From Bugula neritina (taxonomy: Eukaryota; Animalia; Bryozoa): a stretch of DNA of 64,000 bases. Below are positions 1 through 64,000 of this stretch, in pieces; the stretch's first letter is position 1; every line of letters starts with the position of its first letter. The stretch is from positions 3,935,538 to 3,999,537 of the forward strand of contig OZ037772.1 in assembly GCA_964035545.1 (NCBI GenBank), in the 5' to 3' direction. The translations under genes and the position numbers were made by a program. Below the pieces are notes generated by a model. It worked only from the letters and a program-made list of their open reading frames with translations, ran no database searches and was not told the DNA's origin.

Positions 1-534
1 TTCATTCTCTTTCAACTGTGTATTGGTAATATTTTGGGAATTTCATCCATAGCTTTTGATTGAAGCTTTTATTTTATTCTACCATGGGTTATGTTAGGTG
101 CGCCCCCTATGATGATGAGTGCAATGATGTCCAACGGTAAAGGTGTACAAGCAGATGATGCAGGCGCCAACAATGAGCTCTATAATATGTACCTCAGTGA
201 GTAATGGCCATGATGTGCTTTGATGTTGCCTGCTTTGTAGTGGAAAGGCCTTTTTGAATGCTGTTTTGGAACTCAAATGACAGACTCGTTTCAAATTGTT
301 TATGTTTTTGCAGACAAACAATTTTATAATTAACTGCTAGAAACTATTGTAATAAAAATAGAGACAGCTGTTGTAATGTATTTCTCCTCCTAGCATTGAT
401 GATTGACATTCTTGTTTAATGAGTCACCTATTTAGTTCGCTTCTTCAGTCAAATGTTTCTACATTCTGATATATTATATAATGTTGGTTTTATTGCTGTT
501 AGCTTACATCACTACTTCCACCTTATTTCTCTAG

Positions 535-2028
535 AAATGTAAGTAAGGGACGGGTCCAAAGACAGCCCTGTTATAGAGACTGTAGAGAACTCTTCACTGA
601 AAACCCAGAGTTTAAGAGTGGAACTTATTGGGTGAGAGAAGATGCTGATATGTTTCTATTTTCTCTGCTCAGAGGAAATCTGTATCCAAGTCTGATGACT
701 GAAATTCTGTGAACATGTTTTATATTTTACAATTACTACTCCTGAGGTGTCAATATCATGTCATGTGAAGTTTCTACAGATATTTAATGTTTAAGAATAA
801 GAGTTTTCCCATGAGTTGCCTGTATTATATAATTCTGTATATTTAACAGCTGAACAGGTTTTAGAAGTTTTATGTGATGTTTGTATTGTGTTAGTGTGAA
901 ATGGAGAAGTTGTATTCTCTATTGTTTGTTGTCAGGTGGATACAGATGGTGGCTCCATAGCTAATGCTATCCAGGCTTACCGTCGCAAGGAAATGAAGAG
1001 CACTTGTATCAATGTCAAGACCTCTGAGTTCGCCACCAAATCGTACGTCACCCAGCAGCTAGATAATCAGCCATTTGTTGCTTTAAACACATGGGAACAG
1101 CACTCGTAAGTGTTTATCTTGTATCAACCATGACTTTCTCAGTATTATTTTAGAATATCCAAAAGTTTTCTTGTTGAGAATTGTCGCTATAGTAACATAT
1201 TGGTTTCCTGTATGGATGTTGATAAGTGTTGCTATAGTAACATGTTGGTTTCCTGTATGGATTGTAGTTTGAGTATCTGGCAGAGTTTTCCTAACTCAAC
1301 TTTCTTCAAATTCACTCTGAGAGAGCAAACCCAGACTGACAGGCAATAGTCACTGCCAACAGTTTATCAAATAGTCACTAGTTGCTAGTCACCAGATACT
1401 AGTCCTCTACTATGTTGCTAGTCACTTGATAATCTGAACAATCACAGGCCTTTTTAAAGCTGAGCAAGTTGTTGGTATGACTATTCCATTTGCTGATTGT
1501 AGATGTATAAACTCAGTGGCAGTAGAAGACACATATGGTAGGAAGAATAAGTCAGTCATTTTATATACAGCTGGTGATAAAGAATACACAGCAACAGATA
1601 GCAGGTTCCAATATTCTGTGCTGCAGGATGATTGCAAGGTATGTAAATCTGACCTATATACTGCAAATCTGACCTATAAAGTGTAAATCTAATTTATATG
1701 GTGTAATTTCGATCTGCACTTGAACATGATTGCGATAGTTGCATCTTTTTTCTGTTAATATGCAATATAGCTTGCCTTTGAGTCTTTTTAATGACTACTT
1801 ATGACTTCAACCCAAAAGCCACTTTGAGTGCTGTACGAGTTTAGAGTTTTGAGTTTGCCTTCTGCCATTTTGTAGTATGCCAAATCATCAGAAGCTCAGA
1901 CAGTGATTGAGATTGGCACCAAGACCGCCACCCACTTGCCTATTATTGACATTGCTCCTGGTGACATCGGGACCACCCACAAAGAGTTTGGGGTTCAGCT
2001 AGGGAGGGTGTTATGCCCCTCCCTGTGA
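535..2028 (+). pseudogene. Fibrillar collagen C-propeptide (COLFI) exons, pseudogene; exons ~535-631, 936-1105, 1268-~1340, 1503-1638, 1876-2028
   Basis: Exon-like segments translate to DGSKDSP..RDCRELFTENPEFKSGTYW / VDTDGGSIANAIQAY..STCIN / FEYLAEFS*LNFLQIHSERA / CINSVA..SRFQYSVLQDDCK / TVIEIGTKTATHLPIIDIAPGDIG..EFGVQLGRV, matching COLFI consensus order. Lesions: frame change near 573, TAA at 1292-1294, conserved Cys replaced by Arg (CGT). Confidence 0.88.
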
Positions 2029-2649
2029 CTTTATATATTTAGAAACTGTTGTTAATTTAGTAATTCTGTTGGTGCATTTAACAGACGCTAGTTAGACATT
2101 CCAGCATAGCAATACATAAATAATGTAAATTTCATAACAAAATCACTCAGCCATACGCAACTATCTGATGCGCGTAGCTTGCACTACGTGAAACAATATT
2201 GTAGTCAATAAAATGAATATATAAGTTTATTATTATATCCGAAATTGTATCAGTACCAAATATAAATACTCTACTTTTCAAAATATTGAGTCCTTTTGAT
2301 TAATTTTTTAATCGTAAAAACTAAACATATATATATAATAAATATATATATATATATATATATTAATTATCCTTATGCAGCCCAGAGAGAAACTCAGTCA
2401 TCATGAACTTCAATGTAAATAATTTTAATATAAAATAATACATATTATGATATAATATAATATTATATTACTCTTTCGGGATAATTATTCCATTTATACT
2501 AACACCTGTTTATTTGAAGTACTTTAATAAGTTTTACTTTAAATTTATTTCTCAAACCAGCATGTCAGTTAAATATAAAAGTACAATCACACATACAACA
2601 TGTAGACATGTAGTGATATACATTATAAAACATATTATGTTGGTGAAAT

Positions 2650-5625
2650 GCTATACCGTATATTATGCTATACAGTATATTATGCTATACAGTATAGTAT
2701 GTTATACAGTATACTATGTTATACAGTATACTATGCTATACAGTATATTATGCTATACAGTATAGTATGTTATACAGTATATTATGTTATACAGTATACT
2801 ATGTTATACAGTATATTATGTTATACAGTATACTATGTTATACAGCATATTATGTTATACAGCATATTATGTTATACAGTATACTATGTTATACAGTATA
2901 CTATGTTATACAGTATACTATGTTATACAGTATCTTATGTTATACAGTATATTATGTTATACAGCATATTATGTTATACAGCATACTATGTTATACAGTG
3001 TATTATGTTATACAGTATACTATGTTATACAGTATACTATGTTATACAGTATATTATGTTATACAGTGTATTAGGTTATACAGTATATTATGTTATACAG
3101 TATATTATGTTATATAGTATATTATGTTATACAGTATATTATGTCATACAGTATATTATGTTATACAGTATACTATGTTATACAGTATACTATGTTATAC
3201 AGTATACTATGTTATACAGTATCTTATGTTATACAGTATATTATGTTATACAGCATATTATGTTATACAGCATACTATGTTATACAGTATTTTATGTTAT
3301 ACAGTATACTATGTTATACAGTATACTGTGTTATACAGTATACTGTGTTATACAGTATATTAGGTTATACAGTATATTATGTGATACAGTATATTATGTT
3401 ATACAGTATACTATGTTATACAGTATACTATGTTATACAGTATACTATGTTATACAGTATATTATGTTATACAGTATATTATGTTATACAGTATACTATG
3501 TTATACAGTATACTATGTTATACAGTATACTATGTTATACAGTATACTATGTTATACAGTATACTATGTTATACAGTATACTATGTTATACAGTATACTA
3601 TGTTATACAGCATATTATGTTATACAGTATATTATGTTATACAGTATATTATGTCATACAGTATACTATGTCATACAGTATACTATGTTATACAGTATAC
3701 TATGTTATACAGTATACTATGTTATACAGTATATTATGTTATACAGTACCTATATTATGTTATACAGTATATTATGTTATACAGTATACTATGTTATACG
3801 GTATACTATGTTATACGGTATACTATGTTATACAGTATACTATGTTATACAGTACCTATATTATGTTATACAGTATATTATGTTATACAGTATATTATGT
3901 CATACAGCATATTATGTTATACAGTATACTATGTTATACAGTATACTATGTTATACAGTATACTATGTTATACAGTATACTATGTTATACAGTATATTAT
4001 GTTATACAGTATATTATGTTATACAGTATACTATGTTATACTGTATAATATGTTATACAGTATATTATGTTATACAGCATACTATGTTATACAGTATACT
4101 ATGTTATACAGTATATTATGTCATACGGTATACTATGTTATACGGTATACTACGTTATATAGTATATTATGTTATACAGTATACTATGTTATACATTATA
4201 TTATGTTATACAGTATATTATGTTATACAGTATATACTATGTTATACAGTATACTATGTTATACAGTATATTATGTTATACAGTATACTATGTTATACTG
4301 TATAATATGTTATACAGTATATTATGTTATACAGTATACTATGTCATACAGTATATTATGTTATACAGTATACTATGTTATACAGTATATTATGTTATAC
4401 AGTATACTATGTTATACAGTATATTATGTTATACAGTATATTATGTTCTACAGTATATTATGTTATACAGTATATTATGTTATACAGCATACTATGTTAT
4501 ACAGTATATTATGTTATACAGTATATTATGTTATACAGTACCTATATTATGTTATACAGTATATTATGTTATACAGTATATTATGTCATACAGCATATTA
4601 TGTTATACAGTATACTATGTTATACAGTATACTATGTTATACAGTATACTATGTTATACAGTATACTATGTTATACAGTATACTATGTTATACAGTATAC
4701 TATGTTATACAGTATATTATGTTATACAGTATATTATGTTATACAGTATACTATGTTATACTGTATAATATGTTATACAGTATATTATGTTATACAGCAT
4801 ACTATGTTATACAGTATACTATGTTATACAGTATATTATGTCATACGGTATACTATGTTATACGGTATACTACGTTATATAGTATATTATGTTATACAGT
4901 ATACTATGTTATACAGTATATTATGTTATACAGTATATTATGTTATACAGTATATACTATGTTATACAGTATACTATGTTATACAGTATATTATGTTATA
5001 CAGTATACTATGTTATACTGTATAATATGTTATACAGTATATTATGTTATACAGTATACTATGTCATACAGTATATTATGTTATACAGTATACTATGTTA
5101 TACAGTATATTATGTTATACAGTATACTATGTTATACAGTATATTATGTTATACAGTATATTATGATATACAGTATACTATGTTATACAGTATATTATGT
5201 TATACAGTATACTATGTTATACAGTATATTATGTTATACAGTATATTATGTTATACAGTATATTATGTTATACAGTATACTATGTTATACAGTATATTAT
5301 GTTATACAGTATACTATGTTATACAGTATATTATGTTATGCAGTATACTATGTTATACAGTATATTATGTTATACAGTACATTATGTTATACAGTATACT
5401 ACGTTATACAGTATACTATGTTATACAGTATATTATGTTATACAGTATATACTATGTTATACAGTATACTATGTTATACAGTATATTATGTTATACAGTA
5501 TACTATGTTATACAGTATATTATGCTATACAGTATACTATGTTATACAGTATATTATGTTATACAATACATTATGTTATACAGTATACTATGTTATACAG
5601 TATACTATGTTACACAGTATACACT
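2650..5625. repeat. 17-bp minisatellite (TATACAGTATAYTATGT)n, ~175 units
   Basis: Direct reading; it generates the spurious MLYSILCYTVYYVIQY ORFs. Confidence 0.97.
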
Positions 5626-8600
5626 CAGGGTTGTAGTGGTAAAAATATTCTTGGCCATACTCTCAGGCCGGGGGTCCAGGGGGCCGCCTAGGCCCCCGGC
5701 GGGGTCCGGGGTAGCGCCCCGGCCGCCGAAGCCCTTAGAGCGTTTCTGATGCAAATTTATGCAATTTAAAGCCATTTTAAATTCTAATTTTTCTGAAAAA
5801 ATTGATGTTGAAATGTGCACTTTACTATTATTTTCATATCATACCAGCTACATGATAATCGAAGTCGCGCGCTCATTTTCGAACAAATGACGACTGGGCA
5901 TTGCTGCAAACCATGTAAACATACATTATTGTCCTATTCCTATTGACTGTAATTTTAAATGTAGTCTTGCTCACCTGCAGTTAGGTTTGCTCTGACACTA
6001 AGTGTAACATGTACAGAAAAATTTCTGAAGATCTCAAAAGGTCGGAAGGACAGAGGCAAGTAACAAGTGCTCTCCAAATGCAACCTAATTATTTTATTAA
6101 TAACTAATAGACTGACACGCACAGAAAAATTATAATAGATCAGAAAAGAGGCAGATTGCAAATCAAAAGATGTGTGTTGGTTATTTTTAAAGAGCAATTT
6201 GAATTGATAACTGATTAGCAAGCAGAAGTTGGTTGAAAAGCTATTTGGAGTGTATATTAGAGTATTAGTCTAATTCATAAGGAGATACTACCACACCACC
6301 TTACACACAATAAAGCACACACAAGAAGAGTATGTTAACTTGGTTTTAAAATGAAACCCCTGAGCTCCCACTAGACACATCAAGGAAATATACCCCAAAA
6401 GAACAGATTTGACAGGTTAAATATGTGTTAACCTAAAAGATGATTAAATGTAAAGCCAGACATTAGTACAATCAAATATAAATTGTTACTTACGGTAGTG
6501 TACAGTTTGCATAAATCTGTAAAGTAAATGCAGAACATGTAAAGTAAAATACATCTACCTACCAACTATATATATATATGTACATATAAAGAATGTCATG
6601 CAAATAAAAACTGCAAAACTATCCAAAAAGCTTCCATATTCTTTCATATCTTGTATTGCAAGACTGAGAGGCTACACGAGTTCTAGTGTCATCAGCTGAT
6701 CTGTGACCTCTCAGCCATAGTTTCACATAACTGCTCGGCTGAAACTGGCTAACTGGTGGGCCAACAAGAGAGAGAAATATGAGGTTAGATATACGCTTTA
6801 CAAGAAGGCGATTTCGATCATCAGAACATATATTGTTCATTGTAGAAAATCCCCTTTCACAATCAGCACTTGTAACAGGCAGAGTGTTTGCTACTGCAGT
6901 TATTTCCATGAGCTTCTTGGGCATTTTAGTTGGCTCGTCAATGTAATCTCGAAAACTCTCTTTGTAGACAGAGAAGTCCAGAGAAAATCGGTCACATAGT
7001 GACTTCAGCCTATTCTCTCCCTCAAGCCATGGTGACTCCACACAGGAAGGCCACTTTTGACTATCTAGTACATCTAAGTCTGCTAACAAGCTCTGAAGAT
7101 TATTTTGACTGACATCACTGAATAGTCTACTACTAAGATTGTCTATCAAGGCCTGCAGAAATGCATTCCTGTTGAGCATTGTGCCCTTTGGTTTGAGAGG
7201 AATACCCTTAAAGGCGCCTGCAGCAAGAGCTTGTTCAAACTCTTTAAATCGAGGTCCAGCACCCTCCTTTTGCTGCTGCAAAGCTCGGATTGTTCTTTTA
7301 ATGACTCTGTAAGCTTTCGAGAGTGAACAACTTTCAGCTTGAAGTGTCAATGATAGATTGGACACTTCTTCTAATGCATCTAGTAGCACTGCTAAGCTGT
7401 GTATAAACTCCGGTGCTGCAAGAGTAGATTTTAGGCCTGATGAAACAGCTCGATGCTTAGAAGCCTGTGCTAATCCAGATGTAGAAAAGAAATTGTGTAG
7501 AGCAGGATAGTTTTGCCATACAGCTGACAATGTTAGATAACTTGATGCCGCCCATCTTACATCAAACACTTTTCCTATGCGTTGCAACTGTATGCCCAGA
7601 CTACCAGCAATAGTATCAAGTTCACGCTGTGCTTTAGGGCTTTGGCTGTATGTGCTGTAAAGTTTGTCAATCATGGAAGCAACATGGTTGACTTGAGTGC
7701 ATGAGTTAACAGCGTCACCTACAGAAAGTTCAACTCTGTGGCACAAGCAGTGCCAAAGAAATACTGTTGGGTATTTGGCCTTTAGACGAGTTAGGACACC
7801 ACTTTTACTCCCTAGCATCGTTGAAGCACCATCTGAACATGCTCCAATCAAATTTTGTGATAAAAAGTCATGTTTGAAGCCATAGCTGTTGAGGCATAAC
7901 AGAACCTTGTCAAAAATGTGTTCAGCTGTAAGAAAAGAGAGCTCTATCAGCTCTAGTGGGAAACTAAAGCAATCCCCATTAAGCAGAGACCACCTTGTAC
8001 GTATGTACAATAGCAAACATGACTTTCTACTCACTGTCGTGGATTCATCTATTATGATAGAGAGCTTTTGGTTGTTCTTTAAGATCTCTTTGCAAAGTCT
8101 AGATCGCATTTCCTCAGCAATGCAATCAATCATCGCAGTAGCACTAAATCTAGAATGAAGCCCAGTTCCTAAATTAGTGCCATTTGCTTCTTGTAGTTCA
8201 CAGAGCTCGGAATATGACCGCAGAGGCCGGCTGTTTTTGGCGAGGGAGTATGCTGTTCTCATAAGCCTGGCTGTCGTCAATTCGTATTTATGCTGCTGCT
8301 TTTGAAAAGCATTGGGTAACTCCTCTTTTTCAACTGTTGCCTTTGTGCTAGCTGCTTGTTTGTGAGCTAGTGAATCCTTATGTGTTTTAAGTTTAACACG
8401 GAGTGATGCCAGTTGCTTTTCTCTGGTGCTTCCTGAGCAAAATACACTCCCTACTGTCCACTCAGAACGCAAGTATGTTCCTCTTCCTTCAGTCTTGTTA
8501 GTTTTGTAGTTAATACAAACCTGACATAGCAACCCACCTTTGTCTGTCAACATCAGCCATGGCATTTCAGCTTTTTTAGCTTTCCAAATGCCTAGAGACC

Positions 8601-9357
8601 AGCAATCTGGCAGCTTAACATCAGCTTTGTTTTCTAAACCATCTTCCCCTTCTTCCTCTGATGCTACCTTGGCAGTAGCAGCTTCTGCTCGCTATAATCG
8701 ACAATAAATATAAATGTAAGCTTGAAGTTATTACAAGGCACACAGAAAGCAAGACAATAGAGAAAATTGAAAGATTGTAGAAAATAAAAGAAACCTGCAC
8801 CGATCTTGATAGTGAGGGCTCATCATCGTAGTCTACAGCAGGATTAGCCTCTTCAACTGTTACACTGTAATTCAACAATATGTAAAGAAATAACTGCTAA
8901 AAAGTTTACAAGTCCTCTAATTAAGCAAATTAGGAACAGCTGAGCATTGTTAATCAACAGCATACAATACACCCAGGCACCTTGTTTTTATGTTTATTAA
9001 GTAGTGATTGGCTTAGCTTTAATAACAATTTTGTAAATAACTGCATGCTCTGGGCACAAAGCTTACTATTTACATACCTATGATGATGATCATGATTATG
9101 ATGTAATAGTTTAGTTCAGTAGAGTAGTAGTAATGTACTTTTTCAGCAGGGCTGGTAATGTAATCAGAATGGCAAATAGTAGTAATGCTAATAATGATTA
9201 CTAGCAATGGTAACTATGACTAGTGACAAGATAATGATAACAATACACTACTACTAGTCTACTACTACCATTATTATTAATAATACACTATAATAATATT
9301 ATTAATAATTATTATTAGTTTACTACTACAATAATTAATCATTAAAACTAGTACTAT
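5626..9357 (-). mobile_element. hAT DNA transposon (KIAA1586/ZNF862-like), one end missing
   Basis: Starts abruptly at the satellite edge with CAGGGTTGTAGTGG and a GC-rich subterminal block (5666-5735), and contains a transposase ORF. No matching inverted terminus was seen before or after the LTR element. Confidence 0.8.
6619..8864 (-). CDS. hAT-family transposase (KIAA1586/ZNF862-like), 5'-partial; exons 8795-8864 and 6619-8691
   Basis: The 648-aa ORF extends in frame to an AG acceptor at 8692 (LPDCWSLGIWKAKKAEMPWL). Motifs IIDESTT, CSDGASTMLG, WHCLCHRVEL, VRW and the C-terminal hATC motif LPVTSADCERGFSTMN are present, with no internal stop. Confidence 0.88.
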
Positions 9358-9661
9358 TGTTATAATTTTCAGTTTTAGGGTTGATGTGCCACCAAGAGAG
9401 TCTATTTATCACTAGAGAAACTTCACCAGTTAAGTCGAGTAGATATCGTTCTATTTAATACAAGAATACATAATAAAATCCAATGTACAACAGTAATGAT
9501 ACGCACGTCTATTTAATTTACAGCACTATCCTCAACTGAGCTAGTAGCACGAAGCGGCTACTATTACTTATCAAACAGCTTAGCTAATTGGCCAATACAT
9601 TGTTCCGGGTCAATACGCAACCTTGCGTATTGTGTTGCTGGTAGCTCCACGAGCCACCACA
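9358..9661 (-). repeat. 3' LTR (304 bp)
   Basis: TGTTATA...CCACCACA, direct repeat of 16493-16796 with 9 substitutions by hand count; abuts the PPT. Confidence 0.95.
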
Positions 9662-9672
9662 CTGCCCCCTCC
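9662..9672 (-). other. Polypurine tract GGAGGGGGCAG
   Basis: Purine-rich run on the minus strand immediately before the 3' LTR. Confidence 0.85.
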
Positions 9673-9927
9673 AGCAGAAAGCCCACTTTCTGATAAAATA
9701 AGATTCACATAAAAAAAACGTATACTTCGTTGTGGGGGGTAAGAGAACAGTATAAAAGTATATAAAAAAACAACAACTGGTAAAAAATATACAGGTATAG
9801 ATAACGTGCACTAAGTAATAAGCAAGAGAAGGTCCTATCTACATATAGAGTACGTGCCACCATTACGGTAGGGAATGCCACAGAGAGGTAGGGAAATGAG
9901 TAGTAGGGAGTTGTAGGTAGACTCGAG

Positions 9928-11001
9928 TTAACTGCGGGCCGCACGCTTCATGCGTTTAATAGACTCCTGTAAATATTTGAGTTCACTGGAGGCTGCCTGT
10001 ACCCGTGGGGCCAGCCTGTACACTTCTTGCTCCAAGTCATGCGCCCTAGCTTCTACCTCACGTAGGTTACGGGCCCAGGGGGATGAGCGAGAGGAAGTTG
10101 GCTGCCTGTGTCGTTTCCGCTCTGAGGATGGAAGGGGAGGAGGGAGTGTATACGCATTTGTGTCTACTCTCTGTAGTACGACACGAGGAAAGGTATGTGG
10201 CATGCGTATAGGACTGTGAGGTGGAGAGTTAGCAGACTGTGTAGGTTTATCTGCGGCTCCAGAGATGATGGGTCGCGGGGAAGGGAAGCCTTGCTCCAGG
10301 CGAGATAGCCGAGCTGAGTCAGTGATGAGTGGTTTGATGGCGTTGAAAAAGGCAGGATATGATGATTCGTCTACTTCATAGACATGTCCTTGATAGCACT
10401 GCATAGTACGTTGGTGCCGCAGTAGGTAATCACGATTGTAGCTATATTCTCCGCAAGGGCAGAAAGTGGTGATGTAGTGTTGCGGCAAGTGCACCTTTAG
10501 TCTGCGGTGGGTTGTGAATCGCTGCTGGCAGAGGTTGCATTCACGATTACTCTCACCTCCTTGATGGGTCCTGATTTCTCTCTCTGTGGCAGGGGTAATC
10601 CAGTTGGAGGTTGCTTCCAACTGGGGTGGCAGTTGCCTGGTGGTAGGAGTTGTTGGGGCCGGCTCTGGGTCCCATGCCATCTCTAGAGAAGGCATGTCCG
10701 TAGAGACAGGCGCGAGTGTGTCTACAAAAGTAGAATTATTGTTAGATCGCGGTGGATCTTTACAACATAATTCTAGTCACTGTCGACCGTTGCTAGCCTG
10801 AGAGTCACAGCTTTTGGAATGCACTCGAGGAACTGATGAATCATGTGTGGACTGACCAAGAACAGTGTCTAGCTCCAGGTCTAACAGACCGTCGGCCATT
10901 ACAGTGTCTTCATCGTCATTCATATGAAACGTGGTTCCCAGTAATTCTGATTCAATCTGCTGAATTAGTTCAGAATTTACTGGCATTGAGCCCGTTTCCA
11001 T
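9928..11001 (-). CDS. Gypsy accessory ORF3: acidic N-terminus, tandem C2H2-type zinc fingers, Pro/Ser-rich linker, C-terminal coiled coil; one in-frame TGA at 10777-10779
   Basis: The 74-aa and 255-aa ORFs share a frame and the 27 codons between them are open. CNLC-x12-HLPQH and CPC-x12-HQRTMQC; heptad-like LREVEARAHDLEQEVYRLAPRVQAASSELKYL. Confidence 0.72.
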
Positions 11002-11018
11002 GAATAGGAATACAAGAC

Positions 11019-14000
11019 TTATACTGGCTTACCTGGGAACTCGGTATTAATGTCCATACTCAACGTTCTTGGTAAGGTTGGAGCTGGTTGTGGGATACGT
11101 CTGCCTTTGGCGATGTCAGCATAAGAAAAGGCTGAGCATCGTTTCTGAGGCACGAGGTCGGAACTATTTGCTTTACGCGCATTAATTCCTCCCACTATTC
11201 CGCCCTCGCAAAAGTTGATATTTGCGTGGGGTTCACAACTCCAACATTTTATCGTACGGTTTTCCCCTAGACTTTCATATGCGCCGCTTCTAATGCAGTC
11301 ACATATGAAGTCTTTCAAATACGGTGGGGGTTTCCTCGTACGCGGTCCCCTTTTTAGGGGGGGTGACACGCTTGCCGGTTCGTTAGTAGGGGCCTCAAAT
11401 GGCGTCTCTACTTCACCGTTAGTGGTCACCTCTTCTTGTTCTCCGGATGGAGCCCCTCCCTCCGTGGGGGTTTGCACTTCCGGAACCGGCTCGGTTTCTG
11501 GAAGTGATGGAATTAGACTTGGCGGTGGCGGACACGCTTCTGTTGACAAAAGCTGCCGCTCCTCTCTCACCAAGTTTTCCTCCCGCGGTATGACCACTTC
11601 GTATTCAGGTTCATGCCGCCGTCGCCCGCGCGTCGTTGTCTGCCTCCTGGGCTCTAACAACGGGGGGGCTTCTCCCACTCCGTCAGGGCTAGCCCAATAC
11701 GGTTTCAAGCGAGACTCATTCTGGATAGACACCTGTCCTGAGCGCTCAATCTTGTACGTATGATTGGGCATAGCCTCGACGACCACGTAGGGGCCTACGA
11801 ACTTAGGCTTCAGCTTATCAGCCTGTCCGCGGCGCCTACGGTAATTGACCATCCACACCTTATCTCCTCTTTGATAGAGGGGTGGTTCATCGGAATCTTC
11901 GTGCCGCACCTTCCACTGCTGTTGACGCAGTATCTCGTGTGCGGCCTTCATCCGTTCCACTAGTTCACTGGCATACTCATGGACTGAGTTATCCTGCTCT
12001 GGAATGTGATAGGTGAGATGGTCAGGGACACGAGTCTCTCTCCCGAGCATCAAGAGGTTTGGGGTCTCACCAGTACTGGTGTATGGGGTGCTACGGTATG
12101 CACGCATGACTTGCGGCAACACCGTATCCCATTCCTCTTGACCTCGTCCAAGGAGAAGACTCCGGAGTGCATCACCTAGCATCCGGTTGTTGCGCTCCAC
12201 CACCCCGTTACCTTGAGGGTGGTAGGGGGTGGTCCTGCTCTGATTTACTCCCCAGAGGTGGCAAAGGTCGCTCATCAGTTGAGACTGGAATTGGGCGCCT
12301 TGATCAGAGTGTATCTGTTCGGGAAGCCCAAAATAACAGAATACATGTTGGTCTAGTGCTCTGGCCACTGTTGGGGCTGATGCATCTGGGATAGCCAGAG
12401 CATCCGCTCACCTAGTAAAGTGGTCGGTTAGTACTAGGATCCAATTATTGCCTCTGGGGGTCAGGGGCATGGGTCCGACCAGGTCTACAGCGACTACCTG
12501 CCAGGGCCTGCCAGCATATAGCCTCCGCCGTCCTGCTTCACCAGGGGGGCGGCTATGCTTACTGGCCTGGCAGATCTCACACTGTTTGACTCTGAGCCGG
12601 ACGTCACGCTCCATCTGCGGCCAATACCACCGGAGTCGTAACTTGGATATCACTCGCTTGACCCCTGCGTGGGCCTGCTTGTGAGTATCCCAAATCAACT
12701 CACGGCGGATGGCCGTGGGGCAGACTACCCTCTTCCTTTCCGGGTGTCTGCCGCTGGCAGCTAGAGAGATGGTTAGCAACCCATCCTGCCCGATCCGCAG
12801 CGAGTCCCAACGCTGACAGTATAGCCGGAACTCGGCGCATCCCTGTCGTATGCGTTCCTCGCTGGGTCGTCGCCCTTCCCTTTTGGCCCGGTAGATGTCT
12901 GCCACGACTCCAGGCAGCTCTTCTTGGAGCTTCTTCAGCTCTCGAACATTACCGGCCAGTACAGGGTTGGCGCGGAGGTTTTGTACATCCTCCGGGGACT
13001 CATCAACTCTTTGCCTGAGTTGACCTTGATCCCAGTCAAACGGTGCTCCGTGATGAGCCAGCGTCTCCAACTCGCATCGTGGGGGACCTTCATCCCTCCT
13101 CTCGATGTTGAGACACTGTTTGCAACCTCCGTCAGGTCGGCGACTCAACCCATCCGCATTGCTGTGTCTCTTGCCCGGTCGGTGTTCGATCCGGTACGAG
13201 AATTCAGCTAGGATTTCGAGCCACCGGGCGACCTGACTAGAGGGCTCTGCTCTCCTGCACAACCAGATCAGCGAGGCATGATCCGTACGCAGCCGGAACT
13301 TCCTGCCATATAGGTATGGTCTGAAGTGCTTCACTGACTTGATTACTGCCAGCAGCTCCTTGCGGGTAGTGCAGTAATTTCGTTCAGCGGGAGAGAGAGA
13401 CTTGCTGTAGTAGGCTACTACTACTTCTCGGCCTTCCTGCACTTGTGACAGCACAGCGCCAACATTCTGGTCACTGGCGTCCGTGTCTAGGATGTACTCC
13501 AGAGTGGGGTCTGGGTAGGCCAAGATGGGCGCCGTTAGGAGGCAGCCCTTGAGGCGGTCGAACGCTTCTTGTTCGACTGGAGTCCACTGCCACGTCACTC
13601 CCTTTGCGGTAAGCCGGTTTAACGGCTGGGCTATGCCCGCAAAGTCTGGTATGTATTGCCTGTAATACCCTACCAGCCCCAAGAAAGCCCGGAGTCCGGT
13701 CAAGTCTTGAGGGGTGACCCAGTCTTCTACTGCCCGTACCTTTTCGGGATCCGTTGCCACGCCGTTTCGACCGACAACGTGCCCCAGGTACTTGACCTCC
13801 GGCTGCAACAGAGCGCACTTGGAAGGTTTGAGCTTAAGACCGGCACCTCGGAGTCTCTCGAAAACCTCCTGCAGACGACTGACATGTGTCTCGAAGTCTG
13901 GAGAGATTACGATGACATCATCGAGGTAGACCAGCAGTGTCTTCCAATGGAGTCCGCTAAGGACTTGTTCCATCAGCCTCTGGAAGGTGGCTGGGGCGGA

Positions 14001-15644
14001 GGTTAACCCGAAGGGCAGCACCTTCCACTTCCACAAACCGTCCCGTGTGATAAACGCCGCTTTCTCTTGGGCGTCGGGACTCAGAGGAACCTGCCAATAG
14101 CCGCTTAGCAAGTCTAACGTACTGAAGTACTTGCTGCCGGCTAGGGCGTCCAATGACTCGTCAATACGAGGTAGAGGGTAGGCGTCCTGTATGGTTACGC
14201 TGTTGAGTTTGCGGTAGTCCACACAGAACCGCCAACTGCCGTCTTTCTTCCGGACCAGTACGACTGGCGAGCTCCACGCACTATGGGCGGGCTCTATCAG
14301 TCCCCGGTCCAGAAGATCCCGTACTTGTCGGCTAACCTCCTTCTCTTTCTCCGGCCCCAGCCTGCGCGTGGGCTGCCGGACAGGGACTGTCCCTGCAGTC
14401 AGCGGTATTTCGTGTCTGACAATTCCAGTCAGTCCCACGTCATTCTCTCCGCTGCTGAACACATCACCGTAGTCGCGTAGTAACTTGGCCATAGCTTGGC
14501 GTTCTCTGTTACTCGCGCAGCCGCCACTGGCTGTTTCGTATAACTCCCGGAGATGTGTTGGGACTGCCCCTCGTCCCTGAATAGGGTGTCGAGGGGGTGC
14601 CTCCGTCGCGTCACCCAGCGACGGGCCCACGTCCTCTTCCTGGACGGAATGGAACCGGCCCAGCATTGACCCAGCTGGGAGCTCAATGGGCTCGGTAAAG
14701 GGGTTGACGCACTGCACTAAGACCTCCCCTCGCTCAGTTAGTCGGTTTAAACTACTGGCGAGTTGGATCTTTTCGTGCGCGCTTTCAACGACCCCGAGCC
14801 TGGCTATCCGGTTGCTGTTCACTCGGCAGTGGATAGTAGCTCTGGAGCGTCCGGGTACGGTGCAGTTCCGAACTACCTGAACACCGCCCACCAGGGGACG
14901 CCCAAACTTATCCACACAGGCGAGTTCTCGCCCGCCCATCAGCACCACCGACTTACTGAAATCTATTCGGCACTGGTGCTGCTTCAAGAAGGGCATTCCG
15001 AGGATAGCATCTTCTTCCAGTTGACCTATGATAAAGGTCTCCTGGACAGCCCGATCTCGGACACGCCCAGGGAGCTCGATAATACCATAAAAGGGGATAC
15101 ATGACCCGTCTGCCAGGGTGCCATGTTCTCCAGTATACGATCGTACTCTATCCCTGTCCCGGCGGGGCAGTGCCTCAAAGACTCTACGACTGAGAAGGTT
15201 GGTAGTACAACCGGAGTCGAGCAGGAAAGTGACGGCATTGCCGGCCACCTTCCCGGGTAGGAAATAGCTCTCTCCATGTGGTTGTACTTTCACCCCCCCC
15301 GCATGTGCTGTCCTGGTTTGACAGGACGGCGGGGGTTTCACCCGTGGTTTACGGGGCTTCCGGCGGCGAGGTTGGTGCCGGCGGGGTTTGGGCCTCTCCA
15401 CTGGGCCTTCTGGCTCCATTTCAGTGGCGGGCTCCTCTTCCCGAGGTAACCGGTGGAACCGGTTAGCGAGTGGCAGGGAGAAGGTACTGGGCCGTTGTGC
15501 GGGCCTACTAGTCCTGCGTGGTACCTGCCACTCGGGTGAAATATTCCGCCGTGTCCGTACGGACAGACGACGGCGCGTTCCACCATACTCCTTTAGTTGC
15601 GGCCCGCGGGGAGGGAGTGTGTCCGCGGGCCGTGACAGTTTAAC
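11019..15644 (-). CDS. pol: Pol polyprotein (protease, RT, RNase H, integrase), -1 frame relative to gag; premature TGA in integrase at 12408-12410
   Basis: FLLDSGC protease, YLDDV RT, TDAS and RTDH RNase H, H-x4-H..C-x2-C integrase zinc finger, VAVD / HSDQG / VER DDE core, GPY motif. The 1003-aa and 449-aa ORFs are in frame across DHFTR*ADA (consensus W). Confidence 0.95.
15587..15644 (-). promoter_or_regulatory. Putative -1 ribosomal frameshift signal: G_UUA_AAC plus H-type pseudoknot
   Basis: Heptamer at 15644-15638 in the gag frame; 6-nt spacer; 9-bp stem GGCCCGCGG/CCGCGGGCC; loop ACUCC complementary to downstream GGAGU. The -1 frame is open from here into pol. Confidence 0.75.
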
Positions 15645-16459
15645 GCCCCCTGGTATTGGGGTCGTCCTTTCTGTCCCTGGTCCTGATCAGTGCTACTCCA
15701 GCTCTGCCCCACAGATGTTGGGGGCATCCGCAAGGCCTGACCGGGGCCAGCACCGGCCAGAATGGTTACCAATTGTCCCAGCATCTCTACCATGCGGTCC
15801 ACTTCGGCTTCCAGCGGGAGGGCTTCGGAGCCTGTCGTAGCCCTGGCGGCGCTGACTCCAACTACTGGGGGGTTCCTTTGTGCTCGATGCATTTGGGTAG
15901 CCAACAGGTAAGCTTCTCCAGCCTTCAGGGCATCCTCTATTCTGGTTATCCCTTTAGCTCGTAGGTGATGGTCTAGGCCCAGGTCGTTTAGGGACTGGAC
16001 AAAGGCGTCATAGGTGTAACGCTCTTGGTGTTGTGCTGGCAGATCGCTATATGCAATCTGCGCCAGCTTCTTCACCGTCGCGGCATGTTCTTGCAGCGAG
16101 GTCCGCGGGGTGCGGCACAATCTCTCCAGCTTGGTCCTAGCGTCTATGACGGAGGTGCCAAAACGGGCCCGCAGCGCAGCCAGTATGCCGTCTACGTCCG
16201 TTCCCACTCCGTACGGCTTGGCTTGCTCCGTCACCGCCCTCCGCAATTGGATAAGGGCCACTCTATGCGGCCATTGAGCAACTTCCATTACCTCTCTAAA
16301 TTCTTGTATAAATTGTTCGACATCTTCCGACCCAGTAAAGGTGGGAGCTTTCAAGTAATGTCTATAAGCTTCTTCTCCTTCACGATTCACAGGATTAACA
16401 GCATTTCTACGCTCACCTTCTACTGGGGGTGGTTGCATTCTAGCATTTTCAGTCTCCAT
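15593..16459 (-). CDS. gag: Gag (capsid-like) protein, 288 aa
   Basis: First ORF after the PBS; APTFTGSEDVEQFIQEF..W and ALRARFG capsid-like motifs. Confidence 0.88.
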   Translation of the reverse strand: METENARMQPPPVEGERRNAVNPVNREGEEAYRHYLKAPTFTGSEDVEQFIQEFREVMEVAQWPHRVALIQLRRAVTEQAKPYGVGTDVDGILAALRARFGTSVIDARTKLERLCRTPRTSLQEHAATVKKLAQIAYSDLPAQHQERYTYDAFVQSLNDLGLDHHLRAKGITRIEDALKAGEAYLLATQMHRAQRNPPVVGVSAARATTGSEALPLEAEVDRMVEMLGQLVTILAGAGPGQALRMPPTSVGQSWSSTDQDQGQKGRPQYQGALNCHGPRTHSLPAGRN

Positions 16460-16473
16460 CTTTGATATACACT

Positions 16474-16491
16474 ATCCCACCGCTGCCACCA
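16474..16491 (-). other. Primer binding site complementary to the tRNA-Leu 3' end
   Basis: TGGTGGCAGCGGTGGGAT, 1 nt inside the 5' LTR; complement of ...ATCCCACCGCTGCCACCA, typical of metazoan tRNA-Leu(AAG/TAG). Confidence 0.85.
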
Positions 16492-16492
16492 C

Positions 16493-16796
16493 TGTTATAG
16501 TTTTCAGATTTAGGGTTGATGTGCCACCAAGAGAGTCTATTTAACACTAGAGAAACTTCACCAGTTAAGTTGAGTAGATATCGTTATATTTAATACAAGA
16601 ATACATAATAAAATCCAATGTAAAACAGTAATGATACGCACGTCTATTTAGTTTACAGCACTATCCTCAACTGAGCTAGTAGCGCGAAGCGGCTACTATT
16701 ACTTATCAAACAGCTTAGCTAATTGGCTAATACATTGTTCCGGGTCAATACGCAACCTTGCGTATTGTGTTGCTGGTAGCTCCACGAGCCACCACA
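16493..16796 (-). repeat. 5' LTR (304 bp)
   Basis: Direct repeat of 9358-9661, adjacent to the PBS. Confidence 0.95.
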
Positions 16797-18894
16797 ATAT
16801 TGTGCCTTTTCTCAGTTACTACTTACTAGTTACCAAGTTTCTTACCAGTTTACAGACTGACACTATTGACTCTCGTGAGGTGAGAACAGTTTGAGTCATC
16901 TCATCATTTCTCAAATTAATCAGGTACCCGTATTTTAATACTTGCAGTTAGATTTACTATTTTAGTATTTACTATTCAGTATTTGGTATTTTACTATTTT
17001 AATTCTAGATTTACTTTTACTTTCAGTTTTAGTTCTACTTTTAGCCTTTAGGCTTTAGGTTTAAGTCTAGGCTTATAACTTATATAATATCAATATAAGA
17101 TTAAGCTTAAGACTAAGTTATATTTAATTTATAAGTTATATGTTAATGTTATAATATTAATTAAATATAATTGTTTCTCTTTGAGTCTTTGATTTGAAAT
17201 TTACAATAGACATAGTAATACCATAGTCCATAGGCATATGATCAATAATTAATTAATTATAATGATTTATCGAATAATATAAATATGAATATCGTATTAG
17301 TGATAATAAATTTATTATTATAAAAAATTTAATCGACTTCAAGTTTAGGTTCAGGTTTTTATACTGAAACATTGATCTACTAGTAGTAGTACTAGTACTA
17401 CTACTAATACTGCTACGTCTACAGTAGTAGTAGTGGTAGTAGCCTATGATTACAGATTACTATTACGTACTATAAGTATTAGTCTATTAGTAATACATGT
17501 ACTATTAGATTACTCTTAGTATTGCTATTCGATTTACTGTTGGTATAACTGTATAGGAATTGAGACTAAGTATTTCAGTTTCACACTATTTTATTTATAT
17601 AAATATTTGTATTAACTTTAAGTATTACTATTAGTAATCACAATTAGTATTGATATTGCATCTCCTATTAGGATTACTGCTATTACTATTAGTATTAGTA
17701 TTGTTGTATGAGTAATTACTAATTAGTATTAGTAATTTTTACTCATTGCATTACATTTACTATAAGTATAACTATAAAATGTAAGTTACTATTATTGCTC
17801 TACTATAACTATCAGTATTAGATTTAGTGTTGCAGTTGGTTTTACTGCCAGGTCCCCTACCATCATTAAATTTATTTATAAGGATAATCTTGGTGATTAT
17901 CACCCAATATTGACTCATATGACTAGGTTAGCCACATTTATATGATCTACTATTGTTGTAAACATAAAAATATGAGGTTAGTGTTAATAAATCATTTGCT
18001 AGGTAAGAGTGTAGAATAAATAATTGGCTAGAGATGAGTGTAGAAGCTGCCAACTCATGAAACAACTGCACCTGACCTAACAGAAGCACAAACATGTTAA
18101 ATTAGTATGTTTCACATCACCATAGTTTCTATTAGATGATTAGAATAGCAAACTAGCAGTTGATGGCTTTTTCCCTGGCTGGTGGAAGAGTGAATCTAAG
18201 TAACATATTAAATCATGCATCACCAACACTGCAGAAATGTTAAAATGAATTTTGTCATTTAGATTATGGAGAAAACAAAGTATTTTCAACACCCAGCACA
18301 AAATATTTCATGAAACTATGTTTTCTCCCACTGCTATGTTTCCCCCTATTTTGTGTCTTAGCGTGAGCCCACGCAATGTATCTAGCCCAAAAATGGGCAG
18401 GTAACATTGTAAAACTGGCTGATATCTTTGAATGAGGGGATAAGCAGCTGAGCCCAATTGTGCTGTTTGTTCATAAAAGTAATACATAACTCACTGGTAT
18501 TCATGTTTCACTTCTCCTCTATATATTAGAAACACTTGAATAGTGGTGTTCAATAGAAGTAGAATAATAGTGTTCACTGAAGCACACAACATTGCTTCAT
18601 ATTTATTGTATATGGAGTTTGAGTCACCAGCAAAAACCTATTCAGTGATTACAATGGAAACAATACAGCCTTTGTTAGAGAGTTAAAGCTGTGAGCTCAG
18701 CATGTTGTAGCTGACTATCATGTATACCAGTTTTATTAACTGCCTTTGTTTAACATTATTTTTCATGTCTTTATTTTGTATGGTTTATTGTTAATGGTTA
18801 AGTCTTTGATTTGGAAACCTTCACATATGTAGTGTGAAATATTATGCTAAGAGTATGTGTATCTTTTACAGGATTTCCTTATCATATAACCAAG

Positions 18895-21800
18895 ATGGCA
18901 GAATCCAGAGTCGTGAAAAAGAGACTCAACAATTCGTATCGCTGTGGGTACTGCTCGCAGTACTTCAACAAACTTGAAGATCCCAGAACTCTGCCCTGTC
19001 TGCATGTGTACTGCATGAGATGTTTGAAGACTGACATCGGTGGTAGGAAGGATCATATTAGATGTGCTTATTGTAGGTGAGTTACAGTACATAACACAAT
19101 ATATCATGTCATAGGCTTGCATATGATTTTCTCACTATCATCTAGGAGTTGTCGGATCTGTGTATATGAAAAGCAAACAATACTGTATATTCTATGTGAA
19201 CTCTGGTTACTAACTTGTTGAGTGTGTGGATATCTTTTCATCAGGTAGAGAAAGTAACTGTTATGTAGATTACATCATCAGCTGTCCTCTCTTGTTGAAT
19301 TGTGGTATACTGTTGGATGTCATGGGATTGGGGTTGTCTCCTCATTATATTATTTTGTTCTCATACAGTACAAGACTTGTTAGACCAACCTTTTTCATAT
19401 CATCTCCACCTTCATAAATGTTTACTATTAATTATCCCCCCTTTAAAAAACGAAAAAATCTATGACTGACATAATGATAATATAGATTATTATGCAATAT
19501 TTTTCCTATTACATTTGAATATAATATAGTTATTTCTGATAATTATATTATGCATGTATAAAACACAGAGCAGTTCAATTATCAATATTATGGCTGCAGC
19601 TGATGACATTGTGTCAGCTTGCTTTCAAACCTCCCACCCCAACCCCTAAACCCCAACCCCAATATTGTAATTAAAAACACATTCGTGTAGAAGTAGACTG
19701 AGATGGATTCTCCCAGGTTGGGAATCACTGTGTTGAATTGACTTGTGTTTCTTATTTTCTTTCCTGTGATTATAAACATGTATGGTGTTGTCATGACAAC
19801 AGAGTTGCTGTGGCACAAAGTACAGTTTACTAGTATGTAGTGATTGTGTAGTGAGAGTGGAGTGTCTGGTTATTGTCCATGCTTATGTGTAATCTGTAAG
19901 GAGTAGAATTATATTATTTTAATATAATGTTGAGGTACTTTTATAATGGCAGTTTGGTCAATAGCTTTAGTTCTATTGCCATAGACTCATAGCTCTGGAG
20001 TCTAGCAGCTGTTACTATTACCACTAGCTGTTCAAAATTCTGCCAACATCCGGGCTGCCAAAGCATAATAGCCATTGACATTAAGGCCAAGCAGTCACTG
20101 GGAAATTATTTGACTAAAGAGCAGGTCTTATGACAATTAGTAGTCAGTCCCTTAGACAGGAAACAGTGATTCTGTGACCTATTTAGTTAAATCCAATGCT
20201 GACCTTTTGATTGATTATTAGATAGCCATCACAATTTTATTTGGTACAATATAATATTATGGGGTGTCAATCAGTGTCTAATATAATCTGTGAATTGAGT
20301 GTCTCCTTTAGCTTTGATGAGTTGATTACTTCTTCTACCATCAGTCAGTTGTATTAAGTGTTACTTTGTATTGAGTCATGAATAGTGTTGAAGATTTGGG
20401 CCTATATTATGCCAAACCCCCCCCCTCTGACTTAGACTGTGACCCAACCTGCTGCACATACATAGTAGTACTACACTGAAGATAGTCAACATGTGTATAT
20501 ATCATATACATATATATAACATAACTATATATACATGCATATATCATCTTACTAGTAATGGATTACTAAGTACAAGTTATCCTATGACTCACTCTTCTTA
20601 TGCTAGCTGCACGAGATAGACAACACTCACACGTGACACGCACTCACAGTGCACTAGCTCTTGACACATTGCCAAGGATGATGAAATGACAGTTTCGCGC
20701 CACTCCTAGCAGTTAGAGTGGCAGGGAATAGTTGTAGTATGTTGTAGTATTGGCTCTTCAGAATTCACCCCTCAGTAATTAGTTGCATTGCACAAACTTG
20801 CAACAATAGTGAATAATTATTGACAATATGGCCTCCACTCAGTAGTAAACTAGTAATTTGTCTTGTCATTTTACTCTACAAGTTACAGTTGAGTCTATTT
20901 GTTGAGTAGCAGTTCTTTGTCATGAGTGACTATTTTCCAGCATATTAGGTACATAATATAGTCAAGTGTGTTTGTGTGATAGCCTGTGGTCTATATAATG
21001 AATGTGTGTTGATGAGTGATGAGTATTTATTTGAGTATTTGTCAAGGACATAGCTGTGTGTGTGGATGGAGTATTTCATTACTTGAGATATACTAAACAC
21101 AGCTAACACAGGTAACATACTGATTGCTATATGTTGTAGGAAAGATCACTATGACATCACAGATCCCACAACACTACCAGTAGCTCAGCATGGAGACCCG
21201 TTAGAATACAAGTCTCCACCCAAACCTGCACCCATTCCCTGCGATGTGTGTAAAGGTGGAACACAAGCTGCTGTGTTTTGTCTTGAGAGTCAAAAAAAGT
21301 TGTGTCAGCAGCATCAAGAAGTGAGTCTTTCTTCTATAATTTCTCAAGATTAGTTATTAAACCAGTTCTGGTTTGTGTGTAGAATATTATTGAAAAGAAA
21401 TGTTGAGTCTGTGTGACTTTTTATACTCAACACACAGTTTCACAGTGCAGTGAGTCAACTATGACAGACTTGTTGGTGAAAATACAACCAACTAAACTGT
21501 TGACCTTTATTATACAGAATCACAGAGAGCTGATGGGAGATAGACATCAGTTTATTGACATTGAGGTCTACAGAGCTTCTCCCCAAAGATATACTATAAC
21601 TGAATGTGAACATCATAAACAGGAACAGCTGACAGAAGTGTGTTCCAAGTGTCACCAGATATTCTGTATGAGATGTGATATGAGGACTGGCTGTAAGGAT
21701 AAGACAGGTATTTACTTGCTGTTTCTATTTCTGTAGGAAGAAACTGAGAAATGTTACAAGAACCTATTATTTATTATTTTATTATTAAAGTGAGTTATGT

Positions 21801-24800
21801 AACAGTAAAAGAGGAAGTAAGTTTGTCAGCATTAAGGTTTGTGTGAGACAGAAGTGGATAGTGCAGGAGTTTTTAATTTCCCAGTGTTATGTTGAATATT
21901 TAGTATATTTCATCCTTCAAGTGTTTGTTTCCTTGATAAGATGGTATAGGCATAGCTTTAACTCAATGGTGTCCCACCTTTTTTATACCATCCCCCTTTT
22001 TATAAATGTTTTCTATTAAGTTTCTGCCTCTTTGATAAAATTGTAATTTTTATTTGTGAAGAAAATCTGAGACATGGGTTGTTTTCCTAATAATTTATTG
22101 AGTGTAAGTAAAGGCCAGTGTGTTTGACATGGACCAGTGTCTGCCACAACTTCAGTTCAGCTTTGAAAGCATTGATGCTGCTATTAAAAGCAGTGAGTTG
22201 ATGATTATACTCATTCATTTTAGGTTCAAAGTTTTTAGTACAGCAAATATATCTACTAGGTATGCAATAAGTAGTTTATGGAGATCAGATTGACTCACTG
22301 CAAAAACTTGCTGTTGGTTTTTACTTTCAAGAAACTTTTTAACCTCCATTCATAGTAGGAGGGGTAGCAGCTAGGGTAGAAAAGGAAAAGGCACTTTGTG
22401 TTTGACATGGATCAGTGTCTGTCACAACTTCAGTTTAGTTATAGTTATACATATACATGTAACCTGGAAAACAAGGCAAGAGCTCAAAGAGCTGGTAAAC
22501 TGTGTGAACTTTTGAGAAATGAAACCCCTGAAAAGCCCAAATTCCCTGCAAGGGGAATCCCCCAAGGTTGGGAGTCACTGCTCTAACATTTTCAATTATA
22601 TTATTCCAAGTGCAGCAATTAATGAGCTAACCTGTGAAATATTTATAGTCCAACCAACTGTCTACTTATTACATAGTATGTGTATAGTGATACATCATCA
22701 ACCTGTAGTTACAGGTAGTAGGTGTAGAATAAGTACAATATCATATGTAAAAATGCTTTTATAAATAGTGTGATTTTATGTATACAGAGGAGACAGTAGC
22801 ATCCCATGACTTGGCATCTTTGAGTGATTTGTCTTGTGAGTTACGAGAAAGTCTGACTAGTGGGATAGAGACTCTGTCTGAGAAAGTTGCAGAGTTGAAT
22901 GACATCTCAAAGGATGCCTGGAAAGAACTGAGTAAAATAGAAGATGAAGTGAAGAAGATGGTTGCCAGAGTAAACGCTGTAGCTGATGCTCAGGTATGCT
23001 GACATGGTGATATCATCTAATGTATTTCTGTTTGGCTGAAATTATGTTATGCATCTGGTCTTTGAGTTTTAATCAGAAATGAATTTCATTTGCCACTAGA
23101 ATTAACTGACCATTAAAGTATTATCATTCTGTGAACAAGTAGCAGTAGTCATTCATCACATGTTACTCAGTGCAGAGGAACCTGTCAATACAGATGACTC
23201 ACTCATCTTTCTGTAACTGTCAATCACTCGCACAGAGAGGTTGGCTGTGTGAGTGATTGACAGGTGTCAGGAGGAGGAGACTAGTCACGTGGTGTACTAG
23301 CTCTCTGATGTGTATAGAGTGTCACGTGACTGAGTCATTGTCCACTCAGTGGGTGATCTGTTATTTTCATTTCAAGTGCAGAGGTTGTGAGGTGCAGATG
23401 TGGTTACACTGTGTTACTATTTATTAGATAGAAAAGATTAGAAAGAGAGCTACAAACCTGAGGCTAGAAATATATGGATATTTGAAGAGCTGCACACAGA
23501 TAGTGGATAATTATAGAATAGAGCTGGCCTTGAGTAAGACAATGGGCAGACAGTCTCTGCTGGACACAGTACAACATGCAGTTGATAAGTTCAATGATGC
23601 AGGGATTGTGAGAGACTACAAAGAGATGAGTGAGAAGATGGAAAAGGCTACAGATATTGGTGTAATAGAGAAGTGTGTACTTCCAGACAGCATCTTGGTA
23701 CCAACATGTAGGTGGAGTCTATAAATAGTAACACTAACTATAAATAACTTTCTGCTTGTAATCATGTGAGTTGCTTTCACTGAATATTTAAATAGTAGAA
23801 TAAGTAGATAGAGTTTATTTATTAGAGAATGAGTTTTGTTCTACTCTCACATTATGAGACATTTCTGCAGTGTTTCAGAGTTTATGGTGTATAAGTGAGC
23901 TGCTAAACTGTGTTATGCTGACTACCTGCTGTCAGTATTAACAAGATATTCTCACTTAGACCTGTGCATCACGTAGCAACTTGTAGTAACTACAGACTGC
24001 TTGTATTTAAAACATCTTTTAGTTTTAAGTTTGAAAAGCTGTTCCCACCTCCTCAGGTGATGAGATTCTCAAGTTATAGAATTGTTATTTTGTTGTTGCA
24101 GACAGTGAAGACAGTCTGGGACTGAAGCTGCTGCAGCCACCATCTTCTCTACAGTTTGATGGATTTCCTGTACGTGGCTGGTGTATCTCAGTAAACATCT
24201 CAGCTGATGGACATCTGATGTGTCGGACACAAGAAGGTGTAGAAGTAATAAATAGAGAGACTCTGGATACTATCAGCTCAGTGAAACACACCAACACTAC
24301 ATGGTGGGAGGAGATAATCCAACCTGAAGGGGTGATGGTTGGCAGCTGGTATAACTGGGAGGAGGAAACAGCTGAAGTCTCACTTCTTGATCCGAACTCC
24401 TTTGAGAAGACTCGCTCTCTCTACAAGCATTCAGTAAATGAACCCACTTACTATAGAATAGCTCAGCACGACTCACTGCTCTATATTGTAGACAAGAGAG
24501 AGAAACAGCTGGTAGTCTGTAACCTAGTTGACAATAAAATACAGAAGTTCCCACTTCCTGAGATGAAGGACCCTTACCCTGTATGCATCCTCCCAGACTC
24601 AACTCTCCTCATAGGAGACTACACTGCAGATGGTAAAGTGAGAAGATATAAAGTAGAGAACACAACTCTCACTCTAATGTGGGAGTTCCCTCGCATCTCA
24701 CTACCATCTGGTATTTCCTTTGATCCAACATCTGAACTGATTCACATCTGTACACTGAGTGGACCTCTCCTCATCCTCTCACTTGAAGGTAAATACTCTG

Positions 24801-25937
24801 TTTATTATAGTAAGTTTATTTATTTTATATATAATTATGTTGCAGTAAATAATATATTTTAATAATTAACAGTAAACAACTTCCACTCATAAGATATATT
24901 ATGATATTGTAAGTATTTATCAAGTCACTGATGTTATTTTTAGCTAAAAGTTATGTAATAAAGACTGTAACATGCTGATAGTAGATGTTATATTCTTCTT
25001 CACATGACTTGTAGCTAATAATAATATTAGTGAATAATACTGCCTCCCTGCAATAAGTTTATTTCCAGCTGCAGTAACATGCAGGATGTAAGCACAGGTA
25101 GAAGTGTGTATTATATTGTATAGGTTTAAGTTGTACTCTGTGTAGTGTGCAGTGAGCTCTTAGTTAACTCTCTATTCAGTCTTCCTTTCCAGGGGTTCAC
25201 CTGGTAGTGTAGAGGATAGGGACTCCACACTGCTGAGTGAGTTGGTGCTGCAAGGGGTTCAAACCCACCTATCAGCATGTCTAGTTAGTATAATATGCAA
25301 GTGTTTTACACTAATTTAAGAGGTGCTCAGTCTAACAACTGTACAGATTGCCAGCTACACATGAGTTATGAGTTGTAGTTTGACTTCAGTCTAGTGCTGC
25401 TGTTGTTTTGGTCATCAGATAATTTAAATATAAATAATTTGATACTTTTTGACTGCCATTACTGAGACTATTGTAATTTGATGATGGCTGGTAGAGCAGT
25501 GTTTTCTGGTGGGACTCAGGTGGCTGCGGTTGGTTCTTGTCAAGTATTTAATATGTGATAATGTTGGAGTAGCTGCAGTAGTAGCCTATAGTATTAGAAG
25601 TAGACATGTGGGTGTGTTCTTGCTCAGAGCCACAGGCTAAGTTTGTGGGTCAAGGTCAATACAGTTGTATAAGGAGGCACTATTTTCTGCTGTTTAAATA
25701 TTTACTTCATGCATGTAACCTGCTGAGTTCCATCTTTAAAGGCAGTCTGTCTGTTTCTCTCAATACACCAACTGATACAATATGATGCTATTATTTACAG
25801 GTCAACTGGTGCTTACTTTTCCCAGAGAAAGTCTTGGTGTGAGTAGCAGGGTGTGGGACATTGCTGTGTATAACAGAGACACAGTGTTTCTAGCATGTGA
25901 AGATGGTGGACTTAGGAGATACACAATAAAATACTAA
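18895..25937 (+). CDS. TRIM-NHL-like E3 ligase, paralogue A (620 aa); exons 18895-19076, 21140-21320, 21518-21707, 22788-22993, 23428-23707, 24102-24788, 25801-25937
   Basis: All introns are GT-AG with compatible phases, 1863 nt in total, no stops. RING CGYC..LPCLHVYCMRC..CAYC, B-box1 CDVC..C..CQQH, B-box2 CEHH..CSKC..CMRC, coiled coil, propeller repeats (P.PVCILPDSTLLIGD, PSGISFD, VWDIAV). AATAAA at ~26115. Confidence 0.9.
21964..22580 (-). mobile_element. hAT/Charlie-like deletion derivative in TRIM intron 3
   Basis: Termini CAATGGTGTCCCACC / GGTTGGGAGTCACTG, degenerate 8-bp TSD (ctttaact/ctctaaca), internal minus-strand remnant AYLVDIF..LNL..INAFKAELKLW. Confidence 0.65.
25192..25280 (+). 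mobile_element. tRNA-derived SINE-like head in TRIM intron 6 (paralogous copy ~51620-51710)
   Basis: A-box-like TAGTGTAGAGG and B-box-like GGTTCAAACCC, with no cloverleaf. Confidence 0.35.
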
Positions 25938-27519
25938 ACTTATCAACTACAGTTTACTAATAATCAGCTCAGTGAGGTACTGAGAGATAAACTGGATAAT
26001 ATTTGTCATCAACATAGTTGGATTCATTACAATTCATCATTACACACACTCTGTATTTATAGTTAGATATGAGATGTTTTACTGTATCAAATATATGTTG
26101 CCATTTTACTATCTAATAAAGTTTATTTGCTAGCGAAAATATAGTCTGTTTTCATGCCTCATTAGCTTTAGTTCAAGTTGAGTTCGCTTACTAAAAAATA
26201 ATCTTTACTGGAGCAGTAACTGTAAATGACTTGTCTGCGGGAGAATTTATTCACTGAATTGACATGCAGGTGCAAGTAACTCCAACATGACTAAGTAAAT
26301 TTATTCCAACCATTCACAATGTTATACATTCCATTGCTGTGCAAACAATAGCATTGAGTAGCCAATCAAATTGTTTCTTGTCATGCATTCAGGAATCTTA
26401 TAAATAATATATAAGGCAATCAACTAGATATAAACACTGTTTTACTCTACACATGAGCTGTCTGTGCTGCAGCTGCTTTGCGAAATGTGTGTAATTTGAT
26501 GAGTTTAGTTCAATTGGTTGCAGTTTAATTATGACATGTTCACCATTATGTAATATTAGAGGACAACTCCTCTCCAGTGTGCAGTGGTAGTATACTATTA
26601 GTCAAAGGGAGTGCTCAGTATAATATAAATAGCTGACCTCTCCTACACCAACACTCCTGAACACGGCCAGCCAGATGACAAGAACTCTTGAACACCACTC
26701 AGGTTAAGGGACTCCACCCACCCAGGCACCCCTGAACACCATCCAAGGCAGACGTGTTCTGGATCACAGTCTTAACTCCTCACAGACTAAGACAGGAGCT
26801 GGAGTCATCCTCACAGCCAAGCAACCCATGCCAATATACCAACCCTAGCTGACCTGAATACTACAACTTATATATAGTATTCGAAATAACTCCAAAGTAG
26901 CATATTTCTGTTAAAATAGCATTATTAATAAACAGATAAATTATATATTTATTGATTCAATCACTATTTGAGTTTTCAAATTGAAATTCAATAAGAGACA
27001 TCAGCAAGTAATAATTATATGTTATGTAATAATACATGCCACAAAAAAGCATCCTTATAAAATTTAACAAAATGTATTAGCAGTTATCTATACTGAGATT
27101 ATAATGTAATACTAATGTTGTGTAAAGTATTAAACTATCAACCACTCTCTCATATTATTATTTAACCTTTGACCTACAAACAATGATTAAATCATTTTCT
27201 TGTTGCTATACTGTCTTTTTTTAGTTGGCTCATAGAAACAGTTTCAATCTAACAATGTAGTGTTGATACGAATCAGAGAATATAAGCTCAACAATAAACC
27301 ATAAGAAATAATTATCCTCAATATCTTAAGGAATATTCCAGAGAACACTGCAGGCTAAGCTAAGATATTTTACAACTACATGCAGTTGACATATCTTCAT
27401 GAATTGTGGACCATTTTGGTGTTTCTGGGGGCACAGACAAGTTGCAATGACTCCAACAGAATTTTTTTTAGTAGGTTTCAGTTCATCTTGGATATATTAC
27501 AGCTTGTTGTCTTTTGGTG

Positions 27520-27800
27520 GAATAGTATTGATGATACACCACCTTGTTTGGCCCCAACAGTATTGATGGTAGACTACCTTGTTTGACCTCAATAGTGTTG
27601 ATGGTACACTATCTTGTTTGGCCTCAATGATGATACACCACCTTGTTTGACCTCAATAGTGTTGATGGTACACTACCTTGTTTGGCCTCAACGGTGTTGA
27701 TGGCACACTACCTTGTTTGGCCTCAACAGTGTTGATGGCACACTACCTTGTTTGGCCTCAACAGCTTTAATGGTACACTACCTTGTTTGGCCTCATTAGT
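27520..27800. repeat. 35-bp minisatellite (ACACTACCTTGTTTGGCCTCAATAGTGTTGATGGT)n
   Basis: About 8 degenerate tandem units; paralogous array at 53070-53335. Confidence 0.9.
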
Positions 27801-28629
27801 CTCGCTAATATAAAATTAAGAGCACAACTTGCAAAATTTTCCTAATTTAACTTGGTTCATATTATGATGTTAATATGTTGACATTTATAACCTCTGATAT
27901 ATTTCTATGTTTATAACCTATCAATATGCTCTGATCTACAGTCTTTATTGCCATTCAAGGTGTTGCTCACTGCTGGTCAACCCCATTAACCCCCAACTTA
28001 CTGTCTACATAGAAAACTGTCTACTCTCCCTCCATGGTACATAGCTCATACAATGTGTATAATTATTTGCTTTTGCACATTCATTACATAAAATACCAGC
28101 CATTGTGCTAAAAGTAGAGTTTTGTTGTAGTCTCACATATTGGAACATGGCCTTAAGATTTGTAATTTCTGAGGCTTTTATTAAGCTAATGCAGGAGAAA
28201 ATTGCTAAGAATTTACTGCAGTGAATCTTTTTATACACATTACTTATGAAATGCATATCTGTGGAATACTTGATCTACCCTGTATCATGTAAACTAACTT
28301 ACACACAAGTTACATACAGCTACTACTTGATAAGGAAGTAATAGACTTACACTAACAGAGTTATTGAAATGAAAAAGTAAATAATATTTAAATTGTGATG
28401 ACTAAGTAAGTGGATGAGTCATAAACCAGTCAAAAAATAATTTCGACTAATAAACTTTATTGAGTGAATGTGACTACAGAGTCTTGACAACATAGCAGAG
28501 TAAATATGTTACATAATCATTACTAATCAACATCAAATACTGCATATAAGCAGTGCAAGTCCTGTGAAATATATAATATTATACTGTGAGTAGAACACAA
28601 TATATTATATTTGACATGTACTATTGATG

Positions 28630-29460
28630 ACCTCACTGAGCTGATTATTAGTAAACTGTAGCTGATAAGTTTAGTATTTTATTGTGTATCTCCTCAGACC
28701 ATCTCCACATGCTAGAAACACTGTGTCTCTGTTATACACAGCAATGTCCCACACCAAGTCACTAACACCAAGACTTTCTCTGGGAACAGTAAGCACCAGT
28801 TCACCTTTAAAAAATGGGAATTGTTACCATCAGTTCACCTTTAAAAAATATAATGTCAGATTGAATCAGTTTGAGACAAACAGACAGACTACAGTGACAT
28901 CACAACAGCTGACACCACTACAAGCAAGTTTCTACTTTCTAGTAAAATAATATAGTAACTGAAATATATTCGATAATAATACAATAAATTTCAAATATAT
29001 TTCTCACTCAGAAAGACTTCCTTTAAAGATGCAACTAAGCAGATTATGTTGAAGATAATAAAGTTCTACCAGTCAGTATTGAATAATTCACTGAGCTGCT
29101 CTACTGTTTACTTCATAATAAATGACAACATGGAGAAACTCAACATAGAAATTTACCCCCTCAGCAAATATGATTATACAGGAGAGAAGATATATAATAT
29201 AAGTATTACATACATGAAGTAAATATTCCAACAGAAAATAGTGTCTCATTATACAACTGTATGGACCTTGACCCACAAACTTAGCCTGTGGCTCTTATAT
29301 AGAACACACCCACATGTCTACTTCTAATAATACTGCTACTGCAGCTACTCCAACATTATCACATATTAAATACTTGACAAGAACCAACCGCAGCAACCTG
29401 AGTTAAACCAGCAAACACTGCTCTACCAGCCACCATCAAATTACACTAGTCTCAGTAATA
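28630..29460 (-). pseudogene. Inverted fragment of a third TRIM paralogue (part of last intron plus terminal exon 28671-28804)
   Basis: Reverse complement resembles 25455-25980; the exon reads GELVLTVPRESLGVSDLVWDIAVYNRDTVFLACGDGLRRYTIKY*. No upstream exons found. Confidence 0.88.
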
Positions 29461-29769
29461 ATTACATAACATGAGTTATATTACATAATATAAGATATAT
29501 TACATAATATAAGATATATTACATAATATAAGATATATTACATAATAATTAATAAACTTTTTCTATAATGTATAATCTTTCATACACATACAGCCATTAA
29601 AACCTCTTGCCATTTAGTTTAAGTTTATCAATTTAGACAAAATGCATTTGATCTTCAGTCCCATGACTGTCAAAACAGCACATTTCACATTCATTGGTTA
29701 TACAAGAGATTGTTTCCCCAATAATAGCAGCGTTACTCTAAATTAAAAAACCACTATAAAGTTATCAGT

Positions 29770-30625
29770 TAATTAAACAGAGTCATCTAAAGGGTATAGA
29801 TATAGAATAAGTCAATTGAATAGAGTCATCTAAAGGGTATAGATATAGAATAAGTTAATTAAATATAATCATCTAAAGGGTATAGATATAGAATAAGCTA
29901 ATTAAACAGAGTCATCTAAAGGATATAGATATAGAATAAGTGAATTAAATGGAATCATCTAAAGGGTATAGATATAGAATAAGTTGATTGAATAGAGTCA
30001 TCTAAAGGATATAGATATAGAATAAGATAATTAAATGGAATCATCTAAAGGATTTAGATATAGAATAAATTAATTGAATAGAGTCATCTAAAGGGTATAG
30101 ATATAGAATAAGTTAATTGAATAGAGTCATCTAAAGGGTATAGATATAGAATAAGTATATTGAATAGAGTCATCTAAAGGGTATAGATATAGAATAAGTA
30201 TATTGAATAGAATCATCTAAAGGGTATAGATATAGAATAAGTTAATTGAATATAATCATCTAAAGGGTATAGATATAGAATAAGCTAATTAAACAGAGTC
30301 ATCTAAAGGATATAGATATAGAATAAGTGAATTAAATGGAATCATCTAAAGGGTATAGATATAGAATAAGTTGATTGAATAGAGTCATCTAAAGGATATA
30401 GATATAGAATAAGATAATTAAATGGAATCATCTAAAGGATTTAGATATAGAATAAATTAATTGAATAGAGTCATCTAAAGGGTATAGATATAGAATAAGT
30501 TAATTGAATAGAGTCATCTAAAGGGTATAGATATAGAATAAGTATATTGAATAGAGTCATCTAAAGGGTATAGATATAGAATAAGTATATTGAATAGAAT
30601 CATCTAAAGGGTATAGATATAGAAT
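29770..30625. repeat. 43-bp minisatellite (AGTCATCTAAAGGGTATAGATATAGAATAAGTTAATTGAATAG)n, ~20 units
   Basis: Direct reading; variant units recur about 9 units apart. Confidence 0.95.
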
Positions 30626-31057
30626 GGTAACCACAGACATCAGAAGAAGCAGAAGACACTTTCTACCACCAGACGTACCTCTTTGAAGGGAAGCTCCCCG
30701 AGTAGGAATTGTCCCATCATGACCATGCGGGCCACCCAGAAGAGGATATCCAGTCCAGTCTCTAGCAGAGTACCCGGGTAGTAGGCTTGCAGGTCGGGGG
30801 TGATATCTGGCCACCCCATAGTTGAGAAAGGGAATATTCCGGAACTAAACCAAGTGTCCAGCACATTTTCATCTGTATAACAGGCAGGAAATGGAACAAT
30901 GTTCAGAGTTGTCTTCTCTGACAAACTGAAACTGGGGTTAATTTACTCAAAGGAAATGTCTAGTCCGTGAAGAAAAGAAAGTAAATTATCAATAAGTAGT
31001 TAGAGAAATGTAGCTCGCTGCTTTACTATAAAGGAGAAGAGAAAGTTGGAGGTGTGT

Positions 31058-31245
31058 ACATACTCAATATGTACTCAATACATACTCAATATATACTCAA
31101 TACGTACTCAATATATACTCAATACGTACTCAATATATACTCAATATATACCCAATACATACTCAATACATACTCAATACATACTCAATATATACTCAAT
31201 ATATACTCAATATATACTCAATACATACTCAATACATACTCAACA
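31058..31245. repeat. 11-bp minisatellite (ATATACTCAAT)n
   Basis: Direct reading. Confidence 0.9.
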
Positions 31246-31249
31246 TATA

Positions 31250-32568
31250 GGGGTAACGGGGGCACAACGGTCATAGGGGTACAAAAAGCCGGCCAAATTG
31301 TGAGAGAACTTAGTGACTTAGAGTTGTGATTTTTTTTTCATAAAAAGGTGTTGACATAATTATTCAGCCTTTGTAGTTTCAACACTTGCAGAACATACGT
31401 GTTGAAAAGGCGAGTGAAAAACTGTTTTTACCTACTTTTTGTAAAATTTATAAGATGGCGTTGAAGCTTTATAACTTTTTACACTCAAAGGCAACAAGCC
31501 TAGATTTTACTGATATTGTTGCCATTGCTTGTCTCTACATTGCTTAACTAGTATATAACAGCAAACTCTGAAATAAATTTTCCTTGAGGCACATTTATGT
31601 TCAATTTGGCCATCCGGGGCACAATGGGCCACGCTGACCGGGGCACAATGGGCCACCTGATTATTGTACCCTGATCACTGTTATTAGTTTATTTGCCCAA
31701 AAAGTTGGTTGAAATGTTACTAAAATCTATAGATATAGCCATTTCTGACCTTTTTGTAAAACATCAAGGACATCATGGTAAGACTACAAAACTACAAAGT
31801 GAAGCTTCCCTAATATATACATCTGGTGAGATTAAAGCTATGCTATTTTATACATAATACAAAACACTCTGCTGTTGCTACTAGTAGATAGTCATGATAT
31901 CCATTATAAATTATATCATTGAGAGAATATACATGTATTTGACTAAAATAAATTGTGATTTGCTCATTCGCTCCCCCCCCCTCTTTTCCGTACTCCAGCC
32001 ACAAACCAAAGCCATGCACCTTAGCTGCAGTTTATAAAAAAAAAGTCCACTTAAAATTTTGTACCACATGTTACTAAAGTTTTTTTTCTGATAAAAGTTC
32101 TTCTGAAGTGTAAATAAAAAAAATTTTTTAGTTCTAAACAGTAATGATAATGGCACCGTAGAACCTAGTGATGTGCGTTTGACTTTGCCTTCCTCAGCTA
32201 TCCGTGGTGGCACAAACTGTACAGCTAAAACATGAATTTTGTTTTAGATCTGAAAGAATATTTTTATTTATTTGTAATATTAAATTATTAAAGATCAAAT
32301 GCAACAAAATCTGCAAAGTTTCAATATATTTAATGTGTCCCACCCAGTGGCCCATTGTACCCCGGTACCGGGGCACAATGGGCCGATTTTTTCGTCATGA
32401 AAATTTCATTATTCTGAAAGTTGTGAGAGAGATAGAAACAACAAACTGATACCTGTAATAGACAACAAATGCAGCATTAAGACTAGAGATTATTGAACTA
32501 GTAACTTGAAAAACAGACGAATGAGAGTAAAAAATGCAAAATTCGGCCCATTGTGCCCCCGTTACCCC
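31250..32568. mobile_element. Non-autonomous TIR element flanked by TA (Tc1/mariner-pogo-like)
   Basis: TIRs GGGGTAACGGGGGCACAAYGG at both ends, TA on each side, internal repeats of CCGGGGCACAATGGGCC, no coding capacity. Confidence 0.85.
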
Positions 32569-32780
32569 TACTTGAGCTGTCAGATGAAAGAGAATTACCC
32601 TGGCGAAGACTGATGACATTTGGATGTACGTTAAACTTTATTGCTGCCTTTGACAGCGCTTCATGATAGGATCTGCCAGTCACCCAGTAGTTGTTGTCAC
32701 TAAACTATGTAAAATATATAGAGGTTAAAAGGTCACTAGACTATGTAAAATATATAGAGGTCAAGAGGTCACTAGACTAT

Positions 32781-33211
32781 CACAGGCTTTTCATGTATCG
32801 ATCTCACTGAGATCGATCTAAGAAATGTGCTCAGAGCGTCATATCGATCTCACGGAGTTACCTTCTCTTAAGTAAAAGATGCTTTAATAGTATAATTTGC
32901 TCACCAATCTGATTGATTAAAGCTACTGCTGTCAAAAACAAGATTGTTGCAGTCTAAATTTAATACCAGCTATAAACTATACTATAATTTTATATAATCC
33001 AGTTTTCTTAATCATCGTACTGAAAGTCAAAGTTTGGCATCTGAAAATATGACTATCATAATTAATAAGTAATTTGCTTAGTAATTATCAATAACTTATC
33101 ATTTTTATTAGCAGACAGCATTTTAGCGAACATTTATTTTTCTACTTCTCAGATCATCTTTCGTCTTTCCATGGTCTTATTGCCTTGAGATCGATCCATG
33201 GAAAGCCGGTG
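32781..33211. mobile_element. CAC-terminated MITE (CMC/CACTA-like), copy 1
   Basis: TIRs CACAGGCTTTTCATG / CATGGAAAGCCGGTG, GATCGATC subterminal repeats, TAT on both flanks. Confidence 0.75.
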
Positions 33212-33234
33212 TATGTACAAGGTGTAGAGGTAAA

Positions 33235-33917
33235 CCCCCTATTCACACTTACCGTATCGTACGCCGTAACAGCAAAAATAAAATGGCGACGCTGTTGCAT
33301 TTTGTCAACGGGTGTTCACGCATTGCCGTAAAAGTACAACGCATGACGTTGAGCTGTGACCAATCACAATAAAGCCAACTCTTGTCTGCGGTGATTTGAA
33401 CGCCTTTGAATATTATTTACAAATTATTCACAACATTCTTATCAAAAGATGTTATGTAAATGCTATTTATTAAATAAAAGCAATTACATGAAAAGAATCT
33501 TTCTTTTAAATATATCCGTTTTTAAAATAATTGTGCAAACTAATTTAAATAATGAATATTTAAGCCGTCCAAATCATTTTTAAGTTTTTGGTTTGCTTGG
33601 TTTTGTGATTAGGGAAAGCTAGATTTTTAAGCTGAGTTTAATTCAAACAAGCCGGATAAAGATTTTTTAATCTTTTAAAACTTTTGAATTGGTTAAATTA
33701 AATCAAAAATAAGCGATTAAAATAAACTAGCGAAAATGTTCTTTAAATTTTAGTACCAGATCAACTCTACCCAATAGGAGCCTGCCGTGATTTTTTGAAT
33801 CAAGCACTGCTTGATCAGCGCCGCAACGTATACCGGAGTACGATTTATCCCGGATGTTAACAAAAATCGCTAAAATTTGCTGTTACGGCGTACGGTACGG
33901 TAAGTGTGAATAGGGGG
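33235..33917. mobile_element. MITE with ~42-bp TIRs (possibly PIF/Harbinger-like)
   Basis: CCCCCTATTCACACTTACCGTAYCGTACGCCGTAACAGCAAA inverted at both ends; empty site at ~54835 in copy B. Confidence 0.85.
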
Positions 33918-33936
33918 TGAGAGGTCACCAGACTAT

Positions 33937-34714
33937 CACCGGCTTTCCATGTACCGATCTCAGATCGATCTCGCTGAGATCGATCTGAGCATACCTCTCA
34001 GATCGATCGTTTTTCCATGAGAAGTGTCAGATCGATCTCACGGAGTTGCCTCCTCTTAAGTGAAGAGTACTTTAATAGTATAATTTGTTCACAAATCTGG
34101 ATGATTAAAGCTGCTGAGGTTAAAAAACAAGATTGTTGATGTCTAAAAATTAATGGTGCTTGTAAACAATACGCAACAAAGCTTTTAGTGTAAAGTAATA
34201 TAGCCAATTTAAGATAATCACTTTTAATTTTTTAGCTCAACAGCTTAAATAAAATTAATAGCTATCTTGCAGATTATTCATAAACTTACAGGAATGTTAA
34301 GCTTGAAATTACGCAGCAAATAACTAATGAAAGTAAGTTTTACTAGTCATTTAAATTCAATTTAAATGCTCCAATTTTTTGTAATTTCTATGGACTATAA
34401 TTTTATATAATTGAGTTTTTTTAATCATAGTACTGAAAGTCAAAGTTTTGGCATCTGAAAATGTGGCTATCGTAATTATTAAGTAATTTGCTTAGTAATT
34501 ATCAGTAAGTTGTCATTTTTATCAGCAGACAACATTTTAGCGAACAGTCTTTTTCTACTTCTCAGATCGATCTGGAGTCTTTCCATGGATCGATCTCACT
34601 GAGATCGATCTGAGTTCGAGCTCTACAGACCGACCAGCTCAGAACGACTGAGATCGATCTTTGACATCTTTCCATGGATCGATCTCGCTGAGATCGGTAC
34701 ATGGAAAGCCGGTG
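33937..34714. mobile_element. CAC-terminated MITE, copy 2 (short derivative also at 34804-34901)
   Basis: Perfect TIRs CACCGGCTTTCCATGTACCGATCTCAG; TAT flanks. Confidence 0.85.
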
Positions 34715-34901
34715 TATGTACAAAATATAAAGGTCAAGAGACTATGTAAAATATACAGATGTCAAGAGGTCACTGAGCTATGATGAACAATGTACAATAT
34801 AATCACAGGCTTTTCATGGACGACTGAGATCGATCTTTGATGTCTTTTAATGGAGCGATCTCACCAATATAGATCTGAGATCGATCCATGGAAAGCCAGT
34901 G

Positions 34902-34997
34902 AAAGGGTCACACCCACTCCAGAAATGGCCACACCCACTCCGGAAAGAGCCACACCCACTCTAGAAAGGCCACACCTACTCTAGAAAGGGCCACATT
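34902..34997. repeat. 21-bp repeat (AAGGGCCACACCCACTCCAGA)n
   Basis: About 4 units; about 6 units at 55306-55440 in copy B. Confidence 0.85.
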
Positions 34998-35282
34998 AAA
35001 GGGAATTCATAGTTTATCAATATAAACATAGTCTGTGGTAAATATTAGGTTTGTGCTAAACCCGCTTGCTTTCTGTAAATAACACAAGACAAGATAAAGA
35101 ATGAGTCATACCTCAGCCTTAGGTTGCCCCTGGATCTGCACAAAGTAGGCTGGTATTCTGTGCCCCCACCATAGCTGTCTGGAGATACACCAGTCCCTGG
35201 AGTTCCTCAGCCATTTGTACCAAGTGACTGTGTGATAGTCTGGTATGATCTTTAGCTTGCCTGATTCTACTACCTGCAGTAT

Positions 35283-38255
35283 ACATACTATGCTATAGAT
35301 ATACTATGCTATAGATATACTATACTATAGATATACTATGCTATAGATATACTATGCTATAGATATACTATGCTATAGATATACTATGCTATAGATATAC
35401 TATACAGTACTAATATATAATATACTATACAGTACTAATATACATACTATACAGTACTAATATATTATATACTATACAGTACTAATATATATACTATACA
35501 GTACTAATATATTATATACTATACAGTACTAATATACATACTATGCTATAGATATACTATGCTATAGATATACTATACTATAGATATACTATGCTATAGA
35601 TATACTATGCTATAGATATACTATACTATAGATATACTATACTATAGATATACTATGCTATAGATATACTATACTATAGATATACTATGCTATAGATATA
35701 CTATACTATAGATATACTATACTATAGATATACTATACTGTAGATATACTATGCTATAGATATACTATAATATATATATACTATACTATAGAAATACTAT
35801 ATACTATACAGTACTAATATATTATATACTATACAGTACTAATATATATACTATACACAGTACTAATATATTATATACTATACAGTACTAATATATATAC
35901 TATACAGTACTAATATATTATATACTATACAGTACTAATATACATACTATGCTATAGATATACTATGCTATAGATATACTATGCTATAGATATACTATGC
36001 TATAGATATACTATACTATAGATATACTATGCTATAGATATACTATGCTATAGATATACTATACTATAGATATACTATACTATAGATATACTATGCTATA
36101 GATATACTATACTATAGATATACTATGCTATAGATATACTATGCTATAGATATACTATGCTATAGATATACTATGCTATAGATATACTATACAGTACTAA
36201 TATATAATATACTATACAGTACTAATATACATACTATACAGTACTAATATATTATATACTATACAGTACTAATATATATACTATACAGTACTAATATATT
36301 ATATACTATACAGTACTAATATACATACTATGCTATAGATATACTATGCTATAGATATACTATACTATAGATATACTATGCTATAGATATACTATGCTAT
36401 AGATATACTATACTATAGATATACTATACTATAGATATACTATGCTATAGATATACTATGCTATAGATATACTATGCTATAGATATACTATGCTATAGAT
36501 ATACTATACTATAGATATACTATGCTATAGATATACTATGCTATAGATATACTATACTATAGATATACTATACTATAGATATACTATGCTATAGATATAC
36601 TATACTATAGATATACTATGCTATAGATATACTATGCTATAGATATACTATGCTATAGATATACTATGCTATAGATATACTATACAGTACTAATATATAA
36701 TATACTATACAGTACTAATATACATACTATACAGTACTAATATATTATATACTATACAGTACTAATATATATACTATACAGTACTAATATATTATATACT
36801 ATACAGTACTAATATACATACTATGCTATAGATATACTATGCTATAGATATACTATACTATAGATATACTATGCTATAGATATACTATGCTATAGATATA
36901 CTATACTATAGATATACTATACTATAGATATACTATGCTATAGATATACTATACTATAGATATACTATGCTATAGATATACTATACTATAGATATACTAT
37001 GCTATAGATATACTATGCTATAGATATACTATACTATAGATATACTATACTATAGATATACTATGCTATAGATATACTATACTATAGATATACTATGCTA
37101 TAGATATACTATACTATAGATATACTATACTATAGATATACTATACTGTAGATATACTATGCTATAGATATACTATGCTATAGATATACTATGCTATAGA
37201 TATACTATGCTATAGATATACTATACAGTACTAATATATATACTATACACAGTACTAATATATTATATACTATACAGTACTAATATATATACTATACAGT
37301 ACTAATATATTATATACTATACAGTACTAATATACATACTATGCTATAGATATACTATGCTATAGATATACTATGCTATAGATATACTATGCTATAGATA
37401 TACTATACTATAGATATACTATGCTATAGATATACTATGCTATAGATATACTATACTATAGATATACTATACTATAGATATACTATGCTATAGATATACT
37501 ATGCTATAGATATACTATGCTATAGATATACTATGCTATAGATATACTATACTATAGATATACTATGCTATAGATATACTATGCTATAGATATACTATAC
37601 TATAGATATACTATGCTATAGATATACTATAATATATATATACTATACTATAGATATACTATGCTATAGATATACTATACTATAGATATACTATGCTATA
37701 GATATACTATACAGTACTAATATATAATATACTATACAGTACTAATATATTATATACTATACAGTACTAATATATATACTATACAGTACTAATATATTAT
37801 ATACTATACAGTACTAATATACATACTATGCTATAGATATACTATGCTATATATACTATGCTATAGATATACTATGCTATAGATATACTATGCTATAGAT
37901 ATACTATAATATATATATACTATACTATAGATATACTATGCTATAGATATACTATACTATAGATATACTATGCTATAGATATACTATACAGTACTAATAT
38001 ATATACTATACAGTACTAATATATATATACTATACAGTACTAATATATATACTATACAGTACTAATATATATACTATACAGTACTAATATATACATACTA
38101 TACAGTACAACTATATATACTATACAGTACTAATATATATACTACACACAGTATTATTAGATATACTATACAGTACTAATAGATATACTATACAGTACTA
38201 ATATATATACTATACACAGTACTAATATATTATATACTATACATAATATATAATA
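35283..38255. repeat. Compound AT-rich minisatellite (15-bp TATAGATATACTATR-type blocks alternating with TACTATACAGTACTAATATA-type blocks) filling ValRS intron 12
   Basis: Direct reading; the paralogous intron 55718-55975 has only ~240 bp of the same units. Confidence 0.95.
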
Positions 38256-40187
38256 CAAGTACCTCTACAGCCTTGGCTGCTATATCGTCACATGCCACAT
38301 ATCACTGTGGTTTGGCTATCGGCTCAATGATATCTTTAGATCGACTATAACACAAGAGACCACGGTGTGGAGGTCATTGTTACCAGACAGACACACATAG
38401 TAACAGTTAAACTCAACAGCATTGTAAAATATAGTGGATATGTTAATGGAGCTATTCTTTAGGAGAACAAGAGAGGACAACTTTTATTACATTGAGATCT
38501 GCAGCTATGAGTCATTTTACTTAATTTAGCAGACAGAGCCATATACCTCTAGCTTTTAGCTATTGTTCACAGTTGAGCTGCTAATTCAACATTTTAATGT
38601 AAGAAACTTTACACATTAGCAGCTAAACTGTGAAAAATAGCTAAGAACCAGATATATTAAGTTGACTAATTGTGAAACAGCCAAAATAGGAAAATAAGAC
38701 CTTGTAGTGCAGTGAGCAAGGCAAGTTCAAGCCATACAACTTTAACATGTTGCATTACAGAAGAAAGACCTGCTTCATTTTGGTAAATAACTATAAGTAA
38801 TATTGGGAGTTACGCCACTTATGAGTAACAACATGGAGTTGTGTTTCTTTTCTGTTTCTGCTTACAAATGTCACCTGCTCACACCTGTCACCTGTACACA
38901 CCTGTCACCTGTACACAAATGGTATTAAACCACTAAAACCTATGTAGATCAATATTTTCTTGCTATTAAGTTGACTAATTGTGAAACAGCCAAAATAGGA
39001 AAATAAGACCTTGTAGTGCAGTGAGCAAGGCAAGTTCAAGCCATACAACTTTAACATTGCTATAGATGTATTCAAGTATTATTTCATACTTGACATTTTG
39101 TATGCTATACCACTACAATATAATATACTACAGATATAGCATCCTGCTTCCCTGCAACCTTAGTTAGAGCTTAATATTGTTTTGTATTGAATACTTCCAT
39201 GTATTCTATCTTTTCCCCATTTATAATATGTCTTTTCTTCCATACATAGTGTATGCCTACTATATAGAATAACAGTAACATTAAATAGACACACACTTAC
39301 AAGGTTATACACCATGATACAGGACATACAACTAATTATTGGAGATGGTACAACATTAGCCCTAAAAGTATACTTCCACATATATGATGTTTCGCAACAG
39401 GACTTCTAGCCTAAGGATTATAGCACTTTGCTCTTTAGCTATAAGATACTTATCACTTTCGTACCCTTACCTTTTATGTTGAGTGACGGAGCTCTGGCTA
39501 CAAGAAGTAAGCAATGAGAGAACCTTCTGTCTAAACGTGGCAGATTTGGTACAGGATTCCAGATCTCTTGTACACTAGATTCCGTCGTAAGCAGATGTGA
39601 CTGAAAAGAAGAATAATACCGGTAAGTGTGATACCAACTATCAACGCGTTATAGTTATACACATGTAGAAGATTCTAATTGTATGCATACCCTGTGTTAT
39701 ATTAGGTATTTAGTAGTTGAAAACCCCCAATACTCAATATAACATAGTGATTCTAGAATGAGGTAGGGAGGGTGTTATGCCCCTCCCTGTGACTTTATAT
39801 GTTGAGAGACTGTTGTTAATCTAGTAATTCTGTTGGTGCTACATTTTTGAATTTATTTAATCCAATCATTTCTCTAATATTGCAAAATATATTTTACCAT
39901 ACAGCACTACACAACTTATTTCTCAGCTTGTAAATTTCATCATCAAAATTATTATAGTACTAAAGTTGGTCACAGATTTCTGAAAAGCTGCAGTTTTCAG
40001 ATCTGATAGTTTAACCTATTCATCCTGAAATGAGACATTGTTAGTTTAAAATGGAATTTTACATATATTTTAGTTACTTAGTTCCAACTGTGTGGACCAT
40101 ATCAACATGTTAAATTTTACTAATTGGCTGCTATGAAGTATATAAGCAAATGGCATTAAGTTATTAATATATAGTGAAGTTTGCAAA

Positions 40188-40560
40188 GACTTAATATACC
40201 AAGCAACTGTGACAAGACATGACAATAACTCCAGCCAATCATACATAGGACTTTGTTCAACTACCTTCAAAGCCAGACTCAACAACCATAAAGCCTCTTT
40301 CCTACATGCAGATAAAGCCAACAACACACAACTCAGCAGACACATCCGGAATTTAGAACAAAAAACAACACGAAATTCAGCCTAAAGTGGATCATTTTAA
40401 AAATTATTTGTATATCATACTCAAAACCTAATCAACAGATGTAACTTATGTAGCTATGAGAAATATGAAATTTTGAAACAATCAGAGTTATCCACTCTCA
40501 ACAAACGCAGCGAGCGAAGTGTGAGAATTCCATGCTAGTGACCTGCCACACACAGTGCGT
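40188..40560 (+). mobile_element. Penelope-like retroelement fragment (GIY-YIG endonuclease)
   Basis: DLIYQATVTRHDNNSSQSYIGLCSTTFKARLNNHKASF..TQLSRHI, then after frameshifts NRCNLCSYEK..LNKRSE. Confidence 0.8.
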
Positions 40561-40874
40561 GTGTTGCGAGTGCAAAATATTATTAGCAAATGATGTTAGC
40601 GTTAAACTTTACTGCTCGCCTACAGACGTTTGTTTTTAAACAGCGTCACCGGGCAAAGTAATTTGGATATTATAAAAGCGGAAATGCAAAATATATAAAA
40701 CTGTTTTAATTCAGCTCGCTAGAAGTTGAATAGTAAATTACAATAAAAATAATTTGATAAGTTTTGCTGTAAATTTGTTTCCCCAACCAGCATATGTCAG
40801 TAAAATATAAAAGTTCAACATTTAGGCATGCAGTGATATATAATATTATAAAGCATATTATGTTGGTGACATGT

Positions 40875-41670
40875 AATACAGTATATTATGTTATACAGTG
40901 TATAATGTCATACAGTATATTATGTAATACAGTATATTATGTTATACAGTATACTATGTTATACAGTATTCTATGTTATACAGTATACTATGTTATACAG
41001 TATACTATGTTATACAGTATACTATGTTATACAGTATAATATGTTATACAGTATACTATGTTATACAGTATACTATGTTATACAGTATATACTATGTTAT
41101 ACAGTATATACTATGTTATACAGTATACTATGTTATACAGTATACTATGTTATACAGTATACTATGTTATACAGTATATTATGTTATACAGTATACTATG
41201 TTATACAGTATACTATGTTATACAGTATACTATGTTATACAGTATACTATGTTATACAGTATATACTATGTTATACAGTATATACTATGTTATACAGTAT
41301 ATACTATGTTATACAGTATATACTATGTTATACAGTATACTATGTTATACAGTATACTATGTTATACAGTATACTATGTTATACAGTATACTATGTTATA
41401 CAGTATACTATGTTATACAGTATACTATGTTATACAGTATATTATGTTATACAGTATACTATGTTATACAGTATACTATGTTATACAGTATACTATGTTA
41501 TACAGTATACTATGTTATACAGTATACTATGTTATACAGTATACTATGTTATACAGTATACTATGTTATACAGTATACTATGTTATACAGTATACTATGT
41601 TATACAGTATATTATGTTATACAGTATACTATGTTATACAGTATACTATGTTATACAGTATATTATGTTA
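40875..41670. repeat. 17-bp minisatellite, copy B (~47 units)
   Basis: Same unit as 2650-5625. Confidence 0.97.
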
Positions 41671-41831
41671 TAATAATCAACATACAAATGAGATGCTCTT
41701 GTCAGTCTATAATGATGAATATTATACACTGGAACTGGGTTACTCTCTCACCTCCCCTCACCTTAGCTCAGCTGGACCAGATCTTCCCATTTTCCATTTT
41801 CATTGGAATGACATAATTGAAAAAGTTAAAG

Positions 41832-42153
41832 CAGTGGCTCCAACCTTAGGAGAATTCCCCTTGCAGGGAATGTGGACTTTTTAGGGGGTTTCGTTTCACA
41901 CAGTTTGTTACCAGCTTTGAACTCTTGCTTTGTTTTCAAGATTACATGTACTGCATATGTATAACTGCAACTCCTCCATAATCATAATCTTATATTATAA
42001 TCAAATATACTAGAACAAGTATATAGACCTATACTGTATATTATAATTTTCATCATAGTTATATAAATTTCATTTTTAGAAAGAAGGGAAATTAATAGTA
42101 AACAGTTATGGAAGGGGAGATGATATGGTACATGAAAAGGTTTGGAACCACTG
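41832..42153. mobile_element. Short hAT/Charlie-like MITE
   Basis: CAGTGGCTCCAACC ... GGTTTGGAACCACTG termini, related to the element at 21964-22580. Confidence 0.5.
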
Positions 42154-42574
42154 AGCTAGAGGAACCACCATACCTCTACCATAGCATCACATCCCTCTGC
42201 CATCTTGATTGCAGCCTGCCAGTTAAGAAAATTCAGGATTAATCAGATATTCAGTGATGTCGCTGAATATGCTAGTACTAAACAGCTCAACTTAAACATA
42301 ATAAAAATATTTTACATAACGAAAGTACAAACAAAAAGATGCAAGTGCTAGCTGACACTCAAGACTACTAATAAGAGACAAAGTCCTTGTAAAGATTTTG
42401 CTACTATAGAGGACATTGACGTTATCGGTATTTTTGTAATTTGAAAATATACATTCTAAATTAGCTCAATTGAAAAATATGTACACTTGCTGCCCTGTAT
42501 AATTTTTTAGATTTCAACCTTAGAGTTGTCTCTCTTCGACACAATATAGCGATCGGCTCACTGAATGCAACATT

Positions 42575-42752
42575 CCTTTGACGTGATTATTATAGAGTCG
42601 AGTCGAGTGACGTGTAATAATCCTTCTGCGCGCAGAACTTCCTCGTTATTTTGGTTTTATTGTGCCTCATCTTAGTTACTACTTACTAGTAATAAATACT
42701 AGTTACCAAGTTTCTTACCAGTTTACAGACTGACACTATTGACTCTCGTGAG
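42575..42752 (+). promoter_or_regulatory. Candidate promoter and non-coding first exon of TRIM paralogue B
   Basis: Local CpG enrichment, two TGACGTG motifs, palindrome TTCTGCGCGCAGAA, then donor GAG|GTGAG at 42752. The ATG exon is preceded by an acceptor, so an upstream exon is expected. Confidence 0.4.
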
Positions 42753-45228
42753 GTGAGAGCAGTTTGAGTCATCTCATCATTTCTCAAATTTTATCAGGTA
42801 CTCGTACTTTAATACTTGCAGTTAGATTTACTATTTTACTTTTACTTTTAGTATTTACTATTTTAGTATTTAGTATTTTACTATTTTAATTCTAGATTTA
42901 CTTTTACTTTTAGTTTTAGTTTTACTTTTAGCCTTTAGGCTTTAGGTTTAAGTCTAGGCTTATAACTTATATAATATCAATATAGGATTAAGCTTAACAC
43001 TACGTTATATTTAAATTATAAGTTGTATAAATTAAAATTCTTACAGTTGATGTTATAATATTAATTAAATATAATTGTTTCTCTTTCAGTCTTTGATTTG
43101 AAATTTACAATAGACATAGTAATACCATAGCTCATAGGCATATGATCTATAATTAATTAATTATAATGATTTATCGAATAATATAAATATGAATATCGTA
43201 TTAATGATATTAAATTTATTATTATTATAAAAAATTTAATCGACTTCAAGTTTAGGTTCAAGTTTTAATACTGAAAAATTGATCTTCTAGTAGTAGTACT
43301 AGTACTACTACTACTACTACTACTACTATTCATATTGTGCCTCATCTCAGTTAGGCCTACTAGTTACCAAGTGTCCGACCAGTTTACTGACTTAACACTA
43401 TTGACTCTCGTGAGGTGAGAGCATTTTGAGTCATCTCATCATTTCTTAAATTAATCAGGTACTTTACTACTTACAGTTTCCGTTAGATTTACTAATTACT
43501 TTGTCTTTTAGACTAAGAGTACTACAATATGACTATGAGTATGACTATGAGTATAGACTATAGTGTATACTATTACTATTAGTATTAGTATTACTATTAG
43601 TATTAGTATTACTATTATAATTTGTATTGTTGTACGAGTAATTAGTATTATCATTCTTTCACTCATTGCACTACATTTACTATAACTATAAGTATAATTA
43701 TAACTATAAACTTAAAGTGTAAGTTACTATATTAATATTACTGCACTACTATAATTGTCAGTATTACTTTTAGCGTTGCAGTTGGTCTTACTGCCAGTGC
43801 CAGGTCTGCTACCAACATCATTAAATTTAGTTATAATGATAATATTGCCATTCGTGATTATCCCACAATATTATTGATTATCGACATAGCTCGACTTTGT
43901 TAAGTCAATATTTGACAAGTTGGTTTTATAATGCTAATACCAATAGGTTTATTATAACCAGTGAGTCGCTTATTTTTACTTTGTGAATTTATGATTGTAG
44001 CATTATCATACTTATAATATTTATTGCAAATTTTTGAATTAATGTTACACTTACTCAATTTGAATATCAGAATATCTTACCACTGGCACTAGTCAGTTAT
44101 TAATTAATGACAGTGCATAGTGATCACTGCATGTGATACATTGTCATACCCTGCACATCCCAATGCACTGCCCTTCTGGATTCATTGTGAATAGCGTATT
44201 CGGTTGGCTTATATTATTTTACTCAGCGTTGATTATACAACTAACATGTACTACACTGCTCTAATTTATGTAACAATGCTTGCTAGTTGCTGCTATCTTT
44301 ACCTCTATATTTCTGTCATTCAAAGACTAATTACATAATAGGTACATAATTGGAATTTGACTATTCTATAAATTACTGAGAATATAAGGTTAGCCACATT
44401 TATATGATGTACTCTTGTTGTAGACATAAAATATGAGGTTAGTGTTGATAAATCATTTGCTAGGTAAGAGTGTAGAATAAATAATTGACTAGAGATGAGT
44501 GTAGAAGCTGCCAACTCATGAAACAACTGCACCTGACCTAACAGAAGCACAAACATGTTAGATTAGTATGTTCCACACCACCATAGTTTCTATTGGATGA
44601 TTAGAATAGCAAACTAGCCGTTGATGGCTTTTTCCCTGGCTGGTGGAAGGATGACTCTAAGTAACATATTAATATCTTGGTGTGTTAGTGGATCAGAATT
44701 TGAGCCCACGCAATGTATCTAGCCCAAAAATGGGCAGGTAACATTGTAAAACTGGCTGATATCTTTGAATGAGGGGATAAGCAGCGTAGCCCAATTGTGC
44801 TGTTTGTTCATAAAAGTAATACATAACTCACTGGTATTCATGTTTCACTTCTCTATATATTAAAAACAATTGAATAGTGGTGTTCAATAGAAGTAGAATA
44901 ATAGTGTTCACTGAAGCACACAACATTGCTTCATATTTATTGTATAAGGAGTTTGAGTCACCAGCAAAAACCTATTCAGTGATTACAATGGAAACAATAC
45001 AGCCTTTGTTAGAGAGTTAAAGCTGTGAGCTCAGCATGTTGTAGCTGACTATCATGTATACCAGTCTTATTAACTGCCTTTGTTTAACATTATTCTTCAT
45101 GTCTTTATTTTGTATGGTTTATTGTTAATGGTTAAGTCTTTGATTTGGAAACCTTCACAGATGTAGTGTGAAATATTATGCTAAGAGTATGTGTATCTTT
45201 TACAGGATTTCCTTATTATATAACCAAG

Positions 45229-48200
45229 ATGGCAGAATCCAGAGTTGTGAAAAAGAGACTAAACAATTCGTATCGCTGTGGGTACTGCTCGCAGTACTTC
45301 AACAAACTTGAAGATCCCAGAACTCTGCCCTGTCTGCATGTGTACTGCATGAGATGTTTGAAGACTGACATCGGTGGTAGGAAGGATCATATCAGATGTG
45401 CTTATTGTAGGTGAGTTACAGTACATAACACAATATATCATGTCATAGGCTTGCATATGATTTTCTCACTCTCATCTAGGAGTTGTCTGATCTATGTCTA
45501 TGAAAAGCAAACAATACTGTATATTCTATGTGAACTCTGGTTACTAACTTGTGGAGTGTGTGGATATCTTTTCATCAGGTAGAGAAAGTAACTGTTATGT
45601 AGATTGCACCATCAGCTGTCCTCTCTTGTTGAATTGTGGTACTGTTAGATGTCATGGGATTGGGGTTGTCTCCTCACTATATTATTTTGTTCTCATACAG
45701 TACAAGACTTGTTAGACCAACCTTTTTCATATCATCCCCACTTTCATAAATGTTTACTATTAATTATCCCCCCTTTAAAAAACGAAAAAATTTATGACTG
45801 ACATAATGATAATATAGATTACTATGCAATATTTTTCCTATTACATTTGAATATAATATAGTTATTTCTGATAATTATATTATGCATGTATAAAACACAG
45901 AGCAGTTCAATTATTAATATTATGGCTGCAGCTGATGACAGTGTACCAGCTTGCTTTCAAACCTCCCACCCCAACCCCTAAACCCCAACCCCAATATTGT
46001 AATTAAAACACATTCATGTAGAAGTAGACTGAGATGGCAGAATTGGTTAAATAGATAAGCTAAGATGAAGGCTTATAGATATACATGTACATGTAACTTG
46101 CAAGAGCTCAAAAGTCTTTAAGAAACTGCTTGAAATTTTTAAAATCGAAATCCAGGCTCGCCCTAAAAAGCCCAAAATTCCCTCTTATAGGGGGATTCTC
46201 CCAAGTTGGGAACTACTGTGTTGAATTGACTTGTGTTTACTATTTCTTTCCTGCAATTAGAAATATGTATGATGTTGTCATGACAACAGAGTTGCTGTGG
46301 CACAAAGTATAGTTTACTAGTATGTAGTGATTGTGTAGTGAGAGTGGAGTGTCTGGTTATTGTCCATGGTTATGTGTAATCTGTAAGGAATAGAATTATA
46401 TTATTTTAATATAATGTTGAGAGAGGTACTTTTATAATGGCAGTTTGCTAAACAGCTTTAGTTCTAATGCGATAGACTCATAGCTCTGGAGTCTAGCAGC
46501 TGCTACTATTACCACTAGCTGTTCAAAATTCGACCAACATCCGGGCTGCCAAAGTGTAATAGCCATTGACAAGGCCAAGCAGTCACTGGGAAATTATTTG
46601 ACTAAAGAGCAGGTGTTATGACAATTAGACAGGAATCAGTGATTCTGTGACCTATTTAGTTAAATCCAATGCTGACCTTTTGATTGATTATTAGATAGCC
46701 ATCACAATTTTATTTGGTACAATATAATATTATGGGGTGTCAATCAGTGTCTAATATAATCTGTGAATTGAGTGTCTACTTTAGTTGTTACTTCTTCTAC
46801 CATCAGTCAGTTGTATTGAGTGTTACTCTGTATTGAGTCATTAATAGTGTTGAGGATTTGGGCCTATATTATGCCACCCCCCCTCTCTGACTTAGACTGA
46901 GACCCAACCTGCTGCACATACATAGTAGTACTACACTGAAGATAGTTAACATGTGTATGTGTCATCCTACTAGTAATGGATTACTAAGTACAACTTATCC
47001 TACGACTCCCTCTTTTTATGCTAGCTGCACGAGATAGGCAACTCACGCGTGACACGCACTCACAGTGCACTAGCTCTTGAAACATTGCCAAGGATGATGA
47101 AATGACAGTTTCGCGTCACTCCTAGCAGTTAGAGTGGCAGGGAATAGTTGTAGTATGTTGTAGTATTGGCTCTTCAGAATTCACTCCTCAGTAATTAGTT
47201 GCATTGCACAAACTTGCAACAAAAGTGAATAAATATTGACAATATGGCCTCCACTCAGTAGTTAACTAGTATTTTGTCTTGTCATTTTACAATACAAGTT
47301 ACAGTTGAGTCTATTTGTTGAGTAGCAGTTCTTTGTCATGAGTGACTATTTTACAGCATATTAGGTACATAATATAGTCAAGTGTGTTTATGTGATAGCC
47401 TGTGGTCTATATAATGAATGTGTGTTGATGAGTGATGAGTATTTATTTGAGTATTTGTCAAGGACACAGCTGTGTGTGTGGATGGAGTATTTCATTACTT
47501 GAGATATACTAAACACAGGTAACACAGGTAACATACTGATTGCTATATATTGTAGGAAAGATCACTATGACATCACGGATCCCACAACACTACCAGTAGC
47601 TCAGCATGGAGACCCCTTAGAATACAAGTCTCCACCCAAACCTGCACCCATTCCCTGCGATGTGTGTAAAGGTGGAACACAAGCTGCTGTGTTCTGTGTC
47701 GACAGTCAAAAGAAATTGTGTCAGCAGCATCAAGAAGTGAGTCTTTCTTATGTCATGTCTCAAGATTAGTTACTAAACCAGTTCTGGTTTGTATGTAGAA
47801 TATTATTGAAAAGAAATGTTGAGTCTGTGTGACTTTTTATACTAAACACACAGTTTCACAGTGCAGTGAGTCAACTATGACAGACTTGTTGGTGAAAATA
47901 CAACCAACTAAACTGTTGACCTTTATTATACAGAATCACAGAGAGCTGATGGGAGATAGACATCAGTTTATTGACATCGAGGTCTACAGAGCTTCTCCCC
48001 AAAGATATACTATAACTGAATGTGAACATCATAAACAGGAACAGCTGACAGAAGTGTGTTCCAAGTGTCACCAGATATTCTGTATGAGATGTGATATGAG
48101 GACTGGCTGTAAGGATAAGACTGCAGGTATTTACTTGTTGTTTCTATTTCTGTAGGAAGAAACTGAGAAATATTACAAGAACCTGTTATTTTATTATCTT

Positions 48201-51200
48201 ATTATTAAAGTGAGTTATGTAACAGTAAAAGAGGAAGTAAGTTTGTCAGCATTAAGGTTTGTGTGAGACAGAAGTGGATAGTGCAGGAGTTTATATTCTC
48301 ACTGTTATGTTGAATATTTAGTATATTTCATCCTTCAAGTGTCTGTTTCCTTGATAAGATGGTATAGGCATAGCTTTAACTCAGTTGTGTCCCACCTTTT
48401 TCATACCCTTCCCCTTTTTATAAATGTTTTCTATTAAGTTTCCCCCCTTTTGAGAAACACTGTAACTATTCATAAAGAAAATCAGGGTACAGATTTTTTC
48501 CAGAAAAGGCCAGTGTGTTTGACATGGACCAGTGTCTGCCACAACTTCAGTTTAGCTTTGAAAGCATTGATGCTGGTATCAAAAGCAGTGAGTTGATAAT
48601 TATACTCATTCATTTTAGCTTCAGGTGTTTTAGTACAGCAAATATATCTACTAGGTATGCAGTAAATAGTTTGTGGCGATCAGTTCTACTGACTGCAAAA
48701 ACTTCCTGTTGGTTTTTACTTTCAATAAACCTTTCAGCCTCCATTCGTAGTAGGAGGGGGGGGGGTAGCAGCTAGGGTAGAGTGAATATTAGACACATGG
48801 ATGTAGAAGTAAACTTAGATTGTAGAGTGTAATGTGGATAAATAAATGAACTACATAAAATAAAGTAGTTATAATTATACATAATCATGTAACCTGGAAC
48901 ACAAGGCAAGAGCTCAAAAAGCTGGTAACAAACTCTGTGAAATTTTAGAAATGAAAACTCCTAAAAAACTCAAATTTCCTGTGAAGGGGAAATTCCCCAA
49001 GGTTGAGAGCAACTGCTTTAATTTTTTCAACTATTTCATTCCAAGTGCTGTGAATATCAATTACATCTTTCTAGTCCAAGTTCAACTGTCTAGTTATTAC
49101 ATAGTATGTGTGTAGTGATACATCATCAACCTGTAGTTACAGGTAGTAGGTGTAGGATAAGTACAATGTCATATCTGAAATGCTTTTATAAATAGTGTGA
49201 TTTTATGTATACAGAGGAGACAGTAGCATCCCATGACTTGGCATCTTTGAGTGATTTGTCTTGTGAGTTACGAGAAAGTCTGACTGGTGGAATAGAGACT
49301 CTGTCTGAGAAAGTTGCAGAGTTGAATGACATCTCAAAGGATGCCTGGAAAGAACTGAGTAAAATAGAAGATGAAGTGAGGAAGATGGTTGCCAGAGTAA
49401 ACGCTGTAGCTGACACTCAGGTATGCTGACATGGTGATGTCATCTAATGTATTTCTGTTTGACTGAAATTAGGTTTTGCATTTGGTTTTCGAGCTGTAAA
49501 TAGAAATGAATTTCATTTGCCACTAGAATTAATTGGCCATTAAAGTATTATCATTCTGTGTACAAGTAGCAGTAGTTATTCATCTCATGTTACTCAGTGC
49601 AGAGGAACCTGTCAATACAGATGACTCACTCATCCTTCTGCAACTGTCAATCACTCACACAGAGAGGTTGGCTGTGTGAGTGATTGACAGGTGTCAGGAG
49701 GAGGAGACTAGTCACGTGATGTACTAGCTCTCTGCTGTGTATAGAGTGTCACGTGACTGAGTCATTGTCCACTCAGTGGGTGATCTGTCACTTTCATTTC
49801 AAGTGCAGAGGTTGTGAGGTGCAGATGTGGTTACACTGTGTTACTATTTATTAGATAGAAGAGATTAGAAAGAGAGCTACAAACCTGAGGCTAGAAATAT
49901 ATGGATATTTGAAGAGCTGCACACAGATAGTGGATAATTATAGAATAGAGCTGGCCTTGAGTAAGACAATGGGCAGACAGTCTCTGCTGGACACAGTACA
50001 GCATGCAGTTGATAAGTTCAATGATGCAGGGATTGTGAGAGACTACAAAGAGATGAGTGAGAAGATGGAAAAGGCGTCAGATGTTGGTGTAATAGAGAAG
50101 TGTGTACTTCCAGACAGCATCTTGGTACCAACATGTAGGTGGAGTCTATAAATAGTAACACTAACTATAAATAACTTTCTGCTTGTAATCAGTTGAATTG
50201 CTTTCACTGAATATTTTAATAGTAGAATAAGTAGATAGAGTTTATTTATTAGAGATTGAGTTTTGTTCTACTCTCACATTATGAGACATTTCTGCAGTGT
50301 TTCAGAGTTTATGATGTATAAGTGAGCTGCTAAACTGTGTTATGCTGACTACCTGCTGTCAGTATTAACAAGATATTCTCACTTAGACCTGTGCATCACG
50401 CAGCAACTTGTAGTAACTACAGACTGATTGTATCTAAAACATCTTTTACTTTTAAGTTTGAAAAGCTGTTCCCACCTCCTCAGGTGATGAGATTCTCAAG
50501 TTATAGAATTGTTATTTTGTTGTTGCAGACAGTGAAGACAGTCTGGGACTGAAGCTGCTGCAGCCACCATCTTCTCTACAGTTTGATGGACTTCCTGTAC
50601 GTGACTCGTGTATCTCAGTAAACATCTCAGCTGATGGACATCTCATGTGTCAGACACTAGAAGGTGTAGAAGTAATAAATAGAGACACTCTGGATACTAT
50701 CAGCTCAGTGAAGGACACCAACACTACAGGGTGGTGGGAGATAATCCAACCTGAAGGGGTGATGGTTGGCAGCTCGTATAACGAAGAGGAGGAAACGGCT
50801 GAAGTCTCACTTCTTGATCCGAACTCCTTTGAGAAGACTCGCTCTCTCTACAAGCAGCCATTAGATGTACCCGCTTACCATAGAATAGCTCAGCATGACT
50901 CACTGCTCTATATTGTAGACAATATAGAGAAGCAGCTGGTAGTCTGTAACCTAGTTGACAATAAAATACTGAAGTTCCCACTTCCTGAGATGAAGAACCC
51001 TCGTCCTGTATGCATCCTCCCAGACTCAACTCTCCTCATAGGAGACTTCACTACAGATGGTAAAGTTAGAAGATATAAAGTGGAGAACACAACTCTCACT
51101 CTGATGTGGGAGTTTCCTCGCATCTCAGACCCATCTGGTATTTCCTTTGATCCAACATCTGAACTGATTCACATCTGTACACTGAGAGGACCTCTCCTCA

Positions 51201-52363
51201 TCCTCTCACTGGAAGGTAAATACTCTGTTTATTATAGTAAGTTTAGTTATTTTATATATAATTATGTTGTAGTAAATAATATATTTTAATAATTAACAGT
51301 AAACAACTTCCACCCATAAGATATATTATGATATTGTTAGTATTTATCAAGTCACTGATGTTATTTTTAGCTAAAAGTTATGTAATAAAGACTGTAACAT
51401 GCTGATAGTAGATGTTATATTCTTCATCACATGACTTGTAGCTAATAATAATATTAGTGAATAATACTGCCTCCCTGCAATAAGTTTATTTCCAGCTGCA
51501 GTAACATGCAGGATGTAAGCACAGGTAAAAGTGTATATTATACTGTATAGGTTTAAGGTGTACTCTGTGTAGTGTGCAGTGAGCTCTTAGTAAACTCTCT
51601 ATTCAGTCTTCCTTTCCAAGGGTTCACCTGGTAGAGTAGAGGATAGGGACTCCACACTGCTAAGTGAGTTGGTGCTGCAAGGGGTTCAAACCCACCTATC
51701 AGCATGTCTAGTTAGTTTACTATGCAAGTGTTTTACAGTAATTTTAGAGGTGCTCAGTCTAACAACTGTACAGACTGCCAGCAACACATGAGTTATAAGT
51801 TGTAGTTTGACTTCAGTCTAGTGCTGCTATTGTTTTGGTCATCAGATAATTTAAATATAAGTAATTTGATACTTTTTGAGTGCCATTACTGAGACTATTG
51901 TAATTTGATGATGGCTGGTAGAGCAGTGTTTGCTGGTGGGACTCAGGTGGCTGTGCTTGGTTCTTGTTAAGTATTTAATATGTGATAATGTTGGAGTAGC
52001 TGCAGTAGTATAGTATTAGAAGTAGACATGTGGGTGTGTCCTTGCTGAGAGCCACAGGCTAAGTTTGTGGGTCAAGGTCAATACAGTTGTATAAGGAGGC
52101 ACTATTTTCTGCTCTATTTGAGTATTTACTTCATGCATATAACCTGCTTAGTTCCATCTTTAAAGGCAGTCTGTCTGTTTCTCTCAATACACACCAACTG
52201 ATACAATATGATGCTATTATTTACAGGCCAACTGGTGCTTACTGTTCCCAGAGAAAGTCTTGGTGTGAGTAGCTGGGTGTGGGACATTGCTGTGTATAAC
52301 AGAGACACAGTGTTTCTAGCATGTCAAGATGGTGGACTTAGAAGATACACAATAAAATACTAA
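45229..52363 (+). CDS. TRIM-NHL-like E3 ligase, paralogue B (621 aa); exons 45229-45410, 47556-47736, 47934-48126, 49215-49420, 49855-50134, 50529-51215, 52227-52363
   Basis: Same structure as paralogue A with one extra codon in exon 3; 1866 nt, no stops, GT-AG introns. Confidence 0.9.
48382..49015 (-). mobile_element. hAT/Charlie-like derivative, paralogous to 21964-22580
   Basis: Same position and termini; TSD ctttaact/ctttaatt. Confidence 0.65.
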
Positions 52364-53069
52364 ACTTATCAGCTACAGTTTACTAATAATCAGCTCAGTG
52401 AGGTACTGAGAGATAAAATGGATAATATTTGTCATCAACATAATTATCTTCATTACAATTCATCAATACACACACTCTGTATTTATAGTTAGATATGAGA
52501 TGTTTTACTGTATCAAATATGTGTTGTTATTTTACCATCTAATAAAGTTTATTTGTTAGTGAAAATATAGTCTGTTTTCATGCCTCATTAGCTTTAGTTC
52601 AAGTTGAGTTCGGTTAGTAAAAATAATTTTTACTGGAGCAGTAACTGTAAATGACTTGTCTCTGGGAGAATTTATTCACTGAATTGACATGCAGGTGCAA
52701 GTAACTCCAACATGACTAAGCAAATTTATTCCAACCATTCATAATAATATACATTCCACTGCTGTGTATACAACAGCATTGAGTAGCCAATCAAATTGTT
52801 TCTTGTCATGCAATCAGGAATCTGATAAATAATATATAAGGCAATCAACTGGATATAAACACTGTTTTACTTTACACATGAGCTGTCTGTGATGTAGCTG
52901 CTTTGTGAAATGTGTGTAATTTGATGAGTTCAGTTACAGTTTAATTATGACGTGTTCACCATTCACCTGGTAGAAATACCATACAATGTGTGCACAGACA
53001 AGTTGCAATGACTCTAACAGAAACTTTCTCAGTAGGTTTCAGTTCATCTTGAATATATTACAGCTTGTT

Positions 53070-53335
53070 GTCATTTGGCCTCAATATTATTGATGATACA
53101 CTACCTTGTTTGGCCTCAATAGTATTGATTGTATACTACCTTGTTTGGCCTCAATAGTATTGATGGTAGACTACCTTGTTTGGCCTCATTAGTATTGATG
53201 GTAGACTACCTTGTTTGGCCTCAATAGTCTTGATGGTAGACTACCTTGTTTGGCCTCAATACTATTGATGGTATACTACCTTGTTTGGCCTCAATAGTCT
53301 TGATGATACATTACCTTGTTTGGCCTCAATAGTCT
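53070..53335. repeat. 35-bp minisatellite, copy B
   Basis: Period 35; same unit as 27520-27800. Confidence 0.9.
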
Positions 53336-54504
53336 TGCTAACAGCACAACTTACAAGATTCAACTAATTTAAGTTGTGGAAATTTGCATGAATATAACAC
53401 ATATGAAATGTGAAAATAGCATTAAAAGTCAAGCAAGGAATTCACACTTTGACACAATTATATACTTTCACTTGAAGGTAAGCTTGATGAACCAATATGA
53501 ACTGCTCACAGAGTTTAACCACCTGTGTAGGATTTGCACCTACAATATTTAGTTACATCAAAGCCAAGTGAAAAATCTAACAGTTGATTTATTTTGTTGA
53601 AAGTTAAATTATTAACAGTCACTGATTGGCCATCACGATGGCACCATCACACTAGTTGATCTGCATGCTGCAAAATGCATCATGTCCTCTAGTTAAAGTG
53701 TGTGCATGGAGTTGTCATTTCGATATAATAACATAATGTACAAAATCTCTGCAATATATATATCAGAGTCATGATTCTACATCACATGAATGTTCTTTAC
53801 TTTAACAAGAGAATAGCCAACTATAAAAACCTGCTATAGCACACAATATAGCAACCTGTTATAACATGACATACAGTACATCAATATTCATTCACTACAC
53901 AAAATATCTCAATACACATAACAACTGGAGCTGCTGAAGTTCAATGGCTTATACAAGTTGAATTGAACAAAACACTACGTTGTTCTTCAGCATATCAACT
54001 AGTATGAGTAGTGTGGAGAGATCTTTTATATATATAAAAACTTGTGTTTGAAGGAAATATTAAATTATATTATTCCTCTTAGCATCACATGTAGCATGAA
54101 TATCAACTTATAGTTAGTGAGTTACTAGAAGTTTCTTTGTAACGGAAACCAGTCCGGGTTCCCCTGCAGTTCCATCTCAACGGGTCTGGCCTGAGCTGAG
54201 GTCACTGCATGATGACATCATTCACTAGGTTCTTCTTGGTGTCTGGAAATTTTCCACCAGTTACTCCAGTGACTGAAAATGAAGTACTAATACCAGTGAC
54301 TCAGTCTCAAACTTACTTACTGAGTCATTGTGATTATTAGTTGATGACTTAATGTTTTAGTGAAGTTATAGTTATAGTTAACTTATAGTCCTACTGACAC
54401 TAATAGCTAATGTGCCATTCAGTCTCATCTTCATTCTCAGTAATTGTAATACTGATATTAAGACTAACTAACGCCTAATGCTAAGTTCAACTACTAATTA
54501 TTAC

Positions 54505-54581
54505 ACTACTAGTACTACTACTACTACTAGAAGTAGTGGTGGTGGTGGTGGCGGTAGCGGTAGCAGTAGTAATGGGAGTAC

Positions 54582-54631
<50 letters not shown>

Positions 54632-54724
54632 CTAGTAGTAATGGGAGTACTAGTAGTAGTACTAGTAGTACTAGTAGTAGTAGTAGTAGTAGTAGTAGTA
54701 CTAGTACTAGTAGTAGTAGTAGTA
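54505..54724. repeat. (AGT)n/(ACT)n microsatellite
   Basis: Direct reading; it directly abuts the broken ValRS exon 14. Confidence 0.95.
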
Positions 54725-54854
54725 TGACAGCGCTTCTTCATAGGATCTGCCAGTCACCCAGTAGTTGTTGTCACTAAACTATGTAAAATATATAGAGGTC
54801 AAGAGGTCACTAGACTATGTAAAATATATAGAGGTAAAGAGGTCACCAGACTAT

Positions 54855-55305
54855 CACCGGCTTTCCATGTACCGATCTCAGATCGATATCAGCGAGATCG
54901 ATCCATGGAAAGACGCCAAAGATCGATCTCCGTCGATCTGAGCTGGTCGGTCTGTGGAGCTCGAACTCAGATCGATCTCATGTCAATAAGACCATGGAAA
55001 GACACCAGATCGATCTGAGAAGTAGAAAAAGACTGCGTGCTACAATGTTGTCTGCTAATAAAAATGATAACTTATTGATAATTACTAAGCAAAGTATTAA
55101 ATAATCATGATAGCCGCCTTTTCAGATGCCAAAACTTTGACTTTCAGTACAATGATTAAGAAAACTCAATTATATGCAGAAGAAGGTAAAAAAAATGGGA
55201 GAATTTAAATTGAGTTCAAATGACTATATTAAAACTCAGTTTCATTAGCTATTTCCTTTGTAATTTTAAGCCTAACAGTCCTGTAAGTTTATTAATAATC
55301 TGCAA
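54855..55305. mobile_element. CAC-terminated MITE, truncated, internal region inverted relative to 33937-34714
   Basis: Same left flank (GGTCACCAGACTAT); body matches the reverse complement of ~34266-34714. Confidence 0.8.
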
Positions 55306-55724
55306 GGGCCACACCCACTCCCGAAAGGGCCACACCCACTCCAGAAAGGGCCACACCCACTCCAGAAAGGGCCACACCCACTCCAGAAAGGGCCACACCC
55401 ACTTCAGAAAGGGCCACACCCACTTCAGAAATGGCCACATTAGAGGGAATTCATAGTTTATCAACATAAACATAGTCTGTGGTAAATATTAGGTCTGTGC
55501 TAAACCCACTTGCTTTCTGTAAATAACACAAGACAAAATGAAGAATGAGTCATACCTCAGCCTTAGGTTGCCCCTGGATCTGCACAAAGTAGGCTGGTAT
55601 TCTGTGCCCCCACCATAGCTGTCTGGAGATACACCAGTCCCTGGAGTTCCTCAGCCATTTGTACCAAGTGACTGTATGATAGTCTGGTATGATCTTTAGC
55701 TTGCCTGATTCTACTACCTGCAGT

Positions 55725-55965
55725 ATACATACTATGCTATAGACATACTATGCTATAGATATACTATGCTATAGATATACTATACTATAGATATACTATA
55801 CTATAGATATACTATACTATAGATATACTACACAGTACTAATATATATACTATACAGTACTAATATATATATATACTATACAATACTAATATATATACTG
55901 TACAGTACTAATATATTATATACTATACACAGTACTAATATATTACATACTATACATAATATATA
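55725..55965. repeat. Short version of the compound AT-rich minisatellite
   Basis: Same units as 35283-38255. Confidence 0.9.
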
Positions 55966-57647
55966 ATACAAGTACCTCTACAGCCTTGGCTGCCATATCG
56001 TCACATGCCACATATCACTGTGGTTTGGGTATCGGCTCAATGATATCTTTAGATCGACTATGACACAAGAGAACACGGTGTGGAGGTCATTGTTAACAGA
56101 CAGACACACATAGTAACAGTTCAACTCAACAGAATTGTAAAATATAGTGGATATGTTAATGGAGCTATTCTTTAGGAGAACAAGAGAGGACAACTTCTAT
56201 TACATTGAGATCTGTAACTATGAGTCATTTTACTTGATTTAGCACACAGAGCCATATACCTCTAGCTTTTAGCTATTGTTCACAGTTGAGCTGCTAATTC
56301 AACATTTTAATGTAAGAAACTATACACAATAGCAGCTAAACTGTGAAAAATAGCTAAGAACCAGATATATGGTGTGTACTAAACTAAGTAAAATGACTCA
56401 CAAGTAAACATGACTAGAAAAAGTTCAGGATCTAACTGGACGTGTATGAAGAAAATGTAATGGAACCTGTAGAAATCTAACAAGTTGGGATAAGATTGTA
56501 GAGAGAAGACGACTCACCTACATACAGGAACTACCATAGGGTTGTCTTCCTTTCCTTTGTATAGCCTCAAGTCTTCCAACCTTTTATGAACACCTGCACA
56601 TAAAACTTACACAGAGTATAAATTGCTAATAGGCTCACACCTGTCACCTGCTTACAAATGTCACCTGCTCACACCTGTCACCTGTACACACCTGTCACCT
56701 GTACACAAATGGTATTAAACCACTAAAACCTATGTAGATCAATATTTTCTTGCTATTAAGTTGACTAATTGTGAAACAGCCAAAATAGGAAAATAAGACC
56801 TTGTAGTGCAGTGAGCAAGGCAAGTTCAAGCCATACAACTTTAACATGTTGCATTACAGAAGAATGACCTGCTTCACTTTGGTAAATAACTATAAGTAAT
56901 ATTGGGAGTTACGCCACTTATGAGTAACAACATGGAGTTGTGTTTCTTTTCATAAACGCAAAAAGGTAAAAGTTACTTGTTCCTTCGAGGTAGCATATAT
57001 AATGCAAGGAAAAACCATCTCAACTTAGAAATATGTCACACAATTAGGAGTTATGCCACCTCCTTGTCAGAAACACGGAATACTAGATTCACACACCTTT
57101 TCATTTCCACAAACTCGCCGGAGTCTCCACATATTAACCTGTCATCGTCAATGAAGGGGAGTTTGTGTCAGAGGCCAACGTCGTAATCCTTGGGATCATG
57201 TGAGGGGGTTATCTTCACCGCCCCTATCAACAATTAGATGGGAAATGAGAAGCTCTGAGGCTATGAATATTACAAACAGTACTCGTTGCTATACGAATAG
57301 ACTCCAATTTAGTTCTCCCTCCGTATCTCAGTAAGCTGAGGGACCTGACACCTCAATTCATGACACAGTAGAATTCTTACCATAGCAGAATACCATATTT
57401 AACACACGGATCTGTTAATTTAAACTATTTTGTCCCAATACACATAACATAAGCCACAAAACAAAGGACCAAGCCATTCTCATGACCTGTGGTATTTCAT
57501 GAGAACTAGAAACATAAGATATAGTGGAAGCACTGCCCCAAACAAAACAAATCAAATGAAATGATAGTTTAGTGATGGAAATAATTAGTTAATAGTCTTT
57601 GAAAATAGTTGGGCCGGTCAACTTCTGAAATTACCATGTAAGAAACA

Positions 57648-58290
57648 CAACAGGCTATGAATATACAGGACAATAGGCTATGAATATACAGGACAACAGG
57701 CTATGACTATACAAGACAACAGGCTATGAATATACAAGACAACAGGCTATGAATATACAGGACAACAGGCTATGAATATACAAGACAACAGGCTATGAAT
57801 ATACAGGACAACGGGCTATGAATATACAGGACAACAGGCTATGAATATACAGGACTACAAGCTATGAATATACAGGACAACAGGCTATGAATATACAGGA
57901 CTACAAGCTATGACTATACAGGACAACAGGCTATGAATATACAGGACAACAGGCTATGAATATACAGGACAACAGGCTATGAATATACAGGACAACAGGT
58001 TATGAATATACAGGACAACAGGCTATGAATATACAGGACAACAGGCTATGAATATACAAGACAACAGGCTATGAAAATACAGGACAATGCGCTATGAATA
58101 TACAGGACAACAGGCTATGAATATACAGGACAACAGGCTACGAATATACAGGACTACAAGCTATGAATATACAGGACAACAGGCTATGAATATACAGGAC
58201 AACAGGCTATGAATATACAGGACAACAGGCTATGAATATACAGGACAACAGGCTATGAATATACAGGACAACAGGCTATGAATATACAGG
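57648..58290. repeat. 23-bp minisatellite (CAGGCTATGAATATACAGGACAA)n, ~28 units, in ValRS intron 9
   Basis: Direct reading. Confidence 0.95.
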
Positions 58291-58590
58291 AAACAGAGCA
58301 CCTGTCCCAAACTCCATCTCCACAAAGTCGTCAGCCACAATAGGTATTCTCCTGTCAGCAAAAAGATGTCTCACAAATTTCCCGTGTAAGTGTTTGTATC
58401 GGCCGTCTTCAGGGTGGACAGCCACTGCAGTGTCACCTTCAATAGTTACCAGACTTTATAGTCTCTCACAGTATTGAGTATTGATATACAATTATATATT
58501 TACTGAGTGTTTACCAGATCCAACTTCACAGTCACTATACTCAGAGTACACAACTCCCAGTAAGTTAGTATCAAGCTAATTAACCACTAA

Positions 58591-58740
58591 CCCCCTATTC
58601 ACACTTACCGTATCGTACGCCGTAACAGCAAATATCAGCCATTTTTATGAATGTCTGAGCTTCCTGTCCGGTGTTGCGATACGGTAGAATCAAGCACTGC
58701 TTGATTCAAATAAGTTGCGGCGGACCCCTATTGGACAGAA
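58591..58740. mobile_element. One-ended relic of the 33235-33917 MITE family
   Basis: Same TIR after TAA; similarity continues to the ATCAAGCACTGCTTGAT palindrome. Confidence 0.75.
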
Positions 58741-61700
58741 AAACTTTTGCGTTAATTCATTGGATATAAATGTCTAATGTAGCGTCATAGATCGTACCTA
58801 ATAGCGGACTTTGAAAACTTCAACCCGCACCTTAAACCAAAATGGAATAATAAAATTAAAGAACTTAGGCTATCTCAAGTTCTCCACTACTGCTCCTAAG
58901 TGAGAAAGTGAGAATAGTTAGAGAGATCTACTGGAGTTATTTCAACTGGCAGCAAGAGTCAGCCATTATTACGTTGCTAAGCAACAAAGCTATCAGTGAC
59001 ATTGATGTCTACTAACTCAACATAGTTTCTAATCTAGTTGTGGCCACAATGATTTCTTCGTCAGAGTCTTACACTTTATATGCAAAGGAAAGGAGAACTC
59101 CGAACTCCACCTTCTCCTTGTAGCCAGGCACAGAGAGCATAGTCCTTCCTGTCAACTCTACTTTGTTTACCTGCAATCAGTGATACAACTCTCTCAGACT
59201 ATACAGGTCAAAGGTTAAACTGTAGTGTGTGCTTCTGAGTCACTGCGTTCTCATTCTTTTCTATTAGTTCACATTGTGTAAATGGATGCTCGTACGAATG
59301 AATATGTGGCTGTGGTCTCATTGATGTATTCATTCGAAGATAGTCATAATGTAATATATCAGGCTGTGTCTGAATACTACTATTAGGTTAGTTACCACCA
59401 ACACACAAGTCTCGCAGTGAATAAACAGTTGACGTGCACACAGCAGGGAGTCAGACTGATACTGTACAATATACCTCAATATCAGAGATGGCAGAGTTGA
59501 GAGTACAGGACCAGTTGACGAGTCGGTTAGCTCTGTAGATCACACCTTTCTCGTGCATTCTGATAAACGCTTCGTTCACCGCTTTCAAAGATTTCTAATA
59601 AACAATTATATATTAGTCATGTGTCAAGTGTGAACTGATTGGAAACAAGGCCTCATGATTAACCAATCATAGAGAGGATAACACACTGAGTCAGTAAACA
59701 GTCGACACGGCATATAGACTCCACTACTCAAACATAATACATGTATAGAGAGGATAACTCCTCACCTCATCCACAGTGAACGTAGTTCTGTCCCAGTCAT
59801 AAGACCCGCCCACTTTCCTCAACTGATGGTAGATTCTGTCTCCTTTTCTATAGAAATTATATAATAACACTGACCAATCGTTGTGCTGCAAAACTTAGTT
59901 ATATTAGCAACTTAAATAATGAGTCCAATGATATAGTGTGATGAAGTAAACCTATATTTAACTTTTTGTATATTCAATTATAATATATATTAATTTTATC
60001 ATATTATCATATATATTATATATTATCTTATATCAAACTGTAGCAACTGCACACCAATAAGATAAAATAAAAACTCAAACCCGAATACTAAGTCGCCATG
60101 AAATGCATTTTCAAGATAAAATATTCCCTTACTGGTTCTTCCAGTCCCACACTCGTCTCACAAACTCATCTCGTCCCAAATCGTGTCGAGTTTTATTCTC
60201 TTCTCTAGCGAGTTTTTTCTCGACGACAACTTGAGTGGCTATTCCTGCGTAGTCACATCCGGGTACAAACAGTGTCACCTTCCCATTCATCCGGTGCTTG
60301 TCAATACAACAGAACTGACACCTGCAGACACCTGACAGACAAGCATATCAGACACCTGTAGATATTCTGGAAAGGTGCTGAGAGAAATATCTGTGGTTGA
60401 ACCAACATCAATATAATAGATGAATGACTTATGCCAACCGGTACTTGACACAAATTTTATCAGCATTCAAAAGAGAATTAACAGGGGGATGTTCATAGCC
60501 TGTCTGTGGAATATCTCAAAGTGACTTGGCAAGATGCCGAAATGTCATGTAGTCACCACCAGAGGAATGGTGTCTACTGTTACATGCTATAAGCTACATA
60601 CACCACCAGTTTAGTGACTAGGTAAGTACGGAGTTGTCTCATCTATATGAATGAACATCTCACCACCGAACTATCGCATCCTCAACCGCCCCCGTGAGGG
60701 CGTGTCCTAGGTGAAGAGTCCCGGTCACATTAGGGGGAGGGATCAGGATGATAAACTTCTCTTCAGGTGTGAGTTTCAGCACATCTCTACCTGTTACAAA
60801 GCAACCAATCACATCTCTCTCGGTTACAAAGTAAAAAGCAACCAATCACAGTACCTGTTACAAGAGAGTAACAAATCACACCTCTACGTGTTAGAAGTAA
60901 CCAATCACACATTATAGACTTTACTATGATGAGAAGTGTACCCTTGAGATTATACTCAGGTTTGAAGAATCCTTCCTTCTCCCACCAAGAGTACCAGGCA
61001 GCTTCCACATAGGACGGGGAGTAAGAACCAGGCATGGGACACGTCGTGTCTAGAATAACAGAAAACTATAAAGTATAGGGGGGCAGCTGTGGTCTAGGGG
61101 TTAGAGCGTTTGTCTAGTGAACACGAAGCCATTGTTTGACAAAGGCCATTGGTGACGTTAGAAAGAGTATCTAGTCATAATTGCTCCTGTGCCACATCTA
61201 AAAAAGTCCTTAGCCTGTTTTAACAAAAATGCTTTCCACCAGGAGTCTCTCACAAGGATGGTGACTATGCACTGATATCTAGATATACTAAGTTGAGACT
61301 TGTCTTCTACTGGTCCATACAGTTCAAATATGATAAACACATGTATAAATACAATAATCTATTCATAGCCCATAGTCTAACCACCAACCAGGACGAATAA
61401 ATAAGACGGTGGCCTGACACTACTACTACAACTTATATAACTTATACACAGCAGACTGTTAGGAGTATTTGAATCTGAGGCTATCCAATGTATGAGTAGG
61501 GCAGCCCTAAATGTAGGATATTGGAATACCATGTCTTATTACTTCAGTCTAAAGCAGTTCTTATACCTTCACGATTTTCAGTCAGAAATTCAATTTTGAT
61601 GAGTTGCATTTCATTGTAAAAGCCAATCATCAAAATTTTTGCTTTGTGCATGCTTAATCAAATAATTTTAGAGTAACAATCAAAGGAAATGATAACTCCT

Positions 61701-63654
61701 TTAGATATGGGGTATTCATGTTTATAATTACATCGGCTGTCTTTTTCAATTATCACTTTTATGCTGTCAACTTAATTTATTACGTTTTCAAAGGGCATCA
61801 AATAGTGATTAAGCGAGTTATATTTGAGTATTACAGAGTGAGCTTCCTTATTATTATCAACAACTTTAAGTAAGACTATAGAGGGGCGGGAAACACTGAA
61901 CTCCTTTCAGTAAAGATAGAAACGCAACTTCAGTTCTAACTGCTTACACACATAACTGTGTGTTCACTACCGAGCAGTGTACACTGATAAATCAGTGCTT
62001 CAACTGAAACTTGTAAGTAAAGGAATGAAGAGCTCAATTGAGTATAAAATGTAGAGAATAATTGAACTGAACCTTCCTTATGGCCAACTGGTGTGTCATC
62101 GACATACGTTACTACAGCCTTCTCCTTTTTCTCTTTCACTTTTTTCTAGAAAAAAAAAAATCAAATTTGAAGAAAATAAAATGGAAATTGTTAGCTACAG
62201 ATACAGACAACTTCCAGTTAAAAGTACAGCCATACAGTCGCAATACGAATATGCAATTCAAGTAACACTTTCATGTAGAAGTACAACCATAAATCTGAAT
62301 AGAAAGTAACACAAATATATACATTTAGGAGCAGTAGTGTAGAAATCGAGATAGCCTAGGTTCTTTAATCTTATTATCAAATTTTGGTTTGGGGTTTGGG
62401 TTGACAATCTTACAAAAACACAACTTCTTATGCTACATTTCTAATCTAAAACACAGGCTTTCTCAATTTTTCCATTACTGCACCTACCTTAGTATATATA
62501 GAACCTGTAACTAACTAAACAGACACCTCAGTAGTCATGGCAGACTCTGCCTTCTGTTTAGCCTGCTTAGCTTGAAACTTGGCTAGTTTAGCAGCTTTAG
62601 CAGCTTCTTTCTTCAACTCTTTCTCAGATTTTACCTTGACCTCGCCAGTTGGCGCATCACCAGGGTTCACTTCCGACATGTTCGTTTATTGTGAGACTTT
62701 CCTTAAAACACAATCAGCCGGCATGGAACTAATAGATATCTCAATACTAAACATACAAACTACTGACCCAGTATAGTTATAGACAGATATATTAATACTA
62801 ATAATATAAACTAATGGCTCAGTATTGCGTTAGTTATGCGTGGGGGTTCAGTGATAACACGCCTATAAACCACACAGTTCAATAATGAAAGACTGTGACT
62901 TTTCACGAACAGACATCTCATCTCTGATTCTAATGAAAAATCACGAAATTTTCAGACAAACGATACTGCATTTCAACTTTGTGACTATCACATGATAATA
63001 ATCATTGTCATTTGAAAGATTCTGCTAAAATCGAAATGCCAATGTTAATCACAAGGTCAACCATAAATGACTCAGTCTGATGACTGACGGTTATGCTTAA
63101 TGATTAATTAGTAATATGAATAGATTGCAAGTGATCAGCATGATGATGGTGATTATTGCTTTTCACCATCAAAGGTCAAACTTTGTAATTGCAGCTTGAA
63201 ATGTAAAATTAAAATATTACTTTTATTTAATTAAAAGAGTATAACTTACTATCATAACAACATTCAACTTTATGTAGTCATTATGAACATGATAATGGTT
63301 TACCTTTTACTTTAGATGATAATTATACTATTCACGATTATCATTATGTCTACCATTATGATTATCTCAACTTTAACTTATCAATTACGATAATTAACCA
63401 TTTATTTTCAATGATAAAAACTTAAATCATTGAATGAACACTAAAAGTAATTTAAATTCACACTTTTATTATCATAACTATCAAATTAATATTAATAGGC
63501 ATATTTGATTTTTAGATTACAATAATAATTATCAAATCATGGTATAGAATTAAATATTATAGTTAATACTATTATAAATATAATTAATATAATTGTATTT
63601 ATTGAAACTAAAACAGTAAGGTAAACTAAATAAATTATCGACATGAGTGTGAGT

Positions 63655-64000
63655 ATGAGTAGGCCACAACTAGAAGGTGCAGCAGCAATTTGAGATCCCC
63701 GTTTGCAATACCTCATCAAAGATATAGAACAGGTGCAAAATAATGCAATCAGATTCATTGCTAAATTGAAAGGCAGAGACAGTATCACTGTGGCACGTGA
63801 CAAACTAAACCTAGAATCTCTCCCCGACAGACGCTTCAAGCTGAGGCACAAGTTACTGTTGCGACTTCTATCTAATGAGGGAAATCAGGCATCTCTAACC
63901 AACTCCTATGAACTGATGAACAGTAAAACCTAAAATACTAGGTTTACTAAGGCATCAAGCAGGGACGATCCTCCAACCATTTTTGCAAAATCAGCAGCCT
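63655..64000 (+). mobile_element. Non-LTR retrotransposon (CR1/L2-like) ORF2 C-terminal fragment
   Basis: RPQLEGAAAI*DPRLQYLIKDIEQVQNNAIRFI..LNLESLPDRR resembles the post-RT RP.LEY...W.P......IE.VQ..A.R motif; 5'-truncated, with stops. Confidence 0.75.

Follow-up and report, generated by a model that had tools for sequence, protein, structure and literature searches.

The window (the whole 64,000-nucleotide stretch of Bugula neritina DNA analysed here) carried two tandem TRIM genes, which raised the question of whether they belong to a family in which a constant RING/B-box/coiled-coil (RBCC) half is joined to a propeller diversified on its recognition face, as would suit a family of sensor E3 ligases.

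Gene organization and transcription of the two copies

Copy A (18895–25937) and copy B (45229–52363) were both intact seven-exon genes encoding a RING, putative B-boxes and coiled coil, and a six-bladed propeller (Table 1); every intron of the two copies was GT..AG, and the stop codon of copy A was TAA at 25935–25937. The two duplicated blocks containing them were colinear with 91–97% nucleotide identity (blastn of the window against itself). The initial annotation had placed the pair at 24102–52363, and both ends of this span were real: the propeller exon of copy A starts at 24102, a base to which RNA-run contigs joined 23707, and 52363 belongs to the stop codon of copy B, but the span omitted the RBCC exons of copy A (18895–23707).

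Copy A was transcribed and spliced. The RNA evidence consisted of assembled contigs for copy A, from three runs of which two were labelled RNA by guess; these contigs were exon-only, and their junctions directly confirmed three introns (Table 1), while at the fourth intron RNA-run contigs ended loosely at 24790 and 25799, and these ends carried the sequence of the opposite exon. Independent DNA and RNA studies also provided short-read contigs that matched the propeller exon of copy A at ≥97%, with no variant rows.

Table 1. Coordinates of the duplicated blocks and exons in the window
Feature	Position	Strand	Basis
Duplicated block with copy A, first repeat unit	16824..26547	+	window-vs-itself blastn
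Duplicated block with copy B, second repeat unit	42697..52963	+	window-vs-itself blastn
Copy A exon 1: start codon, C3HC4 RING (C17–C60)	18895..19076	+	Pfam, Cys/His pattern
Copy A exon 2: linker and B-box-1-like zinc motif	21140..21320	+	Cys/His pattern C95..H131, AG/GT boundaries
Copy A exon 3: B-box 2	21518..21707	+	Pfam zf-B_box just below cut-off; RNA-run junction 21707/22788
Copy A exon 4: coiled-coil region	22788..22993	+	weak coiled-coil-type Pfam matches; RNA-run junction 22993/23428
Copy A exon 5: coiled-coil end and linker, constant control exon	23428..23707	+	RNA-run junction 23707/24102
Copy A exon 6: propeller blades 1–5, 27 of 31 hypervariable codons	24102..24788	+	AlphaFold2 model, fold matches, site tests
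Copy A exon 7: blade 6 and stop, 4 hypervariable codons	25801..25937	+	RNA-run loose ends, site tests
Copy B exon 1: RING, protein same as copy A	45229..45410	+	GT..AG gene model
Copy B exon 2	47556..47736	+	GT..AG gene model
Copy B exon 3: 3-nt insertion at 3' end, giving extra Ala185	47934..48126	+	GT..AG gene model
Copy B exon 4	49215..49420	+	GT..AG gene model
Copy B exon 5	49855..50134	+	junction taken from its homologous, RNA-supported counterpart in copy A
Copy B exon 6: propeller blades 1–5	50529..51215	+	GT..AG gene model
Copy B exon 7: blade 6 and stop codon	52227..52363	+	GT..AG gene model

Domain architecture and propeller fold

The RING was matched by Pfam zf-RING_UBOX (31.5 bits; cut-off 25.2) and zf-C3HC4 (23.1 bits; cut-off 21), displayed the pattern C17-x2-C...C-x-H-x2-C-x2-C...C-x2-C60, and was closest among solved structures to the RINGs of TRIM56 and TRIM2, with those of TRIM3 and TRIM32 also near. 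The remaining RBCC exons showed (i) B-box-like Cys/His patterns at residues 95–131 and 151–180, with a weak ANCHR-like B-box match of exon 2 in Pfam and a zf-B_box score of 23.1 bits against a cut-off of 24.1 for B-box 2 (exon 3 scanned alone), and (ii) weak coiled-coil-type Pfam matches in exon 4, whose sequence was poor in Pro and Gly and rich in helix formers. There was no Pfam match to SPRY/PRY, and exon 5 matched no Pfam family of any kind and contained a linker too short for a filamin/Ig domain; the lack of a filamin domain made the architecture that of the TRIM32/TRIM56 type.

The AlphaFold2 model of exon 6 comprised five four-stranded blades (pLDDT 84.9), and exon 7 constituted the sixth repeat. 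Its best fold matches by Z were the NHL domains of TRIM71 (19.0) and TRIM2 (18.6), with the YWTD propeller of nidogen at 18.4; YWTD and PAL propellers scored within 1 Z unit of the NHL matches, in effect a tie. Pfam NHL (PF01436) gave no match at E ≤ 1 for exons 6–7 of copy A or exon 6 of copy B. When the family profile was compared with solved proteins, it matched the PknD-derived Pizza propellers (Pizza7H, E = 4.6e-12) and PknD (E = 6.4e-6), and the repeat register PxGVAVD / YVTD / NRVV was common to the family and PknD/Pizza. The propeller is thus predicted to be NHL-type by its modelled fold and the PknD/Pizza profile match, rather than by the Pfam NHL model. In the Atlas, the language-model neighbours belonged to clusters annotated as NHL, offering a lead and no more.

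Searching 1.84 billion representative proteins with the profile yielded 66 matches at E ≤ 0.001, of which only 7 reached E ≤ 1e-30, and these 7 were short fragments of exon size; neither a full-length relative nor orthology to a conserved bilaterian TRIM-NHL gene was seen in this search, and a word search gave metagenome fragments only.

Family size and history of the array

The claimed expanding family proved far larger than two genes: genome search detected at least 99 near-full-length propeller exons, 94 of 99 without a stop codon, and 56 copies of the family were located on the first 4.4 Mb of the contig carrying copies A and B. The protein of the RING exon was 100% identical in 53 copies and 97–98% identical in about 20 further ones, and exon 5 of copy A had 98.2–100% nucleotide identity to other copies. 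The family analysis below covered exons 5–7 of 27 intact copies, the remaining members being known from identity tables; 3 of the 30 copies taken for analysis were damaged. Four-gamete tests failed for 31% of informative-site pairs, with no decay with distance, which indicated a reticulate history of the array and members that are mosaics. Copies A and B themselves were not mutual closest relatives and not a simple recent pair.

Mis-assembly of repeats or haplotypes was considered as a possible source of the copy number or of the inter-copy differences. Near-identical copies did occur megabases apart (L008/L009 with 0.08% divergence and L005/L014 with 0.48%), and many repetitive sequences were reported as left unplaced in the genome note (PMC11480708). 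Such an artefact is hardly credible, however: the propeller exon of copy A was reproduced by the independent short-read DNA and RNA contigs described above, metagenome-derived fragments from other samples contained the same family with the same variable positions, and the differences between copies were many, ordered, and codon-specific.

Divergence of copies A and B and selection across the family

The comparison of copies A and B upheld the claimed constancy of the N-terminal half: a recount of residues 1–346 gave 8 substitutions plus one 1-residue indel (Ala185 in copy B) and an identical RING, whereas the propeller (last 274 residues) contained 30 substitutions, in agreement with the roughly 30 counted by hand. 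With the Nei-Gojobori method, the RBCC half had 15 synonymous and 8 non-synonymous differences (dN/dS 0.13), and the propeller had 14.5 and 34.5, respectively (dN/dS 0.71), giving a Fisher p of 0.005 for the contrast between the two; the synonymous counts were close to the approximately 13 and 12 estimated earlier. Radical multi-nucleotide codon changes were confirmed at residues 416 (E/W), 432 (W/E), 505 (Y/R), and 547 (L/D). The initial annotation had also noted that changes recur at two places per blade. This pattern was confirmed, and 22 of the 30 A/B differences fell on the 31 codons that were hypervariable across the 27 paralogues.

Across the family, the constant exon 5 had a median pairwise divergence of 1.4% and a dN/dS of about 0.4, while pairwise divergence reached 6.4% in exon 6 and 7.5% in exon 7 against 3.3–3.8% in the flanking introns, so that the propeller exons were about twice as divergent as their introns. 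Mean dN (0.073) exceeded mean dS (0.061), and dN was greater than dS in 253 of 351 pairs (27 intact copies); diversity at fourfold sites (0.035) equalled the intron level (0.033–0.040). Diversity at the 31 hypervariable codons was 0.41 at each of positions 1 and 2 and 0.18 at position 3, the first two positions being at about 12 times neutral diversity; these codons mostly kept the third base and varied in the first two (for example, TGG/CGG/GGG/GAG/GTG/CAG). Counted without reference to any tree, the data required a minimum of 247 non-synonymous and 69 synonymous states, and 164 of the 280 propeller codons were invariant. Only such tree-free measures are reliable here, because the four-gamete failures inflate tree-based per-site p-values.

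The hypervariable codons were concentrated on one side of the propeller. The top face of TRIM-NHL propellers was defined according to PMC4015489, in agreement with the claim that these loops form the ligand-binding face in TRIM-NHL proteins such as Brat and TRIM71, and it was assigned in the family from strand order and topology of the model plus the PknD-Pizza profile alignment, not from coordinates; for the codon classes defined in this way, from structure alone, dN/dS was 1.92 in the D-A/B-C (top) loops and 0.41 on the bottom face. The modelled exon 6 contained 27 hypervariable sites, which were not scattered over core and bottom face: 20 lay in D-A/B-C loops, 1 on the bottom, and 6 in mid-strand (20 top vs 1 bottom, p = 2.4e-5). 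The mid-strand class also had a dN/dS of 1.82, because six hypervariable sites were located inside strands, with the first half of strand A accounting for four. The RBCC half, the predicted catalytic and scaffold part, was kept constant by purifying selection, and about 30 codons in the D-A/B-C loops and the start of strand A were under diversifying selection.

An explanation with no adaptive diversification would invoke relaxed constraint on surface loops, decay of redundant copies, or mutational or gene-conversion bias, and it could draw on the A/B propeller dN/dS (not significantly different from 1), the reticulate history, and the damaged copies. It is nevertheless very improbable and has largely been refuted already. 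Amino-acid-changing diversity was about 12-fold neutral at the 31 codons and about 2-fold over the whole domain, and relaxed constraint is unable to raise it above neutral; a mutational hot spot would have raised third positions and fourfold sites too, yet these equalled introns. The invariant codons and the dN/dS of the bottom face indicated a constrained scaffold, and instead of an untranscribed copy under uniform relaxation, there was a transcribed and spliced copy A in a family with 94 of 99 propeller exons open. The evolutionary part of the interpretation, namely a constant half, diversifying selection on one propeller face, and a large expressed family, is therefore held with high confidence.

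Proposed function of the family

The reading of the initial annotation, a family of ligases with diversified recognition surfaces, was supported; the immune or self/non-self role attached to it is one that the family may have. As a mechanism, the top face of each paralogue would bind a different variant of a fast-evolving intracellular target, and the common RING would couple this recognition to ubiquitination; the family would then form a germline-encoded repertoire of sensor ligases, comparable to TRIM5alpha and fish finTRIMs with their B30.2 domain, whose likeliest targets, whether protein or RNA, would come from viruses, transposons, or symbionts. Function as sensor ligases is given about an even chance, and the whole statement (a diversified family of about 100 cytosolic RING E3 sensor ligases with TRIM architecture and an NHL-type propeller) is considered somewhat probable.

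Alternatively, in line with the second suggestion of the initial annotation, the diversified propellers might serve allorecognition, allowing colonies or gametes of a colonial, sperm-casting animal to be distinguished as self or non-self. The source is indeed a colonial bryozoan, and extreme diversity of the recognition face is also typical of allorecognition loci. However, the allorecognition determinants known from invertebrates are secreted or sit on the cell surface, while the protein encoded here is probably intracellular: it had no signal peptide, no convincing membrane segment, and a hydrophilic N-terminus, features more in keeping with a sensor inside the cell than with an allorecognition molecule on its surface. 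Moreover, the diversity was found between about 100 paralogues of one haplotype and not between alleles of one or two loci, and a role in allorecognition is accordingly rated improbable.

A second functional alternative is that the family consists of RNA-binding regulators in the manner of Brat, LIN-41/TRIM71, and Mei-P26: it would have diversified to recognise, through its top faces, many RNA motifs (for example, those of transposon or viral RNAs) or to regulate endogenous mRNAs. The top face of TRIM-NHL proteins is an RNA-binding platform (PMC4015489). The best structural matches of the family were the NHL domains of TRIM71, TRIM2, Lin41, and Mei-P26. Residues at the hypervariable sites were enriched for Trp (8-fold), Arg (3.4-fold), and His (2.5-fold), which suit base stacking and phosphate contacts, but Trp/Arg enrichment is equally typical of protein-protein hot spots, and Asp, Glu, and Gly were also common at these sites, meaning that the face was not uniformly positive. 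This alternative is unlikely, although less so than allorecognition. It overlaps with the sensor-ligase explanation, and the kind of ligand is the sole difference between them.

A more specific form of the sensor-ligase explanation is put forward tentatively: the array may be a germline combinatorial repertoire, in which the top-face loop variants of about 100 cytosolic sensor ligases would be continually reshuffled by short-tract gene conversion, providing a library against viruses, transposons, or bacterial symbionts and possibly reading RNA instead of protein. If true, a bryozoan would possess the propeller-based equivalent of TRIM5/finTRIM.

Comparison with known systems and significance

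Three known systems were compared with the family. (i) In primate TRIM5alpha and TRIM22, the RBCC is conserved and positive selection acts in the loops of the recognition domain, and vertebrates are known to use diversified TRIM ligases built on B30.2 as antiviral sensors. The finTRIMs are likewise duplicated RING/B-box/coiled-coil E3 ligases with conserved RBCC and selection on C-terminal recognition loops (PMC2657112). The family shared with these systems multigene expansion, conserved RBCC, and selection focused on recognition loops; it differed in having a six-bladed NHL-type propeller in a lophotrochozoan instead of B30.2/PRY-SPRY in vertebrates, and its approximately 100 genes, mostly in a 4.4-Mb array, were at the upper end of copy number. 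By analogy, it most likely works like finTRIM/TRIM5alpha without being a member, since it has no B30.2. (ii) The canonical TRIM-NHL proteins (Brat, LIN-41/TRIM71, Mei-P26, NHL-2, and TRIM2/3/32) and TRIM56 have the same domain order as that predicted here; the propeller fold was closest to the NHL domains of TRIM71, TRIM2, Lin41, Mei-P26, and Brat, and the variable loops corresponded to those forming their ligand-binding top face (PMC4015489). Canonical members are single-copy, slowly evolving developmental regulators, with three in flies, four in C. elegans, and five in mammals (PMC4015489), in contrast to about 100 fast-diversifying copies here, which lacked a filamin domain and a Pfam NHL match. 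(iii) The Mycobacterium tuberculosis sensor PknD and the Pizza propellers were the sole solved proteins matched by sequence and shared the repeat register, but PknD is an extracellular sensor of a bacterium and Pizza an idealised design, and neither has the RBCC half; the resemblance is at the NHL-repeat level and not orthology.

A literature search found no paper linking Bugula and tripartite-motif genes and none describing this array. The array provides a clean natural experiment on selection versus mutation, in which introns, fourfold sites, and a constant exon adjoin codons at 12 times neutral diversity. TRIM-NHL proteins are viewed as a small, conserved class with developmental roles (PMC2533329, PMC4015489); if the interpretation is true, a lophotrochozoan would have recruited the NHL propeller independently as a module for hypervariable recognition and would carry it in about 100 copies. 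The bryozoans, whose immunity is to our knowledge almost unstudied, would then gain a concrete candidate receptor family.

Gene organization and transcription

In a large gene family of Bugula neritina, the ligase-and-scaffold half of the protein was kept constant, and one face of the propeller was under diversifying selection. Two members, copies A and B, were carried in the window by two colinear blocks (91–97% nucleotide identity in the window self-comparison), between which lay satellite arrays and further repeats, and each block contained one seven-exon gene with GT..AG ends at all introns. Exons 1–5 encoded the N-terminal RING/B-box/coiled-coil (RBCC) half and exons 6–7 the propeller, the exon 5/6 junction at 23707/24102 placing a Tyr at residue 346 of copy A. 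The span 24102–52363 marked in the initial annotation started precisely at the first base of the copy A propeller exon, as fixed by the joints of RNA-run contigs, and ended with the stop codon of copy B; the copy A RBCC exons lay upstream of and outside this span.

Features of the window (positions are those of the window)
Feature	Position	Strand	Remark
Block with copy A	16824-26547		
Block with copy B	42697-52963		
Copy A exons	18895-19076, 21140-21320, 21518-21707, 22788-22993, 23428-23707, 24102-24788, 25801-25937	+	620 aa
Copy B exons	45229-45410, 47556-47736, 47934-48126, 49215-49420, 49855-50134, 50529-51215, 52227-52363	+	621 aa
17-bp satellite, long arrays	2506-5625, 40837-41672		
Further spacer satellites	35243-38188, 55720-55970, 29635-30750, 57509-58429, 27494-27882, 53021-53415		
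Rejected ORFs	40939-41884		244-303 aa
G+C-rich block	~9900-16000		
300-nt direct repeat	9353-9652, 16488-16787		

The 17-bp satellite (units about 90–93% identical) lay upstream of both gene copies, within the spacers, and the ORFs listed in the table were rejected as genes, being artefacts of this satellite. The further spacer satellites had units of 16 bp (higher-order about 490 bp), 43 bp, 23 bp, and 35 bp, and the 35-bp array lay directly downstream of copies A and B alike. The G+C-rich block (52–59% versus about 35% elsewhere in the window) had around it the 300-nt direct repeat (96% identity), which could be the LTR pair of an element in this block.

Copy A was transcribed, as seen in assembled contigs rather than reads: contigs from four studies (one DNA run, three RNA runs) were placed on 21100–25960 at ≥97% likeness. 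Among the runs containing the stretch were a 'symbiont metagenome' study of 2016 and biofilm metagenomes, which fit a fouling bryozoan with a symbiont metagenome published that year (PMC5041132). DNA-run contigs spanned exons and introns equally, while RNA-run contigs covered exons and little besides, skipping three gaps with GT..AG ends (21708–22787, 22994–23427, and 23708–24101); at intron 6, loose contig ends at 24790 and 25799 bore sequence from the opposite side. The RNA label of two RNA runs was a guess, and these runs were taken as RNA because their coverage was exon-only and their joints skipped introns. There were no exon 6 variant rows in two organism-labelled RNA runs, and thus RNA-derived contigs contained sequence identical to the copy A propeller exon.

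Protein class

Exon 1 encoded a C3HC4 RING above Pfam cut-offs, with the RINGs of TRIM56, TRIM2, TRIM3, and TRIM32 as the closest solved structures; two B-box-like Cys/His motifs followed (B-box 2 at 23.1 bits, cut-off 24.1, in a lone-exon scan), and exons 4–5 look weakly like a coiled coil. A Pfam scan of the propeller returned no family, NHL model included, and no filamin domain, signal peptide, or convincing membrane segment was found in the protein. Exhaustive structural matching of the propeller by VIA-align gave as its best match the TRIM71 NHL domain (Z 19.0, rmsd 2.7, 202 residues aligned), followed among NHL matches by TRIM2 (Z 18.6), Lin41 (18.4), Mei-P26 (17.9), and Brat (17.1), with the YWTD propeller of nidogen (18.4) and PAL (18.1) tied with them; it was more discriminating than Foldseek against the PDB, which gave only generic propellers for the exon 6 model. 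The family profile matched the PknD-derived Pizza propellers at E = 4.6e-12 and PknD at E = 6.4e-6.

Searched with a profile, 1.84 billion representative proteins yielded 66 matches at E ≤ 0.001, seven of them at E ≤ 1e-30 and all seven short exon-sized fragments, and a word search gave unnamed metagenome fragments only (54–84% identity); neither protein database searched yielded a full-length spliced homologue. The family is best classed as lineage-specific and TRIM-NHL-like, with an architecture of the TRIM32/TRIM56 type, and none of the canonical TRIM-NHL genes is its orthologue.

Family size and genomic distribution

The copy A exon 6 query had 131 matches genome-wide, of which 99 were near-full-length (52–100% identity) and 94 of these had no stop. 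The contig of the window (C8) carried 56 copies of ≥83% identity from 4 kb to 4.40 Mb and four copies of 65–69% identity at 4.66–4.70 Mb, and further clusters were located on contigs C2, C3, C1, and C4. About 17 further exon-sized matches of 24–29% identity to the propeller exon were clustered on both strands within 0.5 Mb at C8:6.71–7.21 Mb; they are probably another array of propeller genes, distantly related to this one.

The RING exon protein was 100% identical in 53 copies and 97–98% identical in about 20 more, and these included C3 loci whose propeller exon was just 79–83% identical to that of copy A; the constant RBCC half and variable propeller, initially proposed from copies A and B, thus extended family-wide. 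Besides these RING exon identity tables, the family-wide analysis covered exons 5–7 of 30 fetched loci (L001–L030), of which 27 were intact, one (L006, C8:1.647 Mb) had a disrupted exon 5 with its first 107 nt not recognisable, and two (L023, C8:3.797 Mb; L029, C8:2.486 Mb) had one in-frame stop each.

Diversifying selection on the propeller

The sequence comparison was applied to copies A and B: residues 1–346 differed by eight substitutions plus one extra Ala, with an identical RING, and the last 274 residues by 30 substitutions, including two- or three-base differences at four propeller codons (E/W, W/E, Y/R, and L/D), so that the originally reported difference counts and multi-nucleotide codon examples were correct on recount. 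The two parts contrasted (Fisher p = 0.005): (i) 15 synonymous and eight non-synonymous differences in the RBCC half (dS 0.074, dN 0.0098, dN/dS 0.13) and (ii) 14.5 and 34.5 in the propeller at residues 347–620 (dS 0.080, dN 0.057, dN/dS 0.71). Since the propeller dN/dS did not exceed 1, this pair alone cannot tell relaxed constraint from diversifying selection.

Across the fetched loci, median pairwise nucleotide divergence was 1.4% in exon 5, 3.3% in intron 5, 6.4% in exon 6, 3.8% in intron 6, and 7.5% in exon 7; the propeller exons thus evolved at about twice the rate of their own introns, whereas the adjoining coiled-coil exon was slower than the introns. Among the 27 intact copies, mean dN was 0.073 and mean dS 0.061 in the propeller, with dN > dS in 253 of 351 pairs, compared to dN 0.011 and dS 0.028 in exon 5 over 351 pairs. 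Neutral sites in the propeller were not elevated: fourfold-degenerate diversity was 0.035 (84 sites), and that of the introns 0.033 and 0.040. The propeller scaffold was under constraint, and no change ever occurred at 164 of 280 propeller codons.

The fewest state changes on the tree, counted by parsimony (treekit), were 502 non-synonymous and 109 synonymous in the propeller (per-site ratio 1.41) and 30 and 20 in exon 5 (0.40). In this tree-based analysis 31 propeller codons exceeded the domain synonymous rate (q < 0.05), their per-site p-values being inflated because the family history is reticulate (see below). The case for selection therefore rested on diversity ratios and tree-free counts, neither of which needs a tree: tree-free minimum states numbered 247 non-synonymous and 69 synonymous in the propeller versus 14 and 15 in exon 5, and columns with diversity >0.3 made up 54 of 544 first and second propeller positions versus 41 of 1394 intron positions (p = 2.6e-9). 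The 31 hypervariable codons had nucleotide diversity of 0.41, 0.41, and 0.18 at positions 1, 2, and 3, their amino-acid-determining positions reaching about 12 times neutral diversity; residue 414, for example, was encoded by GGG, GTG, TGG, GAG, AGG, AAG, or TTG, in which bases 1–2 changed and the third was typically constant. A mutational hot spot is unlikely because third positions were spared.

Location of hypervariable sites

The AlphaFold2 model of exon 6 (blades 1–5; pLDDT 84.9, pTM 0.83), with an input alignment of 18 family members plus metagenomic relatives, had 19 strands in four-stranded blades. The strand register was a = PxG-I/V-x-x-D, b = x-I/L-x-V/I-x-D/T, and c after the variable loop; it was confirmed by the alignment with the PknD-derived repeat profile ('PrpvCiLPD'/'PNGVAVDS', 'stlligD'/'GTVYVTD', and 'gkvrryk'/'NRVVKLA'). 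By the convention applied to Brat (PMC4015489), the top surface is made up of the b-c and d-a loops, and the bottom of the a-b and c-d loops. Residue classes (each loop counted with the two neighbouring strand residues at either end) were set from the model strand list alone, not picked by variability, and thus their dN/dS values were not circular: (i) top, 88 codons with 20 hypervariable sites and dN/dS 1.92; (ii) bottom, 76 codons with one site and 0.41; and (iii) mid-strand, 40 codons with six sites and 1.82. The top versus bottom difference in hypervariable sites (p = 2.4e-5) on the predicted structure bore out the proposal that variable sites recur on ligand-face loops, and pN exceeded pS in the top class in 335 of 351 pairs. 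The mid-strand excess was due to its six sites, four of them being residues 3–5 of the innermost strand A, which adjoins the D-A loop. By sequence analogy, the four hypervariable codons of exon 7 fell at the homologous places of blade 6. In the model, the hypervariable sites would form one contiguous patch in the topological, not the geometric, sense.

Hypervariable positions were enriched for Trp (8-fold), Arg (3.4-fold), and His (2.5-fold), and the positions left unresolved in the consensus of metagenome relatives were the same hypervariable ones. Four environmental metagenome relatives (P0027, P0010, P0012, and P0031) had insertions of 10–45 residues, one of them a long Asp-rich run, in the blade 2–3 D-A loop, where copy A has residues ~456–463, and thus the top face varied in loop length, not in sequence alone.

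Exchange among array members

Copies A and B were not sisters: across the exon 5–7 stretch, the nearest relative of B lay 2.5 Mb off (0.48% divergence) and that of A 3.75 Mb off (3.5%), and divergence was no greater between copies farther apart in the array. Within a 2.9-kb stretch that included introns, L008 (C8:2.07 Mb) and L009 (0.69 Mb) diverged by 0.08% and L005 (1.51 Mb) and L014 (copy B, 3.99 Mb) by the above 0.48%, compared to about 4–5% for neighbours such as A and B; these distant near-identical pairs suggest duplication or conversion over long distances, with assembly placement as another possible cause.

The family history is reticulate. The four-gamete test was failed by 31% of informative site pairs, with introns the same as exons and no distance decay, implying a minimum of 60 exchange events; the simplest account is gene conversion among members of the array, and recurrent mutation may also contribute at selected codons, the two not being separable by the distance-decay (PHI-like) test (p = 0.47; incompatibility 27% at <20 nt).

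Proposed function

Each paralogue might recognise its own variant of an intracellular ligand that changes fast, and would ubiquitinate this ligand, or signal, through the shared RING; exchange among array members would reshuffle the loop variants. TRIM5alpha is thought to work in like manner. Fish finTRIMs are likewise thought to combine such diversified recognition with a ligase (PMC2657112). The present family would resemble both in its presumed working but had an NHL-type propeller where theirs is B30.2, and since B30.2, their defining feature, was absent, it is a member of neither. The ligand may be protein or RNA, and the context antiviral, anti-transposon, symbiont control, or allorecognition; allorecognition by a surface receptor, which diversified recognition faces might suggest, is argued against by the intracellular architecture. 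The literature search found nothing linking Bugula with tripartite-motif genes and, for bryozoans and molluscs (bivalves, oysters), no TRIM-NHL expansion or hypervariable TRIM-NHL array. The family would be a TRIM-NHL-like propeller form of a known kind, the diversified TRIM sensor ligases.
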